Assembly: GCA_022072455.1 (NCBI GenBank)
Contig: JAJVHY010000014.1
Location: 57,693 to 121,692 of the forward strand
Source of the DNA: Verrucomicrobiia bacterium
Lineage (GTDB): Bacteria > Verrucomicrobiota > Verrucomicrobiia > Palsa-1439
Reading direction: 5' to 3'
DNA length: 64,000 bases
The stretch's first letter is position 1. Every line of letters starts with the position of its first letter. Made by a program: the position numbers and the translations under genes. The notes beneath the pieces were generated by a model, which was not told the DNA's origin, did no database searches, and was given only the letters and a program-made list of their open reading frames with translations. Of this stretch, positions 1 through 64,000 are shown one piece after another.

Positions 1-2291
1 CCGGCGGATTGACGTTCAGCAATTTGACCGGCGCTTCCCTCCGCGGTCTGACCGGCACCGGGAATGTCACCCTGCAGAACACGGCCGGCACCGGCGTGGG
101 TTTGACCATTGGCAATACTGGCGCGAGCACCGTCTTTGGCGGCGTGCTCAGCGGCAGCGGCTCGCTCACGAAGAGCGGGGCCGGCAGCTTTGAATTGACC
201 GGCGCCAATACTTATAGCGGGGCCACCATCGTCAATGCCGGCACGCTGTCGGTCAACAACAGTTTGGCCAGCAGCGCCGTCACCATGAACGGCGGCACAC
301 TCGGCGGGACCGGCAGCATTGCCGGCGCGGTCAGTGTCAACAACGGCGGCCATCTTGCGCCGGGCAACACCGGCAGCACCATTGCGATTCAGCACATGGG
401 GTTGTTGACGTTGAATTCGGGGAGCGTGTTGGATTTCCAATTCCAGCCCAACCCGCCCGGCGGCCTCAACGACCAGATCATCGTGGATGCGGCCGGCGGG
501 CTGACAATCAACGGCGGTGGGTTCAACCTGCTGACCGAGACCGGTACCTTGGCGAATAACAATGCGCAACGGTTCACTGACATTGGCGTCTACAACTTGA
601 TTAACTACAGCGGCGTGCTTGGCGGGCTGGGGATCAGTGCACTCTCCGTTTTAAATCCGGCGGACACCAGCAGCTATGCATTTGGCGACAACGGCAGTTG
701 GATTACGTTGACCATTGGTGGCGGTGGCGTTGGCTGGAACGGCTCGTCCGGTGCTCCTGGCAATTGGAGCGATGCCGGCAACTGGAATGAAGCAGTTAGC
801 GCCGGTTCGCTGCTGGTATTTGCGGTCAATACGACCGTCAACAACAACAATGATTTTACGCCGGGAACATGGTTCAGCGGAATCGTCTTCAGCAACACCG
901 CCAATTCGTTTACGCTGAATGGGAATCCGCTGGCGTTGGCCGGCAATGTGGGGAACTTCAGCGCAAACTCGCAGACGATCAACACGGCCTTGATCCTGAC
1001 GAATGGCTCGCGGATCTTCGCCACCAGCGCCGGCAACATCATCGTCAACGCCGACATCAGCGAAGCCGGCGGCAGTTACGGGATTGTGAAGACCGGCTCC
1101 AAGACTTTGATTCTGAATGGCGGTAACACTTTCACCGGCGTGACGGAGATTCAAGGCGGGGCGTTGCGGGCGGCGGCGGGCGTCGGCTTGCCGGCGGCGA
1201 GCAACTTGAAACTTAATGGCGGCGTCTTCGAGAGTGCCGGTCCATTCAATCGCAGCCTCGGAACGATTGCCGGCGCTGTGCAGTGGACGGGCAGCGGCGG
1301 CTTCAGCGCGTCTGGCGGGACGCTGACGGTCAATCTCAACAACAATGCCGGTGGTCTAGTGTGGGGCAGCACGGCCAACTTTTTGCCCGACGGCAGTGCG
1401 CTGCGATTCAGTTCGAGCGGGGCGAATGGCATGGTGGCTTTTCTGAACCCGATCAACCTCAACGGCGGCTCGCGAACGGTGGACGTGACGCGCGGGACGA
1501 CGCCGATTGTGGATGCTGATTTGATCGGAGCTTTGAGCGGGACCGGCGGAAGCGGTCTCGTCAAGACCGGTGGCGGGGTATTGCGGTTAAGTGCGAACAA
1601 TACGTATGGCGGTTCGACGGTGGTGAATGGCGGAACTCTGATTGTCAACGGAGCATTGGCCAGCGGGGCCTTGAGCTTGAGCAGCGGTGCGTCGTTGGCA
1701 GGCACGGGAACGCTGGCCAGTGTGGTGAGTGGGGGCGGCACAATTGCCCCGGGGCACAGTCCCGGGATTCTGACGGTGAACCAGTTGGACCCGAGCGGGG
1801 GGCTGGACTTCAACTTCGAGTTCACCCGCCTCGACTCGCCGGATTATACGCAACCCGGGGCAAGCTCGAATGATGTGTTGCGGATTACGAACGCGACGCC
1901 ATTTACGGCCACGCTAGGGGTGGCGAACACGGTGAATCTGTATGTGACCGCGCCGCTGGCGATCGGAGTGACAAACTGGTTCCGCGGTGGATTCTACACC
2001 GATCAGAGCGTGAACTTTGACGCGTGGATTCTGGGAGCGACGTACCGGTGGTTTTATAATAGCGCCTTACAGGGTACGCCGGCCTTGGTGCGGACGGTGG
2101 ATGAAACCGGCACGCAGTTCAGTGGACAAAACGGCTGGGTGATGGAGTTCGGCGTTGTGGGCGGGACGATGCCCGTCGCGGTTGTGCCTGAGCCCAACGT
2201 GTTGGTCTTCTGGCTCAGTGGGAGTCTCACCTTCGCCATCGCTCGCCGCCGTAAACGACATGCTGGGCTTGCGGCGCCGACGGCGGCTTAA
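1..2291 (+). CDS. PEP-CTERM-anchored surface protein with autotransporter-associated beta-strand repeats; 5' end cut by window edge
   Basis: The frame is open from nt 1, with no in-frame stop before the listed TTG at 9. The protein is Gly/Asn/Thr-rich with recurring NTY-x-G-x-T-x-V-x-x-GTL units (TGANTYSGATIVNAGTL, SANNTYGGSTVVNGGTL). The C-terminus VPEPNVLVFWLSGSLTFAIARRRKRH is a PEP motif plus hydrophobic helix plus Arg cluster. Confidence 0.85.
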   Translation, partial: GGLTFSNLTGASLRGLTGTGNVTLQNTAGTGVGLTIGNTGASTVFGGVLSGSGSLTKSGAGSFELTGANTYSGATIVNAGTLSVNNSLASSAVTMNGGTLGGTGSIAGAVSVNNGGHLAPGNTGSTIAIQHMGLLTLNSGSVLDFQFQPNPPGGLNDQIIVDAAGGLTINGGGFNLLTETGTLANNNAQRFTDIGVYNLINYSGVLGGLGISALSVLNPADTSSYAFGDNGSWITLTIGGGGVGWNGSSGAPGNWSDAGNWNEAVSAGSLLVFAVNTTVNNNNDFTPGTWFSGIVFSNTANSFTLNGNPLALAGNVGNFSANSQTINTALILTNGSRIFATSAGNIIVNADISEAGGSYGIVKTGSKTLILNGGNTFTGVTEIQGGALRAAAGVGLPAASNLKLNGGVFESAGPFNRSLGTIAGAVQWTGSGGFSASGGTLTVNLNNNAGGLVWGSTANFLPDGSALRFSSSGANGMVAFLNPINLNGGSRTVDVTRGTTPIVDADLIGALSGTGGSGLVKTGGGVLRLSANNTYGGSTVVNGGTLIVNGALASGALSLSSGASLAGTGTLASVVSGGGTIAPGHSPGILTVNQLDPSGGLDFNFEFTRLDSPDYTQPGASSNDVLRITNATPFTATLGVANTVNLYVTAPLAIGVTNWFRGGFYTDQSVNFDAWILGATYRWFYNSALQGTPALVRTVDETGTQFSGQNGWVMEFGVVGGTMPVAVVPEPNVLVFWLSGSLTFAIARRRKRHAGLAAPTAA

Positions 2292-3313
2292 TACTTGAAA
2301 CGGTTCAATTCGAGTTGCTCGTCCAAGTTCCACCGGATGACTCCCATGTGGTAGCGGGCATGCCCCTTGACCCCGTTGGCGTAGTAGGCCGTCAGGAGAC
2401 TCCCGTCCGCGAGTTGGACGGTGGACGGGTAACCGCCGTCTGTCGTGTCGTCAAGGTCGAGCAACACCAGCGGTTGCAACCACGTCTGGCCATCCTTGGC
2501 GCCGACCAGCGCGCCGAGGCCGTAGAAACCGCGCTGCCGGATCCCGTAACTGAGCAGGATGCGTCCGTCCGCCAGGCGGAGAAGATGCGCCGGATGCTGA
2601 TAACGGCCGGTCAATGGACCAGTCAGTTTCCAACTCCGACCACCGTCGTTGCTGCGGAAGAGATCAAGGCGTTCCTCTGCAAACATGCGCGCTGCCGCCA
2701 GCCATTGGTTCCCGCCCAAATGGAGCAGGTCGGTTTCACTATGACGAGGCCCGATGAGCTTGACCGCCTGCCAGGTTCGCCCATCGTCATGACTCCGGTA
2801 AAAATGCGACTGATACGTGTTCTTCACCGTCCCACGAGCGTAACCGGCCACCGCGAGAGTGCCGTCGGGCGCCTGGACGATTTTTCCGAACGGGGTGATG
2901 TGCTTGGTCCCGCGCGGCGGTGGGAAAGTCGCTGTCCGCGTCCACGTGCACCCGCCATCGGTCGAACGACAGACCCAAGCCGGTAAAGGCTGAAAGCTAT
3001 CATCGGGGATAACCAAGGCCGGTTTGTTGTGGCGCAATGCCGCGCTCCGATACCCGGACGCGATGACGATCAACGCGCCATCGCGCGCCAAACCGACGGC
3101 GACATTCATGCGATTGGTGCTCGGCTCATGGGGCGCCGGCACACCACAGCGGTGCCAGAACCGGCCTTCGTCCCGGCTCTCCCAGCATTCGATGTCGCCG
3201 GGCAGGGTGCCGTGAGCTGGGCGGTTGAAAATTGTGGCGATGATCCGCCGGTCCGGCATGGGCGTCAGATTTGGCCAAGCGCAAACATTGTCAATGGCGA
3301 GATAGCGTGTCAT
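2288..3313 (-). CDS. BNR/Asp-box repeat (sialidase-fold) protein, no signal peptide
   Basis: Asp-boxes are STDGGCTW, SHDDGRTW, SNDGGRSW and SRDEGRFW. Start chosen at MTRYLAIDN (ATG 3313); the track start at 3358 and the ATG at 3325 are alternatives. Paralogue of 10827..11897. Confidence 0.75.
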   Translation of the reverse strand: MTRYLAIDNVCAWPNLTPMPDRRIIATIFNRPAHGTLPGDIECWESRDEGRFWHRCGVPAPHEPSTNRMNVAVGLARDGALIVIASGYRSAALRHNKPALVIPDDSFQPLPAWVCRSTDGGCTWTRTATFPPPRGTKHITPFGKIVQAPDGTLAVAGYARGTVKNTYQSHFYRSHDDGRTWQAVKLIGPRHSETDLLHLGGNQWLAAARMFAEERLDLFRSNDGGRSWKLTGPLTGRYQHPAHLLRLADGRILLSYGIRQRGFYGLGALVGAKDGQTWLQPLVLLDLDDTTDGGYPSTVQLADGSLLTAYYANGVKGHARYHMGVIRWNLDEQLELNRFKY

Positions 3314-3353
3314 GGTAGATGGCATGGTTGAAAAGTCATTGGTGGAGGTCAAG

Positions 3354-3367
3354 CTCAATCGTGTGAG
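3354..3367. promoter_or_regulatory. Palindromic motif copy a: CTCAATCGTGTGAG
   Basis: Perfect match to CTCAnnCGnnTGAG. It lies in the divergent intergenic region, 35 nt upstream of ATG 3403 (+) and upstream of the BNR gene start (-). Confidence 0.6.
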
Positions 3368-3402
3368 TTGTCTTCCCGTTACTGACTTGTTACAAATCGC
3401 TC

Positions 3403-4995
3403 ATGAACTTTGCCGGTCTCCACTATTACGATCCCGGGTGGATTGTCCCGACGCAGGAAACGATACGCGCCGAGGTTTGCATCTATGGCGGTACTGCGGC
3501 TGGTGTCGTAGCGGCGGTCAAGACAGCTCGGCTCGGGGCGAAGGTCGTGCTGCTTCAACCCGGTCAACACCTCGGTGGTCTGACAACCGGTGGCTTGGGG
3601 TACACCGACTACGGCAAGAAGCACGTCATCGGCGGCATGGCGCGTCAGTTCTACCGGGATCTCGGACACATGGCCGGCAAGAACGAGGAATGGCATTTCT
3701 GGCCGAGCGCCGCTGAACAGCTTTGCATCCGGCTGGTTGCCGACGCCTGTGTGCCGGTTCGGTACTGTCAGTATCTCGATGACGTTGAAATGTCCGGCCA
3801 GCGCATCAGGGCGGTCACGATGCACGGTGGATTACGCGTCGAGGCGGCGCTGTTTCTTGACGCTTCCTATGAAGGCGACTTGCTGGCCAAGGCCGGCGTC
3901 AGTTACACGGTTGGGCGCGAGGGCAACGCGCAGTATGGCGAAACGTTCAACGGCATCCAAGTTCATGGACTGCACCAGTTCAGTCATCCGATTGATCCCT
4001 ACGTCGTTGCCGGTGATCCAACGAGCGGGTTGTTGCCGCAGATTGTTAAGGAAGATTTGTCGAGCCGAACGGGCAGTGGCGACCAGCGCGTCCAAGCCTA
4101 CTGCTTCCGGATGTGCCTGACCGATGACCCGGCGTTGAAAATCGACTGGCCGAAGCCGGCTGACTTCGATCCGCTTCAGTATGTTTTGGCGACGCGCTGG
4201 TTCAACAGCCCCAAAGATCCCCGCAACGAGCAACTGCACGGCACCGATATCGTTCCGTCCAAATTCGATATCCTCGAACGGACCACGCCCGGCGGTGGCA
4301 ATAAGACCGACACCAACAACCACGGGCCGGTCTCCAGTGATTTCATTGGTGCGAATTACGATTGGCCGGAAGGCGACTACGCCACCCGCGAAAAAATTTT
4401 CCAACGGCACGTCAGTTACCAAATGGGATTCTACTGGCACATGGCCAACGCGCCTGAGATTCCGGAGCGCTACCGGCGCGCGTACCGGCGCTGGGGATTG
4501 CCGAAGGACGAGTTCCTGGATACCGGCCACTGGCCGCATCAACTTTACATCCGCGAGGCGCGGCGCATGGTCAGTGATTACGTGCTAACGGAAGCCGACT
4601 GCCGGTTGGAACGGACGGTTGATGACTCAGTTGGCATGGGCAGCTACAGCATGGACTCGCACAATTGTTCCCGGTTTGTGAAAGTTAAAAACGGTCGCGC
4701 CCGCGTTCTCAACGAGGGCGATGTCCAAGTCGCTCCCGCCGGGCCCTACCCCGTGTCGTATCGCAGTCTCGTGCCGAAACGGGGCGAATGTGAAAACTTG
4801 ATCGTGCCGGTCTGTCTTTCGGCTAGTCACATCAGTTATGGATCGGTGCGCATGGAGCCGGTCTTCATGATTCTCGGTGAATCCTCCGCCGTCGCGGCAA
4901 CCATGGCGCTCGCGGCGAAACAGGCTGTTCAGGACATTGATGTTCCCGCGCTCCAGCAACGCCTCTTGAAGGACGGACAGATTCTCCATGCCTGA
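3403..4995 (+). CDS. FAD-dependent oxidoreductase
   Basis: N-terminal dinucleotide-binding fold VCIYGGTAAGVVAAVKTARLGAKVVLL followed by GGLTTGG. 530 aa with a clean ATG. Confidence 0.7.
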   Translation: MNFAGLHYYDPGWIVPTQETIRAEVCIYGGTAAGVVAAVKTARLGAKVVLLQPGQHLGGLTTGGLGYTDYGKKHVIGGMARQFYRDLGHMAGKNEEWHFWPSAAEQLCIRLVADACVPVRYCQYLDDVEMSGQRIRAVTMHGGLRVEAALFLDASYEGDLLAKAGVSYTVGREGNAQYGETFNGIQVHGLHQFSHPIDPYVVAGDPTSGLLPQIVKEDLSSRTGSGDQRVQAYCFRMCLTDDPALKIDWPKPADFDPLQYVLATRWFNSPKDPRNEQLHGTDIVPSKFDILERTTPGGGNKTDTNNHGPVSSDFIGANYDWPEGDYATREKIFQRHVSYQMGFYWHMANAPEIPERYRRAYRRWGLPKDEFLDTGHWPHQLYIREARRMVSDYVLTEADCRLERTVDDSVGMGSYSMDSHNCSRFVKVKNGRARVLNEGDVQVAPAGPYPVSYRSLVPKRGECENLIVPVCLSASHISYGSVRMEPVFMILGESSAVAATMALAAKQAVQDIDVPALQQRLLKDGQILHA

Positions 4996-6049
4996 TGATT
5001 TTTATCCGGCGATGCTGGCGTTGTTCGGAGCCGGCGTTGAACCGCCCGCAAATTGGCCTGCAAGTTGGGACGCCGCGCTCGCAACGTTGCCGCCCGGGCC
5101 GCCTCCGTTTTTGCGCGCGGACTTCGTCCGTGAAGCGGCGGAATTTTCCGCCATTTCCGAGGAGTTGAAAACGGAGCTGCTCCGAGCTGCGCTCGTGGTC
5201 AAGGACGATCCGTTGTTGAGCCGGGTGGCGTGGTTTTTGCACCGCATTTACCTGGGCGCACCGCGACCTGGTGCCGCGGAGATTTGGCATTGGCCGTTCA
5301 ACGCCCGGCCGCTGCCGCGCCGCGCGGCACTCTTGCCGGCGCTCGTGGTGCTGGCGGGAACGACCGGGCTGCGCGAAATGCACCGGGCGCGTGGTATTCC
5401 GGACGATGTTACGCGCGCCACGCTCACGGACCTCGAAGTGTGGATCCGCACCTTTTACCGGCAGCATGGATACTGGGGCTTGCAGAATCTGGCGTGGTTG
5501 AGTTGGCATCTGCGCGGGGAACTCGTCCGCTTGGGCCGGCTGCAATTCAAGTATTTGCCATTTCCGGGGCCGCGCGTATTTCGCCACAAGCTGACCCGGA
5601 AAATCAGCCTGGAGCCGACGGACGGGGAGCCGGTCCTCGCGCCGGGTGACTTGGTGATCGACATTCACATCCCGGAAGGCGGGCCGATGGATTTCGACGC
5701 CTGCGGCGCCGCGCTCCGGCAAGCGGTCGAATTTCTTCCAAAACATTTGCCAACCCCGGCGCCGCCGGTGGCGTTCTATTGTTGCTCTTGGTTTCTCGAC
5801 CCGCAATATGCGCAGATCCTGCCGGCGAACTCGAACATTGTCCGATTTCTCCGCGAGTTTTATCTGTACCCGGTGCCGTCGGACGACCGGGAAGCGTTCC
5901 GACGCGTCTTCGGCGAGGTGCCGCGCGACTTGGCCACCGCGCCGCGCGACACGGCGTTACGGCGGGCGATGCTCGATTTCAAACTGGCCGGCGGTCAGCT
6001 CCGCTACTGCGCCGGCTTCAAACTCCTCGCCGGCTGGCGCTGGGGCTAG
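4988..6049 (+). CDS. Acyltransferase-like protein (NAT_N/GNAT_C-type), tentative
   Basis: GRLQF, IDIHIPEGGPM and CCSWFLDP resemble my memory of the N-acyltransferase N-terminal / GNAT-like C-terminal family. There is an 8-nt overlap with the upstream stop (ATGCCTGA). Confidence 0.4.
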   Translation: MPDDFYPAMLALFGAGVEPPANWPASWDAALATLPPGPPPFLRADFVREAAEFSAISEELKTELLRAALVVKDDPLLSRVAWFLHRIYLGAPRPGAAEIWHWPFNARPLPRRAALLPALVVLAGTTGLREMHRARGIPDDVTRATLTDLEVWIRTFYRQHGYWGLQNLAWLSWHLRGELVRLGRLQFKYLPFPGPRVFRHKLTRKISLEPTDGEPVLAPGDLVIDIHIPEGGPMDFDACGAALRQAVEFLPKHLPTPAPPVAFYCCSWFLDPQYAQILPANSNIVRFLREFYLYPVPSDDREAFRRVFGEVPRDLATAPRDTALRRAMLDFKLAGGQLRYCAGFKLLAGWRWG

Positions 6050-6849
6050 TCGCCCAATTTCGTCGGCCAGGTCGGCGCGCGGCGGGCTTTTTGGAATTTC
6101 TTCTGGAAGGCGGGCGTGCTCCGGTCGGCTCGCACCGCGTTGATCACCGCGCGCAACGAGTCGACGGCGCCGTCGAAGAAAATTTTCCCTTTGGCGGCTG
6201 TCGAGGGATAGGGGTCGCCGGAGATCGCCTGCGGCCAGGCGGACACCCAGGCGAACGGCGTCACCGCCCCGCACAACGGATCTGCCGGCATGGCTTTGAG
6301 CGCGCGGTGGGCGCCCTTCATCTTGACCAACTCCGGGTACAAGTGCAGCGCCAGGCTGGTCTCCGCTTCCCCACCATGTCCATCAAAACCCGACTCCATG
6401 TGTTTTTGATTTTCGGGTTTGCCCGTCAACGGCATGTACCAGAAATAGAGCGAGTACGACCGATCCAGCACGAGCCATTCGGTCATGAAGTAATCCACCC
6501 AATGCCGGTTGCCGCCATGACCGCTGACGAGCAGGATTTTTTTGAACCCGTTTCGCGCGATCTCATCACAAATATCGAGGGCCAAATCGTTCAGTACGCG
6601 CCCGCGCAACGTGATCGCCCCCGGGGCGGCTTGCATGGATTTGACTTCCGTATAAAACAGCGGCGGCAACACAACGGCTGGCTCGGCGAGCGCCGCGGCG
6701 CGAAGGCAACCGGCGTTGACCTTCATCGTGTCATTGCCCAATGGCAGATGCGCGGCGTGCGCCTCGATGCTGCCCATCGGCAAGACCGCGACTGCATTTT
6801 TTCGTGTTGTTTGTTTCAGTTCGCCACTCGTCAGATTAATCCATTCCAT
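6046..6849 (-). CDS. Creatininase-family amidohydrolase
   Basis: LPMGSIEAHAAHLPLGND and SGHGGN metal-site motifs. It is the last gene of the minus-strand operon 8256->6046. Confidence 0.75.
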   Translation of the reverse strand: MEWINLTSGELKQTTRKNAVAVLPMGSIEAHAAHLPLGNDTMKVNAGCLRAAALAEPAVVLPPLFYTEVKSMQAAPGAITLRGRVLNDLALDICDEIARNGFKKILLVSGHGGNRHWVDYFMTEWLVLDRSYSLYFWYMPLTGKPENQKHMESGFDGHGGEAETSLALHLYPELVKMKGAHRALKAMPADPLCGAVTPFAWVSAWPQAISGDPYPSTAAKGKIFFDGAVDSLRAVINAVRADRSTPAFQKKFQKARRAPTWPTKLGD

Positions 6850-7567
6850 TTTCGTCCTCTTTGTTTAAAACAAATTGCGTCAGTTCCCGGTAATCGCGGA
6901 ACGTTACAACCGCGCGAGTCGGCCCCGCCGCTGCGCCGGTCAGATGCAGCGCCGCGTCCCAGCCGAACGCCGTCGCGCCCTCGACATCCTTCACAACATC
7001 ATCGCCGACGTAAAGAATCGCCCCCGGTAACGCCGGCTGCCCGGCGGCGAAGATGCGCGGATCGGGTTTGTCCGCGCCGACATCGCACGAGCAGGTGAAC
7101 GTCTCGAAGTATTGCGCCAGTCCCACGCCGGCATAGGCCCGCCGCATCATGCGACCGGTCCAGTCGGAGTTCACCAGCAACGATTGCCGCACCCCGGCCG
7201 CGTGCAATGCCGCCAACGCGTCGGCGACGCCGTCCCACAACCATTCGCGGTACCGCGGCCCGCCGAGGGCGTCGGCGAACATCAGGCGTTCATCACCGCG
7301 TGAAGCGATTCCGAATTGATCGTAAAGCGCCGCGGCAAGTTTTTCCAAACTGTGCCACGCGCCGAGCCGGGCGCGTGATTCTTTTTCCGTTGCGTCAATC
7401 GTCGCCTCCAGACTGGCCGGCACTTTGTGGCCGTACATTTCCAGAAAATGCGCGGCGCGGCTGGCGCGTTGCCGGCGGATGTCGCGGGGGGATGGGAGGC
7501 CGGTGGGTTGGGCGGTTGTGTTGAAGATCGTGCCGCCGCTGTCCCAGATGACGAGCGGGTATTTCAT
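6836..7567 (-). CDS. HAD-superfamily hydrolase
   Basis: Motif I-like VIWDSGGTIF (nucleophile Asp, D+2 is Gly) and motif IV YVGDDVVKD. ATG 7567 forms an ATGA overlap with the upstream stop; the track start at 7609 would overlap the upstream gene. Confidence 0.65.
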   Translation of the reverse strand: MKYPLVIWDSGGTIFNTTAQPTGLPSPRDIRRQRASRAAHFLEMYGHKVPASLEATIDATEKESRARLGAWHSLEKLAAALYDQFGIASRGDERLMFADALGGPRYREWLWDGVADALAALHAAGVRQSLLVNSDWTGRMMRRAYAGVGLAQYFETFTCSCDVGADKPDPRIFAAGQPALPGAILYVGDDVVKDVEGATAFGWDAALHLTGAAAGPTRAVVTFRDYRELTQFVLNKEDENGMD

Positions 7568-8190
7568 CGTAACTCCGCCAACAGTGGTGGATGATCGCTG
7601 AGTTGCCACGGCTCGCCGGTGGGTGTGGTTCGACTGGTCTCGAGTGTCGCGAAGTTTGTCAGCCGGGCGGCCTGTATCGCGTCGAGCCAGATGTAGTCAA
7701 TGCGGCGATGCTGTTCGTCGAGTTTGCCGACATCGAAGTAGCCGGCCTCCAACATGAACCGGTACGGCGCGCTGCCGGGACGACTGTTGAAGTCGCCGAG
7801 GACGATCCCGGGCCGAGGTGAAGTTGCAAGGACGCGCTGGAGTTCGGCGACGCAAGCCGCTTCGGGGTCGGCGGCGAACCGGTCACTGGGCAGATGCACC
7901 ATGGCGATTTCGAGTTCGGGAAAGGAGGCGCGCAAATGGACACGTTCGGCTGGCGGCTGACCGGGGAGGTGAGTGCAATCGCGGAGAGTTGCTGGCCGGC
8001 GGGTCAGGATCGCGCCGCCGTAATCCTGTCGTTGTCCTCCCGGGGCGCGCAGCCACGCAGTCATCCCGAGTCGCTGGGCCAAGTCTTTAATCAAATCGTC
8101 GCAGTGCACTTCTTGCAAGCAGAGGACATCCGGGGCGAGCTTGGCGTAGAAATCGCCAAACGCCTCGAACACCTCCGGCACGGCCTGCAC
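7564..8190 (-). CDS. Endonuclease/exonuclease/phosphatase (EEP) family protein; true start probably upstream near 8256
   Basis: DVLCLQEVH, GDFNS, IDYIW and SDHPPL motifs. The in-frame upstream codons encode (L)KIISHNVYWFQG, the conserved first EEP strand, but contain no ATG/GTG/TTG. Confidence 0.7.
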   Translation of the reverse strand: MQAVPEVFEAFGDFYAKLAPDVLCLQEVHCDDLIKDLAQRLGMTAWLRAPGGQRQDYGGAILTRRPATLRDCTHLPGQPPAERVHLRASFPELEIAMVHLPSDRFAADPEAACVAELQRVLATSPRPGIVLGDFNSRPGSAPYRFMLEAGYFDVGKLDEQHRRIDYIWLDAIQAARLTNFATLETSRTTPTGEPWQLSDHPPLLAELR

Positions 8191-8294
8191 GCGTTCGCTG
8201 CCCCACCGTGACGGCGCGCCTTGAAACCAGTAAACGTTGTGCGAGATGATTTTCAGTGGTCGTAGTTCTACCGGATTGCTTGACGTTTGACAAT

Positions 8295-8308
8295 CTCATC
8301 CGTGTGAG
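8295..8308. promoter_or_regulatory. Palindromic motif copy b: CTCATCCGTGTGAG
   Basis: Perfect match, and the arms extend to ATCTCA/TGAGAT. It lies 14 nt upstream of ATG 8323 (+) and 38 nt upstream of the conserved EEP N-terminus (-). It is followed by TAAT. Confidence 0.6.
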
Positions 8309-8322
8309 ATAATCCACAGCTC

Positions 8323-9222
8323 ATGAGCGAAATTCCGCGGATCATTGATTCTCACCAGCACGTATTCTGGCTCGGGCGTGACGATGCCGGGTTGATTGCC
8401 GACATGGATGCGCATCGGATCGCGTATGCGTGGTTGTTGACATGGGAGATCCTGCCGGCGGAAGACAATCCCGCGTACCAGCGCTCGCTCAATCCCGAAC
8501 ACAAACGCGCCGACGGCACCCATCCCGGTATTCCGTTGAGCGATCTCATCAAGGCGCGCGACCGGTATCCCAAGCGGTTTGTCCTGGGGTGCTGTCCGCA
8601 CCCGGCGCATCCGTCGGCGCCGCTGGAGCTCGAACAAGCGTACCGGATCCACGGCGCGCGCGTCTGCGGTGAGTGGAAGTTCCGGATGCTCTTCGACGAC
8701 CCGCGCAGTCTCCAACTCTTCCACAAAGCCGGTGAGTTGAAGATGCCGGTCGTGTTGCACTTGGACGTGCCGTACCGGCGGAACGAGACGGGCGCGATCA
8801 CTTACGATCCGGCTTGGTACGGTGGCACGGTGGAAAATCTGGAACGCGCGCTGCAAGCGTGTCCGGCGACGATCTTCATCGGTCACGCGCCGGGATTCTG
8901 GCGCGAGATCAGTGGCGATGCCGGCAGCGATCCAGCGCCCTATCCCGCCGGCAAGATCACCACTGGCGGCCGGCTGTTCCGGTTGTTCGACACCTACCGG
9001 AATCTTTACGCCGATCTGTCGGCGGGTTCGGGGCGAACGGCGCTCAAGCGCGACCCAAAACATGCCGTCGAATTCCTCACCCGGTACCACGACCGGTTGC
9101 TCTTTGGTCGCGACTGCTTCGGACAGGAGACGCACGATTTTCTGAAAACGCTCAAACTGCCCAAGCGTGTCCGCGAAAACATCTATTACCGGAACGCGGA
9201 ACGGCTGGTTGCGAAACCTTGA
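8323..9222 (+). CDS. Amidohydrolase-2 family metal-dependent hydrolase (TIM barrel)
   Basis: IIDSHQHVFW (HxH), internal His/Asp ligand candidates, and a C-terminal YYRNAERL typical of the family. Confidence 0.7.
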   Translation: MSEIPRIIDSHQHVFWLGRDDAGLIADMDAHRIAYAWLLTWEILPAEDNPAYQRSLNPEHKRADGTHPGIPLSDLIKARDRYPKRFVLGCCPHPAHPSAPLELEQAYRIHGARVCGEWKFRMLFDDPRSLQLFHKAGELKMPVVLHLDVPYRRNETGAITYDPAWYGGTVENLERALQACPATIFIGHAPGFWREISGDAGSDPAPYPAGKITTGGRLFRLFDTYRNLYADLSAGSGRTALKRDPKHAVEFLTRYHDRLLFGRDCFGQETHDFLKTLKLPKRVRENIYYRNAERLVAKP

Positions 9223-9223
9223 G

Positions 9224-10819
9224 ATGAAACTCATCGCGCACTGGCGGTTAAACGCGGACGCCCGCGATTCCGTCGGCGCGTTGCACGCGGAGGCGCAGAC
9301 CGTCGCGTTCCAAGATGGCGCAGCGGTTTTCAATGGTGTGGACAGCTGCGTCACCGTGCCGGACCACCCGTTGTTGCAGTTTGGGACGCGGCCGTTCAAG
9401 TTGACCGCGCAGGTGAAACTGAGCGCGCCGCCGGCCATCGCGTCCGGCGAAGTGGTCAGCAAATTTGACGCGGCCCGGCGCAACGGCTTTTCCATCCGCA
9501 TCGGCAGCAGCAAGCCCGGCTACAGTTCGATCAGCGACGCGCGCAATGTCCACGCGAGCATTGACGACGCAAAACTCGGCGAGTGGCAGGATCACGGCAA
9601 GCCGTGGCTGACCAACACGCTCGTCAGCACGTTGACAGTCTTTCGCGGCGATCTGTACACCGGCATCGCCGATGCAATGCCCGGTGAGAACACGCCGGCC
9701 ATCTTCCGCTTCCGCGGCGGCACGGAATGGGAATATTGCGGCAAGCTCGATGTTGACCCGCGCACCCGCAGCGTGATGTCCATGATCGTCCACGCCGGCG
9801 CTCTCTACGTCGGCACCGGCAATTGGAACTGGGACAAATCCCTCCAAGGCAACTGTGGCCCGACCCACGTCTTCCGGTATGAAGGCGGGACGCGCTGGCA
9901 CGACTGCGGCGAATTCGGCACCGGCAAACGTGTGTTGTCGTTGGCGTCGTTTGACGGGAAACTCTATGCCGGCGACGACCGCGGCATGGTGCATCGGATG
10001 GACGACGACGGGAAATGGACCTGGTGCGGTCAGTTGGGCCAGCACGACCGGGTCAACGCGATGATGATATTTCAAGGCCGGCTCTACGGCGCGCCGCACG
10101 GCGCGATTTTCCGGTACGACGGCGGCACGGAATGGACCTGCGTGGGCGGCTTACCGGATCGGCGGGACGGGTTGTTTGGTGAAAACCAGACGCACACGCT
10201 GCAAGTGTACAATTCGCACCTCTGGGCCGGCATGTGGCCGCAGGGCAAAGTGCTGCGTTGCGAAGCGCCGGGACGTTGGACCGATACCGGCCAGTTGGGC
10301 GGCCAGTATCCCATCAACGAAATCAACGATCTCGCGGTGTACAACGGCAAGCTCTACGCCGGCGTGATTCCGCTGGCGGAAGTGTACCGGTATGAAACCG
10401 ACGGCCAGTGGGCGAACATCGGCCGGCTCGTGCAAAACGAAGCGATGGACGAAACGAGTATTCGGACTTGGAATCGCGTGCCGTGTCTGACCGTCTACCG
10501 GGGGCGGCTGTTTGCCGGCACGAGTTCGTGTCATGGCGATGCGGCAGAGAAACCGCACCCGCACGCCGGTCGCGTTTATTCCATTGAAGCCGGTCGCAAT
10601 GTTTCGTTCGACGACGATCTCGGTAGCGACTGGCACGAGATCGCGTTCGAGCGCGATGCGACGGAACTGCGCTTGTCCATTGACAACAAACTCGTGGGAC
10701 GTTCGGTGGCGTTCACTGCCGGCGATTATAATCTTTCCAACACGCAACCGTTGTGTTTCGGCGTCGGCCCGCAAAGTCATCTTGCCGGCGCGATCCGCGA
10801 GGTCCGGCTGTTCAGATGA
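9224..10819 (+). CDS. LamG/concanavalin-like domain interrupted by a 7-bladed beta-propeller
   Basis: The N-terminal ~110 aa (HWRLNADARDS..FNGVDSCVTVPDHP..FKLTAQVKL) and the C-terminal ~60 aa (WHEIAFERDATELRLSIDNKLVG..AGAIREVRLF) read as the two halves of one LamG. Between them lie seven repeats of the type LY.G....(F/Y)R(Y/F).GGT.W..CG.L. ATG 9224 sits 1 nt after the upstream stop. Confidence 0.55.
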   Translation: MKLIAHWRLNADARDSVGALHAEAQTVAFQDGAAVFNGVDSCVTVPDHPLLQFGTRPFKLTAQVKLSAPPAIASGEVVSKFDAARRNGFSIRIGSSKPGYSSISDARNVHASIDDAKLGEWQDHGKPWLTNTLVSTLTVFRGDLYTGIADAMPGENTPAIFRFRGGTEWEYCGKLDVDPRTRSVMSMIVHAGALYVGTGNWNWDKSLQGNCGPTHVFRYEGGTRWHDCGEFGTGKRVLSLASFDGKLYAGDDRGMVHRMDDDGKWTWCGQLGQHDRVNAMMIFQGRLYGAPHGAIFRYDGGTEWTCVGGLPDRRDGLFGENQTHTLQVYNSHLWAGMWPQGKVLRCEAPGRWTDTGQLGGQYPINEINDLAVYNGKLYAGVIPLAEVYRYETDGQWANIGRLVQNEAMDETSIRTWNRVPCLTVYRGRLFAGTSSCHGDAAEKPHPHAGRVYSIEAGRNVSFDDDLGSDWHEIAFERDATELRLSIDNKLVGRSVAFTAGDYNLSNTQPLCFGVGPQSHLAGAIREVRLFR

Positions 10820-10826
10820 ACCGTTC

Positions 10827-11897
10827 TTACACTCGCCAGCGGGTGAGCATCAGGCAGGGCGGTTCGCCGGGCTTGTCAACTTGGTAATAGACCGTCACCA
10901 ACGTTCCATCGGCACACTCGACGGTGGCCGGGTAACCCAAGTCTTCATCGGGCGCGTCGTCACGGAGGACGATCTCGTGCCGGTAATCCCATGTCTGGCC
11001 GCCATCGGTGGAAAGGCAGGCACGTTGGCCGGTGGGCGCGTGGCGGATGCCATAGGTGACGAGTAACCGGCCGTCGCGGAGGCGGATGAGGTGCGGCGGT
11101 TTGCCCCAGATTTCCGTCGGACGCGGCGCGGTCCAGGTGCGACCGCCGTCGGTGGAGTCGAATTGCCAGAGGAACGCGTTCTGGTCTTCCTGTGTTTTTG
11201 GGCGCTCTTCATAACGTGCCATCGCGACTAACCGACCCGGTGAGACTTCGACCACGTGCGGTTCGCATAGATAACCTTGGGCGGTCGGAAACATGCCGGT
11301 GCGTCCGATGACTTGCCACGTCTGGCCTTGATCGCGCGATTCGGCGGCGATGATGGAACTGGTCTTGCCGGCGCGGTCGTAGGCGTCGTTGCCGACGTAC
11401 AGGAGCCGGCCAGCGGTGCAGACGATCGGGCCGTGCGGCGCGGTGGGCGGGACACGCAAGGGCGGCTCCCATGTCCGCCCGCCATCGGTCGAACGGCGGA
11501 GCCAGTGGCCGCGCCGGTGGTTCTCGCCGTCAATCAGGCCCGGCGAACTCCAGTTGGCGACATCTTGCGCCGAGACGTTGCGCATGTGGTCGGGCCAGCG
11601 TTCCGGCCATTGCCGTTTCCAATAGGTGAACCACGTCACGATGATCGTGCCGTCCGGGCAGACGCACAGGCCGGCGTCGCGGTCGTCGAGCGGGGTGTTG
11701 GTGATGATTACCGGCGCCGACCACGTTTGACCGTTGTCGGTGGAACGCATGAGAAACGTTTTGCCGAGAGGACAGACATGCGCGTCGCGATCACCGGAAA
11801 AGACGACAAGCAGTTCGCCCGCCGGTGTGGCGGCGATGGTGGGCCAGGCGAGATACCGGCCGACCTGTTTGCAGATGACGCGGGATTCGAGAATCAT
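10827..11897 (-). CDS. BNR/Asp-box repeat (sialidase-fold) protein, no signal peptide
   Basis: Five Asp-boxes: STDNGQTW, STDGGRTW, SRDQGQTW, STDGGRTW, STDGGQTW. ATG 11897 forms an ATGA overlap with the upstream stop. The Pro/Arg-rich extension in the track (to 12287) overlaps the upstream gene. Confidence 0.8.
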   Translation of the reverse strand: MILESRVICKQVGRYLAWPTIAATPAGELLVVFSGDRDAHVCPLGKTFLMRSTDNGQTWSAPVIITNTPLDDRDAGLCVCPDGTIIVTWFTYWKRQWPERWPDHMRNVSAQDVANWSSPGLIDGENHRRGHWLRRSTDGGRTWEPPLRVPPTAPHGPIVCTAGRLLYVGNDAYDRAGKTSSIIAAESRDQGQTWQVIGRTGMFPTAQGYLCEPHVVEVSPGRLVAMARYEERPKTQEDQNAFLWQFDSTDGGRTWTAPRPTEIWGKPPHLIRLRDGRLLVTYGIRHAPTGQRACLSTDGGQTWDYRHEIVLRDDAPDEDLGYPATVECADGTLVTVYYQVDKPGEPPCLMLTRWRV

Positions 11898-12808
11898 CGA
11901 ATACCGAACGGCTGGCGCGGGTTGTCGCAGAGAAGTTGTTGGATTGCGGGGTCGGTGAGGCCGAGATGCCGGCGGAGGTTGTCTTCGACTTTGGGCATGA
12001 AGATGCCGGAGCCGACGAGATGGCTGCGGTCCGGCGCCCAGAGGGCCATGTCTTCGCCGGTAACCACAGTCCGGCGCCCGATCTGGTAGGTGCCGGGCCC
12101 GAGGCCGGCCGGGCAGTTGGCGTCGGTGGTGATGATGGTGCGGTCGAGGCCGGCGAGCTTGAGGTAATTGCGCAGCGCGACGAAGGGCACGTGCACGCCG
12201 TCGGCAATGAAACAGAGCCAGAGCTGGCCGGCGAAGTTCAGTGCGCGTTGGACGATGTTGTCGTGCCGGTGCATCTGCATCGGGCAACCATTGCCGAGAT
12301 GCGTGAACATCGACAGGCCGGCATCGATCGCGGCTTTCAGTTCGTCGAGCGAGGCGTCAGTGTGACCGGCGCTGACGACGATGCCTTGGTTGACGAGATA
12401 CCGGGTGGTCCGCAGGCCGGGATCGCGTTCGGGGGCGAGCGTGACCAACTTGACCAATCCCGCACCGGCATCGAGAAGCTCTTTCATTTCCTCGATGTTG
12501 GCCGGGTGAATGGCGTCGACGTGATGACCGCCCCGGTAGCCGGGATTCTCGTTGAGAAACGGGCCTTCGATGTGCAGCCCGGCAATGATGCGTTGCGCCA
12601 ACGAATCGCGGGCGCGCAAGCTCGCGAATTGCGCCAGCCGGTGTTTCATCACTGGAATCGCTTCGGTGGTGATCGTCAGCAGGATTCCGCCGACGCGGTC
12701 CTTTTCAAGTCGGTCACAACAGGCGTGGAGTTCTGCCGGTGTGACGTCGTCGCGGTGAAAGTCGAGGCCGGCGTAGCCGTTGATCTGGACGTCGAAGTAG
12801 CCGGTCAT
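11894..12808 (-). CDS. N-acetylglucosamine-6-phosphate deacetylase-like amidohydrolase (short form)
   Basis: FDVQINGYAGLDF, HIEGPFL, AGHTDAS, THLGNG and ITTDAN match the order of NagA ligand and catalytic motifs. At 304 aa it lacks the usual N-terminal beta-sandwich. ATGA overlaps at both ends. Confidence 0.6.
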   Translation of the reverse strand: MTGYFDVQINGYAGLDFHRDDVTPAELHACCDRLEKDRVGGILLTITTEAIPVMKHRLAQFASLRARDSLAQRIIAGLHIEGPFLNENPGYRGGHHVDAIHPANIEEMKELLDAGAGLVKLVTLAPERDPGLRTTRYLVNQGIVVSAGHTDASLDELKAAIDAGLSMFTHLGNGCPMQMHRHDNIVQRALNFAGQLWLCFIADGVHVPFVALRNYLKLAGLDRTIITTDANCPAGLGPGTYQIGRRTVVTGEDMALWAPDRSHLVGSGIFMPKVEDNLRRHLGLTDPAIQQLLCDNPRQPFGIR

Positions 12809-14064
12809 GGAAGGCTGCCGCGCGCCTGCAATGCCAGCGCCACGTTGCGGACGGCCAACACCATCGCGGCTTCCCGCATGGACAGGCGGCGGCTGCGGGC
12901 GGTTTGGTGAACGAGCGCGAATTTTTCCTGCATCCGCCCGGTCAGCCGTGTGCGCACTTCGGTCTCGGTCATCTGTTCCTGCTGGGTTTCCTGGGTGTAC
13001 TCGAGATACGAGACAAAGACGCCGCCGGCATTGCAGAGAATATCGGGAATCACGAAGACGCCGCGTTTTTCGAGGATGCGATCGGCGGCCGGGGTGGTCG
13101 GGCCGTTGGCGCCTTCGGCGACCACGCGCGCCTGGATGCGCGGCGCATTCTGTTCGGTAATCTGGTTGCCGGTGGCGGCGGGGACGAGGATGTCGCACGG
13201 AACGGTCAGTAATTTTGTACCGGTCAACTTCGTCGCGCCGGGGAAGCCCGTGACGGTGCGATGCTGGCGCACATGCGCGGCCAGCGCCGGGAAATCCAAG
13301 CCGGTCTTGGAATAGATTGCGCCGTGAACGTCGCTGACGCCAACGATTTTGACACCCAGTTCGGCCAAGGCCGCGGCGGCCACACTTCCGACGTTACCGA
13401 AGCCTTGGACGACGGCAGTTGCGCCCTGCAGTTGACGGCCGAGTGTTTGGAAGGCGGCGGCGACGGTGGTCGCGACGCCGCGGCCGGTGGCTTCGCGGCG
13501 GCCGGGAATGCCGCCGAGGATGACGGGCTTGCCGGTGACGTAACAGCCTTGGGTCGTGGCTTGGCCGCGCGAGTAGGTGATCGCGTCTTTGATGTAGCCC
13601 ATGTCCTGTTCATTGGTGCCCATGTCGGGCGCGGGAATGTAGACGAGGGGGTGGATATGGCGCTGGGCGTTACGGGTGAAACTGCGGATCAAGGTTTCTT
13701 TGTCGTGCGGGTTGAGCGTGGCGGGATCGGCGACGATGCCGCTCTTGCCGCCGCCGAATGGAACGCCAATCAACGCGCACTTCCAGGTCATTTCCATCGC
13801 CAGCGCGGTGACTTCATCCAGTGTGACCGAACCTGTCATGCGGATGCCGCCCTTGCAGGGGCCGAGGGCGCGGTTATGGTTCACCACAAACGCGCGGAGG
13901 GTGTGCGATTTGCCGTCGGAAAACTCCGGGGAGATCCGCAGTTCAATGCGCTCTTTTGGGTCGCGCATCTTGGTGAGCAGATCAGCAGGAAATTCTTTTT
14001 TGAGCAATCGGGCGGTCTGGTCAAAGTTGGCCAGCGCATTGTCGAGCATTGAGGTGGCGGTCAT
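12805..14064 (-). CDS. Glu/Leu/Phe/Val dehydrogenase family (glutamate dehydrogenase-like)
   Basis: GPCKGGIRM (catalytic Lys region), GVPFGGGKSG, and the Rossmann motif VQGFGNVG. 419 aa. Confidence 0.85.
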   Translation of the reverse strand: MTATSMLDNALANFDQTARLLKKEFPADLLTKMRDPKERIELRISPEFSDGKSHTLRAFVVNHNRALGPCKGGIRMTGSVTLDEVTALAMEMTWKCALIGVPFGGGKSGIVADPATLNPHDKETLIRSFTRNAQRHIHPLVYIPAPDMGTNEQDMGYIKDAITYSRGQATTQGCYVTGKPVILGGIPGRREATGRGVATTVAAAFQTLGRQLQGATAVVQGFGNVGSVAAAALAELGVKIVGVSDVHGAIYSKTGLDFPALAAHVRQHRTVTGFPGATKLTGTKLLTVPCDILVPAATGNQITEQNAPRIQARVVAEGANGPTTPAADRILEKRGVFVIPDILCNAGGVFVSYLEYTQETQQEQMTETEVRTRLTGRMQEKFALVHQTARSRRLSMREAAMVLAVRNVALALQARGSLP

Positions 14065-15062
14065 GATCCGGAGGGGGACGGGGGCGGCGCACAGGACTCG
14101 CGGATGATGAGTTCAGGGCGGACCATGATTTCGTCCGGCGTGTCGCCGGTGCCGATCAGTGTTTCAAAAGCGCGCCGGGCCATTTCCGGGATCGGTTGGC
14201 GAACGGTCGTCAGGGATGGGATGGTCATGTGTGTGGACGGAATGTCATCCACGCTCGCCAGCGACAGATCGTTGGGAACTTGAATCTTGGCTTCGAATAG
14301 CGCCCGCAATGCCGACTGCGCCAGCACATCCTCGGCGGCGATCACCGCAGTGGGCCGGCGGGCTTGGCATTGGCGCAGGAGCAGTTGCATTGCTTCGCAG
14401 CCGGTGTCCACTCCCGTGTAGCGGGTGCGGATGATACACTCCGGTCGCGCCGACAAATCCGCGCACTTGAGTGCTCGCAAAAACTCTCCCTCACGCCGGC
14501 CGCTCAACTCCGTGTCGTCGCCCAGATATGCGATGTCCCGATGCCCCAACTTGGCCAGATATCCCACCAACTCCTCCAAACCGTGTTCAATGTCCGCCAC
14601 CACCCGCGTGACGCCGGTCACCTGGCCGCCGCAGCCGATGCGCACCACGCGTGTGCCGTTGGAGATGAACCGGGTTAATCCATCGGGAACAAAATCCGTG
14701 CCGGCCAGAATGAGGCCGTCCAGTTTGTAGCGTGCCAGTGAATGAATGTTGGCGTTGGACGCATAACCCGTCAGCAACAACGAGTAGCCTTGCCGGGAGG
14801 CGAGGGATTCGAGCTCGGCCAGGATACGTCCGAAGAACGGATCATCGAAATTCTTGACCACGACTCCCAGCACCTGGGTGGGCGCACCGCGCAGCATGAG
14901 GGCAACGACGTTGGGTTGGTAATTCAGGCGGGTGGCCTCAGCGCAGATGCGTTCGATGGTTTCGGGTGTGACCCCAATTTCGCTGGCGGAGCCGTTCAGA
15001 ACACGGGAAACCAACGAGGGTGAAACCCCGAGGCGGTTAGCGATGTCTTTCTGTGTTACCAT
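14061..15062 (-). CDS. LacI-family transcriptional regulator
   Basis: N-terminal HTH MVTQKDIANRLGVSPSLVSRVLNG followed by a periplasmic-binding-protein-like sugar-binding core. First gene of the operon. Confidence 0.9.
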   Translation of the reverse strand: MVTQKDIANRLGVSPSLVSRVLNGSASEIGVTPETIERICAEATRLNYQPNVVALMLRGAPTQVLGVVVKNFDDPFFGRILAELESLASRQGYSLLLTGYASNANIHSLARYKLDGLILAGTDFVPDGLTRFISNGTRVVRIGCGGQVTGVTRVVADIEHGLEELVGYLAKLGHRDIAYLGDDTELSGRREGEFLRALKCADLSARPECIIRTRYTGVDTGCEAMQLLLRQCQARRPTAVIAAEDVLAQSALRALFEAKIQVPNDLSLASVDDIPSTHMTIPSLTTVRQPIPEMARRAFETLIGTGDTPDEIMVRPELIIRESCAPPPSPSGS

Positions 15063-15107
15063 GGCGGCGAAAGCTGACTTAACAATGGCATGCTGTGTTG
15101 TTGCTTG

Positions 15108-16187
15108 TCAATCACACGAATGAGATGCGCGGGCAGCGCTCCACTTGATGGTCACGGGCCGGCGGTGGCGGATGCTTTGGTAGATGCCGCAAACCAGTTT
15201 CACGCTGCGCGCGCCTTCCCGGCCATCACAAGACAACTCGCGGGCGCGGCCGGTCACCACCGCGACAAACTCCTGAAATTGCCGGCGATGACTTTCCGGC
15301 TTGAACGCCATCGGCGTGCTGGCGTTCCCACTCACAGCCGGCAACGGAGCAAACCGGTGGCGAATCTCAGCATCTTCCGCCAGCGGCGTGGCGAAGTTCC
15401 ACTGCACCACGCGTTCGTCCACTGTCACAATCGTGCCGGCGGTTCCGCAAAATTCCAGCCGGCGGCTCGTGCCGGGAAAAATCTCCGTGGACGCCTCGAT
15501 CACGCCAAGCGCGCCGTTGGCGAACTGCAAGTTCGCCACTAGATTCGTTTCCGCTTCCACGCGTTGCCGGGTCGGGCGACTGGCGAACGCGCTCACGCGG
15601 TTCACGTTGCCGGCGCACCACAACAGACAATCAGCGGCATGAATGCCTTGATTCATCAAACACCCGCCGCCGTCGAGTTTCCACGTTCCGCGCCAGCCGC
15701 CTTGATCGTAATAATCCTGGCTGCGGTACCATTTCACGTAGGCGCTCGCGCTCACCAGTGTCCCCAAGCGGCCGGCGTGAATCGCGTTGCGGACGGCGTG
15801 CATGGATTCCTTGAACCGGAAGGGGAAGATGGTCGCCAGCTTCACGCCGTGTTGCCGGCACGCGGCGATGAGCCGCTGACACCGGGCCGGGGTGATTTCG
15901 AGGGGTTTCTCGACCAAAATATGCTTGCCGGCGCGGGCGGCGGCCAAGGCCGGCTCAAGGTGCGCGCCCGATGGGGTGCAAATCGTCACCGCGTCCAATT
16001 CCGGGTCCGCGAGAAATTCCGCGAGATCGCTGGAGGGCCGGCCGCCATATTGGCCGGCAAAGGCCGCGGCCTTTTGCGCGTCGCGGCTGCAACACGAATG
16101 CAAAACTGCATCCGCCAGCCCGGTGAATGCCTGCGCATGCATGGCGGCGATGTTGCCGAGGCCAATAATTCCAAAACGGACAGGCAT
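15108..16187 (-). CDS. Gfo/Idh/MocA family oxidoreductase
   Basis: MPVRFGIIGLGNIAAMHAQAF Rossmann start, EKP motif (VEKPLE) and a typical C-terminal dimerisation domain. Confidence 0.85.
   Translation of the reverse strand: MPVRFGIIGLGNIAAMHAQAFTGLADAVLHSCCSRDAQKAAAFAGQYGGRPSSDLAEFLADPELDAVTICTPSGAHLEPALAAARAGKHILVEKPLEITPARCQRLIAACRQHGVKLATIFPFRFKESMHAVRNAIHAGRLGTLVSASAYVKWYRSQDYYDQGGWRGTWKLDGGGCLMNQGIHAADCLLWCAGNVNRVSAFASRPTRQRVEAETNLVANLQFANGALGVIEASTEIFPGTSRRLEFCGTAGTIVTVDERVVQWNFATPLAEDAEIRHRFAPLPAVSGNASTPMAFKPESHRRQFQEFVAVVTGRARELSCDGREGARSVKLVCGIYQSIRHRRPVTIKWSAARASHSCD
15111..15124. promoter_or_regulatory. Palindromic motif copy c (one mismatch): minus-strand CTCATTCGTGTGAT
   Basis: Lies 48 nt upstream of the LacI ATG (15062) and overlaps the last codons of the preceding Gfo gene. 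The central CG and 9 of 10 fixed positions are kept. Confidence 0.5.
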
Positions 16188-16216
16188 GTTATTTCTCTGT
16201 GGCTGATGGCTGTAGT

Positions 16217-18127
16217 CTACGGGGACTCCGTTGGAGTCCAGTTTTCCGGCAGGCCGTCGGCCAGGAATAAGAGCGCGGCGGTGGTGAAATACGGTTGCTC
16301 GAGTTCGGTATAGCGCGCCGGCCAGCGGGGATCGAGGAACCCGGTGCAGAGGTGCGGCTTATCGTAGTTCCGGGCGAGGTCGACCGGTTTCATCTCGCCC
16401 AAGGTTTCGCGGAGCGCGAGATGACTTGTGCTCGGCGTGAAAACGCGTTTGTTGACGCGTCCCCAGCCGCCGGACTCGGTCTGTTGGCCAATGACCCACG
16501 CGGCGACTTCATTCCACGTCGTGAAATCCGTGCGCAAAGATTTGCCGCGACTGGTATTATGCAGCGCGGTCGTTTGCAGCAGGACATTGTATGGTGTGCG
16601 AATGACATCGTTGGAGTTGGCGAGTGGTTTGCCGGCGAACATCGCCGGCAACAGCGACTGGCAGGCGGCATTTTCCAGCGCGGTCGGTTTGGCGGTACCG
16701 CTTTGCATCATCTGAATGTCAGCCAAGGCTGCGGCACCGCGGACGGTGCTTGCCAAAGTGACCGGCTGCGCGAGTTTTGGGAACAACTCGGGACTGACTT
16801 GCGGCATGGATTTCAACCACGCGAAGTCGGTGACTGGCTGGTGGATGTTTAACTCCGGCCATTGACCGTCGGGGGTGCGGGCGGCGGTGATGGTTTTTGC
16901 CGCGAGCGCGAGCGCGGTTCGCGCCTCGCGGGCCGGGGGGAACTCTTGTGCGGACGGCGGCGCGCCCGGGCCGGCGGATTTCGGCGGATCGGGGCGCCAG
17001 GTCTTCAACGGTAAGCGGCCATTTTCGAAGGCGACGCGCAATGCGAAGAGCGCGCGGGCCGTTGATTCGAGATCGGCGCTGATTTGGTTGTGAATGAGGT
17101 AGGGCAGGCCTTCGATGCTCAGCCGCTGACCTTGATTATGGAGCCAGAGCCGGCCCAAGTTGTGGTACGACCCGAGCGAGTCAAACAGCAACAGGCCGAG
17201 TTGAGTGATCCGTTTGGAGTTGGTCTGGAGTGATTCGATGCGCGCATCGATGCGCTGGATGTCTTCTTCGAGTTTTTTCACCTTGCTCGTGGATTTCTTG
17301 CGCCGTTCCGCGGTCAACTCAGTTCCCAAGGCCTTCTTTTCCTCACCCAACCGGTGCAGCGATTTCAACAGCCCGGCCGTCAGCGCCGTGTTCACAGCCA
17401 CCGGCCCCCATAATCCCGCCGCCGGGCCGGTGGTGATTTGCGCATCAAGCAGTTTTGCCGCGCATTCCTCGGTCAGCCGTTTGAATTCATCGCCCGGCAT
17501 GACCGCGAAGCCGGCGGTCAATCCCGCTAAATCGTGCAAAGTATCCGGTAGTCCATGTGCGAGGAGGAGGGTGGCCAAATTATTGGCCGGGGTGCTGACG
17601 AGCGGGTCATCGGCAGCGACGCCGCACCGGCGCAACGCCAGGATTGCCAGCCCGTTATTGCCGAGACTGCCATACCACCACCGGCAGCCTTCGTCCTTCT
17701 CATAGAGCGGGGACTGATACTCGCGCAAGATCGGTCCGTTGGGATCGGCGACAATGCGCGTCTTCTTGATGTCCTGGCTCGGATCGAACCCGACCACCCG
17801 GTGCCGTCGCTCGCGACGCATGGGTTCGCTGGCGCTCGCCCCCGGGACCATGACTTCATACGCCTCGGTTTTTTTGCCCCGGACGATGTACTCGACTTCT
17901 TTGAAGCGTGCGGTCCGGTTTGTGTAGCCAATGACGCGCCGGCCGAGCATCGGTCCGAACAGCCACGCTTCGTCATTGGTCACTGCTTGGGCGCGAAAAA
18001 ATTCCACGCCCTTCAGAACGGCGGCCGTCACGTCGATGGGGGGGATGACAACCGGCGGGTTGGTCTGGGCGTTGGCTGTCAGCCCAATCAGCCACAGTCC
18101 GATGATGAAATGGAAAGGTGGTCTCAT
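16217..18127 (-). CDS. Secreted hypothetical protein, possibly alpha/alpha-toroid (prenyltransferase/terpene-cyclase-like) with coiled-coil insert
   Basis: Signal peptide MRPPFHFIIGLWLIGLTANAQ at the internal ATG 18127. GNNGLAILAL and QTESGGWGR repeats. Lys/Glu-rich heptad-like stretch EEKKALGTELTAERRKKSTSKVKKLEEDIQRIDARIESL. Confidence 0.45.
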   Translation of the reverse strand: MRPPFHFIIGLWLIGLTANAQTNPPVVIPPIDVTAAVLKGVEFFRAQAVTNDEAWLFGPMLGRRVIGYTNRTARFKEVEYIVRGKKTEAYEVMVPGASASEPMRRERRHRVVGFDPSQDIKKTRIVADPNGPILREYQSPLYEKDEGCRWWYGSLGNNGLAILALRRCGVAADDPLVSTPANNLATLLLAHGLPDTLHDLAGLTAGFAVMPGDEFKRLTEECAAKLLDAQITTGPAAGLWGPVAVNTALTAGLLKSLHRLGEEKKALGTELTAERRKKSTSKVKKLEEDIQRIDARIESLQTNSKRITQLGLLLFDSLGSYHNLGRLWLHNQGQRLSIEGLPYLIHNQISADLESTARALFALRVAFENGRLPLKTWRPDPPKSAGPGAPPSAQEFPPAREARTALALAAKTITAARTPDGQWPELNIHQPVTDFAWLKSMPQVSPELFPKLAQPVTLASTVRGAAALADIQMMQSGTAKPTALENAACQSLLPAMFAGKPLANSNDVIRTPYNVLLQTTALHNTSRGKSLRTDFTTWNEVAAWVIGQQTESGGWGRVNKRVFTPSTSHLALRETLGEMKPVDLARNYDKPHLCTGFLDPRWPARYTELEQPYFTTAALLFLADGLPENWTPTESP

Positions 18128-18201
18128 AAACGAATCCGTGGATAATTTAATGTGTATATGCTTCGACAATTGGCTTGAAACGCGCATTCTTTGTATATAA
18201 G

Positions 18202-18215
18202 CTCATACGGATGAG
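18202..18215. promoter_or_regulatory. Palindromic motif copy d: CTCATACGGATGAG
   Basis: Perfect match in a divergent intergenic region, 51 nt upstream of ATG 18267 (+) and 74 nt upstream of ATG 18127 (-). Preceded by TATATAAG. Confidence 0.6.
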
Positions 18216-18266
18216 TCAAGGCGATTGTTCATTAATGGAGCGCGGGCGGTCGCGTCGGATGGCTGA

Positions 18267-19307
18267 ATGAGACGCAATTTTTCCATCAACCAACACTTCC
18301 GTTCTCAGGCCGCCGGCCATGTCCCGCGGTACCGGTTTCGCGGGCAGACCACAGCGGACTGGCGGCGGTGGCGGACGGCCTTGTTGCCGGCGGTGACGCG
18401 GACCTTGGGCCGGTTGCCGGCGCGGGTGCCGCTGCGTCCGGAAGTGGAGTGTGAATGGACCGAGGATGGCCTGATCAAACAACGGGTGGTGTTTGATGTG
18501 GAGCGCGGGTTGGCGGTGCCGGCGTTGGTGTTTCGGCCGGTGAAAAGTCGCGGCAGGTTGCCGGCGATTCTGTGCTGTCATGGCCACGGGGCTTACGGGA
18601 AGGATACGGTCATGGGGTTGCGCACGACGCCGGATTTGTGTTGCAGCATTGATTACCACAATGCCGATTACGGGCTGCAGATGGCCAAGGCCGGATTTGT
18701 TACCCTGAGCCTGGACTGGCGCGGGTTTGGCGAGCGGGATGACCGGCGTAAGCCGCTCAATCACAACATTGGCGGAAAAGGTGATCTCTGTAACGCGCAC
18801 TCGCTCCGCGCCTCAGTCTTCGGCCAAACCATACTGGGGCTGAACGTGCACGATGGCCGGTGTGCGCTGGATTATCTCAGCCGGCAACCGTTTGTGGATC
18901 CGCAACGGCTCGGCGTGATGGGGTTGTCGTTTGGGGGGACGATGACGACGTGGTTGTCCATCAGCGACGCGCGGATCAAGGCGGCCAACATCATCTGCTA
19001 CAGCGACCGGTTTGCGGATTTTGGGATCCGCGATGTCAATTTCTGCGGGAGCCAAATCACGTTTGGGCTGTACGAGCTCGCGGATGTGCCGGATCTGCAC
19101 GGCTTGATCGCGCCGCGCCCGTTGCTAGTGGAGATTGGCGTGCAGGATGAATGTTTTCTCGTGGACTCAGCACGGAGTTGTTACCGGGAAGTGGAGAAGA
19201 TTTACCGGGCGGCGGGCGTGCGCGACCGGCTGGAGTTGGATTTGTTTGAGGGCGGTCACGCGTGGGGCGGCCACAAGTCCGTCGAATTCTTCCTAAAGCA
19301 TCTATGA
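18267..19307 (+). CDS. Alpha/beta hydrolase (acetyl-xylan-esterase/dienelactone-hydrolase-like)
   Basis: CCHGHG oxyanion region and the nucleophile elbow GLSFGG. 346 aa, no signal peptide. Confidence 0.65.
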   Translation: MRRNFSINQHFRSQAAGHVPRYRFRGQTTADWRRWRTALLPAVTRTLGRLPARVPLRPEVECEWTEDGLIKQRVVFDVERGLAVPALVFRPVKSRGRLPAILCCHGHGAYGKDTVMGLRTTPDLCCSIDYHNADYGLQMAKAGFVTLSLDWRGFGERDDRRKPLNHNIGGKGDLCNAHSLRASVFGQTILGLNVHDGRCALDYLSRQPFVDPQRLGVMGLSFGGTMTTWLSISDARIKAANIICYSDRFADFGIRDVNFCGSQITFGLYELADVPDLHGLIAPRPLLVEIGVQDECFLVDSARSCYREVEKIYRAAGVRDRLELDLFEGGHAWGGHKSVEFFLKHL

Positions 19308-22300
19308 AAAACTACCTACTGATTATCGTCTGTTGTCTTGCCAGTCTCGGGCACGCGCAACCGGTGCGGCTGATTGCTGAGGCGGAGGATTTTACGGTCA
19401 AATCCGGCTGGCAGGTGCTGCCTTACCGGGAGAATTATTTTGCGTCGACATTTGCGATCACGTTTCTGTCGCGGATGGGCTGTCTGAGCGCCGCCGAACA
19501 GGCGGAGGCGGTGGCCGAGCAAGTGATTGAGGTGCCGGTGGCCGGGGAGTACGAACTGCTGGCCCGGTATGAACAACCGTTCAACTATTCCTGCGAATTT
19601 GCTGTCGAGATCGAACAGGGTGGCCGGGTGGTGGGCCGGTCTGAGTTCGGGCGGTTGGCGGACCCGAAGATTTGGGCGATGAACAAGAATCAACCGGCGC
19701 CGATGGTCCGCTATTGGTGGGGCAGCACCGACAACATCGTCTGGCAGAATCCCGGCAAGTTCGCTCTCGCCGCCGGCAAGGCGACCTTGCGGTTGATCAC
19801 CGGTAAACAAGCCGGTGTGCGGGCGGCGAAACGGAACGTGGACGTCGTGATGTTGACGACCGACAAGGCCGGCCTGGAAGCGCAGTTGCAGCACAAGACG
19901 TATCTCCCATTCGACGGCTGGCTGGTGCAGGACGGCGATTTGTTCGTGCGGTTCACGAACCCGGCGGATTCGACCAATGCGTGCATGCCGGTGGTGGCGC
20001 CGCTGCCGATGGGACAACATTCGCCCTACTATGTCCATTTGCGGGATTGGCCGACGACGCGGGTGTTGAAGAGTGGCCGGTTGATTGAGCCGACGAAGTA
20101 TCAGATGGCCGGGCCGCGGTCGTTGGCGGTGCCGGCGAGTCAGCTCGCGCCGGTGGTGGAGCGGGAGAAATTCGTGGTGGATCCAGCGGCGAAGAAACCG
20201 AAATTCAAGATTCCAGAGGACGAATATCTCAAGCCGGGCGAAATGTCTGGCTGGGTTCCGCTGGGGCCGGTGCTTGATGCGCTGCACAACTGCAAGTGGG
20301 AGGCGAAGGCTGAGTCCAAGGCGAAGGGCGGCGAGTTGTATCTGAAAATCGAGTTTGCCGTGCCGGATGGCAAGGGTGGCTTGACCACAATCAAAGAGAC
20401 GACGATGCGCGGCAAGACGGTGTTCGAGATGCCGGGCAATATCCGGCCGAACGCGGCGCTGGCGGCGGCGTTGCGGGAGCGATTCTGGTTGCCGGAGATT
20501 CGGACGCAGCAGGAGGCGTTGCAGTGGTTGTCACGCGAAGTGGCGAAGTTTCCGAAAGTCGGCGCGCCGGCAAAACGGTTCCCGATCTACAACATTCTGC
20601 GGTTCAGCGACGCGCTGGACAAATTCGCGGAAGCGCGCGAGTTGGCGACGGCGTTGGGCGATACCACCGGCTGGAAGCCGCGCAGCATCGCCGCAAACTG
20701 GCAGAAAGACACGCTCCCCGGTAAGCCGTTGCAGAAGCAGAACTTGGCCGGGATCAGCGTGGTCAGCTACGGCGATGAGATGCACCTGCCGGCGGCACAG
20801 TTGACAGATGAGGAGTTCGCGGCGTGGCTGGCCGCCAAGGGCATCAAGACCGACGCCGCGCCGAAGTGGACGAAGAATCACGCCGACGCGTTGTATTATT
20901 ATTCGGTGATTGCCGGCGTCGAGAAAGGCGCGCAACCTTACATCGAGGCCAGCGCTTACTACGCCACCAATGGCATTCTGGCCGGCGCAAATTACAGCCC
21001 GCATTCCAATTATCTGGTCAGCGAGATGCACTGGGTGCGGCCGTTCAAGCTGAATGCACTGTCGCTCGCGTGGTCGGAGGATTACGTGTGGCAGGTGCCG
21101 GAGTTCAGCGTCCAAGTCGTTGGTTATCTGACGACCGCGTTTCGCGCCGGCACGAAGTACCACAACCAGCCGATCATGATGTACGTCATGCCGCATTCGC
21201 CGGGGACCACGCCGGGGAATTTTCGGCGCTCGTTCTACACCTGTCTGGCGCACGGGATGAAGCAGGCGAATTTTTTCTGCGCCACGCCGCTGGCCGTCGG
21301 CACGACGGAAAATTACATCGCCACCGAAGATCTGGCCATGTGGCGGGAAATCTACAACTGCTCGCACGAAGCCGGGTTGTTCGAGGATTACGTCTTGGAT
21401 GGCCAAGTCCGCCCGGCGAAGGTTGGTTTGTTGTTGTCGAGCGTGGATGATGTGCTTGGCAACTTCAACAACCAGAACCTCGCGCTGCATAACAACGAGC
21501 GCAAAGCCATCTACTACGCCCTCCGGCACGCCCAAGTGCCGGTGGACATGCTCAGCGAAGATGACGTGATTGACGGTTTGGCGAAGGATTACCAGGTCAT
21601 CTACGTCACGCAACAATGGCTGCACTCGAAGTGTCTCGCGGCGCTCCGGGCGTGGGTTGCGAAAGGCGGCACCGTCGTCGCGTTGTGCGGTGGCGGTTTT
21701 CGGGATGAGTTCAATCAACTGAACCCGCAGGCCAACGAGTTCTACGGCGTCGGCTCGCAGGAAATCACGGCGGACCCGCAACTCGTCAGTAAATACCTGC
21801 TTGTCGAAAACAAACCCTTCCTCGTCAAACAGGATTTGCCGGGGTATGAGCCGTTGGATTACGTCGGTCAGATCCCGGTCATTGCGTGGAAACAAATCCT
21901 CGCGCCGAACGATGGACGGGTCATTGGTGTTTTCAAGGACAACGGGCCCGCGATCATTGAGAAAGAACACGGCGAAGGCAAAGTGGTGCTCTATGGTTTC
22001 CTGCCGGGTCAGGCGTACCTCAAGAGCGGGTTGCCGGCACGGCCGGTGGACCGCGGGGCCACGGCGGCCGGGTTCAACCATTTTCTGCCGACCGCGATGG
22101 ACCCCGAGCTCCGTCGACAATTGGTGGATCAGTTTCTGCCGAAAAACTTTGTGCGGCCGGTGGTTTGCAGCGAGCCATTGGTTGAGAGCGCCATCATTGA
22201 TTCCGCCGGCAAAATCGGCATCCCGTTGATCAACTACACCGGGCAGCCGCTCGAAAAACTGACCGTAAAAGTGGCTGGCGTTGCGACGGCCAAATCAGTT

Positions 22301-22402
22301 CGGAGTCTCGAGCGGGGGTTGCTCAAGCCGACCTTCGAAGGTGACCAGATGACCGTCGAATTACCAGTCAACGTGGCCGATATGCTGTTGATTGACCGGT
22401 AA
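19304..22402 (+). CDS. Secreted multidomain glycoside-hydrolase-like protein (CBM-like N-terminus; GH42-like C-terminal alpha/beta domain)
   Basis: Signal peptide MKNYLLIIVCCLASLGHAQ at ATG 19304 (ATGA overlap). IAEAEDFTV is the style of a CBM6/35-type module. The central and C-terminal parts are collinear with 53036..55990 (YQVIYVTQQW..LRAWVAKGGTVVAL vs YRVIFLTQKC..LRAWVERGGKLIAS). Confidence 0.45.
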   Translation: MKNYLLIIVCCLASLGHAQPVRLIAEAEDFTVKSGWQVLPYRENYFASTFAITFLSRMGCLSAAEQAEAVAEQVIEVPVAGEYELLARYEQPFNYSCEFAVEIEQGGRVVGRSEFGRLADPKIWAMNKNQPAPMVRYWWGSTDNIVWQNPGKFALAAGKATLRLITGKQAGVRAAKRNVDVVMLTTDKAGLEAQLQHKTYLPFDGWLVQDGDLFVRFTNPADSTNACMPVVAPLPMGQHSPYYVHLRDWPTTRVLKSGRLIEPTKYQMAGPRSLAVPASQLAPVVEREKFVVDPAAKKPKFKIPEDEYLKPGEMSGWVPLGPVLDALHNCKWEAKAESKAKGGELYLKIEFAVPDGKGGLTTIKETTMRGKTVFEMPGNIRPNAALAAALRERFWLPEIRTQQEALQWLSREVAKFPKVGAPAKRFPIYNILRFSDALDKFAEARELATALGDTTGWKPRSIAANWQKDTLPGKPLQKQNLAGISVVSYGDEMHLPAAQLTDEEFAAWLAAKGIKTDAAPKWTKNHADALYYYSVIAGVEKGAQPYIEASAYYATNGILAGANYSPHSNYLVSEMHWVRPFKLNALSLAWSEDYVWQVPEFSVQVVGYLTTAFRAGTKYHNQPIMMYVMPHSPGTTPGNFRRSFYTCLAHGMKQANFFCATPLAVGTTENYIATEDLAMWREIYNCSHEAGLFEDYVLDGQVRPAKVGLLLSSVDDVLGNFNNQNLALHNNERKAIYYALRHAQVPVDMLSEDDVIDGLAKDYQVIYVTQQWLHSKCLAALRAWVAKGGTVVALCGGGFRDEFNQLNPQANEFYGVGSQEITADPQLVSKYLLVENKPFLVKQDLPGYEPLDYVGQIPVIAWKQILAPNDGRVIGVFKDNGPAIIEKEHGEGKVVLYGFLPGQAYLKSGLPARPVDRGATAAGFNHFLPTAMDPELRRQLVDQFLPKNFVRPVVCSEPLVESAIIDSAGKIGIPLINYTGQPLEKLTVKVAGVATAKSVRSLERGLLKPTFEGDQMTVELPVNVADMLLIDR

Positions 22403-22458
22403 ACTTCCGTCCAAAATAGTCGGAGAAAGTGCTGGATGTATTTACGCTTTCTGATATC

Positions 22459-22472
22459 CTCACACGGATGAG
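22459..22472. promoter_or_regulatory. Palindromic motif copy e: CTCACACGGATGAG
   Basis: Perfect match, 51 nt upstream of ATG 22524, followed by TATAAA. Lies in a 121-nt AT-richer same-strand gap. Confidence 0.6.
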
Positions 22473-22523
22473 TATAAACGGCCTAGATTGGCGAGGCTTG
22501 GTAAAAATGCTCAGAGAAAGGGT

Positions 22524-25109
22524 ATGGCGATGTTGATTTCTCGCTGTTTGATCTTGATTGTGGGGCTGGGGTGTTTCGTTCCCTGTGGCCGGGCGGCGGA
22601 CTACACATGGACGAACACAACCGCCAACACCTCCGGCTTTTGGACCAACGATATCCTGTGGGGCACGCCCGGCAACTATCCCGGCAGCACTGCCACTGAT
22701 AACGCCTACCTGACCAACAGCATCGCCGGGGCCTACACCAACATCTTGAATTTCACTCTGCCCAACACCATCAGCACGCTGGTGGTCTCGAACAGTAGCA
22801 ACGGGCAAAGCTGGTTGGTGCTGACCAATGCGACGCTGAATAACGACACGCTGGTCGTGGGTAGTGGTGGCCGGCTGCGGGTGGACAACGGGGGGTTGCT
22901 CAATAACACCACTTCCTTCACGCTGACCGGGACGAATGGTTTGGTGACGCTCAACAGCGGCGGTAGCGTGCGGGCGCTGGGGGGGCTGATCCTCAGTCCG
23001 AATGCCGATACGACGAACACTCTCACGGTCAATGCTGGTGGCAGTTTGTTTGTGACCAACTCGGCCGGTACCTCAGCCTTGGTGGTGGGTGGCGGCGGAC
23101 GCGGCACACTGACACTGAACAACGGTTCGATCACCGCCGATCAGCTTTATGTGACCAACGGCACGATCGCCTTCCGCGGCGGGACGCTGACAACGTTGAA
23201 CGGGGCGACGTATTCCGGGATGACCCTCGGCACGGGGACGTGGGTGATGGCCGGTGGCATCCATACGAACTTGCTGGTCTCGACGTTCACCATTGGCAGT
23301 GCGGCGGAGACCGGGGCGGTATTGGTGACGGGGTCGAGCACCGTGTTGGCCAACCCTTCCGGGCAGTTGACCTTGACAACAGGCAGTTCGCTGACGGTCA
23401 GCAACGGTGCGCAGGCGAGCATCGGCGTAATTGCCTCTACCAGCTACACCTTGATCAAAGTGAGTTCCAATGCCGTGCTGCGAAGTGTTGGCGGCAACGC
23501 GTTGAGCGTCTGGGGCGGCGCTGACACTGGCAATCAGATCCTTGTCGAGAACGGCAGCCAATGGTTGCATTCCAGCAGCGGGATCAGTTTTGGCGGGATC
23601 AGCAACACGTTGCTCTTCGCTGGCACGAACAGCTTCGTCCGGCTGAGTATGGGGAGTGGTCGCACAGTCGCCTTCGGGAACGGCAGTGGAAGCCAAGGCA
23701 TCGTTCAACCCGCATCGGGCAACGGTGCCTACGACTCCTTTATCGTCAGCAATGGGGCTCGGTTGGTGACTTTGGTGGTCTCCGGCACCCACGCCACGTT
23801 CTATGGGGCGAGCAATAGTTTTGTGGTGACCGGATCCGGGTCGCTGTACAGCAATCTTTTCCACACGGGTGGGTACGGTTACAACTGGAAGTACGCGTAT
23901 TCCAACACGATGACGGTGGCGGATGGCGGCGAGGTTTTCGTGAACGGCTACATGCGTCTTGATTCGTCCAACACAAACAACCTGTTGCTGGTGCGTGATG
24001 CCAATTCGTTGGTTCGCTTGGAGACTGACCTGCGATTGGACGGTTTCAACAACACCATCTTGATCAGCAATGGTGGCATTCTCGAAACGAGCGGCCTCAG
24101 TAACGGTGTAGCTGACGCGGGGAACGTGATTACCAACTTCGGCGGTGTTTATCAGTTCACCACCGCCACGCCGACGATCACCACCAATGGCGCTGTCGGC
24201 GGCAGCATCTTTCTCAGCGACGGCGTCATCGCCTTCCGGAACGTCAGCAGCGGACTGCACCTCACGAACAACACGGACACCACCCGGCTAGGCCGGTTGA
24301 CCTATAGCGGTGACAACACGCTACGGTTGAACAATTCGACAGCGACCAATTCCGTGGCCGGCGGGTACACGTTCCAGACCGGTGGGGCGTTCAACAACTA
24401 CAACCGGCTCGAGCTGGTCGGCGCCACCAACGCGCTCACCGGTACGGGGGTGACGATTGGCAGCGGCGGCTCGTTCCTCGCGAGCAACACGGTGGCGACG
24501 TTCGGCGGCGTGTTCACCAACCTCAGCGCGAATGCCCGGCTCGTTGAGAGTGTGGTGAACTTCACGAACGGCCTGCACGTGGTCGGCACGCTCAGCCTCG
24601 TGAACAGCTACGTCAAAGGTGGCGGCGCGAAGACGGTTGCCGGGCGTCTCGAAGGCAACGGGATCGTCGTTGGCGATGCGACTGTCAGCGGCGTGATTGC
24701 GCCAGGGTTCAGTCCCGGCAGCATCACGTTCAGCAACAACTTCACGCTCACCGGCACGGCCGAGATGGAACTGTTCAGTGGCGGTAACCTCGGCGCGTCC
24801 GACAAGATCAATGTGCTGGGCGCGTTGGCCGGTGGTGGTCTCGTACAAGTGACGACCAACGGCACGTTTGTGATCGCCGTCGGTGACAAGTGGGATTTGT
24901 TCGACTGGAGCAGCGGCACGCCGGCGTTGACGTTTGACGGCAGTGCGGTGGCCTTGGGGGCTGGGTTGAGTTGGGATGTGAGCCAATTGAATGTGGACGG
25001 GACGATTGGAGTCATCCTGATTCCGGAACCGAGCGCAATGCTCTTGGTGCTGGCGGGGTTTGGGTTGTGGTTGGTGGTCGGCCAATGGCGGCTGCGGCGC
25101 GGCTGGTGA
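22524..25109 (+). CDS. PEP-CTERM-anchored beta-helix/adhesin-like protein (paralogue A)
   Basis: Signal peptide MAMLISRCLILIVGLGCFVPCGRA (the track start TTG 22488 is an alternative). Gly/Asn/Thr/Ser-rich beta-strand repeats. C-terminus IPEPSAMLLVLAGFGLWLVVGQWRLRRGW. Confidence 0.85.
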   Translation: MAMLISRCLILIVGLGCFVPCGRAADYTWTNTTANTSGFWTNDILWGTPGNYPGSTATDNAYLTNSIAGAYTNILNFTLPNTISTLVVSNSSNGQSWLVLTNATLNNDTLVVGSGGRLRVDNGGLLNNTTSFTLTGTNGLVTLNSGGSVRALGGLILSPNADTTNTLTVNAGGSLFVTNSAGTSALVVGGGGRGTLTLNNGSITADQLYVTNGTIAFRGGTLTTLNGATYSGMTLGTGTWVMAGGIHTNLLVSTFTIGSAAETGAVLVTGSSTVLANPSGQLTLTTGSSLTVSNGAQASIGVIASTSYTLIKVSSNAVLRSVGGNALSVWGGADTGNQILVENGSQWLHSSSGISFGGISNTLLFAGTNSFVRLSMGSGRTVAFGNGSGSQGIVQPASGNGAYDSFIVSNGARLVTLVVSGTHATFYGASNSFVVTGSGSLYSNLFHTGGYGYNWKYAYSNTMTVADGGEVFVNGYMRLDSSNTNNLLLVRDANSLVRLETDLRLDGFNNTILISNGGILETSGLSNGVADAGNVITNFGGVYQFTTATPTITTNGAVGGSIFLSDGVIAFRNVSSGLHLTNNTDTTRLGRLTYSGDNTLRLNNSTATNSVAGGYTFQTGGAFNNYNRLELVGATNALTGTGVTIGSGGSFLASNTVATFGGVFTNLSANARLVESVVNFTNGLHVVGTLSLVNSYVKGGGAKTVAGRLEGNGIVVGDATVSGVIAPGFSPGSITFSNNFTLTGTAEMELFSGGNLGASDKINVLGALAGGGLVQVTTNGTFVIAVGDKWDLFDWSSGTPALTFDGSAVALGAGLSWDVSQLNVDGTIGVILIPEPSAMLLVLAGFGLWLVVGQWRLRRGW
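22587..23974 (+). repeat. Direct repeat copy 1 (~1388 bp) shared with 25300..26687
   Basis: Constant offset of 2713 nt. Sense translation and three antisense/alternate-frame ORFs (22733..23134, 23147..23422, 23240..23524, 23561..23818) are identical to their partners. Only 2 mismatches noticed (22607, 22635). Confidence 0.9.
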
Positions 25110-25155
25110 CGATTATGAGAAATAAATAGTTGTAGTTTTGCTGTTTTCGTGTATT

Positions 25156-25169
25156 CTCAGCCGTGTGAG
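25156..25169. promoter_or_regulatory. Palindromic motif copy f: CTCAGCCGTGTGAG
   Basis: Perfect match, 52 nt upstream of GTG 25222, followed by TTAAT. Confidence 0.6.
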
Positions 25170-25221
25170 TTAATGTGGATCATGACTCACGGTGAGGACG
25201 AAAAACTCATAAACTTTACGT

Positions 25222-28200
25222 GTGGTGAGAACAGCGCCTAAATCATTCGTTCAGGGTGGCCTGATTTTACTGGTCGGGCTTATGGTGTCAGCTTCCTCCG
25301 GCCGGGCGGCGGACTACACGTGGACGAACACAACCGCCAACACCTCCAGCTTTTGGACCAACGATATCCTGTGGGGCACGCCCGGCAACTATCCCGGCAG
25401 CACTGCCACTGATAACGCCTACCTGACCAACAGCATCGCCGGGGCCTACACCAACATCTTGAATTTCACTCTGCCCAACACCATCAGCACGCTGGTGGTC
25501 TCGAACAGTAGCAACGGGCAAAGCTGGTTGGTGCTGACCAATGCGACGCTGAATAACGACACGCTGGTCGTGGGTAGTGGTGGCCGGCTGCGGGTGGACA
25601 ACGGGGGGTTGCTCAATAACACCACTTCCTTCACGCTGACCGGGACGAATGGTTTGGTGACGCTCAACAGCGGCGGTAGCGTGCGGGCGCTGGGGGGGCT
25701 GATCCTCAGTCCGAATGCCGATACGACGAACACTCTCACGGTCAATGCTGGTGGCAGTTTGTTTGTGACCAACTCGGCCGGTACCTCAGCCTTGGTGGTG
25801 GGTGGCGGCGGACGCGGCACACTGACACTGAACAACGGTTCGATCACCGCCGATCAGCTTTATGTGACCAACGGCACGATCGCCTTCCGCGGCGGGACGC
25901 TGACAACGTTGAACGGGGCGACGTATTCCGGGATGACCCTCGGCACGGGGACGTGGGTGATGGCCGGTGGCATCCATACGAACTTGCTGGTCTCGACGTT
26001 CACCATTGGCAGTGCGGCGGAGACCGGGGCGGTATTGGTGACGGGGTCGAGCACCGTGTTGGCCAACCCTTCCGGGCAGTTGACCTTGACAACAGGCAGT
26101 TCGCTGACGGTCAGCAACGGTGCGCAGGCGAGCATCGGCGTAATTGCCTCTACCAGCTACACCTTGATCAAAGTGAGTTCCAATGCCGTGCTGCGAAGTG
26201 TTGGCGGCAACGCGTTGAGCGTCTGGGGCGGCGCTGACACTGGCAATCAGATCCTTGTCGAGAACGGCAGCCAATGGTTGCATTCCAGCAGCGGGATCAG
26301 TTTTGGCGGGATCAGCAACACGTTGCTCTTCGCTGGCACGAACAGCTTCGTCCGGCTGAGTATGGGGAGTGGTCGCACAGTCGCCTTCGGGAACGGCAGT
26401 GGAAGCCAAGGCATCGTTCAACCCGCATCGGGCAACGGTGCCTACGACTCCTTTATCGTCAGCAATGGGGCTCGGTTGGTGACTTTGGTGGTCTCCGGCA
26501 CCCACGCCACGTTCTATGGGGCGAGCAATAGTTTTGTGGTGACCGGATCCGGGTCGCTGTACAGCAATCTTTTCCACACGGGTGGGTACGGTTACAACTG
26601 GAAGTACGCGTATTCCAACACGATGACGGTGGCGGATGGCGGCGAGGTTTTCGTGAACGGCTACATGCGTCTTGATTCGTCCAACACGAACAACTTGTTG
26701 CTGATTCGGGATGCCAATTCCGTGGTTCGATTGGACGATGATCTGCGGCTGAACGGCTTCAACAACACCGTGGTGGTCACCAACGGCGGTCTGCTGAAGA
26801 CAGTCGGGGCGACTCTATACAGCGACAGTTTGAGTGGCAGCAATCGCGTGGTGATTGCTGGTGGTGGGATTTGGGATTTTGGGAATGCGCGGTTGGATTT
26901 TACAAATTGGCCCAGCTCCGGTAACGGGCTATTCACCACCGGCAGTGGGAACTTGACGAATGTCGCTGGGATCGGGCTGGTGGGGAGTGGGTTGAGCTTC
27001 ACGATGACCAACAACATTCTCATGGCCGACGGATCCCAGATCGTGACCGCCCGCGTGAATCTGGTCGGCGGCTCCATCACGCTCGGTGCGGCGGGATTGG
27101 GGAATAATTCGTTGACGTTCAGCAATCAAGTTTATGCCCCGGGTGCCGCCAATGTGATCGGTAACGGCTCCTCGAACAACGTTCTCCGAGTCAGGGAGTC
27201 CAGTCTCTGGACCGGCAATACGATCAATATCGGTGTCGGCGCCGCCACCGGCAACATCCTGCGGGTCAGCGGGGGCGTGGTCTCGAATGTCACGATCAAC
27301 GTCGGCGGTGCCGACAACTCGGGCAACCGCCTCCTGCTCGATGGCGGCACCGTCTGGGCGACCACCCTCCGCGCCACCAATACCGGCAACGTCGTGACGT
27401 TCCAAGCGGGGACGCTGAACAGTCAGACGACCTTCATCAGCAACAATGTGTTCACCGTCGGCGATGGCAGCCAGGCTGCGACTTTCAATGCGCTGAGTGG
27501 CGGCACCAGCGCGTTTGGGAGCGGCATTGTGATTGCCAGCAATGCGACGGTCATGGGTGCCGGCTCGATTCGCGGCAATATGACGGTCACGAACGGGGCG
27601 CGCATCGCGCCCGGTAGCAGCGTGGGAATTCTGACAACCGAGAACGTGACATGGTACGGGGGCAGCTCGTTCCAGCTTGAGGTCACGAATTTTCTCGGCG
27701 CCGCCGGCACCGGATGGGATCTCCTCAACATAACCGGCGCGTTGACCATCAATCCCAACGGCAACCCGTTTACAGTCAACCTCGATTCGATGGGGCTCTC
27801 CGCCGCCGCCGTCAACTTCAACGCGGCCAATGATTACACCCTCGCGTTCGCGAGCTTTGGCAGCCAGACGGGATTTAATCCGGCAGATTTTCAGGTCAAC
27901 ACCAACGCGTTCAACATCAGTGGTACGCCGGCCGCGGGAAGCTGGGGGGTCTCCCTCGTGGGCGCGAATCTGTACCTGACGTATTCCGCGTTGAGCATCA
28001 CACCCGATTCCACTTGGAACGGCAATACCACCGGCGGCTGGCAACAGGCGGCATCCAATTGGACGCCGACCGGAATTCCAACCTCGGATGCTGCGCGCGT
28101 CTTGAAGTTTGGCGGTACCGGCACGACCAGCTACACCTCGACCAACGACATCGGCGGCACCTTCCAACTCAACCAGCTCGTGTTGGCCAGCGCCTCGACC

Positions 28201-31200
28201 GGCACGAATACCCTCATGGGCAATCCCATCCAAATGACCGGCACCACGCCGTTGCTCTACCAGCAAGGCAGTGGCGCGTTTATCATCAGCAATTCCATCA
28301 GTTTCACCAGTGATACGGCGTTCCGCGGCCCTGGCCCCGGCGCCGTCACAGTCGCTAGCAACATCACCGGCAACGGCCAGTTTACAATGAGCGGCGGTTA
28401 CCAACTCACTCTGCAAGGCTCCAACTCGTTTGTCGGGCCGGTTTTGTTGGACGCCGCCACGGGACGCTTGACGCTGCAACATGCTTACGCGCTCGGGACA
28501 AACTCGATCACGGTCAGCAATGGCACGGTCGCCAGCACCGTGGCCTATGTCATCGGCCGGGGCCAAGACAACCAAACGACGCTGCTGACCGGCAGCCAGT
28601 CCCACTGGACGAATAGCGCGGCATTGACCGTCGGCGCCAATTCCGGCGCCGGCAACCGACTGACTGTGGCCAACGACGGCAGTCTGTTCGTCAACGGCAG
28701 CTTGGTGGTGGGCACCAACGGCGCGACCGGTAACTCCCTGATCATCAGCAATGCCGGCCGCGTGTACGGCACGACCAGCAGCAGCACGGACCGCTTTATT
28801 GGGTTTGGCGCAGCCAGCAACACCGTCCAAATCATCGGCAGCGGCTCCGCCGCGACGCCCACCTTATGGGATGCCGGCGGGCGCTTCGTTTATGTGGGCC
28901 GGGGCGCCGGTGGCGTCTCGAATTCGCTGGTGATTGACGGTCGCGGAGTGGCCGGCAGCGCGGTCTTGACCAACGCGCAAATCAATGTGGGTTCGGCGGT
29001 CGTCGGCTCGTCCTACAACGTTTTGATCGTGACCAATGGCGGCCTGGTGTTCCGCGCGGGGACTTCAATCACCGCGATCGGCGCGGATGGGGCGCGTTCT
29101 AACACCGTCATCATAGTCGGGGGTGGCACCAGTAGCTCAGCCTCGGTCTTCGACAACTTGGGCAACAGCGCGGCACGGGCATTTTACTTGGGCAGCAGCA
29201 GCGGGGTCGGCTCGAATCGCTTGGTGTTGGACGGGAATGGCTTCGTGGGTGGAGCCGTGCTGCGAAATGTTTCTGACTTTTACATGGGAAATTTGACGAG
29301 TGCCAACAGTGTCATCATTACCAACGGCGGCAGTCTGAGCACCGCCGGAACCGCCGGCACCATCATCGGTCGCGGCGCCGGGCAGGCGGCCAACGAGAAT
29401 TCGGTGTCCATTGACGGCGGGACTGCTGTCAGCGTCTGGGACCTGGGCAACGCGTTGCTCACACTGGGTTCTGGGGCAAGCGCCTCGGCGACGGCGTCGA
29501 ACAACGTGATCTTGATCGGGACGGGCGGAATCGTGACCAACATCAGCACAGTTGCGATTGGTATTGGTACCGCCCGCACGAATGCAATCATCTTGAATGG
29601 CGGCCAGTTTTGGGCCACGTCGCTGATCACCACCACCGCCGGCAATCGGGTCGAGCTTAATGCCGGGACTCTTGGCGTGGGTGGCGCCACCTACAGCAAC
29701 GGCACCACGTTTGTCGTTGGTGATGGTGTCAGCACTGCGACCTTGATTCTCGGCGGCGGGGCTCACTCCTTCGAGAAGGGGCTCAATCTCCTGACGAATT
29801 CCTACCTCAAAGGCAACGGGGCGACCCTCGCGGCAACCATCACGAATACTCTCAGCGGCGGGCAAATCGCGATTGGTGCCGACGCCGGTCAGACCTTGAC
29901 GATCCAGGGCGTGATCGAAGGCAGTGCCGACCAACTGATCAAACAGGATGGCGGCACAGTGACCTTCGCCGGCAACAATACCTATAGCGGCAGCACGGTT
30001 GTCAATGCGGGCACACTCCGAGTTGCCAACAGCAGCGGCACCGGGATCAGTGCCTCCCCGGTCACAGTCAGCGGCGGGAATTTCATCGTGAACAATACCG
30101 GCGGCACGGGGTTGGCAGCGGGGTTGACGATGTCCAGTGGCAATACTTTCATTACCAACACCGCGGGGACTGGAATCGCCGGCAATGTGACGATGAGCGG
30201 CGGGACGTTGTACATCCACAATACTGGCGGCACGGCTGTCAGCGCCGGGCAGACTGTGACGGTCAACGGCGGCACGCTCACCGGCAATGGGACACTGGCC
30301 GCCGGCGTGGTGCTCAACGGCGGTACTTTGGCCGCCGGCAATTCGGGAGTCGGCACCCTCACAGTGGGAAGTCTGGCGCTCAATGGCGGCACCTTGCCGA
30401 TTGAGTTTGGGTCTGGGAATGATCAGATTTTTGTGACTGACGCCAATGGGCTGGCGATCACTGGGGGGAATAATGTGTACCTGTATGTGGAGAACAGTTT
30501 GACTGCGTTCACGGCGTTGGGCAGTTACAACTTGATCAATTACTACGGGACGATGGGGGGCGATGGGGTCAGCGGGCTCACGGTGCAGAACTTTGCGTTG
30601 AATCGCTCCTACTCGTTTGGCGAAGTGCTGGGGGCGAGCAACTGGGTGGTGCTGACCATCGGTGGGGCCGGCAGCGGGTGGGTCGGCGCGGGTGGCAACT
30701 CGGACTGGACCACGTTCGGGAACTGGCAAACCAACGGCGTGTCCTATGCGCTACAGGCTGGCGACCAGTTGCTCTTTGATGGCACCACGCGGACGATCAA
30801 TACGAATAATTTTGCCAACAACACGCAATTCAACGGGATTGTGTTCAACAACTCGCCCGGCATTGGGAATTTCACGCTGCGCGGGATGGCGGCGCATACG
30901 AATGTCGTGAATCTTACCGGGGACGTGCTGAATCACAGCACGAAGTCGCAAACGATTGATTTGGATTTGGTGTTGGATGGCGCGTCACGCACCTTCCGCG
31001 CGAACGGGACGTTGACGGTGAATGGCGACATCAGCGGCAGCGCGGCAGTTTACGGGTTGACGAAAACAGGCAACGGTTTGTTGACGCTGAATGGCGCCAA
31101 CACCTATAGCGGCGACACCGACATCCGCGCCGGCACATTACGCGCAACCGCTGGGGTGGGGTTGCCCACCGGGAGCAATCTCAAGCTCAACGGCGGTGTG

Positions 31201-32256
31201 TTCGAGAGCTCCGGTAACTTCCTTCGGCCAACCGGCACGGTCGCCGGCGCAGTGCAGTGGACCGGCAGTGGGGGGTTCAGTGCGAACGGCGGAACGCTGA
31301 CGGTGAATTTGGGTGGCAGCAGTGCCGGTATGACGTGGGGCACTGCCGGCTTTGTGCCAACTGGTAGTGCATTGCGTTTCAGTTCGGCCAGTGCAGATAG
31401 CACGGTGGCGTTCCTCAACCCAATCAACCTCAACGGTGGGACGCGGACCGTGGATGTGACCAACGCCAGCGGCTCGCCCATCGTGGATGTGGATATCCTC
31501 GGCGCACTGAACGGCACCGGCAATCTGGTGAAGACCGGTGGCGGTACCATGCGCCTTAGCGCGAACAACACGTACTCCGGCACCACGGCTGTCACCGGTG
31601 GCGGTTTGGTTGTCAACGGCACGCTGGCCAGCGGTGCCTTGAGCCTGAGCACCGGCACATCGTTGTCGGGCACGGGGATACTGGCCAGTGTCATCAGCGG
31701 GAGTGGCACGATTGCCCCCGGCAACAGCCCCGGCATCTTGACGGTGAATCAAGTGGATCCAAGCGGGGGGTTGGATTTCAACTTTGAATTCACCGCGCTG
31801 ACGCCAGTCGGGCCGGATTACACCCAACCCGGCGCCAGCCTCAATGACGTCTTGCGGATTACCAACAGCACGCCATTCACGACGGCGCTGGGATTGGGCA
31901 ATGCGGTGAATTTATACGTGAGCGGAGTGACGTTGACGACGGGCGCGACCAACTGGTTCCGAGGCGGTTTTTACACGGACAACTCGGCGAACTTCGACGC
32001 GTTGATCACCGGGGCAACTTACAATTGGTATTTCAATAACGCCTTGCAAGGCGCGCCGCTGGTGGTGCGCACGGTGAACGAGAGCGGCTCTCAATTCAGT
32101 GGGAAAGATGGTTTTGTGATGGAATTTGGAGTTCTGGGCGGTCAGGTGGTATTGAGCGTGGTGCCGGAACCCAATGTGTTGGTCATGTGGCTGGCGGGTG
32201 CCGTGACCTTCTGGGCCGCCCGTCGCCGCAACCGCCGGCCCAGTCAATTGAGCTGA
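25222..32256 (+). CDS. Giant (2344 aa) PEP-CTERM-anchored protein with autotransporter-associated beta-strand repeats (paralogue B, chimeric)
   Basis: GTG start and signal peptide GGLILLVGLMVSASSGRA. Residues ~27-490 are essentially identical to paralogue A. The C-terminal ~760 aa are collinear with the gene at 1..2291 (GNNTYSGSTVVNAGTL..., GTIAPGNSPGILTVNQVDPSGGLDFNFEF). C-terminus VPEPNVLVMWLAGAVTFWAARRRNRR. Confidence 0.9.
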   Translation: MVRTAPKSFVQGGLILLVGLMVSASSGRAADYTWTNTTANTSSFWTNDILWGTPGNYPGSTATDNAYLTNSIAGAYTNILNFTLPNTISTLVVSNSSNGQSWLVLTNATLNNDTLVVGSGGRLRVDNGGLLNNTTSFTLTGTNGLVTLNSGGSVRALGGLILSPNADTTNTLTVNAGGSLFVTNSAGTSALVVGGGGRGTLTLNNGSITADQLYVTNGTIAFRGGTLTTLNGATYSGMTLGTGTWVMAGGIHTNLLVSTFTIGSAAETGAVLVTGSSTVLANPSGQLTLTTGSSLTVSNGAQASIGVIASTSYTLIKVSSNAVLRSVGGNALSVWGGADTGNQILVENGSQWLHSSSGISFGGISNTLLFAGTNSFVRLSMGSGRTVAFGNGSGSQGIVQPASGNGAYDSFIVSNGARLVTLVVSGTHATFYGASNSFVVTGSGSLYSNLFHTGGYGYNWKYAYSNTMTVADGGEVFVNGYMRLDSSNTNNLLLIRDANSVVRLDDDLRLNGFNNTVVVTNGGLLKTVGATLYSDSLSGSNRVVIAGGGIWDFGNARLDFTNWPSSGNGLFTTGSGNLTNVAGIGLVGSGLSFTMTNNILMADGSQIVTARVNLVGGSITLGAAGLGNNSLTFSNQVYAPGAANVIGNGSSNNVLRVRESSLWTGNTINIGVGAATGNILRVSGGVVSNVTINVGGADNSGNRLLLDGGTVWATTLRATNTGNVVTFQAGTLNSQTTFISNNVFTVGDGSQAATFNALSGGTSAFGSGIVIASNATVMGAGSIRGNMTVTNGARIAPGSSVGILTTENVTWYGGSSFQLEVTNFLGAAGTGWDLLNITGALTINPNGNPFTVNLDSMGLSAAAVNFNAANDYTLAFASFGSQTGFNPADFQVNTNAFNISGTPAAGSWGVSLVGANLYLTYSALSITPDSTWNGNTTGGWQQAASNWTPTGIPTSDAARVLKFGGTGTTSYTSTNDIGGTFQLNQLVLASASTGTNTLMGNPIQMTGTTPLLYQQGSGAFIISNSISFTSDTAFRGPGPGAVTVASNITGNGQFTMSGGYQLTLQGSNSFVGPVLLDAATGRLTLQHAYALGTNSITVSNGTVASTVAYVIGRGQDNQTTLLTGSQSHWTNSAALTVGANSGAGNRLTVANDGSLFVNGSLVVGTNGATGNSLIISNAGRVYGTTSSSTDRFIGFGAASNTVQIIGSGSAATPTLWDAGGRFVYVGRGAGGVSNSLVIDGRGVAGSAVLTNAQINVGSAVVGSSYNVLIVTNGGLVFRAGTSITAIGADGARSNTVIIVGGGTSSSASVFDNLGNSAARAFYLGSSSGVGSNRLVLDGNGFVGGAVLRNVSDFYMGNLTSANSVIITNGGSLSTAGTAGTIIGRGAGQAANENSVSIDGGTAVSVWDLGNALLTLGSGASASATASNNVILIGTGGIVTNISTVAIGIGTARTNAIILNGGQFWATSLITTTAGNRVELNAGTLGVGGATYSNGTTFVVGDGVSTATLILGGGAHSFEKGLNLLTNSYLKGNGATLAATITNTLSGGQIAIGADAGQTLTIQGVIEGSADQLIKQDGGTVTFAGNNTYSGSTVVNAGTLRVANSSGTGISASPVTVSGGNFIVNNTGGTGLAAGLTMSSGNTFITNTAGTGIAGNVTMSGGTLYIHNTGGTAVSAGQTVTVNGGTLTGNGTLAAGVVLNGGTLAAGNSGVGTLTVGSLALNGGTLPIEFGSGNDQIFVTDANGLAITGGNNVYLYVENSLTAFTALGSYNLINYYGTMGGDGVSGLTVQNFALNRSYSFGEVLGASNWVVLTIGGAGSGWVGAGGNSDWTTFGNWQTNGVSYALQAGDQLLFDGTTRTINTNNFANNTQFNGIVFNNSPGIGNFTLRGMAAHTNVVNLTGDVLNHSTKSQTIDLDLVLDGASRTFRANGTLTVNGDISGSAAVYGLTKTGNGLLTLNGANTYSGDTDIRAGTLRATAGVGLPTGSNLKLNGGVFESSGNFLRPTGTVAGAVQWTGSGGFSANGGTLTVNLGGSSAGMTWGTAGFVPTGSALRFSSASADSTVAFLNPINLNGGTRTVDVTNASGSPIVDVDILGALNGTGNLVKTGGGTMRLSANNTYSGTTAVTGGGLVVNGTLASGALSLSTGTSLSGTGILASVISGSGTIAPGNSPGILTVNQVDPSGGLDFNFEFTALTPVGPDYTQPGASLNDVLRITNSTPFTTALGLGNAVNLYVSGVTLTTGATNWFRGGFYTDNSANFDALITGATYNWYFNNALQGAPLVVRTVNESGSQFSGKDGFVMEFGVLGGQVVLSVVPEPNVLVMWLAGAVTFWAARRRNRRPSQLS
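25300..26687 (+). repeat. Direct repeat copy 2 (~1388 bp) shared with 22587..23974
   Basis: See copy 1. Identity starts right after the signal-peptide region (GRAADYTW) and decays after SSNTNN. Confidence 0.9.
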
Positions 32257-32269
32257 GTGAGCCGTGCGG

Positions 32270-32294
32270 GTAACTGTTCCTGCCGGCCAGTTAC
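32270..32294. terminator. Weak hairpin between convergent genes (GTAACTG-11 nt-CAGTTAC)
   Basis: Perfect 7-bp inverted repeat in the 67-nt gap between the stop of the giant gene (32256) and the stop of 32324..32893. No T-run follows. Confidence 0.2.
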
Positions 32295-32323
32295 GGCATC
32301 ATCGCTCCTCGCTGGACGGAAAA

Positions 32324-32893
32324 CTATTGCTGCGGAAAACACCGGGGGGCATTGGGCTTGGTCGGACAGGCTTCCCGCACCGCCTCCCGGATTAGCTGTT
32401 GGCCCTCCGCAGAATTTCGTTCCACCCATTTATCGTCCTGGGTTCGCTTGACCAAGACACCGGCCTCGCCCTTCTGAAACGCCTGAATTTCCGGAGGCAC
32501 CGGTTCATCGGGTGGAAATCGGGCGAGCGCGTCCAGCTTTTGATAAGCTTCGACTGTATACGTCTCCAGATAGGCAATGACGCGGCCTTTTTCATCACAA
32601 CTCGGGCAGGCATAGACATAGGCCAGGACTCCGGAGAAGTAATCAACGGGGCGCTTGCCGGCTGGAATTAGTTCCGGCATGGATGGGGCTGGGATTGGCG
32701 TTACTAGGTTGGGGGATTCAGCGAACAGTTGGCCGGTCTTTAGATCGTAATACCAAGTCATCTTTGGGGGGGGCGGACGGCGAAAGAAATTAAACTGGCG
32801 GAAGAGCATCACCAGCGCCACCAGCAAGACGACCGCAGCAAACCCGCCAACGAACAAACGCCGCTGCCGATTTTGTAAATCGAATGACATCAA
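32324..32893 (-). CDS. Hypothetical single-pass membrane protein with CPSC motif
   Basis: N-terminal TM LFVGGFAAVVLLVALVMLF and YACPSCDEKG. Last gene of the pseudopilin cassette, 16-nt gap from the upstream gene. Confidence 0.5.
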   Translation of the reverse strand: MMSFDLQNRQRRLFVGGFAAVVLLVALVMLFRQFNFFRRPPPPKMTWYYDLKTGQLFAESPNLVTPIPAPSMPELIPAGKRPVDYFSGVLAYVYACPSCDEKGRVIAYLETYTVEAYQKLDALARFPPDEPVPPEIQAFQKGEAGVLVKRTQDDKWVERNSAEGQQLIREAVREACPTKPNAPRCFPQQ

Positions 32894-32909
32894 TCTAAAT
32901 CACCGCGAT

Positions 32910-33884
32910 CTATTCCGGTAAAACATATACTTTGGCCGTTCCATACGATGGACAGCAAAGGCTCAACTCCTCGCTCGCGGGTGTTGGGACTCCTGAAATC
33001 ACCTCGCAACGAAGCGTCTCGGTGTGGCCGTCCACGCAGACCAAGTTCATCCGCGAGAAGTCTCCATGGCGCACCCCCCAACGACCACCTTCCCGATTGC
33101 CGATACAGCCACCGCCGGTTTGGTTGACGCCACAACCGAAGGTGTTGCCCAGCGGTTGGCGCCAGTCGTCGCCGATTTCTCCGGTATGCGCGGCTTCGGC
33201 CATGAGCAAGGTCTTGGAAGGCCACTTCACCGCTCCCATCTTCTGGATGGGAGTGGCACTAAACAGACTAACATTGTGCCCGTAGTCAGCCACCCCGTTG
33301 ACCGATTGCAGCGTCCAAGGCCCGCCCCCATGCCAAGCCGCCCGATTGCTGGTCCAGTCCGAAGGGAGTCGCATGGCGCTCCAGAGCTCTGGGTCGGAAG
33401 TAGGCGAGATGCTGGGATAACGCACCATACTCGGGCAGTAAAACGGGTTGTTGCGAATCGGGTTAAAACGGTTGTTTGTGTTCCATGTGTTGTTCTTACT
33501 GCTCCCGTTTGCAGGGGAATTGGGCGTCCGAAAATCAAGGGAGATGCCCTTCGACGCCGGTGGATTTTCCAGAGGATTCAGCGTGAGATTCGTCAATCCC
33601 CAGTAGCCGCCCCGGACCTCGGCGAGGTAAACCCGAAAATGTGCCATCCAATATCGGTAGTACCCGGGGCCTGCGGAGGGCAGTCGCCCATTGAAGTCGC
33701 CGTTGTAGATCGCGGCAATCGTTCCCAATTGACGCAGGTTGTTGCGACACAGTTGGGTGTCAGCCTTATCCCGCGCCTTCCGCAGCGCCGGGAACAGCAA
33801 AGTCAACAAGACAGCGATGATGGCTGTGACGACCAGTAGTTCCACCAGAGTAAAACCGGCCGACTTGACTTCTCGGGGTTTCAT
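32910..33884 (-). CDS. DUF1559-type prepilin-like protein (N-terminal cleavage/methylation domain, C-terminal H...DG motif)
   Basis: KSAGFTLVELLVVTAIIAVLLTLLFPALRKARDKADTQLCRNNLRQLG is the classic DUF1559 opening. C-terminal VRHGDFSRMNLVCVDGH. Confidence 0.8.
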   Translation of the reverse strand: MKPREVKSAGFTLVELLVVTAIIAVLLTLLFPALRKARDKADTQLCRNNLRQLGTIAAIYNGDFNGRLPSAGPGYYRYWMAHFRVYLAEVRGGYWGLTNLTLNPLENPPASKGISLDFRTPNSPANGSSKNNTWNTNNRFNPIRNNPFYCPSMVRYPSISPTSDPELWSAMRLPSDWTSNRAAWHGGGPWTLQSVNGVADYGHNVSLFSATPIQKMGAVKWPSKTLLMAEAAHTGEIGDDWRQPLGNTFGCGVNQTGGGCIGNREGGRWGVRHGDFSRMNLVCVDGHTETLRCEVISGVPTPASEELSLCCPSYGTAKVYVLPE

Positions 33885-33896
33885 TTCGAAAGCGCC

Positions 33897-34577
33897 TTAG
33901 TCGGAGCACCAAATATCGTCATTGGCCATGATGGGAAACCGGGCCGAGTTTAGCCGCCAAGGGTGGAGAACTCCTCCCACAGTCGTCCAGCTATTGGTAA
34001 AGGGAATATGGGTGTAGGTATCAGGTCCATTGGAGAACAAATCAAAACTCTGTGTGCGCACCTGTCCACCATAGGCGACAAGGTTTGTTTGGTCCAGGCC
34101 AACTACCACGGCAACCGCCTCAAGCGGATTGGTCGGCGGGTTGATACAGTAATAATTGAGCGGCATTCCGTAACCATCAATCAGATACGTGCCGATGGAC
34201 GAATCAGTCGCAAGCTGGCTCGGGAGAAAGCGCATGTACTTTGATCCGCCGCCCGCTCCGCTCAACGCCCGATACAAACGCCCACTATTGGATTTCTGAA
34301 CCTCGCCGTGGTTTAGCGCGCCACCTGTTAGCGAGAAGTGTTCCAGTCCCGTCAGCGGATAGGTGCCATTGTCTGACTTGTAAGTTTCGAGTGCCGTCTC
34401 AATGGCGCAAAGAAAAGAGCGCGTTCGTTGAAATTGCGCCTTTCGATTCATATGTCCGGTCGCCATGATCAGCAGCCCCGTCAGAATCGCAATGACGCCA
34501 ACGACAGCCAAGATTTCAATCAGCGTAAAAGCCTGTTGCGGCTGGCGGGACCGATTTGGCTGACTGAGATTTCTCAT
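33897..34577 (-). CDS. Type II secretion GspG-like major pseudopilin
   Basis: QQAFTLIEILAVVGVIAILTGLL prepilin motif and ALETYKSDNGTYP (GspG-like). Start taken at MRNLSQ (ATG 34577). The longer track ORF (to 34751) would read through the motif-bearing gap. Confidence 0.75.
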   Translation of the reverse strand: MRNLSQPNRSRQPQQAFTLIEILAVVGVIAILTGLLIMATGHMNRKAQFQRTRSFLCAIETALETYKSDNGTYPLTGLEHFSLTGGALNHGEVQKSNSGRLYRALSGAGGGSKYMRFLPSQLATDSSIGTYLIDGYGMPLNYYCINPPTNPLEAVAVVVGLDQTNLVAYGGQVRTQSFDLFSNGPDTYTHIPFTNSWTTVGGVLHPWRLNSARFPIMANDDIWCSD

Positions 34578-34581
34578 CAAG

Positions 34582-34595
34582 CTCACACGTATGAG
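34582..34595. promoter_or_regulatory. Palindromic motif copy g: CTCACACGTATGAG
   Basis: Perfect match, only 4 nt upstream of ATG 34577 (-). Lies in the 71-nt gap after the DegT gene stop (34649). Confidence 0.55.
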
Positions 34596-34648
34596 AGGAT
34601 ACGACATTCCATGAACATTGCAAGCAGAAAAATTCTGTCGGTCGTTGG

Positions 34649-35962
34649 TTACAGCAATTGATCCGCGTTCTCCGCGACCTTCCGATACGCGTCGGCATAC
34701 AGTTTGATTTCTTTCACCCGGTCGTGCTTGAACCACGGAATGCGAATGCAAATCTGGTTGATGCTCTCCGCTACCGGTAACGCACCGGCGCCTTGCCGCA
34801 CATCGCGTTGGCCGAACGCAATCGCCGTCGGTTTGCCGTGGTGGAAGATATCAGCCGTATGAAAGTACGGATGCACGTGGAGCGGTCGATTGCCGGCGGG
34901 CCAGCAGTTTTCAACCCCCTCGGCGCGCACCGCTTCCGCGAACTTGGCACAAGCCAAGCCGCCCAATTGTTCTGGCCGGTAACACCCCGCTGCCGCGTAC
35001 CAGCAACCCATCGTCGAGCCGGAACCGTGCGGCGGCCGGTGCGCTTTGAGGCCGGGGACGCCGTCGAGCAAATCCCAGAAGCGGTTCATGGCCGACTGGA
35101 TGATTTTCAGGCGTTCCGGGTAGCGTTTTAACTGTGAGCGACCGAACGCTGAACAAGTCTGATTCATGCGCTGCTTGCAGCCGCCCAGCGGCAGGCCGAT
35201 ATAGGGCTTCAACTCCGGTAAAGTGATTTGTGGGTCCGCCGGATTGTAATTGCTGGCGACGCCGGTACGTTCATAGTGGCCGAACGCGATGCAACGCTCG
35301 TACAACTCCTGATTGTTGGTGACGATCATGCCGGCTTCACCGACGGCGAAGCCTTTGCCGCCCATCATGCTCATCGGGCCGATATCGCCAATCGAACCGA
35401 CCTTGCGACCTTTGTACAACGAGCCGTGGGCGTGGGAGACGTCCTCGATGACTTTCACGTTGTGTTTGCGGGCAATGGCCATGATGGAATCCATCTCGCA
35501 TGGGTGACCGGTGTAGTGGACCACGACAATCGCTTTCGTGCGCGGCCCGATGCGCTGTTCGATATCGTTCGGATCAATGCACAGCGTGTCCCGGTCAATG
35601 TCGGCAAAGTTCACTGTCGCTCCGAGCATTAAGGCGGGCGCCGCGCTGGCCCAGTAGGTCATGCTCGGCGCGATGATCTCGTCACCCGCGCCGACGCCAC
35701 AGGCCCACATCGCGGCTTGGATGGCCGCGGTGCCGTTGCACGTGCCGAGGGCGTACTTCGTCTGGTTGAACACGGCCCATTCCTTCTCGAATTCCTTCGT
35801 GATGTCGGTCCCGCTCATTTTTCCCTGGCGCAAGACGGCGACGACGGCGGCTTCGTCATCTTGGGTGACGATGGGCCAGTGAAACAAATCCGGTGCATCG
35901 AGGCTAAATGATTTCTGACCGCCCAAGAGGGCGAGTCGATTGACGGCAGTGATGGTGCTCAT
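34649..35962 (-). CDS. DegT/DnrJ/EryC1/StrS-family PLP aminotransferase
   Basis: NGTAAIQAAMWACGVGAGDEIIAPSMTY, IEDVSHAHGSLYKGRKVGSIGD and MSMMGGKGFAVGEAGMIVTN (Lys region) follow the DegT family order. Confidence 0.8.
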   Translation of the reverse strand: MSTITAVNRLALLGGQKSFSLDAPDLFHWPIVTQDDEAAVVAVLRQGKMSGTDITKEFEKEWAVFNQTKYALGTCNGTAAIQAAMWACGVGAGDEIIAPSMTYWASAAPALMLGATVNFADIDRDTLCIDPNDIEQRIGPRTKAIVVVHYTGHPCEMDSIMAIARKHNVKVIEDVSHAHGSLYKGRKVGSIGDIGPMSMMGGKGFAVGEAGMIVTNNQELYERCIAFGHYERTGVASNYNPADPQITLPELKPYIGLPLGGCKQRMNQTCSAFGRSQLKRYPERLKIIQSAMNRFWDLLDGVPGLKAHRPPHGSGSTMGCWYAAAGCYRPEQLGGLACAKFAEAVRAEGVENCWPAGNRPLHVHPYFHTADIFHHGKPTAIAFGQRDVRQGAGALPVAESINQICIRIPWFKHDRVKEIKLYADAYRKVAENADQLL

Positions 35963-36045
35963 GACCTACCTTTCGTTAAACGGCCTGACTGATTGCCGGA
36001 AATTCTGGACTTGCAACTCCGGCGTGTATTTGCACTATACGACCA

Positions 36046-37413
36046 ATGGAAACAACGACAAATAGCATTGTGCTCAATCGTATGAGCCAATTTAAGTCGG
36101 AATATACGAAGGTCGAAAAGATTTTGTCAAGCTGTCCGACAATCAACCGGCAATTGGCGGTTTCAACCGAGGAATTCGTGGCGCGGCAGAAGCGCGTATA
36201 CGAGGGAATCAAACAGGCCGGCTGCGAGGTCGGGTTCGTCTTCAGCGATGAACATTACAACGGTGACGTCCCGTATCTTGGCGGCAATACCAACATCAGC
36301 GTCGAACAAGTTGCCGGCGTGATTGGCCAGACCGGCTTTCACATTGTCGCCGGGCTGGAAGGCGGCTACATCGCCGAGCAACTCGCCCCCCGCGCCAAAG
36401 CCATCGTTCACAAAGCGGAACTCCTCCAGCTCGCCGACGAAAAATATCCCATCCGTGCGGAACGCCTCGAAGACATCATCGAAGCCGCGGCGGACGGGAA
36501 AGTGGATCGCATCGCCCTGTTGACGCCGCGGCAAGTGATCCCCGCCGGTGTCGTGGACTATCTCGAAAACCTCTTCGGCAAGGAAAACGTCGTGGACGCG
36601 CAGCTGATCTATTTCAAGATCAAGAATCTGAAGTCCGACCGCGAGATGGAATTAATCCGCGACGCCAACGTCATCGCCGATGCCATGCTGCGGGCAATGC
36701 TCGCCGTCATCAAACCCGGCATGTACGAAACGCAGGTGGCCGGCTGGGCTTATCACGTCGGGATGGAACTCGGCGCCGAAGAAAACGGATTCGACATCAT
36801 GGTTGGCGCGAACGAAGCCAACCGGACGCTCATCGGCAAGGCGCTTAATCGCCGCATCAACGAAGGCGACTGGGTTCACCTCGGCGTCGCGCCGAAGCGC
36901 GATGGCCTCACCAGTTGCCTCCGCCGTTCGATTGTCGTCGGCCAGCCGACCGCCGATCAACGCTGGTGGTTTGATTTTGTCAACGAGGCGTACGCGACCG
37001 GCTACGCCGCGTACGTTGACATCGTGAAGCACAACAAGCCGGCCAAGTTTCAAGAGCAAGCGCTGGTGGATTACTTCCGCTCCCGCACGGCTGAGGTCAA
37101 CGCGCGCTTCGGCTTGAACATCCCGGACTTGTCTGCCTTCAAGCCCTACACCGGCACCCACAATAGCGGCTACACGGAATGCCAGGAATTCTACGGCGCC
37201 ATCACGCTCGAAAGCGAAGAACCACTCGACCGGCAAGTCGTCACGATGCTCGACGTCGCCATCCGCGGCATCGGCGACCACTGGAACGCGAAAATGTTGC
37301 CGGTGGATTATGTCGTGATCGAAAACACTCTCGGCAAGTTCGATAAGAAAGTCGTCCAGTTCAACCGAGTTCCCAACGACTGCCAGCCGTTGGTCTGTAG
37401 CGGCGGTCTATGA
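36046..37413 (+). CDS. M24-fold (creatinase/Xaa-Pro peptidase-like) hydrolase
   Basis: LKSDREMELIRDANVIADAMLRAMLAVIKPGMYETQVAGW, the pita-bread-fold order and a creatinase-like N-domain. The alternative start ATG 36082 (MSQFKSEY) is embedded in motif h. Confidence 0.7.
   Translation: METTTNSIVLNRMSQFKSEYTKVEKILSSCPTINRQLAVSTEEFVARQKRVYEGIKQAGCEVGFVFSDEHYNGDVPYLGGNTNISVEQVAGVIGQTGFHIVAGLEGGYIAEQLAPRAKAIVHKAELLQLADEKYPIRAERLEDIIEAAADGKVDRIALLTPRQVIPAGVVDYLENLFGKENVVDAQLIYFKIKNLKSDREMELIRDANVIADAMLRAMLAVIKPGMYETQVAGWAYHVGMELGAEENGFDIMVGANEANRTLIGKALNRRINEGDWVHLGVAPKRDGLTSCLRRSIVVGQPTADQRWWFDFVNEAYATGYAAYVDIVKHNKPAKFQEQALVDYFRSRTAEVNARFGLNIPDLSAFKPYTGTHNSGYTECQEFYGAITLESEEPLDRQVVTMLDVAIRGIGDHWNAKMLPVDYVVIENTLGKFDKKVVQFNRVPNDCQPLVCSGGL
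36073..36086. promoter_or_regulatory. Palindromic motif copy h: CTCAATCGTATGAG
   Basis: Perfect match in the divergent region, 110 nt from the DegT start (35962). It lies inside the 5' end of the track ORF 36046.., and its ATG (36082) is in frame with the M24 gene. Confidence 0.55.
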
Positions 37414-37823
37414 CCGCCGAACAAATGCGGATCAGACCCCGGCGGGGCTTGTTCTGGTACGGCATCCACGGCATCGAAATGGTCGTGGCTGCGATGGGCG
37501 TCGGTTGCCGGCGCGTGCAGGCGACGACCCACGACAGCGTCGATGTCGTCGTGATGCAATGGGCGGACGGACGTGTGGCGACTTACCGTGGTTTGCGCAA
37601 GGGACACAACCAATTTGGCGGCGTTGTCCATCGTGAAAAAGGCGCGCGCCTCATCGACTACGCCAACACGAAACGTCCGCCCGCTGCCTGCATGCTCGAG
37701 GCGATTGTGCGGTCACTCTCCGCCGGTAAGCCCGATGTGCCGGTCGTACAGACGCTCGAAATCGTCCGCATCGTCTGCGCCGCCAACCAAAGTCGCGAAA
37801 CCGGCCAGCCGGTCACGCTATGA
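37410..37823 (+). CDS. Stand-alone Gfo/Idh/MocA C-terminal (dimerisation) domain, 137 aa; no Rossmann domain
   Basis: GLFWYGIHGIEMVVAAMG..VVVMQWADGRVATY..VQTLEIVRIVCAANQSRETGQPVTL matches only the C-terminal half of the family. ATGA overlaps at both ends argue that it is translated. Confidence 0.5.
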   Translation: MTAEQMRIRPRRGLFWYGIHGIEMVVAAMGVGCRRVQATTHDSVDVVVMQWADGRVATYRGLRKGHNQFGGVVHREKGARLIDYANTKRPPAACMLEAIVRSLSAGKPDVPVVQTLEIVRIVCAANQSRETGQPVTL

Positions 37824-39004
37824 ACTTGCAACTCGCCATCGATGGCGGACCAAAGTTCCGCCCGACTCCATTCCCCACACGCCAAGTCATCAGCGAAGCC
37901 GAGAAAGCGGCGGTGCTGGCGTTGTTCGACGAGGCCATTGCCAACGGCGAGAAAGTCCTCGGCTACAACGGGCCGCAAGAAGAAGCCTACGGCAAAGAAT
38001 TAGCTGCGTTTCTCGGTGGCGGGTTTGCCGACGGCGTAAACTCCGGCACGAACGCCGTTTATCTTGCGCTCCGCTCGCTCGATCTCGAACCCGGTGGCGA
38101 GGTGATTGTCGGCCCGGTCACCGATCCCGGCGGCATCATGCCGGTCGTCATCTGCGGCCACACGCCGGTCATTCCCGACAGCGCGCCCGGCTCCTACAAC
38201 ACCAGCGCCGAGCAGATTGCCGCGCGGATCACGGACAAGACCCGCGCGATCGTCGTCGCCCACATCGCCGGCATCCCGTGTGAAATGGACGCGATCATGA
38301 AGCTCGGCTTGCCGGTTGTGGAGGATTGCGCGCAGGCGCACGGCACGTTGTACCGAGGCCAACTCGTCGGCACGTTCGGCGCTGCCGCGGCATTTTCGAT
38401 GATGTTTGGCAAGCAACACGTCAGCGGTGGGCAGGGCGGCATGGTGTTCACGAAGGACGAGAAACGTTACTGGCGGATCCGGCAATATGCCGATCGCGGC
38501 AAGCCGTTCGGATTGGAGAAAGGCCGGACGAATGTCGTCGCAGCGCTCAACTGCAACATGGACGAACTCCATGCCTGCATCGGGCGCGTCTCCTTGAAAC
38601 GCCTGCCGGCATTCATCGCCGCGCGACGGCGCATTGCGAACCTCGTGGACAAAGGGCTGCGCGAACGCGTCCAAACCGTCCGCCTGGTGACTGGTCCGAA
38701 AGACGGCGAGTCGAGCCACTGGTTTACGTTCTTTCATCTCGCGACCGACCGGCTACGTGTGGACAAGGCGCGGTTCGTGGATGCGCTGTGGGCTGAGGGT
38801 CTCATCGTCGGCGCCAGTTACAGCAATATTGCCCAGAATCAGGAATGGTACCAGAAGGCCGGCTACCGGCAGTGGCCGCTGCCGAATATCACGGCGGCTG
38901 ACGCGACGCACTTCCGCGGCTTCCTCACCGAAACTTGGACAGACCGTGACGCCGAAGATTTCGTCGGCGCGGTGGCCAAAGTGGAGCGCGCCTACCTGAA
39001 ATGA
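37820..39004 (+). CDS. DegT/DnrJ/EryC1/StrS-family PLP aminotransferase
   Basis: VVEDCAQAHGTLYRGQLVGTFGAAAAFSMMFGKQHVSGGQGGMVFTKDE carries the family Lys motif. 394 aa. Confidence 0.8.
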   Translation: MNLQLAIDGGPKFRPTPFPTRQVISEAEKAAVLALFDEAIANGEKVLGYNGPQEEAYGKELAAFLGGGFADGVNSGTNAVYLALRSLDLEPGGEVIVGPVTDPGGIMPVVICGHTPVIPDSAPGSYNTSAEQIAARITDKTRAIVVAHIAGIPCEMDAIMKLGLPVVEDCAQAHGTLYRGQLVGTFGAAAAFSMMFGKQHVSGGQGGMVFTKDEKRYWRIRQYADRGKPFGLEKGRTNVVAALNCNMDELHACIGRVSLKRLPAFIAARRRIANLVDKGLRERVQTVRLVTGPKDGESSHWFTFFHLATDRLRVDKARFVDALWAEGLIVGASYSNIAQNQEWYQKAGYRQWPLPNITAADATHFRGFLTETWTDRDAEDFVGAVAKVERAYLK

Positions 39005-40083
39005 ATGGGCCCGGCTATTACCTGTTCTTGGGACGCGGCGATTACGCGCTGAGCCGGGTTCCGCTGGACGCCATTGATCCCCGGTGGCGCAAACCGGGAA
39101 CCATCAGCACCAACCCGGCGGACTGGTCCTTCTCCTGGGGTTTGCCGGAATGGAAAGAGAAACTTCGTTTCCTGCGCGGTTGCGGGGCGCAGCGCGTGTA
39201 CCTGATCATGAACGCGTTCGAGTTGCCGTACCCCAGCCGCGCGTATCCGGCCGTGGTCGAGCCGGACCATGTGAATGTGCGGCAGGAGTTTTTTCAAGGG
39301 GTGCTGGATTTTGCCCAGACGCTGGGCCTCGAAATTTTCGCGGCATTCAGCACGACCGGCCACGCTGACCGCGCCATCGAACTCTATCCGCAAATGGCCG
39401 GCCGGCATGCCGATGGCAAACCGTGGCAGTGCGCGATGTGCCACAATAATCCCCACGCCCGCGAATTTGCCCGGACCATTGTCACGGAAGTCCTCAGCCG
39501 GTATCACGGTTTTGCTGGTGTTTACTTCCACCCGCCGGAAGTCGGTGAGTTCTGTTGGTGCGACCGTTGCCGGCAACTGTACCGAATCCAAACCGGCCGC
39601 GACCTGACCGCCGCAGACGACACCACCCGGATGACCTGGTTCTGGCAAACCGCCTTGGATTTCCTCGATGAACTCCGGGTTTTGGCCAAGAGTTTCCAGC
39701 CGCAGTTTCCGACTGTGATGTGTACCGTCCCGGCGTGGGTGCCGATTTTTTCGGCGTTGCGCGACCACATTCATCGGGAGGTCACGCTGCTGCATTGGGA
39801 CTACGGTTCGTTCACGCCGGCCGCTGCCGAGCGGATCGGCGCGCGCTTGGCCATCTATGGGAGCGGCGGGCACACCCTTGGCTTCATCACCTCCGTCCGC
39901 TTCGCCATGCAGGAACTGAATCTCGACCAGCTTCGCGATCATACCGCCCGCAAATTGGCCTTTGTTAAAACGCATGGGGTCAACGAAATCGTGTACTTCG
40001 TCGGCCCGGTGTGGTTTCCTGACAGCATTCTGGCGGCTACCCTCGCGGACGATCCCACCACTAACCGGAATGGACCCGTATGA
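39001..40083 (+). CDS. Hypothetical TIM-barrel glycosidase-like protein with GH42-type Cys cluster
   Basis: QCAMCHNNPHAREFARTIVTEVLSRYHGFAGVYFHPPEVGEFCWCDRCRQLY resembles the GH42 segment (C.NSP...NEY...CYC..C) that binds Zn through four Cys. No signal peptide. Confidence 0.4.
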   Translation: MNGPGYYLFLGRGDYALSRVPLDAIDPRWRKPGTISTNPADWSFSWGLPEWKEKLRFLRGCGAQRVYLIMNAFELPYPSRAYPAVVEPDHVNVRQEFFQGVLDFAQTLGLEIFAAFSTTGHADRAIELYPQMAGRHADGKPWQCAMCHNNPHAREFARTIVTEVLSRYHGFAGVYFHPPEVGEFCWCDRCRQLYRIQTGRDLTAADDTTRMTWFWQTALDFLDELRVLAKSFQPQFPTVMCTVPAWVPIFSALRDHIHREVTLLHWDYGSFTPAAAERIGARLAIYGSGGHTLGFITSVRFAMQELNLDQLRDHTARKLAFVKTHGVNEIVYFVGPVWFPDSILAATLADDPTTNRNGPV

Positions 40084-40850
40084 TTGACGAAAAATTACTA
40101 ACCAAACTGCACGCCGGCGACTGCTTGTTTGGAATCAGCTTGCGCTACAACGATGCGGCCATCATTGAAACCATTGGGCCGGGTTGGGACTTTTGTTGGA
40201 TCGATCTGCAACATGGCGCGATTCAGCCCGACCGGGTTCTGGAGATCGTGCGCGCCTGCGCCATCACGGGAACGGCGCCGTTCATTCGGCTCGGACGCCA
40301 GAGTCAGGATCTCCTCGGGTTTGCGTTGGATCTGGCTGTGGCCGGTGTCATCGTCGCCCAGGTGGATACCGTGGAACACGCGGCCGCTGCCGTGGCGGCT
40401 GCCAAGTTTCCGCCCCTCGGTGACCGCTCGTTTGGCGGGCGACGCATCTGCGACCGGCACGGGACAGATTATGTCCTGCACGCCAATCAGCGCCAGCTTC
40501 TGCTGGTCCAGATGGAAAGCCCGCTCGCGCTGGAGAACTGCGAGAAAATCGCCGCACTCGACGGCGTGGATGGATTGATGATCGGGCCTGACGACATGGC
40601 CATCCGCCTCGGAATCCCGCGCAGTTCGCCGCTGGAAGGCCCGGTCGGTGAAGCGACCCGGCGGATTGCCACTGCGGCGCGGGGGCAGGGCAAGGTGGCG
40701 ATGGGCTTCGGCGGCGCAGCGGAGAAGGATATTCGAGCCGCAGTCACTTTGGGGCTGAACATGATTTCGATGGGCGCGGACGTGTCGTTTCTCCGTCAAG
40801 GAATGGCCGCTTGGACGGGGGCGGTGCGTACATACAAAGAAAATCAATGA
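40080..40850 (+). CDS. HpcH/HpaI-family 2-keto-3-deoxy-acid aldolase
   Basis: FCWIDLQHGAI and LVQMESPLALENCEKIAALDGVDGLMIGPDDMAIRLG are family-typical. 256 aa. Confidence 0.8.
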   Translation: MIDEKLLTKLHAGDCLFGISLRYNDAAIIETIGPGWDFCWIDLQHGAIQPDRVLEIVRACAITGTAPFIRLGRQSQDLLGFALDLAVAGVIVAQVDTVEHAAAAVAAAKFPPLGDRSFGGRRICDRHGTDYVLHANQRQLLLVQMESPLALENCEKIAALDGVDGLMIGPDDMAIRLGIPRSSPLEGPVGEATRRIATAARGQGKVAMGFGGAAEKDIRAAVTLGLNMISMGADVSFLRQGMAAWTGAVRTYKENQ

Positions 40851-40862
40851 AAACAGGCGGGG

Positions 40863-42668
40863 TCACCAAGTCTGCGTGACGCTGCTGCCGGCCTGGTCGC
40901 CGGTCGGCAGGGCGAAGGCCAACGGCTTACCGGCGATGGTGACTTGGAGTCGCGACAGTTTTTGCGTGGGGTCGGCGACTGTGACTTGCGGGCCGGTGGG
41001 CGTCTGCCGCAACAGGAGCAAACAGGGGGCGCTGCCGGTGACGCCTTCAATTTCACCGGGTTCGTAAAACGCCACCAGCAGCCGTTGCCGGTCCTTGCTG
41101 CGGACGGCTTGCTGCTGGCGGTCGTTCCGCAAAATCTCCACGGTGGGTTGCCGGGCGAAGGCGGCGGTTTGTTCTGGTGTCCGGGCCGGCAGCAAGAGGT
41201 ACGCGTAATGGGCGGCGGCCGGATTCTGGCCGTGATCCAGCCAGAGTGCGAACACGTCCTTCGTGACCGCGCCTTGGGCGCGATTGGGGCAGACGCTGCT
41301 CCAATCGCCGGTCTGGGATTGACTGGAAACCGTGACCGCCGGGGCGGCGGGGAAGACGTAGCCGATGCCGGCATGATGTGCCCAGCGCACTTGCGCGAAT
41401 TCGCGGAGGCCGGCCGGTGGATTGGTGACGGTATTGCCGGTTTCCAAAGTGACCGGGCCGTCCAGCAGACTTTGATTGACTGTCGTCACCAGCGGGGCGT
41501 CACCGGCGGATTGGAAACCGGCCCCCAGGCACACCACTGCATTGTCGAGGAAGAACCAGCTCTTGCGGCCGGTTACGGAGTCGCGGGCGTAATCGAGCAC
41601 GGACAATCCGCTCTGGCCGTCGGTCACGTAAACGAAGGTTGCTCCGTCAGCCAAATGCAGTCCTTGCAGGTTTTCGCGGTTGAGGGATTCGGTGCCGATG
41701 ACGCGGTCGGAACACATTTTGACCGAGACAAAATAGTTGGAACTCCGGTGAACTGTATAATCGGAGCGCCAGAAATGTCGCTGACCGATGGGCGGGGAGG
41801 CGAGATTAGCCTTCTGCAGCAGGCGGGTGATGGCTTGGCCTTTATTTGCCGGCGAACCGGGAAACAATTCGCGCCCGCAGGCGCTGATGTCGAGCACACC
41901 ATTCCAGCTGACCCAGCGTAGGCCGTCGCTCAGGTAGCGGCGGAAAACTTCCGCTTGAGGAGTGCCGAAGGCAAAGCGGGTGCCGTGGACGACGTGTTCC
42001 CAAAACTGGATGTCGCGTGCAAATGACAGTCCGTAGACGCCGAACTGCTGTTGGGCGGCGTGTTGGTGAAAACTGAAGTCTGGCTGGATGCCTTCCGCGG
42101 TGGTGATGATGACTTGGCTGAGTATCGCCGCGCGTGCCTGCCCGGCCAACTCCGCGTCGTTTTCCAGCAGCGCGCGCATGAAGACAATACCGGCCTGCCA
42201 AACCTTGTTCTGACCCGTGCGGCCGATCGTGGCGCGTTTGATGATCTCCAGACTCCGGGTCAACTCAGCGTCCGTGAGTTTGCCCTCGAAAAGCAACAGG
42301 CATTCGGCGAGTTTCCGCGGGACACCGATCTCATTGTACCACCAATTCGGGCACCGATAATCCTGCGCCAGCCAGTGGCCGAGTGCCCGGTGGATGGCCG
42401 GCTCGGCTGCGCCCGCGCCGATCATTTGATAAAGCCGGTCCAGATGGCGAAACGGCACCCAACCGCCCCTGTTCTGGTTCCGATAATCAATGTCGGCCCA
42501 GGTGCCATCGGCCTGCAATGACGAGGCCCAATCCGCAGACGAGTCGTTGGATTCGGTAAGGATTTCGCGAAGTTGTTGTTTGAGATGGTGCAATTCAACC
42601 TCTGGTATCTCGACCCCGCCGACGTTCAACGCGATGAGCCATGTGAGTAAAATCGTCCTGACATGCAT
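40863..42668 (-). CDS. Polysaccharide lyase family 8 (chondroitin AC/hyaluronan/xanthan lyase-like), secreted
   Basis: NWWYNEIGVPRKL, TGQNKVWQAG and DFSFHQHAAQQQFGVYG follow the PL8 N-domain motif order. Signal-like MHVRTILLTWLIALNVGG at ATG 42668; the track GTG 42707 is an alternative. Confidence 0.7.
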   Translation of the reverse strand: MHVRTILLTWLIALNVGGVEIPEVELHHLKQQLREILTESNDSSADWASSLQADGTWADIDYRNQNRGGWVPFRHLDRLYQMIGAGAAEPAIHRALGHWLAQDYRCPNWWYNEIGVPRKLAECLLLFEGKLTDAELTRSLEIIKRATIGRTGQNKVWQAGIVFMRALLENDAELAGQARAAILSQVIITTAEGIQPDFSFHQHAAQQQFGVYGLSFARDIQFWEHVVHGTRFAFGTPQAEVFRRYLSDGLRWVSWNGVLDISACGRELFPGSPANKGQAITRLLQKANLASPPIGQRHFWRSDYTVHRSSNYFVSVKMCSDRVIGTESLNRENLQGLHLADGATFVYVTDGQSGLSVLDYARDSVTGRKSWFFLDNAVVCLGAGFQSAGDAPLVTTVNQSLLDGPVTLETGNTVTNPPAGLREFAQVRWAHHAGIGYVFPAAPAVTVSSQSQTGDWSSVCPNRAQGAVTKDVFALWLDHGQNPAAAHYAYLLLPARTPEQTAAFARQPTVEILRNDRQQQAVRSKDRQRLLVAFYEPGEIEGVTGSAPCLLLLRQTPTGPQVTVADPTQKLSRLQVTIAGKPLAFALPTGDQAGSSVTQTW

Positions 42669-42731
42669 ACGAAACACAATCAAGCACGGCGCGCCCCAAA
42701 GTTGCACGAGCCGGCTCTCTGATTAGCGTCA

Positions 42732-43547
42732 TCAAGGGATGGCTTGATTCTCTCTCACCGGCGGACGAACGGGCGAGGGGCGGTGGCCCAGTTCCGGTAA
42801 AATGATGGGCTGCAAAATCGCGTAGAGTCCGATCAAGACGAGAAAACTCATCGCGATCCGGCGGAGCGCGGTGTGCGACATCCGGTTGTTCAGCCAGTCC
42901 GCCGGCCACGCCCCCAGCATTACCACCGGCAAGAACATCAGCCCGACTCCCGCCGCTGACAGCACCACCGCTGGTTGAAACCGGTACGCCAGCCAGATTA
43001 AATTAGTGACGTTCGAGGTTGAGAAAATCGTCCACATCACGAGGCGGATGCGCTCGTTCGACCACTTGTGCGCCAACAACCACAACACCACCGGCGGCCC
43101 GCCCATGCCGGCCACGCCCGAGAGCAAGCCAAACAGCGTCATCGTGAGCACGCCCCAGAGTGGGTGCAGACGCTCGCGCGGTTCTGGTTGCCACCACGCC
43201 CGCAGAGCCAGCCCACCCAGCAGCAAGCAGCCGAAGACTTGGCCCAAGATTGCCTTGCCGACGAGCTTGCTCAACAGGAGATTGCCCACCGGTTGCATCG
43301 CGCAGCCGATGGCGATGAGCCACCAGAGTTCACCCCAGAGCAGTTCGTGTCGGGAACGCCAGATGCAGAACCAGCCGTGGACGATCACGCACGCGCCGAC
43401 GATGGCCATGGCTTCGTACGGTTGCCAGCCAAGCAGCAACAGGACCGGCACGGCGAACAACCCGTAACCGAACCCAACGGTCGCCTGCAGCGTGCTGCCC
43501 GCAAACAGGACGATACCAACGTAGACGTATGGCAGGATGTCGCTCAC
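42732..43547 (-). CDS. TauE/SafE (TSUP) family anion permease
   Basis: Polytopic membrane protein with duplicated GFGYGLFAVPVLLLLG and GVAGMGGPPVVLWLL segments. GTG 43547 makes a GTGA overlap with the upstream stop. The track TTG 43589 is an alternative. Confidence 0.8.
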   Translation of the reverse strand: MSDILPYVYVGIVLFAGSTLQATVGFGYGLFAVPVLLLLGWQPYEAMAIVGACVIVHGWFCIWRSRHELLWGELWWLIAIGCAMQPVGNLLLSKLVGKAILGQVFGCLLLGGLALRAWWQPEPRERLHPLWGVLTMTLFGLLSGVAGMGGPPVVLWLLAHKWSNERIRLVMWTIFSTSNVTNLIWLAYRFQPAVVLSAAGVGLMFLPVVMLGAWPADWLNNRMSHTALRRIAMSFLVLIGLYAILQPIILPELGHRPSPVRPPVRENQAIP

Positions 43548-45109
43548 CGCCGGTAGTGGCGCTCCGCCTGGCGCAGTTTCCGCCGGCAAATCTTCCGGCA
43601 GTCCTGCAGTCGTTGGACGTACAGATCAAACAAGTGTCGGAGCCATTCCTCGAAGGCGGCGCCGGCATAGCGCTTTCCGAAATGGGCGCGGACGCGGCGG
43701 CGCATGGCGGCGATGTCGCGGAGGGTCTGCCGCTGTTCCTTGAGGCGGCGCTGCCATTCGGTGGCGCAGGGCCGGAAATTCGCGGTGAAATAGTCGACTT
43801 CGAGCAGATTGAACTCCGCCCGGCGTTGCAACGCGAGCACGCGGGCCATCAACGCGATTCCGTCCCACTCGTACCGGTGGGCGCGGAGCTGGGGGGCGAG
43901 TTGGTCCATTTCGTCGGCGACTTGGAGTTCGAGCCGCCAATCGTCGCGGCAACGGCCGAGGGTGCGGATGAGGTGGTCAATCTTCTTGGCCGGCACGCCG
44001 GGCCAGAACGGCTTGGGTTTGGCGCCCATGGACTGCGCGGTCGCGGTTACCAACGGCCACTGCAGATCAATGCAGTAGTTGGGCGGACACCAACTGTTGC
44101 CACGCGCCCAGGAGGTGGCAATCTGGCCGAGTTGCCGGGTGCGTTTCACGGCGGTGGCCGCGCCGCGGATGTTCGAGAGCAAGGCGTTGTATGGCGGTAA
44201 CACGGAGAGGTTGGCGCTGACCCGGGCCGCGCTGGCAAAAACCGCGCGCACGCCGCGGTCGGTCCAGATGTCGAGATGAAATCCCGGCACGTACAACCGG
44301 CCGCGTCGATAGGGCGCGAGGAGTTTTTGGATGGCCGGGGGATGATCTTCGGTGAATTGTGTGCCGGGGCCGATGGGCGGGGCGGCGGGATTTTCCGGTT
44401 CATCGAGCCAAGTGCGGCTGACGCGGACGCCACCGACGAACCGGCACCGGGGCGTCAGGCCACGGATCGGCGAGTAGTCCCAGGACGCGAAGATGCAGCG
44501 TTCCTGAAATTCGCGGAACGCGTCGGGCCGAAAATGATCTTCGAGCATGTCGGTCCAGATCATCGGCGTTTTGCCGGCGGCTTCGACGAGGGGGAGGAGG
44601 ACGCGGAGATGATCGAGGAAGATGTCGAGCACGTCGCGGTTTTGGCGCTTTGCGGCGTCGCGCAACGCGAAGGCTTCGTCCATGCCGAGATGGATGTAGC
44701 GGCTGGCAGGATGCGCGGCGATGATTTGCTGGAGCAGGTCGGTGATGAGGCGGACAGCGCCGGGATCATCGGTGCGGATTGTGCTCGGATATGCCCGATT
44801 TTCCGCGAAGCGCCGGTACCGTTTCCACGCGAGCAGGTATTCGAGGTGTCCAAGACATTGCTGGAGGGGAATGATTTCGAGACCGTGGCGGTCGGCTTGG
44901 CGGAGGAAGGTTTGCAGGGTGGCGTGTGACCAGACACGCGTGCGGTCGGCGATGGCGTGTCCGCGGAACGGGAAGACGTCTTCATACTCGACGAGCACGG
45001 TGTTGATCTTCTGGCCGGCCAGGTCGGCGAGGTATTGTGGGATGTACGCGGGTTTGAAATTCATCCCCTTGAGGTCGAGATGGATTCCGATGATGGGCTT
45101 AGTGGTCAT
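43544..45109 (-). CDS. GH20-like (beta-N-acetylhexosaminidase-type TIM barrel) protein with ~190-aa Arg-rich helical C-terminal extension (copy A)
   Basis: IGIHLDLKGMNF, EIIPLQQCLGHLEY and YIHLGMDEA (Asp-Glu pair position). Start MTTKPIIG is supported by alignment with copy B. No signal peptide. Confidence 0.6.
   Translation of the reverse strand: MTTKPIIGIHLDLKGMNFKPAYIPQYLADLAGQKINTVLVEYEDVFPFRGHAIADRTRVWSHATLQTFLRQADRHGLEIIPLQQCLGHLEYLLAWKRYRRFAENRAYPSTIRTDDPGAVRLITDLLQQIIAAHPASRYIHLGMDEAFALRDAAKRQNRDVLDIFLDHLRVLLPLVEAAGKTPMIWTDMLEDHFRPDAFREFQERCIFASWDYSPIRGLTPRCRFVGGVRVSRTWLDEPENPAAPPIGPGTQFTEDHPPAIQKLLAPYRRGRLYVPGFHLDIWTDRGVRAVFASAARVSANLSVLPPYNALLSNIRGAATAVKRTRQLGQIATSWARGNSWCPPNYCIDLQWPLVTATAQSMGAKPKPFWPGVPAKKIDHLIRTLGRCRDDWRLELQVADEMDQLAPQLRAHRYEWDGIALMARVLALQRRAEFNLLEVDYFTANFRPCATEWQRRLKEQRQTLRDIAAMRRRVRAHFGKRYAGAAFEEWLRHLFDLYVQRLQDCRKICRRKLRQAERHYRR
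43639..44005 (-). repeat. Near-identical segment (367 nt, 4 mismatches seen) shared with 45194..45560
   Basis: Offset 1555 nt. After a 24-nt indel, identity resumes at 44054..~44116 vs 45585..~45647. Covers the C-terminal extension of both GH20-like genes. Confidence 0.85.
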
Positions 45110-46646
45110 AGTGGCGGTGGGCTTGTTGGAGTTTGGCGCGGCAGATTGGCCGGCAGGCGCGCAGGCGTTGTTCGTGCAAAGCGAAGAGATGGCGGAGCCA
45201 TTCCTCGAAGGCGGCGCCGGCATAGCGCTTTCCGAAATGGGCGCGGACGCGGCGGCGCATGGCGGCGATGTCGCGGAGGGTCTGCCGCTGTTCCTTGAGG
45301 CGGCGCTGCCATTCGGTGGCGCAGGGCCGGTAATTCGCGGTGAAATAGTCGACTTCGAGCAGATTGAACTCCGCCCGGCGTTGCAACGCGAGCACGCGGG
45401 CCATCAACGCGATTCCGTCCCACTCGTACCGGTGGGCGCGGAGCTGGGGGGCGAGCTGGTCCATTTCGTCGGCGACTTGGAGTTCAAGCCGCCAATCGTC
45501 CCGGCAACGGCCGAGGGTGCGGATGAGGTGGTCAATCTTCTTGGCCGGCACGCCGGGCCAAAATGTTTCCGCCTTCCCGATCAGCGGCCACTGCAGATCA
45601 ATGCAGTAGTTGGGCGGACACCAACTGTTGCCACGCGCCCAAGAGGTCGTGATGTGGCCGAGTTGCCGGCTGCGGCGGACGGCGGCGTTGACGCCGGCCA
45701 GGTTGGCGCGGCGCGCATTGTACCGGGGGAGGACGGCGAGTTCCTCGCTGAGACGCACGGCGCTGATGGCGACAGCGTCGATACCGACCTTGCGCCAGTA
45801 ATCGAGTTGGAACAGTGGGAGAAACATCTTGCCGCGCTGGTAGGGAGCGATGATGCGTTGAATTGCCGGCGGATAATCTTCGACGAACAATGTGCCCGGG
45901 CCGAGGGCCGGCGCAGCCGGGTCAGCGGGATCGTTCAGCCACGCGCGCCGGACGCGGTTGCCGCAGAATTTGCTGCGTGGACTGAGTTTGTCATGGGGCG
46001 CATAATCGCCAGTCGCGAGGCAGACGCGGCCACGGAATTCTGCGAGCGCGCCGGGACGGAAATGCGCTTCGATCATCGAACCCCAAATCATGGCCTTCTT
46101 GCCGGCGGCTTCGACGACCGGGAGAATGGCGCGGAGATGGTCGAGGAAGAGGTCGAGCGGGTCGCGGCCAAGTCGTTTGGCGGCGTGTGGCAACGCGTGG
46201 GCTTCGTCCATGCCGAGGTGGATGTACCGGCTGTCCGGATGCGCCGTGACGACTTGCCGGAGGAGGTGGGTGATGAGCGCCAAGCCGCGGGGATCAGCGA
46301 GGCGAATCGTGCTCGGATAAGCCCGGTCTTCGGCGAGCGGCCGGTACTGTTTCCAAGCGAGAATATATTCGAGGTGGGCGAGGCATTGTTGGAGCGGGAT
46401 GACTTCGAGGCGGTGGCGTTTGGCTTCACGCAGGAACATCTGGAGCGTGGCCGGTGACCAGACGCGAGTCCGGTCGGCGGCGATGTCGAGTCCGCGGAAG
46501 GGGAAGACATCTTCGTATTCGACAAGCAGCGTATTGATGCCCTGCCGGGCCAGGTCGGCGAGATATTGGGGGATGTACGAAGTCTTGAAGTTCATCGCCT
46601 TGAGGTCGAGATGCAGACCGTTGATGAAGGGCGATGTTGATTTCAT
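45099..46646 (-). CDS. GH20-like protein with the same C-terminal extension (copy B)
   Basis: MKSTSPFINGLHLDLKAMNF, EVIPLQQCLAHLEY and YIHLGMDEA. The ATG 46646 start aligns with copy A. The track extension to 47015 is low-complexity and runs antisense into the neighbouring gene. Confidence 0.6.
   Translation of the reverse strand: MKSTSPFINGLHLDLKAMNFKTSYIPQYLADLARQGINTLLVEYEDVFPFRGLDIAADRTRVWSPATLQMFLREAKRHRLEVIPLQQCLAHLEYILAWKQYRPLAEDRAYPSTIRLADPRGLALITHLLRQVVTAHPDSRYIHLGMDEAHALPHAAKRLGRDPLDLFLDHLRAILPVVEAAGKKAMIWGSMIEAHFRPGALAEFRGRVCLATGDYAPHDKLSPRSKFCGNRVRRAWLNDPADPAAPALGPGTLFVEDYPPAIQRIIAPYQRGKMFLPLFQLDYWRKVGIDAVAISAVRLSEELAVLPRYNARRANLAGVNAAVRRSRQLGHITTSWARGNSWCPPNYCIDLQWPLIGKAETFWPGVPAKKIDHLIRTLGRCRDDWRLELQVADEMDQLAPQLRAHRYEWDGIALMARVLALQRRAEFNLLEVDYFTANYRPCATEWQRRLKEQRQTLRDIAAMRRRVRAHFGKRYAGAAFEEWLRHLFALHEQRLRACRPICRAKLQQAHRHYDH
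45194..45560 (-). repeat. Near-identical segment shared with 43639..44005
   Basis: See the partner entry. Confidence 0.85.
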
Positions 46647-46655
46647 ACGTGTGAG
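46642..46655. promoter_or_regulatory. Palindromic motif copy i (one mismatch): TTCATACGTGTGAG
   Basis: Lies in the divergent region, 87 nt upstream of ATG 46743 (+). It overlaps the ATG (46646..46644) of GH20-like copy B on the minus strand. Confidence 0.5.
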
Positions 46656-46742
46656 TCGGATGTCATCCACTCTATTCGGTGCGGGTGGATTGTCAATTTC
46701 ATCCTTGCCCGGTCGCCATCCGCTTCGTAGTTTCGCCTGACT

Positions 46743-47867
46743 ATGAAACCGATTCGCGTTGGAATTATCGGCCAAGGTCGAAGTGGCCGGGACATTCACG
46801 GAGTATATTTGGCCACCGACCCGCGCTACAAGATCGTCGCCGTTGTGGATGCCATCGCCGGCCGGCGTCAGCGCGCCACGAAGGAATATCAGTGCGCCGC
46901 CTACCGGGATTACCACGCGTTGCTGAAACGTCAGGACATTGACTTGATTGTGAATGCGAGTTTCAGCCACCAGCACGCGCCGATCAGCTTGGAGTGTTTG
47001 CGGGCCGGGTTTCATGTCCTCTGCGAGAAACCGCTGGCGGCGCGGGCAAAGGAAGTGGATGGTTTAATCGCCGCCGCCCGCCGCGCCGGCAAGGTGTTGG
47101 CGGTGTTTCATCAATCGCATTTTGCACCGCACTTTCAGCAAATCCGCAAAGTCATCGACTCCGGTGTGCTGGGGCGCATCGTGCAGGTTTCCATCGCGTA
47201 CAACGGTTGGGCGCGCCGGTGGGATTGGCAGACGTTGACCGGCTTCAATGCCGGCAGTCTGCTGAATACCGGGCCGCATCCGCTCCATCAGGGACTCGTC
47301 CTTTTCGGGGATGCCATGCCCAAAGTCACCTGTTTCATGGATCGAACCGATGGCTCGTATGGCGACGCGGAGAATCACGTCAAAGTCATTTTCGCCGGGG
47401 CCGGGCATCCGTTGGTGGACATCGAGGTTTCGAGTTGCTGCGCGTATCCGCCGGTGACTTTCAATGTCTATGGCACGCGGGGTGGGTTGAAGGCGACCGC
47501 GGGCAGCGTGGAATGGCGGTATTTTCGCTGGGAGGCTGCGCCGCGGCACAAAGTGACTGCTGTGCCGGTGCGCAATGCGGATGGAACACCGGCGTATCCG
47601 GTTGAGTCCTTGCCGTGGCAGACCGGCGTCTGGCCTGAAACCGGGCCGGCTGCCGACGCAACGAAGACCGGCTATTCGCCTGCCGCCGCCGCGACGACGA
47701 GCATGACCGGCGTTTACTACGACCGGCTGTACGAAACATTGACGCGTGGCACGCCTATGGAAACCTCACTGGAACTGGCGCGCCGCCAGATTGCCGTCAT
47801 TGAAGAATGCCAACGGCAAAATCCGCAGATCTACGGCAAGCGCGCGAAGAAAAAATCAGGCCGTTAG
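46743..47867 (+). CDS. Gfo/Idh/MocA family oxidoreductase
   Basis: MKPIRVGIIGQGRSGRDIH, the CEKPLA motif and a C-terminal alpha/beta domain. 374 aa. Confidence 0.85.
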   Translation: MKPIRVGIIGQGRSGRDIHGVYLATDPRYKIVAVVDAIAGRRQRATKEYQCAAYRDYHALLKRQDIDLIVNASFSHQHAPISLECLRAGFHVLCEKPLAARAKEVDGLIAAARRAGKVLAVFHQSHFAPHFQQIRKVIDSGVLGRIVQVSIAYNGWARRWDWQTLTGFNAGSLLNTGPHPLHQGLVLFGDAMPKVTCFMDRTDGSYGDAENHVKVIFAGAGHPLVDIEVSSCCAYPPVTFNVYGTRGGLKATAGSVEWRYFRWEAAPRHKVTAVPVRNADGTPAYPVESLPWQTGVWPETGPAADATKTGYSPAAAATTSMTGVYYDRLYETLTRGTPMETSLELARRQIAVIEECQRQNPQIYGKRAKKKSGR

Positions 47868-48695
47868 TTCGCGGAACCACGCGAGATTGTCTTTGAGCCG
47901 CTCGAGTAACGGTTGGTCGGTGGAAAAATCCTCAAAGAAAATCCAGCCGTCGTAGCCGCTGGCTTTGAGTTCCTGAATGACCTGTGGCCAGTCCACGATG
48001 CCTTCGCGCAACGGGGCAGCTTGTTTTTTCCACTGCCGGCAACCATTGACGATTTCGCCCGGCAGGCACCGGGTGTTTTTGGCGTGGACTTCCGCGAGAT
48101 ATTCGCCGGCAATGTCCAACGCCATCTTGTAGGTCTCGCTGCCTTCGTAAACCTGATTGGCCGGATCCCACATGATGCCGACGTGACGTGGGTCGAGTCC
48201 CTCCAGAATTGCGCGCGCTTTCATGACGGAGGGCCCGAGTTGGCCCATGTGGGTTTCGATGACGACGCGGACGTTGTGCTTGGTGGCCAACTCGGCGAGC
48301 TGCGCGTAGTTGGCGCGCGCTTGTTTGAACAAATCCCAGTACTTGCCGGGCTGGCGGCCGTAGCTACCGGCGGAGATGCGGACGTTTTTCGCGCCGATGG
48401 CCGCCGTGGCGCGCATGTGCAACTCCGCTTCTGCAAACGTGCAGGTATCGATCGCGATGTACGCGCCCAGCGAAGGCATCGCGAGGCCGGTCGCCTTCAA
48501 TTCCGGCGCGCGCCGAATGATCTCCTCGGCAGTCATCGTGGTGCGGTTGCCGGACCAGAAGCTGGGCTTCGTCTTATCGCCGGTGTCGGTGGTGCAACGC
48601 CACTCAACACCGTCGTACCCGAGTTGTTTCAGGAGTGCGGCGGCTTCGAGCGGTTCGTAGTCCGGCAGGGAAACGGAGAAAATTCCAAGCTTCAT
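47856..48695 (-). CDS. Xylose-isomerase-like TIM barrel (sugar phosphate isomerase/epimerase family)
   Basis: MKLGIFSVSL..LKQLGYDGVEWR, VRVVIETHMG and HVGIMWDPANQ. ATG 48695 chosen; the track start at 48803 overlaps the upstream gene. Confidence 0.75.
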   Translation of the reverse strand: MKLGIFSVSLPDYEPLEAAALLKQLGYDGVEWRCTTDTGDKTKPSFWSGNRTTMTAEEIIRRAPELKATGLAMPSLGAYIAIDTCTFAEAELHMRATAAIGAKNVRISAGSYGRQPGKYWDLFKQARANYAQLAELATKHNVRVVIETHMGQLGPSVMKARAILEGLDPRHVGIMWDPANQVYEGSETYKMALDIAGEYLAEVHAKNTRCLPGEIVNGCRQWKKQAAPLREGIVDWPQVIQELKASGYDGWIFFEDFSTDQPLLERLKDNLAWFRELTA

Positions 48696-48712
48696 CAGAG
48701 TCCTTTCGTTGA

Positions 48713-49999
48713 TCAACGGATGCGGAGCTGGCGCAGGTTCTTCGCGAGAATGCGCTCCATTCCTTTTTTGAGTCGGCCCGGCCAACCAAAGATCGCGTGG
48801 CATTCCACTTCGTAGCCGCCTTCCGGCAACATGGCCGACGTGGGCAAATACATGGCGTCACCGTTACTGTAACCGAGCGCAAAAGTCACGCCTTTCGGGA
48901 ATTGCCGGCGCATGGCCAGGCCGTGGGCGGCGACGACTTCGCCTTCGAGCGCGACGAGGCGCAAGTCAAGGCCGAGTTGGATTCCCTGCAACAACAACGG
49001 CACCTGTGTCGGCGTCGTTCCACAGTGTTCCCGGCGTTCTTCGAGGTCGAGCCACTCCCGCAATTTTTCATCGCCGGTATTGTGCCAATATCGGCGGGCT
49101 GCCGGCAACGCGAGTTCCCGCTTCAACATCTTGGGAGTCCACAACTTGTCGAGCGGCCAGAACATCTCGCGCAAATCGGTCCGCAACTGCGGGCGCACCG
49201 GCTTGAGTTTGACGGCGCGGACTTCGGCGGCGAGTTGCCGGCCGATGGCCTGGGTTTCGGGCCAGCCGGAATCCCAGTTCCAAGCGTCGCCGTGGGCGAG
49301 TTGGGCGGGCCGGGAATCGCCGCAGGTGCCCTGCAAGAACATGCCGTGGTCGGGATCCAGTTCCTGGATCGCCGCGCCGGGGAAGTCGGCGGAAATCGTG
49401 TGACCCCGGAAGGAGACCGGGTGGGTCGAGATCGAGAAGACCAGCGCAATCGTCCGGTTGCGCCGGTCGGCGAGACGAACGACCGGCAGCGCATCGTTGA
49501 CCAGACCGGCGGGATTGGGGGCGCTTTGCATGCGCCCCTTGATCAGGCGCCGCCGACTGATGGGGATGCGGGTTGTGCCGGTGCCGGCGGTGAGGGTGGC
49601 CGGGCGGGCGTTGGCTTTGGCGGTGCGTGCGGCTTGGACGACGGCGGCTTGAACTTTTTCAAGATAGACTTCGTCGGCCGGCTTGGTCAGTCCGCGGAAG
49701 AAATTCCACGAACGCGGGCCGGCATGAGTGTGCGAGGCGTTGAGCAGAATCTGGTGGGGCAGCAGGTGTAGTTCCCGGCCCAGCACGCCTTTGAACCGGT
49801 CGGCATCGCGGCGGCCAATGAAAATCAGGTCAAACGCGAGAATCAGGACTTCCTCCGTCCGTTGGTTGAGGTAGAGTGCCCGCACGAACAATGGATCGTG
49901 AATCACGGTGCAACCACCGGCGGCATCGCGTTGGCCCCAGCCGATCATCGGGGTGCCGAGCGGCGGGGTGATATTTGACTTGGCAAATCCTGCATGCAT
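48713..49999 (-). CDS. Neutral/alkaline ceramidase N-terminal-domain-like hydrolase
   Basis: MHAGFAKSNITPPLGTPMIGWGQR and NASHTHAGP are typical openings of this family. Start at ATG 49999. Confidence 0.6.
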   Translation of the reverse strand: MHAGFAKSNITPPLGTPMIGWGQRDAAGGCTVIHDPLFVRALYLNQRTEEVLILAFDLIFIGRRDADRFKGVLGRELHLLPHQILLNASHTHAGPRSWNFFRGLTKPADEVYLEKVQAAVVQAARTAKANARPATLTAGTGTTRIPISRRRLIKGRMQSAPNPAGLVNDALPVVRLADRRNRTIALVFSISTHPVSFRGHTISADFPGAAIQELDPDHGMFLQGTCGDSRPAQLAHGDAWNWDSGWPETQAIGRQLAAEVRAVKLKPVRPQLRTDLREMFWPLDKLWTPKMLKRELALPAARRYWHNTGDEKLREWLDLEERREHCGTTPTQVPLLLQGIQLGLDLRLVALEGEVVAAHGLAMRRQFPKGVTFALGYSNGDAMYLPTSAMLPEGGYEVECHAIFGWPGRLKKGMERILAKNLRQLRIR

Positions 50000-50012
50000 T
50001 TCGTAGCTTCTT

Positions 50013-50026
50013 CTCATCCGTATGAG
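50013..50026. promoter_or_regulatory. Palindromic motif copy j: CTCATCCGTATGAG
   Basis: Perfect match in the divergent region, 35 nt upstream of ATG 50062 (+) and 13 nt upstream of ATG 49999 (-). Confidence 0.6.
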
Positions 50027-50061
50027 ATTAGTGGTTCTGTGCGCTTTGGGAAAGAAAAACT

Positions 50062-51681
50062 ATGAGCTTTTTTTTTGACGCTTTGACGATGGTCGGGCCC
50101 CGACCCAAGAAGCCCATCCAAATGCCGTGGCGGCTGGAGGATGTGTTATCCGACATGGAGTTGTGCTCGATCTCGGGTGCGTTGGTGGCCTCGACCATGT
50201 CAGTGAATTATGAACCGATGTACGCCAACCGGCAACTCTGCGACTGGCTCAAAGCGCATGATCATCTGTTCCCGGTTTGGAACGTGATGCCGGCGGGGAC
50301 GGGCGAGTTCCCGGCGCCGCGCGAGTTGGAGAAACTGCTGCGCCAGCACAACGTCCGCGCCGTGACCATCTGCCCGGTCAGCAACGGTTGGGACTGGTTT
50401 GGGTCTGCCGCGCAACCGCTGTTGCGTTGGCTTGCGCAGAAGAAAGTGCTGACCATTTTGCACCACGGCGAAGTGCAGGGTGACTGGCCGGGCCTGGACC
50501 AGTTTCTCGCCGGGAACCGGCGCTTGCCGGTGTTGTTGACGGGCGCGAGTTGGGCCAGTCAGCGGTTTGTGATTCCGCTGCTCGAAAAGTATTCCAATCT
50601 GCACATCACCTTCGACTCTTTCCAGATCAACTACGGCATTGAAGACCTCGTCGCACGCGGTCTGGAGAATCAACTGCTCTTTGGGTCGAATGCACCGGTC
50701 ATGTCCATCGGCGCGCAGCGGGCCTACATTGATTACGCGGCTGTGCCAGCCAAAGTGCGGGCGAAAATCGCCGGTGGAAACTTGATTCGTTTGCTGCACG
50801 GGCAACGCCCGCCTCGCGAACGCGAAAACAAATCCGAGGACAAAATCATGGCGGCGGCACGCCGGGGGGAACCGTTGCCGGTGCCGGTGATTGATTTCCA
50901 CATGCACATCCTCCGGGAAGGCATGCAGGGTGGGGGCGGGCGCAACCGGATGACGAACGGCGGGCCAAAGGGCACGTTCGCGATGTTGCAGCGGTTCGGC
51001 TGTGTCGGCGGCGGGTTCATGAGTTGGGACGCGATTGTCGGCTGCGATTCCGAGGGCGGCAACGCGTGCGTGAAGGAAGCGCTCGATGCCGCGCCGCGCG
51101 GCTATTGGGGGCTCGGCACGTTCAACCCGACGCATTTTTCCCAGGACGAAATGCGCCGGCAGATCCGCGAGTTGTATCAGGATCGCCGCTTCATCGGCAT
51201 GAAGCCGTATCACACCTACGGCTTGACCTACGATCATCCGCGCTACGATTGCTGGTGGGAATATGGTAACGCGCACCAACTCTACGCCGGCATCCATCGC
51301 AACCGGCTCGACTTCTCCGAAGTGAACACCCTCGCGAAGAAATATCCGCGCGTCCGCTGGGTCGTGTACCACTGCGGGATGCGCTACGACGTAGCCGACG
51401 CCGCCATCGAGTGCATGAAGCAATTTCCGAACGTCTACGCTGAGTTGACTTACACCAGCGTGACGGCCGGGGTGATCGAATATCTCGTCCAACACGCCGG
51501 CGCCGACCGCGTCGTCTACGGCAGCGACCTGCCGATGCGCGATCCCCGGCAACAACTCGGCTGGGTGGTGTACACGAAACTGCCGGTCGCGGTGAAAGCC
51601 CGCCTCCTCGCCGGTAACGCCCTGCAGATCATCAAACCCAATCTCCCATACTTGCCGCCGCACAATCGCCCCGCAATATGA
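50062..51681 (+). CDS. Tandem amidohydrolase-2 protein (degenerate N-terminal domain plus intact C-terminal domain)
   Basis: The second half opens with VIDFHMHIL (HxH) and ends with VYGSDLPMRDP..LLAGNALQII. The first half has the same family ending (IAGGNLIRLL), but its opening is FFDALTMVG with no His pair. Confidence 0.6.
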   Translation: MSFFFDALTMVGPRPKKPIQMPWRLEDVLSDMELCSISGALVASTMSVNYEPMYANRQLCDWLKAHDHLFPVWNVMPAGTGEFPAPRELEKLLRQHNVRAVTICPVSNGWDWFGSAAQPLLRWLAQKKVLTILHHGEVQGDWPGLDQFLAGNRRLPVLLTGASWASQRFVIPLLEKYSNLHITFDSFQINYGIEDLVARGLENQLLFGSNAPVMSIGAQRAYIDYAAVPAKVRAKIAGGNLIRLLHGQRPPRERENKSEDKIMAAARRGEPLPVPVIDFHMHILREGMQGGGGRNRMTNGGPKGTFAMLQRFGCVGGGFMSWDAIVGCDSEGGNACVKEALDAAPRGYWGLGTFNPTHFSQDEMRRQIRELYQDRRFIGMKPYHTYGLTYDHPRYDCWWEYGNAHQLYAGIHRNRLDFSEVNTLAKKYPRVRWVVYHCGMRYDVADAAIECMKQFPNVYAELTYTSVTAGVIEYLVQHAGADRVVYGSDLPMRDPRQQLGWVVYTKLPVAVKARLLAGNALQIIKPNLPYLPPHNRPAI

Positions 51682-53039
51682 GCCGGCAACCCAATATTGT
51701 TCTGATTGTTCCCGACCAGATGCGTGGGGATGCGTTTGGCAGCGCCGGGCAGCCGGCGGTGCTCACGCCGAATCTGGACGCGTTGGCAGCCGGCGGCGCG
51801 TGGTTTACGCGAGCGTACTCGCCGTGTCCGAGTTGCATCGCGGCGCGGCGGTGCCTGCTGTCGGGCCGCACCGCGTTTCACAACGGCCTCGTCGGATACA
51901 AGGAAGGGGTGACTTGGAAACCGCCGTTCACACTGCCGGGACTGCTGGCCGCGGCGGGATACCAGTCGGTTCACATTGGGCGCACGATGCATCAGCATCC
52001 GCATTCCAACCGGTTCGGCTACACGCAAGTGTTCGACGAACAAGCCTACTTGGAGTTCATCGCCGCCGAACTGCCGGGCGGACGCCGCCAGCTTAGCGCC
52101 CACGGCATCGGCGTCAACGGCTGGCCGGCGCGCCCGTGGCATGTCGCGGAGCGGTTTCATCAGACGAATTGGGCGGTGGATCGGACGCTGGATTTTCTGG
52201 AGGCGCGCCGGGGGAAACGCCCGCTGTTTTTGTCGGTCGGCTTCAGCGCGCCGCATCCGCCGTTGACGCCGCCGGCGTTCTATTTTGACCGGTATCTGCG
52301 GCAGGCGCTGCCGGCACCGGTCGTTGGGGAGTGGGCGGAACCGCCGGGCGCACATCGGCGGGTTGAGTCGGAGCGCGTGCATCTGACCGGCGAAGCGTTG
52401 CGGTCGTGCCAGGCGGGCTACTTTGGGTTGATCAATCATCTGGATGATCAGTTAAGCCGGTTGTTGAGCGGCTTGAGCGGGCTCTCGGGGGAGACGTATG
52501 TGTTTTTCCTGAGTGACCACGGCGAGATGCTCGGCGACCATTATCTGTTTCGGAAATGTTTCCCGTACGAGGGGGCAGCGCGGATTCCGTTCCTGCTCTG
52601 CGGTCCCGGCATTCCCGCCGGTTTCGTCAGCGACCAGCCGGTGGGACTCGAAGACGTTTTGCCGACGGCGCTCGAACTGGCGGGACTGACGATTCCCGGC
52701 GCGGTGGACGGCCGGAGTCTGCTGCCGTTGCTGCGTGGGCAGCCGGCTTGGCGTGAGTATTATCATGGCGAACACGCGAAGTGTTACGCGTCGGAGCACG
52801 GCAATCATTTTCTGACGGATGGCCGCGCGAAGTATTGCTGGTACGCGCAGAGCGGCCGGGAACAGTTGTTTGATCTGGTGAATGACCCGCACGAGACGCG
52901 CGACTTGGCCGGCGACGGAGCGCGTGTGTCGGTCTGGCGCAAGCGGTTGATTCAGGAACTCAAGAAACGGCCGGAAGGCTTTACGGACGGCAAACGGCTG
53001 CGCGCTGGTCGGCCGTATCCCGCGGTGGTGGCCGCATGA
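51678..53039 (+). CDS. Sulfatase (formylglycine-dependent type), no signal peptide
   Basis: PNIVLIVPDQMRGD, SPCPSCIAARRCLLSGR (C-x-A-x-R variant of the FGly motif) and FLSDHGEMLGDH. Confidence 0.85.
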   Translation: MSRQPNIVLIVPDQMRGDAFGSAGQPAVLTPNLDALAAGGAWFTRAYSPCPSCIAARRCLLSGRTAFHNGLVGYKEGVTWKPPFTLPGLLAAAGYQSVHIGRTMHQHPHSNRFGYTQVFDEQAYLEFIAAELPGGRRQLSAHGIGVNGWPARPWHVAERFHQTNWAVDRTLDFLEARRGKRPLFLSVGFSAPHPPLTPPAFYFDRYLRQALPAPVVGEWAEPPGAHRRVESERVHLTGEALRSCQAGYFGLINHLDDQLSRLLSGLSGLSGETYVFFLSDHGEMLGDHYLFRKCFPYEGAARIPFLLCGPGIPAGFVSDQPVGLEDVLPTALELAGLTIPGAVDGRSLLPLLRGQPAWREYYHGEHAKCYASEHGNHFLTDGRAKYCWYAQSGREQLFDLVNDPHETRDLAGDGARVSVWRKRLIQELKKRPEGFTDGKRLRAGRPYPAVVAA

Positions 53040-55990
53040 AATGGATTCAACCGTGGGTGTTTTTCGCGTTGGTTTTACCGGCGGTGGCGGATTGGCCGGC
53101 GGGCGCGGAATACCGGTTGGAATGGCAGTTCGCACCGGTGGCGACCACGCAGTTTGCGCGGGTGCCTGACTACCGGCGGTTTGGCCAGTTGATCGGGAAA
53201 CTTTCCGTCGTCGCCGACGAAGCCGGCAAGCCGACGACGTGGGCGGTGCGGACTGGCGACGACGGGAAACCGGAACTCTGGTTTCAGGTCGCGCCGCAAC
53301 GCCGGTACTTCACGTATTGGGGAAAATCGTTGAAACCGAGCGCCAGTGGTGAGGTGCCGGAAATCGGCAGCGACGCGGCCGTGGCCACACCCGGCGAAAT
53401 GCAACGTCCGCCAGTCTGGCGCGTGAAGAACGGGCTGTTGGAGCAGCTGACGCGCGGGAAAAACATGCTTTTGATATCGCAGCCGGTCTTCACGAATTTC
53501 GAGTTGAGTTTTCGCGTGAAGACGGACGCGCTGGCCGGCGTTGTCGTGCGGGCGCAACCGGAAGATCCCGATGTCAGTGGAATTTATTGGTTGGTCGGGA
53601 AAGACGAAAATAAACTCTGGGGGGCGCTGCCGGATGCGACGCCGGGGCCGGGCTTGGTGGCGCGGGAGTGGAATCAGTTCAAGGTCACGGCGCAGGGGCA
53701 AAAGCTGAGTTTCAGTCTGAACGGCGCAGTGTCAAAAACAGTGGAGTTGCCGGAGGGCGTCGCGGAACGGGGTGTGATCGCGTTGGCGACGCATGGTGGG
53801 CCGGCGCAGTTTGCGGACGTGCGCGTCGTGGCTGCCGGCCGGGAAGTGTTCGCCGACAATTTTGCCGGCCGCGAAGTGGCCGCGACCCGCTGGCGCAATC
53901 CCGACGGCAACACGTGCCGCGGTTTCGTGCGGGTGGTGAACACCGGCAACCAGCCGACCCCGTACGAGATGAACCTCGCGTTCCATCGCGATCCGTGGGT
54001 GCGCCGGGGTGTGCCGTTGGACGAGAAACCGACCCCAGTCGGCGAGGCGACAGCGTGGTTGTATCCCGCCGACACGCTGCCGCGCGCGCCGTTCACGGTG
54101 ACGATCCGGGGTGGGGAGGGGCGGGCGGAATACTTTTCGGCGTTGAGCGATACGGTCCCGCTGCGCACATTGCCGGCGACGGAGCCGGTGGAGTTCCAGC
54201 GGATGAGTGTGTACCGGGCGGAGGACTTGCCGTCGGACAGCGAGTTGGGACAGGCCACGCTGGCCGCGGTGCAGGCGATGCAGTTCAAAGGCAAGGCCCC
54301 GGCGCGGTTCCCGACCGGCTACCCCGAGGGCAACGAATTCGACTTGCGTGCGGGCCGGGTGCTCGGATTCAACGCGGTACATGGCGTGCCGAAGGCGGAG
54401 ATATTCAACGCGCTTGGATTCAAATTCATCTACGGTTACACGCACCTGCTCACGGCCCGTGGCAAAGGCGCGGGGTACCAGCACGATGTGAACCGGGCGG
54501 AGATGGAAACACTCGCGGCGCGGTACCGGCAGGCGGGATTGCTTGACCGGGTTTACTTGATCAGTGTGTTCGATGAGCCGGGGTTGAGCATTAAGAAGTC
54601 CCTCGAAAAAGGGCTCGGTAACCTCGAAAAGGATCCGTCAGCTTGGACGCAGATCCTTAGTGCCGCCGGGCTGAAACCCACCGACTTGGAGCGCCCGGAG
54701 ATCGAGTCCACGAATCTCTGGGCGCGCGTCCGCGGCTGGAAGGCCGACGAACGCGCCGCCAATCCGCTCGGTGTGTACCGGACGATGCGCGTGTTCCAGT
54801 CCATCTACGCGACGCGGTTCGGGAACGCGCGGACCGCGATCCGTGCCGCGTTCGGCACCAACGTGCTCGTCACCGCCAACGTCCACGCCGATCATTGGTT
54901 TCGCGGCACGCTGACCGACATTGAGCCGTGGCAGCTTTATTCCGAACTCGAAGCCCTCGATGTCCCGCGCGCCTGCGATTACTTCGTCGGCTGGCCGCAA
55001 AACGAGGAGTACCTGATTGACTCCATGCGCTGCGCGCTCCGGCCGCATGACAAGCCGGTGGATGCCTACCTCGCCGCGCAAGCCAGCTATCTCAGCCGGT
55101 CGCCGACCAGCCTGAAACTCCGGGCCTTCTCCGCAATCGGGGCCGGCGCGCGGTCGTTGTCATTCTACGAATGGGGGCCGCGGCGGTTCGCGACGGAGAA
55201 CTGGTATGACACCGACCGGCGGCGGCTGCGCGTCATTGGTGAAGTCAATCATGCCGTGGGGTGGGTCGAGGACATCCTGCTGGAGGGCCGCCCCCGCCAA
55301 TCCACGGTGGCAATTTTATTCTCGCGCGCGAGTGAACTTTGGGAAGCGCTGGACGGCGAGCGCGCCGAAGCCAACGAACGCCGGCAACTCTTTCATCTGT
55401 TGCGCGGCCTGCATCAGCAGCCGGACTTCCTGCACGACGAGTTCCTTGCCGACCTCGACCAGTACCGGGTAATTTTTCTCACGCAAAAGTGCATGGCCAA
55501 ATCCGTTGCCGACCGGCTCCGCGCGTGGGTGGAGCGCGGCGGCAAGCTGATCGCCTCCGGTGAATGCGGCACGCGCGACGAATTGGGCCGACCGGCGCAG
55601 TTTCTGACGGGAAAGGTGATTCAAGCGGAGCGACTCGGGCAAGCGTATCATACCGGCACGAAGCTGGAGAACGACGTTCTCGTCGGGATGAATGCCGCCG
55701 TGCGCGACCGGGTGGCGCAGTGGTTACCGGCGCCGTTCTGTGCGACGGACCATCCGTTGATCGGCGCGCGGCTCATTGACAGTCCCGCCGGCAGCGTCGT
55801 GGTGATCGTCAACAGCACCGGCGAACCGCGCGTGGACAAGGTGCGGGTCACGGTGCAGAAAGCCGGCGTGAAACGCGTCGAAAGTCTGGAGCAGGGACTG
55901 CTGAACTTCAAAACCAAGAACGACACGGTGAGCTTCGAGCTGCCGGTACAGTTGACCGATGTCGTGCTCATGAGGAACAACGATGATTGA
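53036..55990 (+). CDS. Secreted DUF1080 (3-keto-disaccharide-hydrolase-like LamG) module fused to glycoside-hydrolase-like body, paralogous to 19304..22402
   Basis: Signal peptide MKWIQPWVFFALVLPAVA. VWRVKNGLLEQ..FELSFRVK..EWNQFKVTAQGQKLSFSLNG..AQFADVRV has DUF1080 style. The remainder is collinear with 19304..22402. Confidence 0.5.
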   Translation: MKWIQPWVFFALVLPAVADWPAGAEYRLEWQFAPVATTQFARVPDYRRFGQLIGKLSVVADEAGKPTTWAVRTGDDGKPELWFQVAPQRRYFTYWGKSLKPSASGEVPEIGSDAAVATPGEMQRPPVWRVKNGLLEQLTRGKNMLLISQPVFTNFELSFRVKTDALAGVVVRAQPEDPDVSGIYWLVGKDENKLWGALPDATPGPGLVAREWNQFKVTAQGQKLSFSLNGAVSKTVELPEGVAERGVIALATHGGPAQFADVRVVAAGREVFADNFAGREVAATRWRNPDGNTCRGFVRVVNTGNQPTPYEMNLAFHRDPWVRRGVPLDEKPTPVGEATAWLYPADTLPRAPFTVTIRGGEGRAEYFSALSDTVPLRTLPATEPVEFQRMSVYRAEDLPSDSELGQATLAAVQAMQFKGKAPARFPTGYPEGNEFDLRAGRVLGFNAVHGVPKAEIFNALGFKFIYGYTHLLTARGKGAGYQHDVNRAEMETLAARYRQAGLLDRVYLISVFDEPGLSIKKSLEKGLGNLEKDPSAWTQILSAAGLKPTDLERPEIESTNLWARVRGWKADERAANPLGVYRTMRVFQSIYATRFGNARTAIRAAFGTNVLVTANVHADHWFRGTLTDIEPWQLYSELEALDVPRACDYFVGWPQNEEYLIDSMRCALRPHDKPVDAYLAAQASYLSRSPTSLKLRAFSAIGAGARSLSFYEWGPRRFATENWYDTDRRRLRVIGEVNHAVGWVEDILLEGRPRQSTVAILFSRASELWEALDGERAEANERRQLFHLLRGLHQQPDFLHDEFLADLDQYRVIFLTQKCMAKSVADRLRAWVERGGKLIASGECGTRDELGRPAQFLTGKVIQAERLGQAYHTGTKLENDVLVGMNAAVRDRVAQWLPAPFCATDHPLIGARLIDSPAGSVVVIVNSTGEPRVDKVRVTVQKAGVKRVESLEQGLLNFKTKNDTVSFELPVQLTDVVLMRNNDD

Positions 55991-56726
55991 TGGCACCAAG
56001 ACAACATTTGATTGGCAGGCGAGCGCGACGGACATCGCGGTCTTGCCGGTCGGCTCGTTCGAGCAGCACAGTTCGCATCTGCCTTTGTTGACCGATGATA
56101 TTCTGGCCGAACACTTCGGCCGGATGGCGGCGGAAGAACTCGATGCGGCGTTGCTGCCAGTGATGAATTTCGGGACGTGTTTCGAGCATTCGGCGTTTCG
56201 CGGTTCGGTGACGCTGCGGCCGGAAACGCAGATGGCGATTGTTCGCGATGTGGCCGCGGCAGTGGAGCGACACGGGTTCCGGTTTCTCGTGATCGTGAAC
56301 AGCCACGGTGGCAATTTCAGCTTGTTGCCACCGGCCCGTGAAATCAACACGCAGAATCGGCCCCTGAAAGTCGTGTTGGTCAACTGGTGGGAGTATTGCG
56401 ACCCGGATTGCGTGTCGGACAAGATCCCCATCGCAGGCGAAGTCCATGCCGGCGCGTGGGAGACTTCGATCATGCTGGCGTTGCGCCCTGAACTCGTCGG
56501 AAACGACCGGCGCGATCGGGTGGTGGATCCAACTGATCCACTGCCGTTGGTGCAGCGGGATTTGACAATGTTCGGCTCCGGGCATCTCGCGCCGGGCGGT
56601 GCCATTGGGCACCCCTCGAAAGCTAAAGTGGAGATCGGGCAGGCGGCGTTGCGCTCGATTCGGCAGAACCTTGGCCGGTATCTGCGCGACCGGATTGCGC
56701 GGTTGCGAAAGAACCCGATTTACTGA
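55983..56726 (+). CDS. Creatininase-family amidohydrolase
   Basis: LPVGSFEQHSSHLPLLTD and NSHGGN. 8-nt overlap with the upstream gene. Confidence 0.75.
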   Translation: MIDGTKTTFDWQASATDIAVLPVGSFEQHSSHLPLLTDDILAEHFGRMAAEELDAALLPVMNFGTCFEHSAFRGSVTLRPETQMAIVRDVAAAVERHGFRFLVIVNSHGGNFSLLPPAREINTQNRPLKVVLVNWWEYCDPDCVSDKIPIAGEVHAGAWETSIMLALRPELVGNDRRDRVVDPTDPLPLVQRDLTMFGSGHLAPGGAIGHPSKAKVEIGQAALRSIRQNLGRYLRDRIARLRKNPIY

Positions 56727-56804
56727 AGTGACGCGGCACTCCGCCGACCAGTTGAAGCACAACTTCAAGGAGTGGCAGGACGAACTGAAACGGTTGGGTC
56801 AAGA

Positions 56805-59372
56805 ATGAACAAGAGTGTATTTTTTGCCGAGAAGTCAGGCGACTGCAAATTTCGCGAGCCATGGGTTGCCGCCGCGGCGCGGTGGTTCGCCATGAACGAC
56901 GAGCAGTTGCGTGGGCTGATGTTCGACGCGCAACCGTTGCGGGCGTATCACGTCTGCTCCGACGGCAGTTGCCCGGCGTGCGGCGTCGGGATGCCGACGT
57001 TTGCGTGGCAGTGGGATGCGTGGGGCGCGCCCGGCAAGGCGCTTTGTCCGCATTGCGGTGAGAAATTTCCGAATGAGAAATTTCCCGACGACGGCAACGG
57101 GTATTTCGATGGGAAGAAGCGGTATTACTTCACGGCGGGGTGGTTGTTGTGGGGGCAGTGGCACCGGGTAGTGTTGGCGGGTGTCCGGCATCTGGCGGCG
57201 GCGTACGTTGTCAGTGGCGAGCGTGAGTACGCACGGAAGGCCGGCATTCTCCTGGAGCGCATTGCGGAAGTATATCCGACGTTCGATTTCAGCACGCAGG
57301 GGTTGATTTACGAAAAACGCGGCAGCCACGGGTACGTGGACGTCTGGCATCATGCGGCGCCCGCGACGCGGGAGTTGGCGTTGAGCTACGACGCGGTGCG
57401 GGAGGTCTTACCGGCGGCGGTGTGTGAGAAAATTGAGGTTGGCATTTTGCGCGATGCATTGGCCAACCGGCATAAGATTCGCACGAATTTTCCGCAGGAT
57501 TGGTTTGCGTTGCTGACGTTGAAGGCGGTGCTGGGAGAGCCGTATCGGGACGAGCTCGATGAAGTGTTGGAACGCGCCGCCGCCGTGGACGGGACGACCG
57601 GCGAGAAGGGCATCGCCAATTACACGTCGTACAACTGCGCCGCGACCGGCGAAATGTTGGCGCTGTTCGCGCGGATCGAACCGAACCTGTACCGGGATGC
57701 GTTGCGGAAACATCCGAAGCTGGCACAGACGTTCCGCTTCCATCTCGATACGTGGTGTCTCGGCCGATATTACCCGCTGGTTGGCGACACGCATTGTTTC
57801 GGGTTGCCGGTCGAACGGTACATCGGCGTCGAGTTGCCGAAGCGGGCGGAGGAGTTGGAAGGCTGGCAGATTTTCCCCGAACGCTTGCTGCGGCCGGACA
57901 TGTGTGAGTTTCTGAAGGACTGGTCCGAAGCGACCGGCGACCCGGCCTACGCGCAGATTGCCCGCGGCGAGCCGGTCCAGGTCGGAAGCGTGAACAAATC
58001 GGAGTTCAAGCTCGCGATCCTGCGGTCGGATGAAGCGGCGTTGTGGCTGAATTACGAGGGCGGCGGCGCGCACGGACATTGCGATCAGATGAACCTCGGC
58101 TTGTTCGCGCACGGACTCGATCTGTTGCCGGACTTTGGTTACCCGGCCGTGCACAAGGGCGGGTGGATGAACCCGACGTTCATGTGGTATCCGATGAGCG
58201 CGGCGCACAATACGGTTGTGGTGGACCGGCAAAATCAGCCCCATCTCGACGGCCGGCTCACGCAGTGGGTCACGCAGCCCGGCTTCCAAGTCATGCGCGC
58301 CGAAACCGTGCCGCAGCCGGCGCCGATAACTGGCGAGCATTTTGGATTTTATCTCACGACCCCCGGCAGCATCAGCAACGTGCGCTGCAACGGCGTCGAA
58401 ATCAGTTCCGATTGGCGCGTAATTGATGGCGAATGGCGCATCGAGAACGGTCGGTTAACCGGGCATGGGCAGATTTTGTGTACGCGGAAATTCCCTGGCA
58501 ACCAACGTGTCGAGTACGATGCGACAACGAACGTCGCCAAACCGTGTGATCTGAGCGCGTTTCTCAAGGCGGGCGAACGCGGGTTAAACACCGGAGTTTT
58601 CTTCGGCTTCGGCGCAAAACACAACGAGAGTTCCTACATCATCTACAATTGGCAAGCGTCGCGGTACCGCGAGGCGTGTCAGTCGTCGGTGGTCATCCAG
58701 CCCGGCCAGTTGCATCGCGTGGTCTGTGAGATTGACGGCGCAATGCTCCGGCATTGGGTGGACGGTGCGTTGATCCAGAGTTGCGCCAATGACGGGTTCG
58801 GCCACGTCCCCGGCGCGACCACCGGCAAAGTGTTCGCGCGGACCGTGGGGTTGGCGGAGGCCGGTTACATCGTGGATTTGTTTCACGTCAAAGGCGGCCG
58901 GGAACACTGCAAGTTTTTCCACAGCTACTACGGCACGGTGGCAACGGATTTGAAACTGCAACCCGCCGCGGAATTCGGTCACGGGACGTTGCTGCGCAAT
59001 TTCCGGCACGACCTGCAACCGAAGCCCGGCTGGACTGTGGATTGGGCAATCGAAGACCGGCACAAAGTCTTGCCGGCGGGCAAACAGGTCCGGTTGCGCT
59101 ACACCGATCTCACCGAGGGCGCGGAGGCGCACTTGATGGAGGGTTGGGTCGCGGTCGACAGCTACAACTCCGACGCGGAAGCGTGGATTCCGTTCGTGAT
59201 GACACGGCGCGTGGCGGAGGAGAGTTGGTTTGTCGCGGTGATTGAGCCGTACGAGGGCGCGCCGAATGTGACCGGGATCAAACGAAAGGGGAGCAGTCTG
59301 GAAATTCGATTGCGGAATGGACGCCGGGATGTCGTGCGTTGGAATGACGAAGGAGAAATGAGCCGTGATTAA
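56805..59372 (+). CDS. Heparinase II/III-like lyase-fold protein with N-terminal Cys4 ribbon and inserted DUF1080/LamG-like module
   Basis: GGGAHGHCDQMNLGLFAHGLDLLPDFGYP and SAAHNTVVVD have Hepar_II_III style. CPAC..(21 aa)..CPHC lies at nt 56970..57056. The WRVIDGEWRIENGRLTGHG...HWVDGALI insert lies at ~58411..58800. ATG 56805 aligns with the paralogue start. No signal peptide. Confidence 0.65.
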   Translation: MNKSVFFAEKSGDCKFREPWVAAAARWFAMNDEQLRGLMFDAQPLRAYHVCSDGSCPACGVGMPTFAWQWDAWGAPGKALCPHCGEKFPNEKFPDDGNGYFDGKKRYYFTAGWLLWGQWHRVVLAGVRHLAAAYVVSGEREYARKAGILLERIAEVYPTFDFSTQGLIYEKRGSHGYVDVWHHAAPATRELALSYDAVREVLPAAVCEKIEVGILRDALANRHKIRTNFPQDWFALLTLKAVLGEPYRDELDEVLERAAAVDGTTGEKGIANYTSYNCAATGEMLALFARIEPNLYRDALRKHPKLAQTFRFHLDTWCLGRYYPLVGDTHCFGLPVERYIGVELPKRAEELEGWQIFPERLLRPDMCEFLKDWSEATGDPAYAQIARGEPVQVGSVNKSEFKLAILRSDEAALWLNYEGGGAHGHCDQMNLGLFAHGLDLLPDFGYPAVHKGGWMNPTFMWYPMSAAHNTVVVDRQNQPHLDGRLTQWVTQPGFQVMRAETVPQPAPITGEHFGFYLTTPGSISNVRCNGVEISSDWRVIDGEWRIENGRLTGHGQILCTRKFPGNQRVEYDATTNVAKPCDLSAFLKAGERGLNTGVFFGFGAKHNESSYIIYNWQASRYREACQSSVVIQPGQLHRVVCEIDGAMLRHWVDGALIQSCANDGFGHVPGATTGKVFARTVGLAEAGYIVDLFHVKGGREHCKFFHSYYGTVATDLKLQPAAEFGHGTLLRNFRHDLQPKPGWTVDWAIEDRHKVLPAGKQVRLRYTDLTEGAEAHLMEGWVAVDSYNSDAEAWIPFVMTRRVAEESWFVAVIEPYEGAPNVTGIKRKGSSLEIRLRNGRRDVVRWNDEGEMSRD

Positions 59373-61296
59373 GGTGCCGTTGCCGAAGACGCGCGCTCCA
59401 CTCGTGAACACGCCGTTGACACCGGTCGGTCGCGACGCGAACGGGAATGAGCAGTTCTGGATTTCGAGCGTGAGCCAGCTCTGGGGGGCGATGGGGTTGG
59501 TCGTGGACGAGTGGGGTGCTTGCCGGAAATACTCCTTCCGCGCCGAGCACAAATGCTTCTACAGCGCCATCCGGGATGTTGACCAACCAAACGTCCTCTG
59601 GCTGGCCGGTTCGTTGGATTACTGGGTGCGGCTGGACATGCAGACCGGCAAGTGGAACGAATACGCGACCGGCTTGCCCCGGACCCGCACAACGTCGGGG
59701 GCCCGGTATGACGCGCAGACCGGCAAGATTCTCAACGTCGGCAAGCCGTACATCGGCCGCGCCGGTTACTCCAAACCGGTCGCCACGGTGTTCAGTATCC
59801 GAGAACGCAAGCTCGTCAAAACCATCGAACTGCCGTTTGACGAAGGGATTTTCACCTGGTCATCGTTCCCCGACGGCGACGGCCGGCACACACTGCTGTT
59901 GGAGTGGCCAGGCCTGCGGTTGCTCCATTGGGATCCAGCGACCGACGAAATCGAACACACACCCTTGCCGCCGGGACCGGATCCGGAGTTGACGCACCGG
60001 CAAGTCAGCGACGACCGCGGGCGTTGGTATTTTCCTGAACGCGGCTGGTATGACCCGCGCACCCGGCAATTCGAGAAACCGGCGTGTCCACCCGAACAGG
60101 AGCTGCTGTGGTTCGGCCGGCATGGCGACACGATTTACGGCGGCAAAGTCAGTGCTTGGGACACGCGCACCGGGAAAGTGACGCGCAAGCTGACGATCCC
60201 CGACGGCACGCCGTTGGGCGTAAATCTGACGACGACTGGCAAGCTCGTGACGGTGAGCATGTTCGGTATTTTCTACCGGTACGACCTCGCGACCGGCGCG
60301 CTGGAAGCGACGCGGGTCTTGCCAACGGACGAGTATGGTGTCAACGAGGCGTTGTGCCGCATCGACAAGGACCGCGTCATCGGCGCGCCGTACATCAGCG
60401 CGCAGTTTTGGACGTTGAACCTGCGCACGAAGCAGGGCGAGAACCATGGCCGGGGACAGACGGTCGGCGGCCAGATTTGCCATCTCAAGAATGTGCGCGG
60501 CAAAATCTACATGGCGGCGTATGTGACCGGCGAGTTGATGGAGTACGACCCCGACCGGCCGACGAACTTCCCCTACAATCCGCGCATCGTCGCCGCCGCG
60601 CCGGGCGGGGTGCGTCCGAATTCGCTCACGACCGATGGAACGCGCGTGTTTTACACCTGCAACAAAGGCCCGGAACTTGGTTCGGTATTCACGCGGTACG
60701 ACACGAAGACCGGGCGCGTGGAGTACCGGCAGGATTTGCTGCCGGCGCAGGCGTTGCACGGACTGGTGTATGACAAACGCAGCCGGTCGGTGGTGTGCGG
60801 CTCGACCATGCACGCGGACGGCAAGAGTCGCGTGCCGAAGAGTGACCGGTGCTTCTTTGCGCGGATTGATGCGGACGAGTTGGTCGTGAAGGAATGCGCG
60901 CCCGCGCCGGCAGGGGTGGAGTTGGCCGAGGTGCTCGGCGCGCTCGACGCAAATCGCTGGCTGTGCCGGGTGACGCTGAACCAGCCGGGCTTGCCGGTGC
61001 GCTGGACGGTCTTGGAGCGCGACAATTTTGCCGGCATCGAGCACGCGACCTTGCGCGAGTTTCCGGCGCAGTGCCATGGCATCCTCTCCACCGGCAAGCC
61101 TGGCAAGTTTCTACTGAACATCAGCGACCGGCTCGAAGTTTGGGACATGAAACGGGAGATTTCCCTGGGCACGGTGTTCCGCCCGTATGACACGGCGCGG
61201 ATTGATGGCTATCACCTGTTCATCGAAGGCGACGATCTATTCGTGATGCGGTCGCGCGAACTCGTGGTGGTCGAGAAATGCTTTAAGGATATATGA
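59365..61296 (+). CDS. Hypothetical beta-propeller-like protein
   Basis: Recurrent strand motifs of the type (W/Y)D..TGK: LDMQTGKW, YDAQTGKI, WDTRTGKV, YDLATGAL, YDTKTGRV. GTG start with an 8-nt overlap (GTGATTAA); the start is uncertain. Confidence 0.4.
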   Translation: MIKVPLPKTRAPLVNTPLTPVGRDANGNEQFWISSVSQLWGAMGLVVDEWGACRKYSFRAEHKCFYSAIRDVDQPNVLWLAGSLDYWVRLDMQTGKWNEYATGLPRTRTTSGARYDAQTGKILNVGKPYIGRAGYSKPVATVFSIRERKLVKTIELPFDEGIFTWSSFPDGDGRHTLLLEWPGLRLLHWDPATDEIEHTPLPPGPDPELTHRQVSDDRGRWYFPERGWYDPRTRQFEKPACPPEQELLWFGRHGDTIYGGKVSAWDTRTGKVTRKLTIPDGTPLGVNLTTTGKLVTVSMFGIFYRYDLATGALEATRVLPTDEYGVNEALCRIDKDRVIGAPYISAQFWTLNLRTKQGENHGRGQTVGGQICHLKNVRGKIYMAAYVTGELMEYDPDRPTNFPYNPRIVAAAPGGVRPNSLTTDGTRVFYTCNKGPELGSVFTRYDTKTGRVEYRQDLLPAQALHGLVYDKRSRSVVCGSTMHADGKSRVPKSDRCFFARIDADELVVKECAPAPAGVELAEVLGALDANRWLCRVTLNQPGLPVRWTVLERDNFAGIEHATLREFPAQCHGILSTGKPGKFLLNISDRLEVWDMKREISLGTVFRPYDTARIDGYHLFIEGDDLFVMRSRELVVVEKCFKDI

Positions 61297-64000
61297 AAAC
61301 AGCGAGTGTCTTTTTTCCGGCCGCACGCGTGGCGCAGTTGGCGGCATCCGCCAAAACCAACCCGGCCGTCGCACAACGCCAGGCTGAGGCGGTTGCGGCA
61401 TGCGGACCGTGGCTGAAGCTGTCAGACGCGGAACTGCGCGGGTTGATGTTTGGGAACACGATCACCCGGTCGTGGCATGTGTTGTCGGACGGAAACTGCC
61501 CGACTTGCGGGAAGAACGTGGCGATGCTGGGCTGGGAAACCGACGCTTGGGCGCATCCTTGGAAGGTGCTCTGTCCGCATTGCAAGGACACGTTTCCAAA
61601 AAACGATTTCGAGAAGTTTTACCGGTCCGGCCTCGATGAGGCCGGGATCTTTCAGCCCGCGCGCGCGGACCGGTCGGTGTTGGGCCCCGGCATTGTGGAC
61701 GACGGCGAAGGGTACGTCGTGGGCGACAAACGGTGGCGGTTCATTGGCTACTATTTGATTTGGGGGCATTGGTGGCAGGTGGTCATGGCCGGGGTGCGCA
61801 ATCTGGCGGCGGCGTATGTGTTGACCGGCGACGCGGAGTACGGGCGGCGCGCGGGTGTGCTGCTGGAGCGCGTGGCGGAGTTGTATCCGACATTCGATTT
61901 CCGAACGGAAGGCCGGGTGTACCAGCAGGCCGGCAATCGCGGGTACGTCACCGTCTGGCACAACGCCTGTCACGATGCGCGCGTTCTCGGGCTGGTGTTC
62001 GATCAGGTGTTCGCCAGTCTCACGCCCGCGCAACGCGAGAAAGTTGAAACGCGCATTCTTCGCGACACGATCGCCAACCGGCCGAAGATCGAAAGCAATT
62101 ATCCGGCAACCGACGTGGCATTGCTGACGTTGCACCTGGTGTTGGGGTGGCCGGACAATCGTGCGGAAGTGTTTGCGATGCTCGACCCGGTCGTGCGCAA
62201 AGCCACCGCCGTGGATGGCGTGACCGGCGAGAAGGGCATTCCGGGGTACGCGGTGCACGGGCCGGATGACATGGCGAAGGTGCTTGCGCAGTTTGCGCTG
62301 TTGGATGAGAGCGTGTTGCGCGAGGTGTTCCAGCGCTATCCGCAACTCCACAAGCTGTTCCGGTTTCATATTGATACGTGGTGCTTGGAGAACTATTACC
62401 CGCGCATCGGCGATGAGGGGTATTTCGGCAAACGCATCCCAAATCATGCCGGTGTGCGTTGGATGACGTCGCCGGAGAAATCTCTGAAGATGGGCGTGCC
62501 GGAATTGAAGCCGTCGTACTTTACGTTGTTCTGGCGGCTGTACGAAATTACCGGCGATCCCGCGTTCGTGCAGATTCTCTATCGCGCGAACGGCAACAAG
62601 CTCGACGGCCTGCCGCACGACATTTTCACGGCGGATGCCGGCGAGTTCCAACGCAAGGTGCGGGAAGTTCTCTCGCGCGCGGGGACGGAGCTGCAGCTCG
62701 ACAGCGTGAACTTCGAGCAGTGGCATCTCGGCATTCTGCGGTCCGGCCAGACGGCGGCGTGGATCAGTTACGACGCGTGGGGACTGCACGCGCACGCCAG
62801 CGGCATGAACCTCGGCCTGTACGCCAAGGGGCTCGACCTCATGGCCGACAATGGTTATCCGCCGGTACAGTTCGAAGGTTTCAAGGGCAAACGCTTCGAC
62901 TGGTACTGGAGCACTGCTGCACATAACACCGTCGTCGTGGATGGTCGCAGCCAGCAGTTCTTCACCGGCAAAACAACACTCTGGGACCGCGGAAAAGATT
63001 ATCAGGTAATGCGGTTCGCCCCCGACATGCAGCCGGTCAAGCTCACGAACGAGCACGTTGGTTTTTACCTCACCACGCCCGGCACGATTCGCGATGTGAA
63101 AATCTGCGGCCAGTCGGTCGCCGATTCCGAATGGAAGATTCTCAATGGCGAATGGCAGGTGGCCGGCGGGCAGTTGACCGGCAAGGGACTGATCATGTGT
63201 ACGCGCCGGTTTCCCGGTCCGCAACGCGTCGAATACCGGGCGCAGACCGACGATCCGAACCCGTGCGATTTGAGTGCGGTGTTGATGATGAACGAGCGCG
63301 GACTGCAAAGCGGCGTGTACTTTGGGTTCGGTTCGTACAACAATCAGTTCTCGATCATCTCGCACGACTGGCGACCAGCCCGTTTTCGCGGCGCGGCGCA
63401 GGCGGACGCCCGGATCACCCCCGGCAAGCTCCACCATCTTGTCTGCGAATGCGATGGCCGGCACCTCCGGCATTGGGTGGACGGGCAGCCGACAATGGAA
63501 CTGACCAATGATGGGATGCCGCATCTGACCGGGCCGACGGAGAAGAAGCGCTTCGAACGCACTGTCGCGCTCGTGGCAGTGTCAGAGTCAGATTGTTACT
63601 TGATTGATTTGTTCCATGTCGGCGGCGGGCAGGATCACGCGAAGTTCGTCCACACGTTTCACGGGCCGGTGACGACGCACGGACTGAACTTGCAGCCGGC
63701 ACCGGACTTTGGGTGCGGCACGCTGATGCGGAATTTCCGGTGTGATCCACACGCTGCACCAGGTTGGAGTGTCGACTGGCAGATCGAAGACCGGCTCGGT
63801 TACTTGCCGGCGCAGCGCGACATTCACGTCCGCTACACTGATTTGACGGAAGGCGCGGAGGCGAATCTTTGTGAAGGATGGCTGATGGTTCATGGCTACG
63901 AGTCCGATGAGGAAACGTGGATCAAGCGGGTGATGGTTCGTCGGCGGGCGGCGGAGTCCCTGTTCGTCGCCGTGATCGAACCCCATGAAGGCCATTCCAA
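61293..64000 (+). CDS. Second heparinase II/III-like paralogue (3' end cut by window edge); not present in the ORF track
   Basis: Hand translation from ATG 61293 (ATGA overlap) gives MKTASVFFPAARV...LSDGNCPTCG...LCPHCKDTFP...AAAYVLTGDAEYGRRAGVLLERVAELYPTFDF...HAHASGMNLGLYAKGLDLMADNGYP...LFVAVIEPHEGHS. This is collinear with 56805..59372. No listed + ORF in this region shares its frame, which is consistent with one open frame running off the window. Confidence 0.75.
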   Translation, partial: MKTASVFFPAARVAQLAASAKTNPAVAQRQAEAVAACGPWLKLSDAELRGLMFGNTITRSWHVLSDGNCPTCGKNVAMLGWETDAWAHPWKVLCPHCKDTFPKNDFEKFYRSGLDEAGIFQPARADRSVLGPGIVDDGEGYVVGDKRWRFIGYYLIWGHWWQVVMAGVRNLAAAYVLTGDAEYGRRAGVLLERVAELYPTFDFRTEGRVYQQAGNRGYVTVWHNACHDARVLGLVFDQVFASLTPAQREKVETRILRDTIANRPKIESNYPATDVALLTLHLVLGWPDNRAEVFAMLDPVVRKATAVDGVTGEKGIPGYAVHGPDDMAKVLAQFALLDESVLREVFQRYPQLHKLFRFHIDTWCLENYYPRIGDEGYFGKRIPNHAGVRWMTSPEKSLKMGVPELKPSYFTLFWRLYEITGDPAFVQILYRANGNKLDGLPHDIFTADAGEFQRKVREVLSRAGTELQLDSVNFEQWHLGILRSGQTAAWISYDAWGLHAHASGMNLGLYAKGLDLMADNGYPPVQFEGFKGKRFDWYWSTAAHNTVVVDGRSQQFFTGKTTLWDRGKDYQVMRFAPDMQPVKLTNEHVGFYLTTPGTIRDVKICGQSVADSEWKILNGEWQVAGGQLTGKGLIMCTRRFPGPQRVEYRAQTDDPNPCDLSAVLMMNERGLQSGVYFGFGSYNNQFSIISHDWRPARFRGAAQADARITPGKLHHLVCECDGRHLRHWVDGQPTMELTNDGMPHLTGPTEKKRFERTVALVAVSESDCYLIDLFHVGGGQDHAKFVHTFHGPVTTHGLNLQPAPDFGCGTLMRNFRCDPHAAPGWSVDWQIEDRLGYLPAQRDIHVRYTDLTEGAEANLCEGWLMVHGYESDEETWIKRVMVRRRAAESLFVAVIEPHEGHS

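What the first reader, a model, noticed from the sequence alone, without database searches (positions are those of the whole stretch)
3354..50026. A 14-bp CG-centred palindrome (CTCAnnCGnnTGAG) sits at every divergent intergenic region and at four more operon starts
Seen directly. There are ten copies:
- 3354 CTCAATCGTGTGAG
- 8295 CTCATCCGTGTGAG
- 15111 (minus strand) CTCATTCGTGTGAT
- 18202 CTCATACGGATGAG
- 22459 CTCACACGGATGAG
- 25156 CTCAGCCGTGTGAG
- 34582 CTCACACGTATGAG
- 36073 CTCAATCGTATGAG
- 46642 TTCATACGTGTGAG
- 50013 CTCATCCGTATGAG
Eight match all 10 fixed positions and two miss one. With equal base frequencies, 10 fixed positions in 64 kb predict about 0.06 chance hits. All six divergent intergenic regions of the window carry exactly one copy. 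The other four copies lie in same-strand gaps in front of the LacI operon, the two adhesin genes and the pseudopilin cassette. The gap to the downstream start codon ranges from 4 to ~90 nt and clusters near 50 nt (48, 51, 51, 52). Several copies run into TAAT/TATAA. The idealised form CTCACAC|GTGTGAG is a perfect palindrome, and each site keeps at least one good half. I do not recognise this as a named operator or promoter consensus. Two readings are possible. (i) It is the operator of a dimeric regulator: a central CpG is typical of LacI/GalR-family operators, and the LacI gene in the window has its own copy. (ii) It is a lineage-specific core-promoter or 5'-leader element, because the downstream genes are functionally unrelated (adhesins, pseudopilins, catabolic enzymes).
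Basis: partly seen in the sequence, partly recalled or inferred. Interest (0 to 1): 0.8.

Follow-up and report, generated by a model that had tools for sequence, protein, structure and literature searches.

The report
LacI-family repressor operator, ten copies
The repeated 14-bp palindrome is most likely the DNA docking site of the LacI-type regulator encoded in the same window, which appears to switch about 40 sugar-polymer-degrading and surface-protein genes on and off together. This is an ordinary kind of switch, but it has not been described before in this poorly studied bacterial group.

Summary
There are eight exact and two one-mismatch copies of CTCAnnCGnnTGAG at the stated coordinates, against 0.02 exact copies expected by chance. 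All lie in promoter-bearing gaps, which make up about 2% of the window.

The LacI-family gene at 14061-15062 has orthologues across Verrucomicrobiota, Kiritimatiellia and Lentisphaeria MAGs. In 33 of 36 orthologue loci the same palindrome (consensus CTCAYACGTATGAG) sits just upstream of that gene or its operon, usually abutting a TTGACA -35 box. All 36 exact copies found in 602 kb of those loci are at that position. Control DNA totalling 3.06 Mb holds two. A matrix built only from those foreign sites ranks the ten window sites as its top ten.

Reading (ii), a lineage-wide core-promoter or leader element, is rejected.

The regulator's conserved operon partners are a GFO-type oxidoreductase with a class-III aminotransferase, glutamate dehydrogenase, or a NagB-like deaminase. 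These point to an ancestral amino-sugar regulon. In this genome the regulon has expanded over a ~60 kb glycan-catabolic island that includes adhesin-like and pseudopilin genes.

It is a new member of a known kind. Binding, the effector and the sign of regulation are inferred, not shown.

The parts
14061..15062 (-). LacI/GalR-family transcription factor (333 aa), the proposed binder of the palindrome
   Evidence: Pfam hits: LacI HTH 33.9 bits (cut-off 27), Peripla_BP_3 114.8 bits, Peripla_BP_1 54.6 bits. Full-length match to PurR structures, E=7e-30, with the hinge-helix Leu aligned to PurR Leu54. Leu57 is invariant in 43 orthologues. No NCBIfam equivalog reaches its cut-off: best is 143 bits against 382.
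15111..15124 (-). Autoregulatory operator (CTCATTCGTGTGAT, 1 mismatch). It lies 48 nt upstream of the regulator's ATG and its last base overlaps a TTGACA -35 box.
   Evidence: (14.8 bits). The same position holds the operator in 33 of 36 orthologue loci.
11897..14064 (-). Genes co-transcribed with the regulator: glutamate dehydrogenase (12805-14064) and conserved gene X (11897-12808). The BNR-repeat gene (about 10827-11890) probably follows.
   Evidence: Pfam ELFV_dehydrog. The regulator-GDH pair recurs in L002, L008, L011, L012, L084, L087 and L095. Gene X is 80% identical to the gene that follows the aminotransferase in L282.
3354..3367 (.). Operator in the divergent gap between the BNR-repeat gene (-, start about 3325) and the FAD-dependent oxidoreductase operon (+, start 3403)
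   Evidence: 23.0 bits. On the - strand it is followed by C-TTGACC, the same layout as at the regulator promoters.
8295..8308 (.). Operator in the divergent gap between the Exo_endo_phos/HAD/creatininase-family operon (-) and the Amidohydro_2/Laminin_G_3 operon (+, ATG 8323)
   Evidence: 26.0 bits, the best in the window. It lies between TTGACA (8287) and ATAAT for the + genes, and abuts TTGTCA for the - genes. The 79%-identical Amidohydro_2 orthologue in L282 sits in the operon divergent from the regulator and shares its operator region.
18202..18215 (.). Operator in the divergent gap between the unknown-656-aa/GFO operon (-) and the abhydrolase/1046-aa operon (+)
   Evidence: 18.7 bits. It sits inside the spacer of a TTGACT...TATACA promoter candidate on the - strand.
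22459..22472 (+). Operator in front of the 861/873-aa adhesin-like gene, immediately followed by TATAAA
   Evidence: (17.1 bits)
25156..25169 (+). Operator in front of the 2344-aa PATR-repeat surface protein gene
   Evidence: (13.7 bits)
34582..34595 (-). Operator in front of the three-gene pseudopilin (N_methyl) cassette. It lies 4 nt upstream of the likely ATG at 34577.
   Evidence: (25.0 bits). On the - strand it is followed by C-TTGATG.
36073..36086 (.). Operator in the divergent gap between the DegT aminotransferase (-) and the M24-like/DegT/GH42-like/HpcH-aldolase operon (+)
   Evidence: 16.3 bits. It lies downstream of a TTGACA-18-TATATT candidate promoter for the - gene.
46642..46655 (.). 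Operator (TTCATACGTGTGAG, 1 mismatch) in the divergent gap between the unknown/GH20-like/TauE/PL8 operon (-, start 46595) and the GFO/IDH/MocA gene (+, 46743)
   Evidence: (14.5 bits)
50013..50026 (.). Operator in the divergent gap between the unknown-434/xylose-isomerase-like TIM operon (-) and the long + operon (Amidohydro_2, sulfatase, 3-keto-disaccharide-hydrolase domain, creatininase-family, two heparinase II/III-like genes)
   Evidence: (22.7 bits)

Best explanation
The palindrome is the operator of the LacI/GalR-family regulator encoded at 14061-15062.

A dimer of this protein most likely binds each CTCAyACGTrTGAG site. Each helix-turn-helix would read one CTCAyAC half-site, and the hinge-helix leucines would insert at the central CpG. 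The sites abut the -35 box, lie in the -35/-10 spacer, or cover the start site. A bound dimer would therefore block RNA polymerase, and one site in a divergent gap can shut both directions. An unknown sugar-derived effector, probably an amino-sugar metabolite, would release the protein.

The regulator represses its own operon (regulator, glutamate dehydrogenase, gene X). In this genome it also controls up to 15 further promoters covering about 40 genes of a glycan and amino-sugar catabolic island. These include two giant surface proteins and a pseudopilin cassette.

Shown by computation: the sites exist, they are confined to promoter gaps, they follow the orthologous regulator gene across classes, and they match a matrix built from foreign sites.

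Inferred: physical binding, dimer stoichiometry, repression rather than activation, and the identity of the effector.
For: 1. Significance and placement. There are 8 exact sites against 0.02 expected. All ten lie in or at the edge of promoter gaps that make up about 2% of the window.

2. Linkage to the regulator gene. In 36 non-redundant loci that carry an orthologue (37-72% identity), 33 have a site with 0-1 mismatch upstream of the regulator or at the start of its operon (L106). All 36 exact sites in these 602 kb are at that place. Control DNA has 2 exact sites in 3.06 Mb: loci of non-orthologous LacI paralogues, GDH loci without the regulator, and Amidohydro_2 homologue loci.

3. The site follows the regulator, not its neighbours. 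The genes after the regulator differ between loci: GDH, GFO oxidoreductase plus class-III aminotransferase, or NagB-like plus UxaE-like. In L106, 6PGD and SDR genes come before it. The operator is present in all these arrangements.

4. Independent matrix. A PWM built only from foreign autoregulatory sites scores the ten window sites at 13.7-26.0 bits. The next best hit scores 5.4.

5. The motif type fits the LacI family. It is an even palindrome with a central CG, it lies upstream of start codons, and it is autoregulatory. In the survey of 1303 LacI-family regulators, 1173 have a central CG, 72% are autoregulated, and more than 75% of sites lie at -140 to -30 (PMC4052901).

6. The protein has the required parts: a LacI HTH, a hinge helix with the conserved Leu, and a periplasmic-binding-protein-like effector domain. 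It is the only DNA-binding protein recognised in the window.

7. Loose co-variation. Orthologues with I, T or V before the SLVSR helix carry CTCAAWCGTTTGAG. The orthologue with Glu at that position (L081) has lost the site.

8. Partial conservation of a target. The Amidohydro_2 orthologue in L282 lies in the operon that shares the regulator's operator region.
Against: - No binding or expression data exist.
- The regulator's own site in the window is one of the weaker ones (1 mismatch, 14.8 bits).
- Three orthologue loci (L081, L103, L110) lack a site near the gene.
- Only one window target outside the regulator's operon was tested in other genomes. Its regulation is conserved only in L282, and 79 more distant Amidohydro_2 homologue loci have no site. 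Membership of the other target genes therefore rests on this one genome.
- The conserved core is 14 bp, shorter than the 16-22 bp typical of the family.
- Adhesin-like and pseudopilin genes are unusual targets for a LacI-type regulator.
- A second regulator with the same specificity elsewhere in the genome cannot be excluded.
- Promoter boxes in the window are consensus guesses only.
Confidence: 0.85

Rival explanations
1. The motif is a lineage-specific core-promoter or 5'-leader element. It would be read by RNA polymerase or a sigma factor, or act as an RNA hairpin, at most operon starts in this group.
For: Every promoter-bearing gap from 3.3 to 64 kb has one copy. Several copies run into TATAAT-like sequence. 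The palindrome can form a small hairpin of -1.5 to -6.4 kcal/mol.
Against: In 602 kb around orthologous regulators, all 36 exact copies sit upstream of the regulator gene or its operon and none at any other promoter in those loci. There are no copies in 1.07 Mb that includes MAGs labelled Verrucomicrobiia, Lentisphaeria, Chthoniobacter and Opitutales, and none in 1.11 Mb of GDH loci.

At more than 25 regulator promoters the motif lies upstream of a canonical TTGACA-17-TATAAT-like promoter, so it would not be transcribed. Its offset to candidate -10 boxes in the window ranges from about -38 to +33.

The stem bases are invariant in sequence rather than covarying. The hairpins are weak, and three of ten are no better than shuffles.
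Confidence: 0.03
2. The motif is an operator, but for a different regulator encoded elsewhere. Its presence in front of the LacI-family gene would only mean that this operon is one of that regulator's targets.
For: No direct binding evidence links the protein to the site. L081 keeps the regulator without the site.
Against: The site follows the regulator gene across classes, whatever the neighbouring genes are. An even palindrome with a central CG is the LacI-family signature. The protein has the Leu lever needed for a CpG centre. Recognition-helix changes go with changes in or loss of the operator. No other DNA-binding protein was found in the window or as a constant neighbour in the loci.
Confidence: 0.07
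3. The protein and site are as in the best explanation, but the regulator is a dual or global regulator like Cra or CcpA. It would activate where the site abuts the -35 box from upstream (centre about -43/-44: its own promoter, 3354 towards the BNR gene, 8295 towards the Exo_endo_phos gene). It would repress where the site overlaps or follows the promoter.
For: The operator-N-TTGACA layout is strikingly constant at orthologous regulator promoters. By size, at least 10 sites and about 40 genes exceed the thresholds used to call LacI regulons global (more than 15 genes in at least 7 operons). From my own knowledge, untested here: Cra and CcpA activate from sites upstream of the promoter.
Against: Victivallales and Lentisphaera orthologues add a second operator right after the -10 of the same promoter, which is a repressive position. 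A LacI-type footprint extends beyond the 14-bp core and would cover the first bases of the -35 box (inference). In most other genomes only the regulator's own operon carries a site within +/-10 kb. The targets here are one contiguous catabolic island rather than central metabolism.
Confidence: 0.15
4. The copies are a dispersed repeat (REP/MITE-like palindromic element) or a chance cluster with no regulatory role.
For: It is a short palindrome repeated in intergenic DNA.
Against: The flanks share no similarity beyond promoter-like boxes. None lies in the convergent gap at 32257-32323. The copy in front of the regulator is conserved across classes. 0 of 100 shuffles reach 8 exact copies.
Confidence: 0.01

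Closest known systems
LacI/GalR-family repressor-operator pairs (E. coli PurR with the pur operators, LacI with lacO, GalR/GalS, RbsR)
   Same: The protein has an N-terminal HTH plus a hinge helix with the leucine lever, and a periplasmic-binding-protein-like effector domain. The site is an even palindrome with a central CG, lies upstream of start codons, and includes an autoregulatory copy.
   Different: The half-site sequence CTCAyAC appears in no paper of the searched library. The protein is far below the cut-off of every named NCBIfam equivalog. The conserved core is 14 bp rather than 16-22 bp. The host group was not among the 7 phyla covered by the family-wide survey. There are ten operators in one 47-kb stretch, whereas 69% of surveyed LacI regulons have one or two operons.
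Large LacI-family regulons that grew from local ones (Cra/FruR, GluR, CcpA with cre sites)
   Same: By number of sites and genes, the window alone passes the size thresholds used for 'global' LacI regulons. The contrast with relatives, which have a single site at the regulator operon, looks like the gradual regulon expansion described for FruR and GluR. Sites occur both upstream of and overlapping promoters.
   Different: The targets are physically clustered and belong to glycan and amino-sugar breakdown, not central carbon metabolism. There is no evidence for a genome-wide role, for HPr-type co-repressors, or for activation. Targets include surface adhesin-like and pseudopilin genes.
LacI-type amino-sugar regulators such as NagR of Shewanella and Xanthomonas (recalled from memory, not tested here)
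   Same: A LacI-family regulator associated with nagB-like deaminase genes and amino-sugar catabolism. NagB-like genes follow the regulator in 11 orthologue loci.
   Different: Orthology was not tested. The operator I recall for NagR is a different sequence. The most frequent partners here are a GFO/IDH/MocA oxidoreductase, a class-III aminotransferase and glutamate dehydrogenase.
Control of polysaccharide utilisation loci in Bacteroidota (SusR, hybrid two-component systems, ECF sigma/anti-sigma pairs; from general knowledge)
   Same: One regulator appears to coordinate a large contiguous island of glycan-degrading enzymes and surface proteins.
   Different: The mechanism is entirely different: a cytoplasmic one-component LacI-type repressor with operators at every promoter. 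No SusC/SusD, HTCS or ECF genes were seen in the window.

Membership tests
LacI/GalR family of transcription factors (the protein at 14061-15062) | N-terminal LacI-type helix-turn-helix domain | tested here: met
   PF00356 scores 33.9 bits against a cut-off of 27, at residues 5-51. It aligns with the PurR HTH.
LacI/GalR family of transcription factors (the protein at 14061-15062) | Hinge helix with a leucine that inserts at the central base-pair step of the operator | tested here: met
   NVVALMLRG aligns with PurR SAVARSLKV, with Leu matched to PurR Leu54. Leu57 is invariant in 43 orthologues. The residue's role is known from PurR and LacI structures (established knowledge).
LacI/GalR family of transcription factors (the protein at 14061-15062) | C-terminal periplasmic-binding-protein-like effector domain and full-length similarity to solved family members | tested here: met
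   Peripla_BP_3 114.8 bits and Peripla_BP_1 54.6 bits. PurR, CcpA, RbsR and LacI chains match at E=7e-30 to 3e-18 over residues 2-328.
LacI-family operator (the DNA motif) | Even-length palindrome with a central CG | tested here: met
   CTCAnnC|GnnTGAG in all ten window sites and in the consensus of the orthologous sites. This is the family hallmark in 1173 of 1303 regulators.
LacI-family operator (the DNA motif) | Length of 16-22 nt | tested here: inconclusive
   Only 14 positions are conserved. The flanking positions carry 0.25-0.86 bits, partly because of the adjacent TTGACA box.
LacI-family operator (the DNA motif) | Sites upstream of the regulator's own gene, conserved among orthologues (autoregulation) | tested here: met
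   33 of 36 orthologue loci have such a site. All 36 exact sites in 602 kb are at this position, against 2 in 3.06 Mb of controls.
LacI-family operator (the DNA motif) | Sites in non-coding DNA within about 30-140 nt of target start codons | tested here: met
   Nine of ten sites are fully intergenic and one overlaps the last codons of the upstream gene. Gaps to start codons are 4-110 nt.
LacI-family operator (the DNA motif) | Specific binding by the cognate regulator, relieved by an effector | not testable with these tools
   This needs EMSA, footprinting or DAP-seq with the purified protein.
Named LacI-family regulators (PurR, RbsR, GalR/GalS, CytR, CcpA, Cra, GntR, TreR and others) | Score above the curated equivalog cut-off | tested here: not met
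   The best hit is 143.5 bits against a cut-off of 382 (RbsR model). PurR scores 142 against 501 and CcpA 102 against 442. The protein is an unnamed orthologous group.
Core promoter or sigma-factor recognition element | Present at most promoters of the lineage, at a fixed distance from the -10 box or TSS | tested here: not met
   It is found only upstream of the regulator gene or its operon in the orthologue loci and is absent from 2.18 Mb of the other control loci (GDH loci without the regulator and Amidohydro_2 homologue loci). It abuts, overlaps or follows ordinary TTGACA/TATAAT-like boxes at variable offsets.
Structured RNA leader or riboswitch | Transcribed, stable structure with covariation, or a match to a known RNA family | tested here: not met
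   There is no Rfam hit in the window. The hairpins are weak. The stem sequence is invariant rather than covarying, and the motif lies upstream of the -35 box at regulator promoters.

The most novel reading that the evidence does not exclude
This regulator may be the master switch for glycan foraging in its Verrucomicrobiota lineage. An ancestral one-operon amino-sugar repressor would have been recruited to dozens of operons genome-wide. Those operons would cover sulfated-glycan lyases, sulfatases, oxidative 3-keto-sugar enzymes, giant PATR adhesins and pseudopilin-like secretion components. If so, CTCAyACGTrTGAG would be the first readable regulatory code for polysaccharide-utilisation islands in the PVC group. 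It would also link cell-surface architecture to sugar sensing through a LacI-type protein.
Probability: 0.25. Interest if true: 0.6.

Novelty: new member of a known kind. Interest (0 to 1): 0.38.

Why it matters
How Verrucomicrobiota, Kiritimatiellia and Lentisphaeria regulate their very large sets of glycan-degrading genes is largely unknown to me. None of these groups was among the 7 phyla in the family-wide LacI regulon survey.

This finding gives a concrete, testable regulator-operator pair that is conserved across several classes. It has a simple consensus that can be scanned in any MAG of these groups to delimit an amino-sugar and glycan regulon.

The window also offers a clear example of regulon expansion. 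Relatives have one operator, at the regulator's own operon. This genome has ten, covering a ~60 kb island that includes surface adhesin-like and pseudopilin genes. This suggests those proteins function in polysaccharide capture.

In kind, however, it is a textbook LacI-type operator. The result explains the pattern rather than revealing a new mechanism.

Tried and rejected
Only one hit was from a MAG labelled Chthoniobacterales. 

2. Attempts to look up the window's own contig, to see beyond the window ends, failed for three window proteins. P0006 was also not on record. I therefore could not test whether the site density continues on the 138.5-kb contig.

3. I tested conservation of a target outside the regulator's operon with the Amidohydro_2 gene at 8323-9222. 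The 79 homologue loci (1.07 Mb) had no site and no regulator orthologue. Only the closer relative L282 keeps the link. Deep conservation of that target is rejected. The result doubles as a negative control against the core-promoter reading.

4. The closest regulator orthologue on a long contig (L081, 72% identity) has no operator, only a degenerate half-site. This is explained tentatively by a Glu substitution in the recognition helix.

5. The RNA-hairpin reading was rejected.

6. The REP/MITE reading was rejected because the flanks are not similar.

7. The apparent operator-less gap at 12288-12804 turned out to be coding.

8. The literature search for the motif strings found nothing.

Full report
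**1. Observation**

There are eight exact matches to CTCANNCGNNTGAG, against 0.02 expected from dinucleotide shuffles. Two more have one mismatch, at 15111 and 46642. One-mismatch hits are not rare by chance on their own (2.07 expected). They are validated below by an independent matrix and by position.

The window has about 61% G+C, so raw ORF lists are noisy. I built a gene map from codon-position G+C, Pfam, start-codon inspection and one homology rescue. On that map only about 1.2 kb (1.9%) of the window is intergenic. Every gap that must contain a promoter, six divergent and four same-strand, holds exactly one site. The convergent gap at 32257-32323 and a 45-nt intra-operon gap hold none.

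**2. What the surrounding genes are**

By Pfam, the enzyme genes of the window belong mostly to glycan and amino-sugar breakdown families:
- a PL8 lyase and two heparinase II/III-like proteins;
- a sulfatase and a GH20-like hexosaminidase;
- two BNR (sialidase-like) proteins;
- a protein with a 3-keto-disaccharide-hydrolase domain;
- two GFO/IDH/MocA oxidoreductases and a xylose-isomerase-like TIM barrel;
- two DegT-type aminotransferases and an HpcH/HpaI aldolase;
- two Amidohydro_2 and two creatininase-family proteins, plus a TauE exporter.

It also holds two adhesin-like genes (one, the 2344-aa protein, has PATR repeats), a further PATR-repeat ORF at 9-2291, and three N-methyl pseudopilin genes. 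The only recognisable DNA-binding protein is the LacI-family gene at 14061-15062. It is followed on the same strand by glutamate dehydrogenase and a conserved gene X.

**3. The decisive comparison**

GDH relatives fetched from one-genome-per-species contigs gave the first clue. The motif occurred in only five of 80 loci. Those were the five loci where an orthologue of the LacI-family gene has upstream sequence, and the motif sat just upstream of that gene.

I then collected orthologues of the regulator itself and aligned 43 of them. The DNA-binding region is nearly invariant: TQKDIAxRLGVSPSLVSRALxGTAxxIG...LNYxPSAAALTLRG. I used the alignment to fetch 79 loci. Thirty of these carry orthologues (37-59% identity), labelled Verrucomicrobia, Kiritimatiellae, Lentisphaerae, Victivallales, Chthoniobacter, Terrimicrobiaceae, Opitutales or Lentisphaera. 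The other 49 carry only distant LacI paralogues, mostly from Acidobacteria, and serve as controls.

Results:
- Among 36 non-redundant orthologue loci (602 kb), 33 have a site with 0-1 mismatch upstream of the regulator gene. In L106 the site is at the start of the three-gene operon that ends with the regulator.
- All 36 exact sites in those loci are at that position.
- Control DNA has 2 exact sites in 3.06 Mb: 0 in 1.11 Mb of GDH loci without the regulator, 2 in 0.88 Mb of paralogue loci, and 0 in 1.07 Mb of Amidohydro_2 homologue loci.

The consensus is CTCAYACGTATGAG. A weight matrix built only from these foreign sites ranks the ten window sites as the top ten in the window, at 13.7-26.0 bits. 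The next hit scores 5.4 bits and lies inside a gene.

**4. The site follows the regulator, not its neighbours**

What lies after the regulator differs between lineages:
- a GFO/IDH/MocA oxidoreductase plus a class-III aminotransferase in 19 loci (64-87% identical between classes);
- glutamate dehydrogenase directly after the regulator in 7 loci plus the window;
- a NagB-like glucosamine-6-phosphate-deaminase-family protein in 11 loci, sometimes with a UxaE-like protein;
- 6-phosphogluconate dehydrogenase and an SDR placed before the regulator in L106.

The operator is present in all these arrangements. This is the classical comparative-genomics signature of an autoregulated transcription factor and its operator. 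In the family-wide survey, 72% of LacI-family regulators are autoregulated, and 1173 of 1303 have an even palindrome with a central CG. More than 75% of sites lie 30-140 nt upstream of start codons (PMC4052901).

The protein has what such a site requires:
- a LacI HTH above the Pfam threshold;
- a hinge helix whose Leu aligns with PurR Leu54 and is invariant among orthologues;
- a periplasmic-binding-protein-like effector domain, with full-length similarity to PurR, CcpA, RbsR and LacI structures.

It is not an equivalog of any named LacI regulator. No paper in the searched library contains any of the four commonest forms of the motif.

There is also loose co-variation. Orthologues with Ile, Thr or Val before the SLVSR recognition helix carry CTCAAWCGTTTGAG. 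A clade with His in the following loop has a central CC. The 72%-identical orthologue in L081, which has Glu at the recognition-helix position, has lost the operator.

**5. Anatomy and likely mechanism**

At the orthologous regulator promoters the layout is remarkably constant: operator, one base, TTGACA, about 17 nt, then a -10-like hexamer. The start codon often lies only about 7 nt after the -10, which suggests leaderless mRNAs. Victivallales and Lentisphaera-type promoters add a second operator immediately after the -10.

The window's own autoregulatory site has the same layout. The operator's last base is fused to the TTGACA box, which explains its single mismatch.

The other nine sites take three positions relative to consensus-like promoter boxes (these are weak, consensus-only predictions):
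- abutting a -35-like box (3354 and 8295 towards the minus-strand genes, and 34582);
- inside the -35/-10 spacer (8295 towards Amidohydro_2, 18202 towards the minus-strand operon, and 22459);
- downstream of the -10 box (36073, 46642, and 18202 and 50013 in one direction).

Variable placement over ordinary promoter boxes is what an operator shows, not a core-promoter element. My inference is as follows. A dimer bound at these positions occludes RNA polymerase. One site in a divergent gap can control both directions. An amino-sugar-derived effector releases the protein. The sign of regulation at the sites that abut the -35 box from upstream (centre about -43/-44) is uncertain. A Cra/CcpA-like activating role there is kept as a rival.

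**6. Rejected readings**

- Core-promoter or lineage-wide element. The motif is absent from every other promoter in 602 kb of orthologue loci. It is also absent from 1.07 Mb that includes MAGs labelled Verrucomicrobiia, Lentisphaeria, Chthoniobacter and Opitutales.
- RNA leader. There is no Rfam hit. The hairpins are only -1.5 to -6.4 kcal/mol, and three of ten are no better than shuffles. The stem sequence is invariant rather than covarying, and the motif lies upstream of the -35 box at the regulator promoters.
- Dispersed repeat. The flanks are unrelated.

**7. Biological role and what is special here**

The conserved operon partners all handle the amino group of sugars or regenerate 2-oxoglutarate: oxidoreductase plus aminotransferase, GDH, and a NagB-like deaminase. 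The ancestral regulon is therefore most plausibly an amino-sugar catabolic operon (inference).

In most relatives, the regulator's own promoter is the only site within +/-10 kb. The 71%-identical relative L282 has one exact site plus a degenerate one. They lie in a gap shared with a divergent GFO/Amidohydro_2 operon, whose Amidohydro_2 is 79% identical to the window gene at 8323.

The window, by contrast, has ten sites that could govern up to 16 promoters and about 40 genes. This exceeds the size criteria used to call LacI regulons global: more than 15 genes in at least 7 operons. In that survey, 93% of regulons have 20 or fewer genes. More distant Amidohydro_2 homologues carry no site. The expansion therefore appears to be specific to this lineage, as has been proposed for FruR and GluR. 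Whether it extends beyond this island could not be tested, because the rest of the 138.5-kb contig was not retrievable.

**8. Verdict**

The finding is a new member of a well-known kind: a previously undescribed LacI-family regulator-operator pair (regulog) in the Verrucomicrobiota/Lentisphaerae group. Its notable feature is an unusually large, clustered regulon that includes surface-protein genes. Interest is moderate. It is useful for annotating and dissecting glycan use in an understudied phylum, but it is not mechanistically surprising.

Noticed in passing
window 22587-24056 and 25300-26769: The two adhesin-like genes share a 1471-bp stretch at 98.8% identity near their 5' ends, indicating recent duplication or gene conversion. 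Their operator-bearing promoter regions lie outside the duplicated stretch. The 2344-aa protein and the ORF at 9-2291 carry PATR repeats.
   Followed up: partly
L084, L087, L088-L090 regulator promoters (around locus positions 9950-10001); window 8308-8325: In several orthologous promoters the start codon lies only about 7 nt after the -10-like hexamer. In the window, the Amidohydro_2 ATG at 8323 lies about 8 nt after GATAAT. This suggests leaderless mRNAs are common in this group. Many window genes also lack an obvious Shine-Dalgarno sequence.
   Followed up: no
L081 9034-10035 and its upstream region 8963-9033: The closest regulator orthologue on a long contig (72% identity) has Glu in the recognition helix (GISESLVSR) and no operator anywhere in 20 kb. 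Only a degenerate half-site (ATGAG-ATTGACA) remains upstream. This may be a change of specificity or a loss of autoregulation.
   Followed up: partly
L093 2189/2240, L096 8160/8214, L097 680/728, L011 4755/4812, L012 8901/8946, L111 4022/4069, L112 8246/8293: Regulator promoters from loci labelled Victivallales, Victivallis, Lentisphaerae or Lentisphaera carry two operators that bracket the promoter. One abuts the -35 box and one follows the -10 box. Centre-to-centre spacing is 45-57 bp and is not in a constant helical phase.
   Followed up: partly
window 11897-12808 (-): A 304-aa gene with no Pfam family fills what looked like a 517-nt gap after GDH. It is 80% identical to the gene that follows the aminotransferase in the L282 regulator operon. 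It is a conserved, uncharacterised member of the regulator's operon. The long BNR ORF (10827-12287) therefore probably starts near 11890.
   Followed up: partly
L002, L003, L008, L012, L084-L093, L096, L097, L103, L121, L282 (genes after the regulator): A GFO/IDH/MocA oxidoreductase (about 400-440 aa) and a class-III aminotransferase stay 64-87% identical between loci labelled with different classes and are nearly always adjacent. This is a strongly conserved but unnamed two-enzyme module. No NCBIfam equivalog reaches its cut-off. It may be an amino-sugar deamination route.
   Followed up: partly
L282 4873-4888: A second, 16-nt version of the palindrome with two extra central bases (CTCACACGCTCATGAG) lies 31 nt upstream of the canonical operator, in the gap shared by the regulator and the divergent GFO/Amidohydro_2 operon. 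Whether it is functional is unknown.
   Followed up: no
window 1-64000: No Rfam family reaches its gathering score anywhere in the window.
   Followed up: yes
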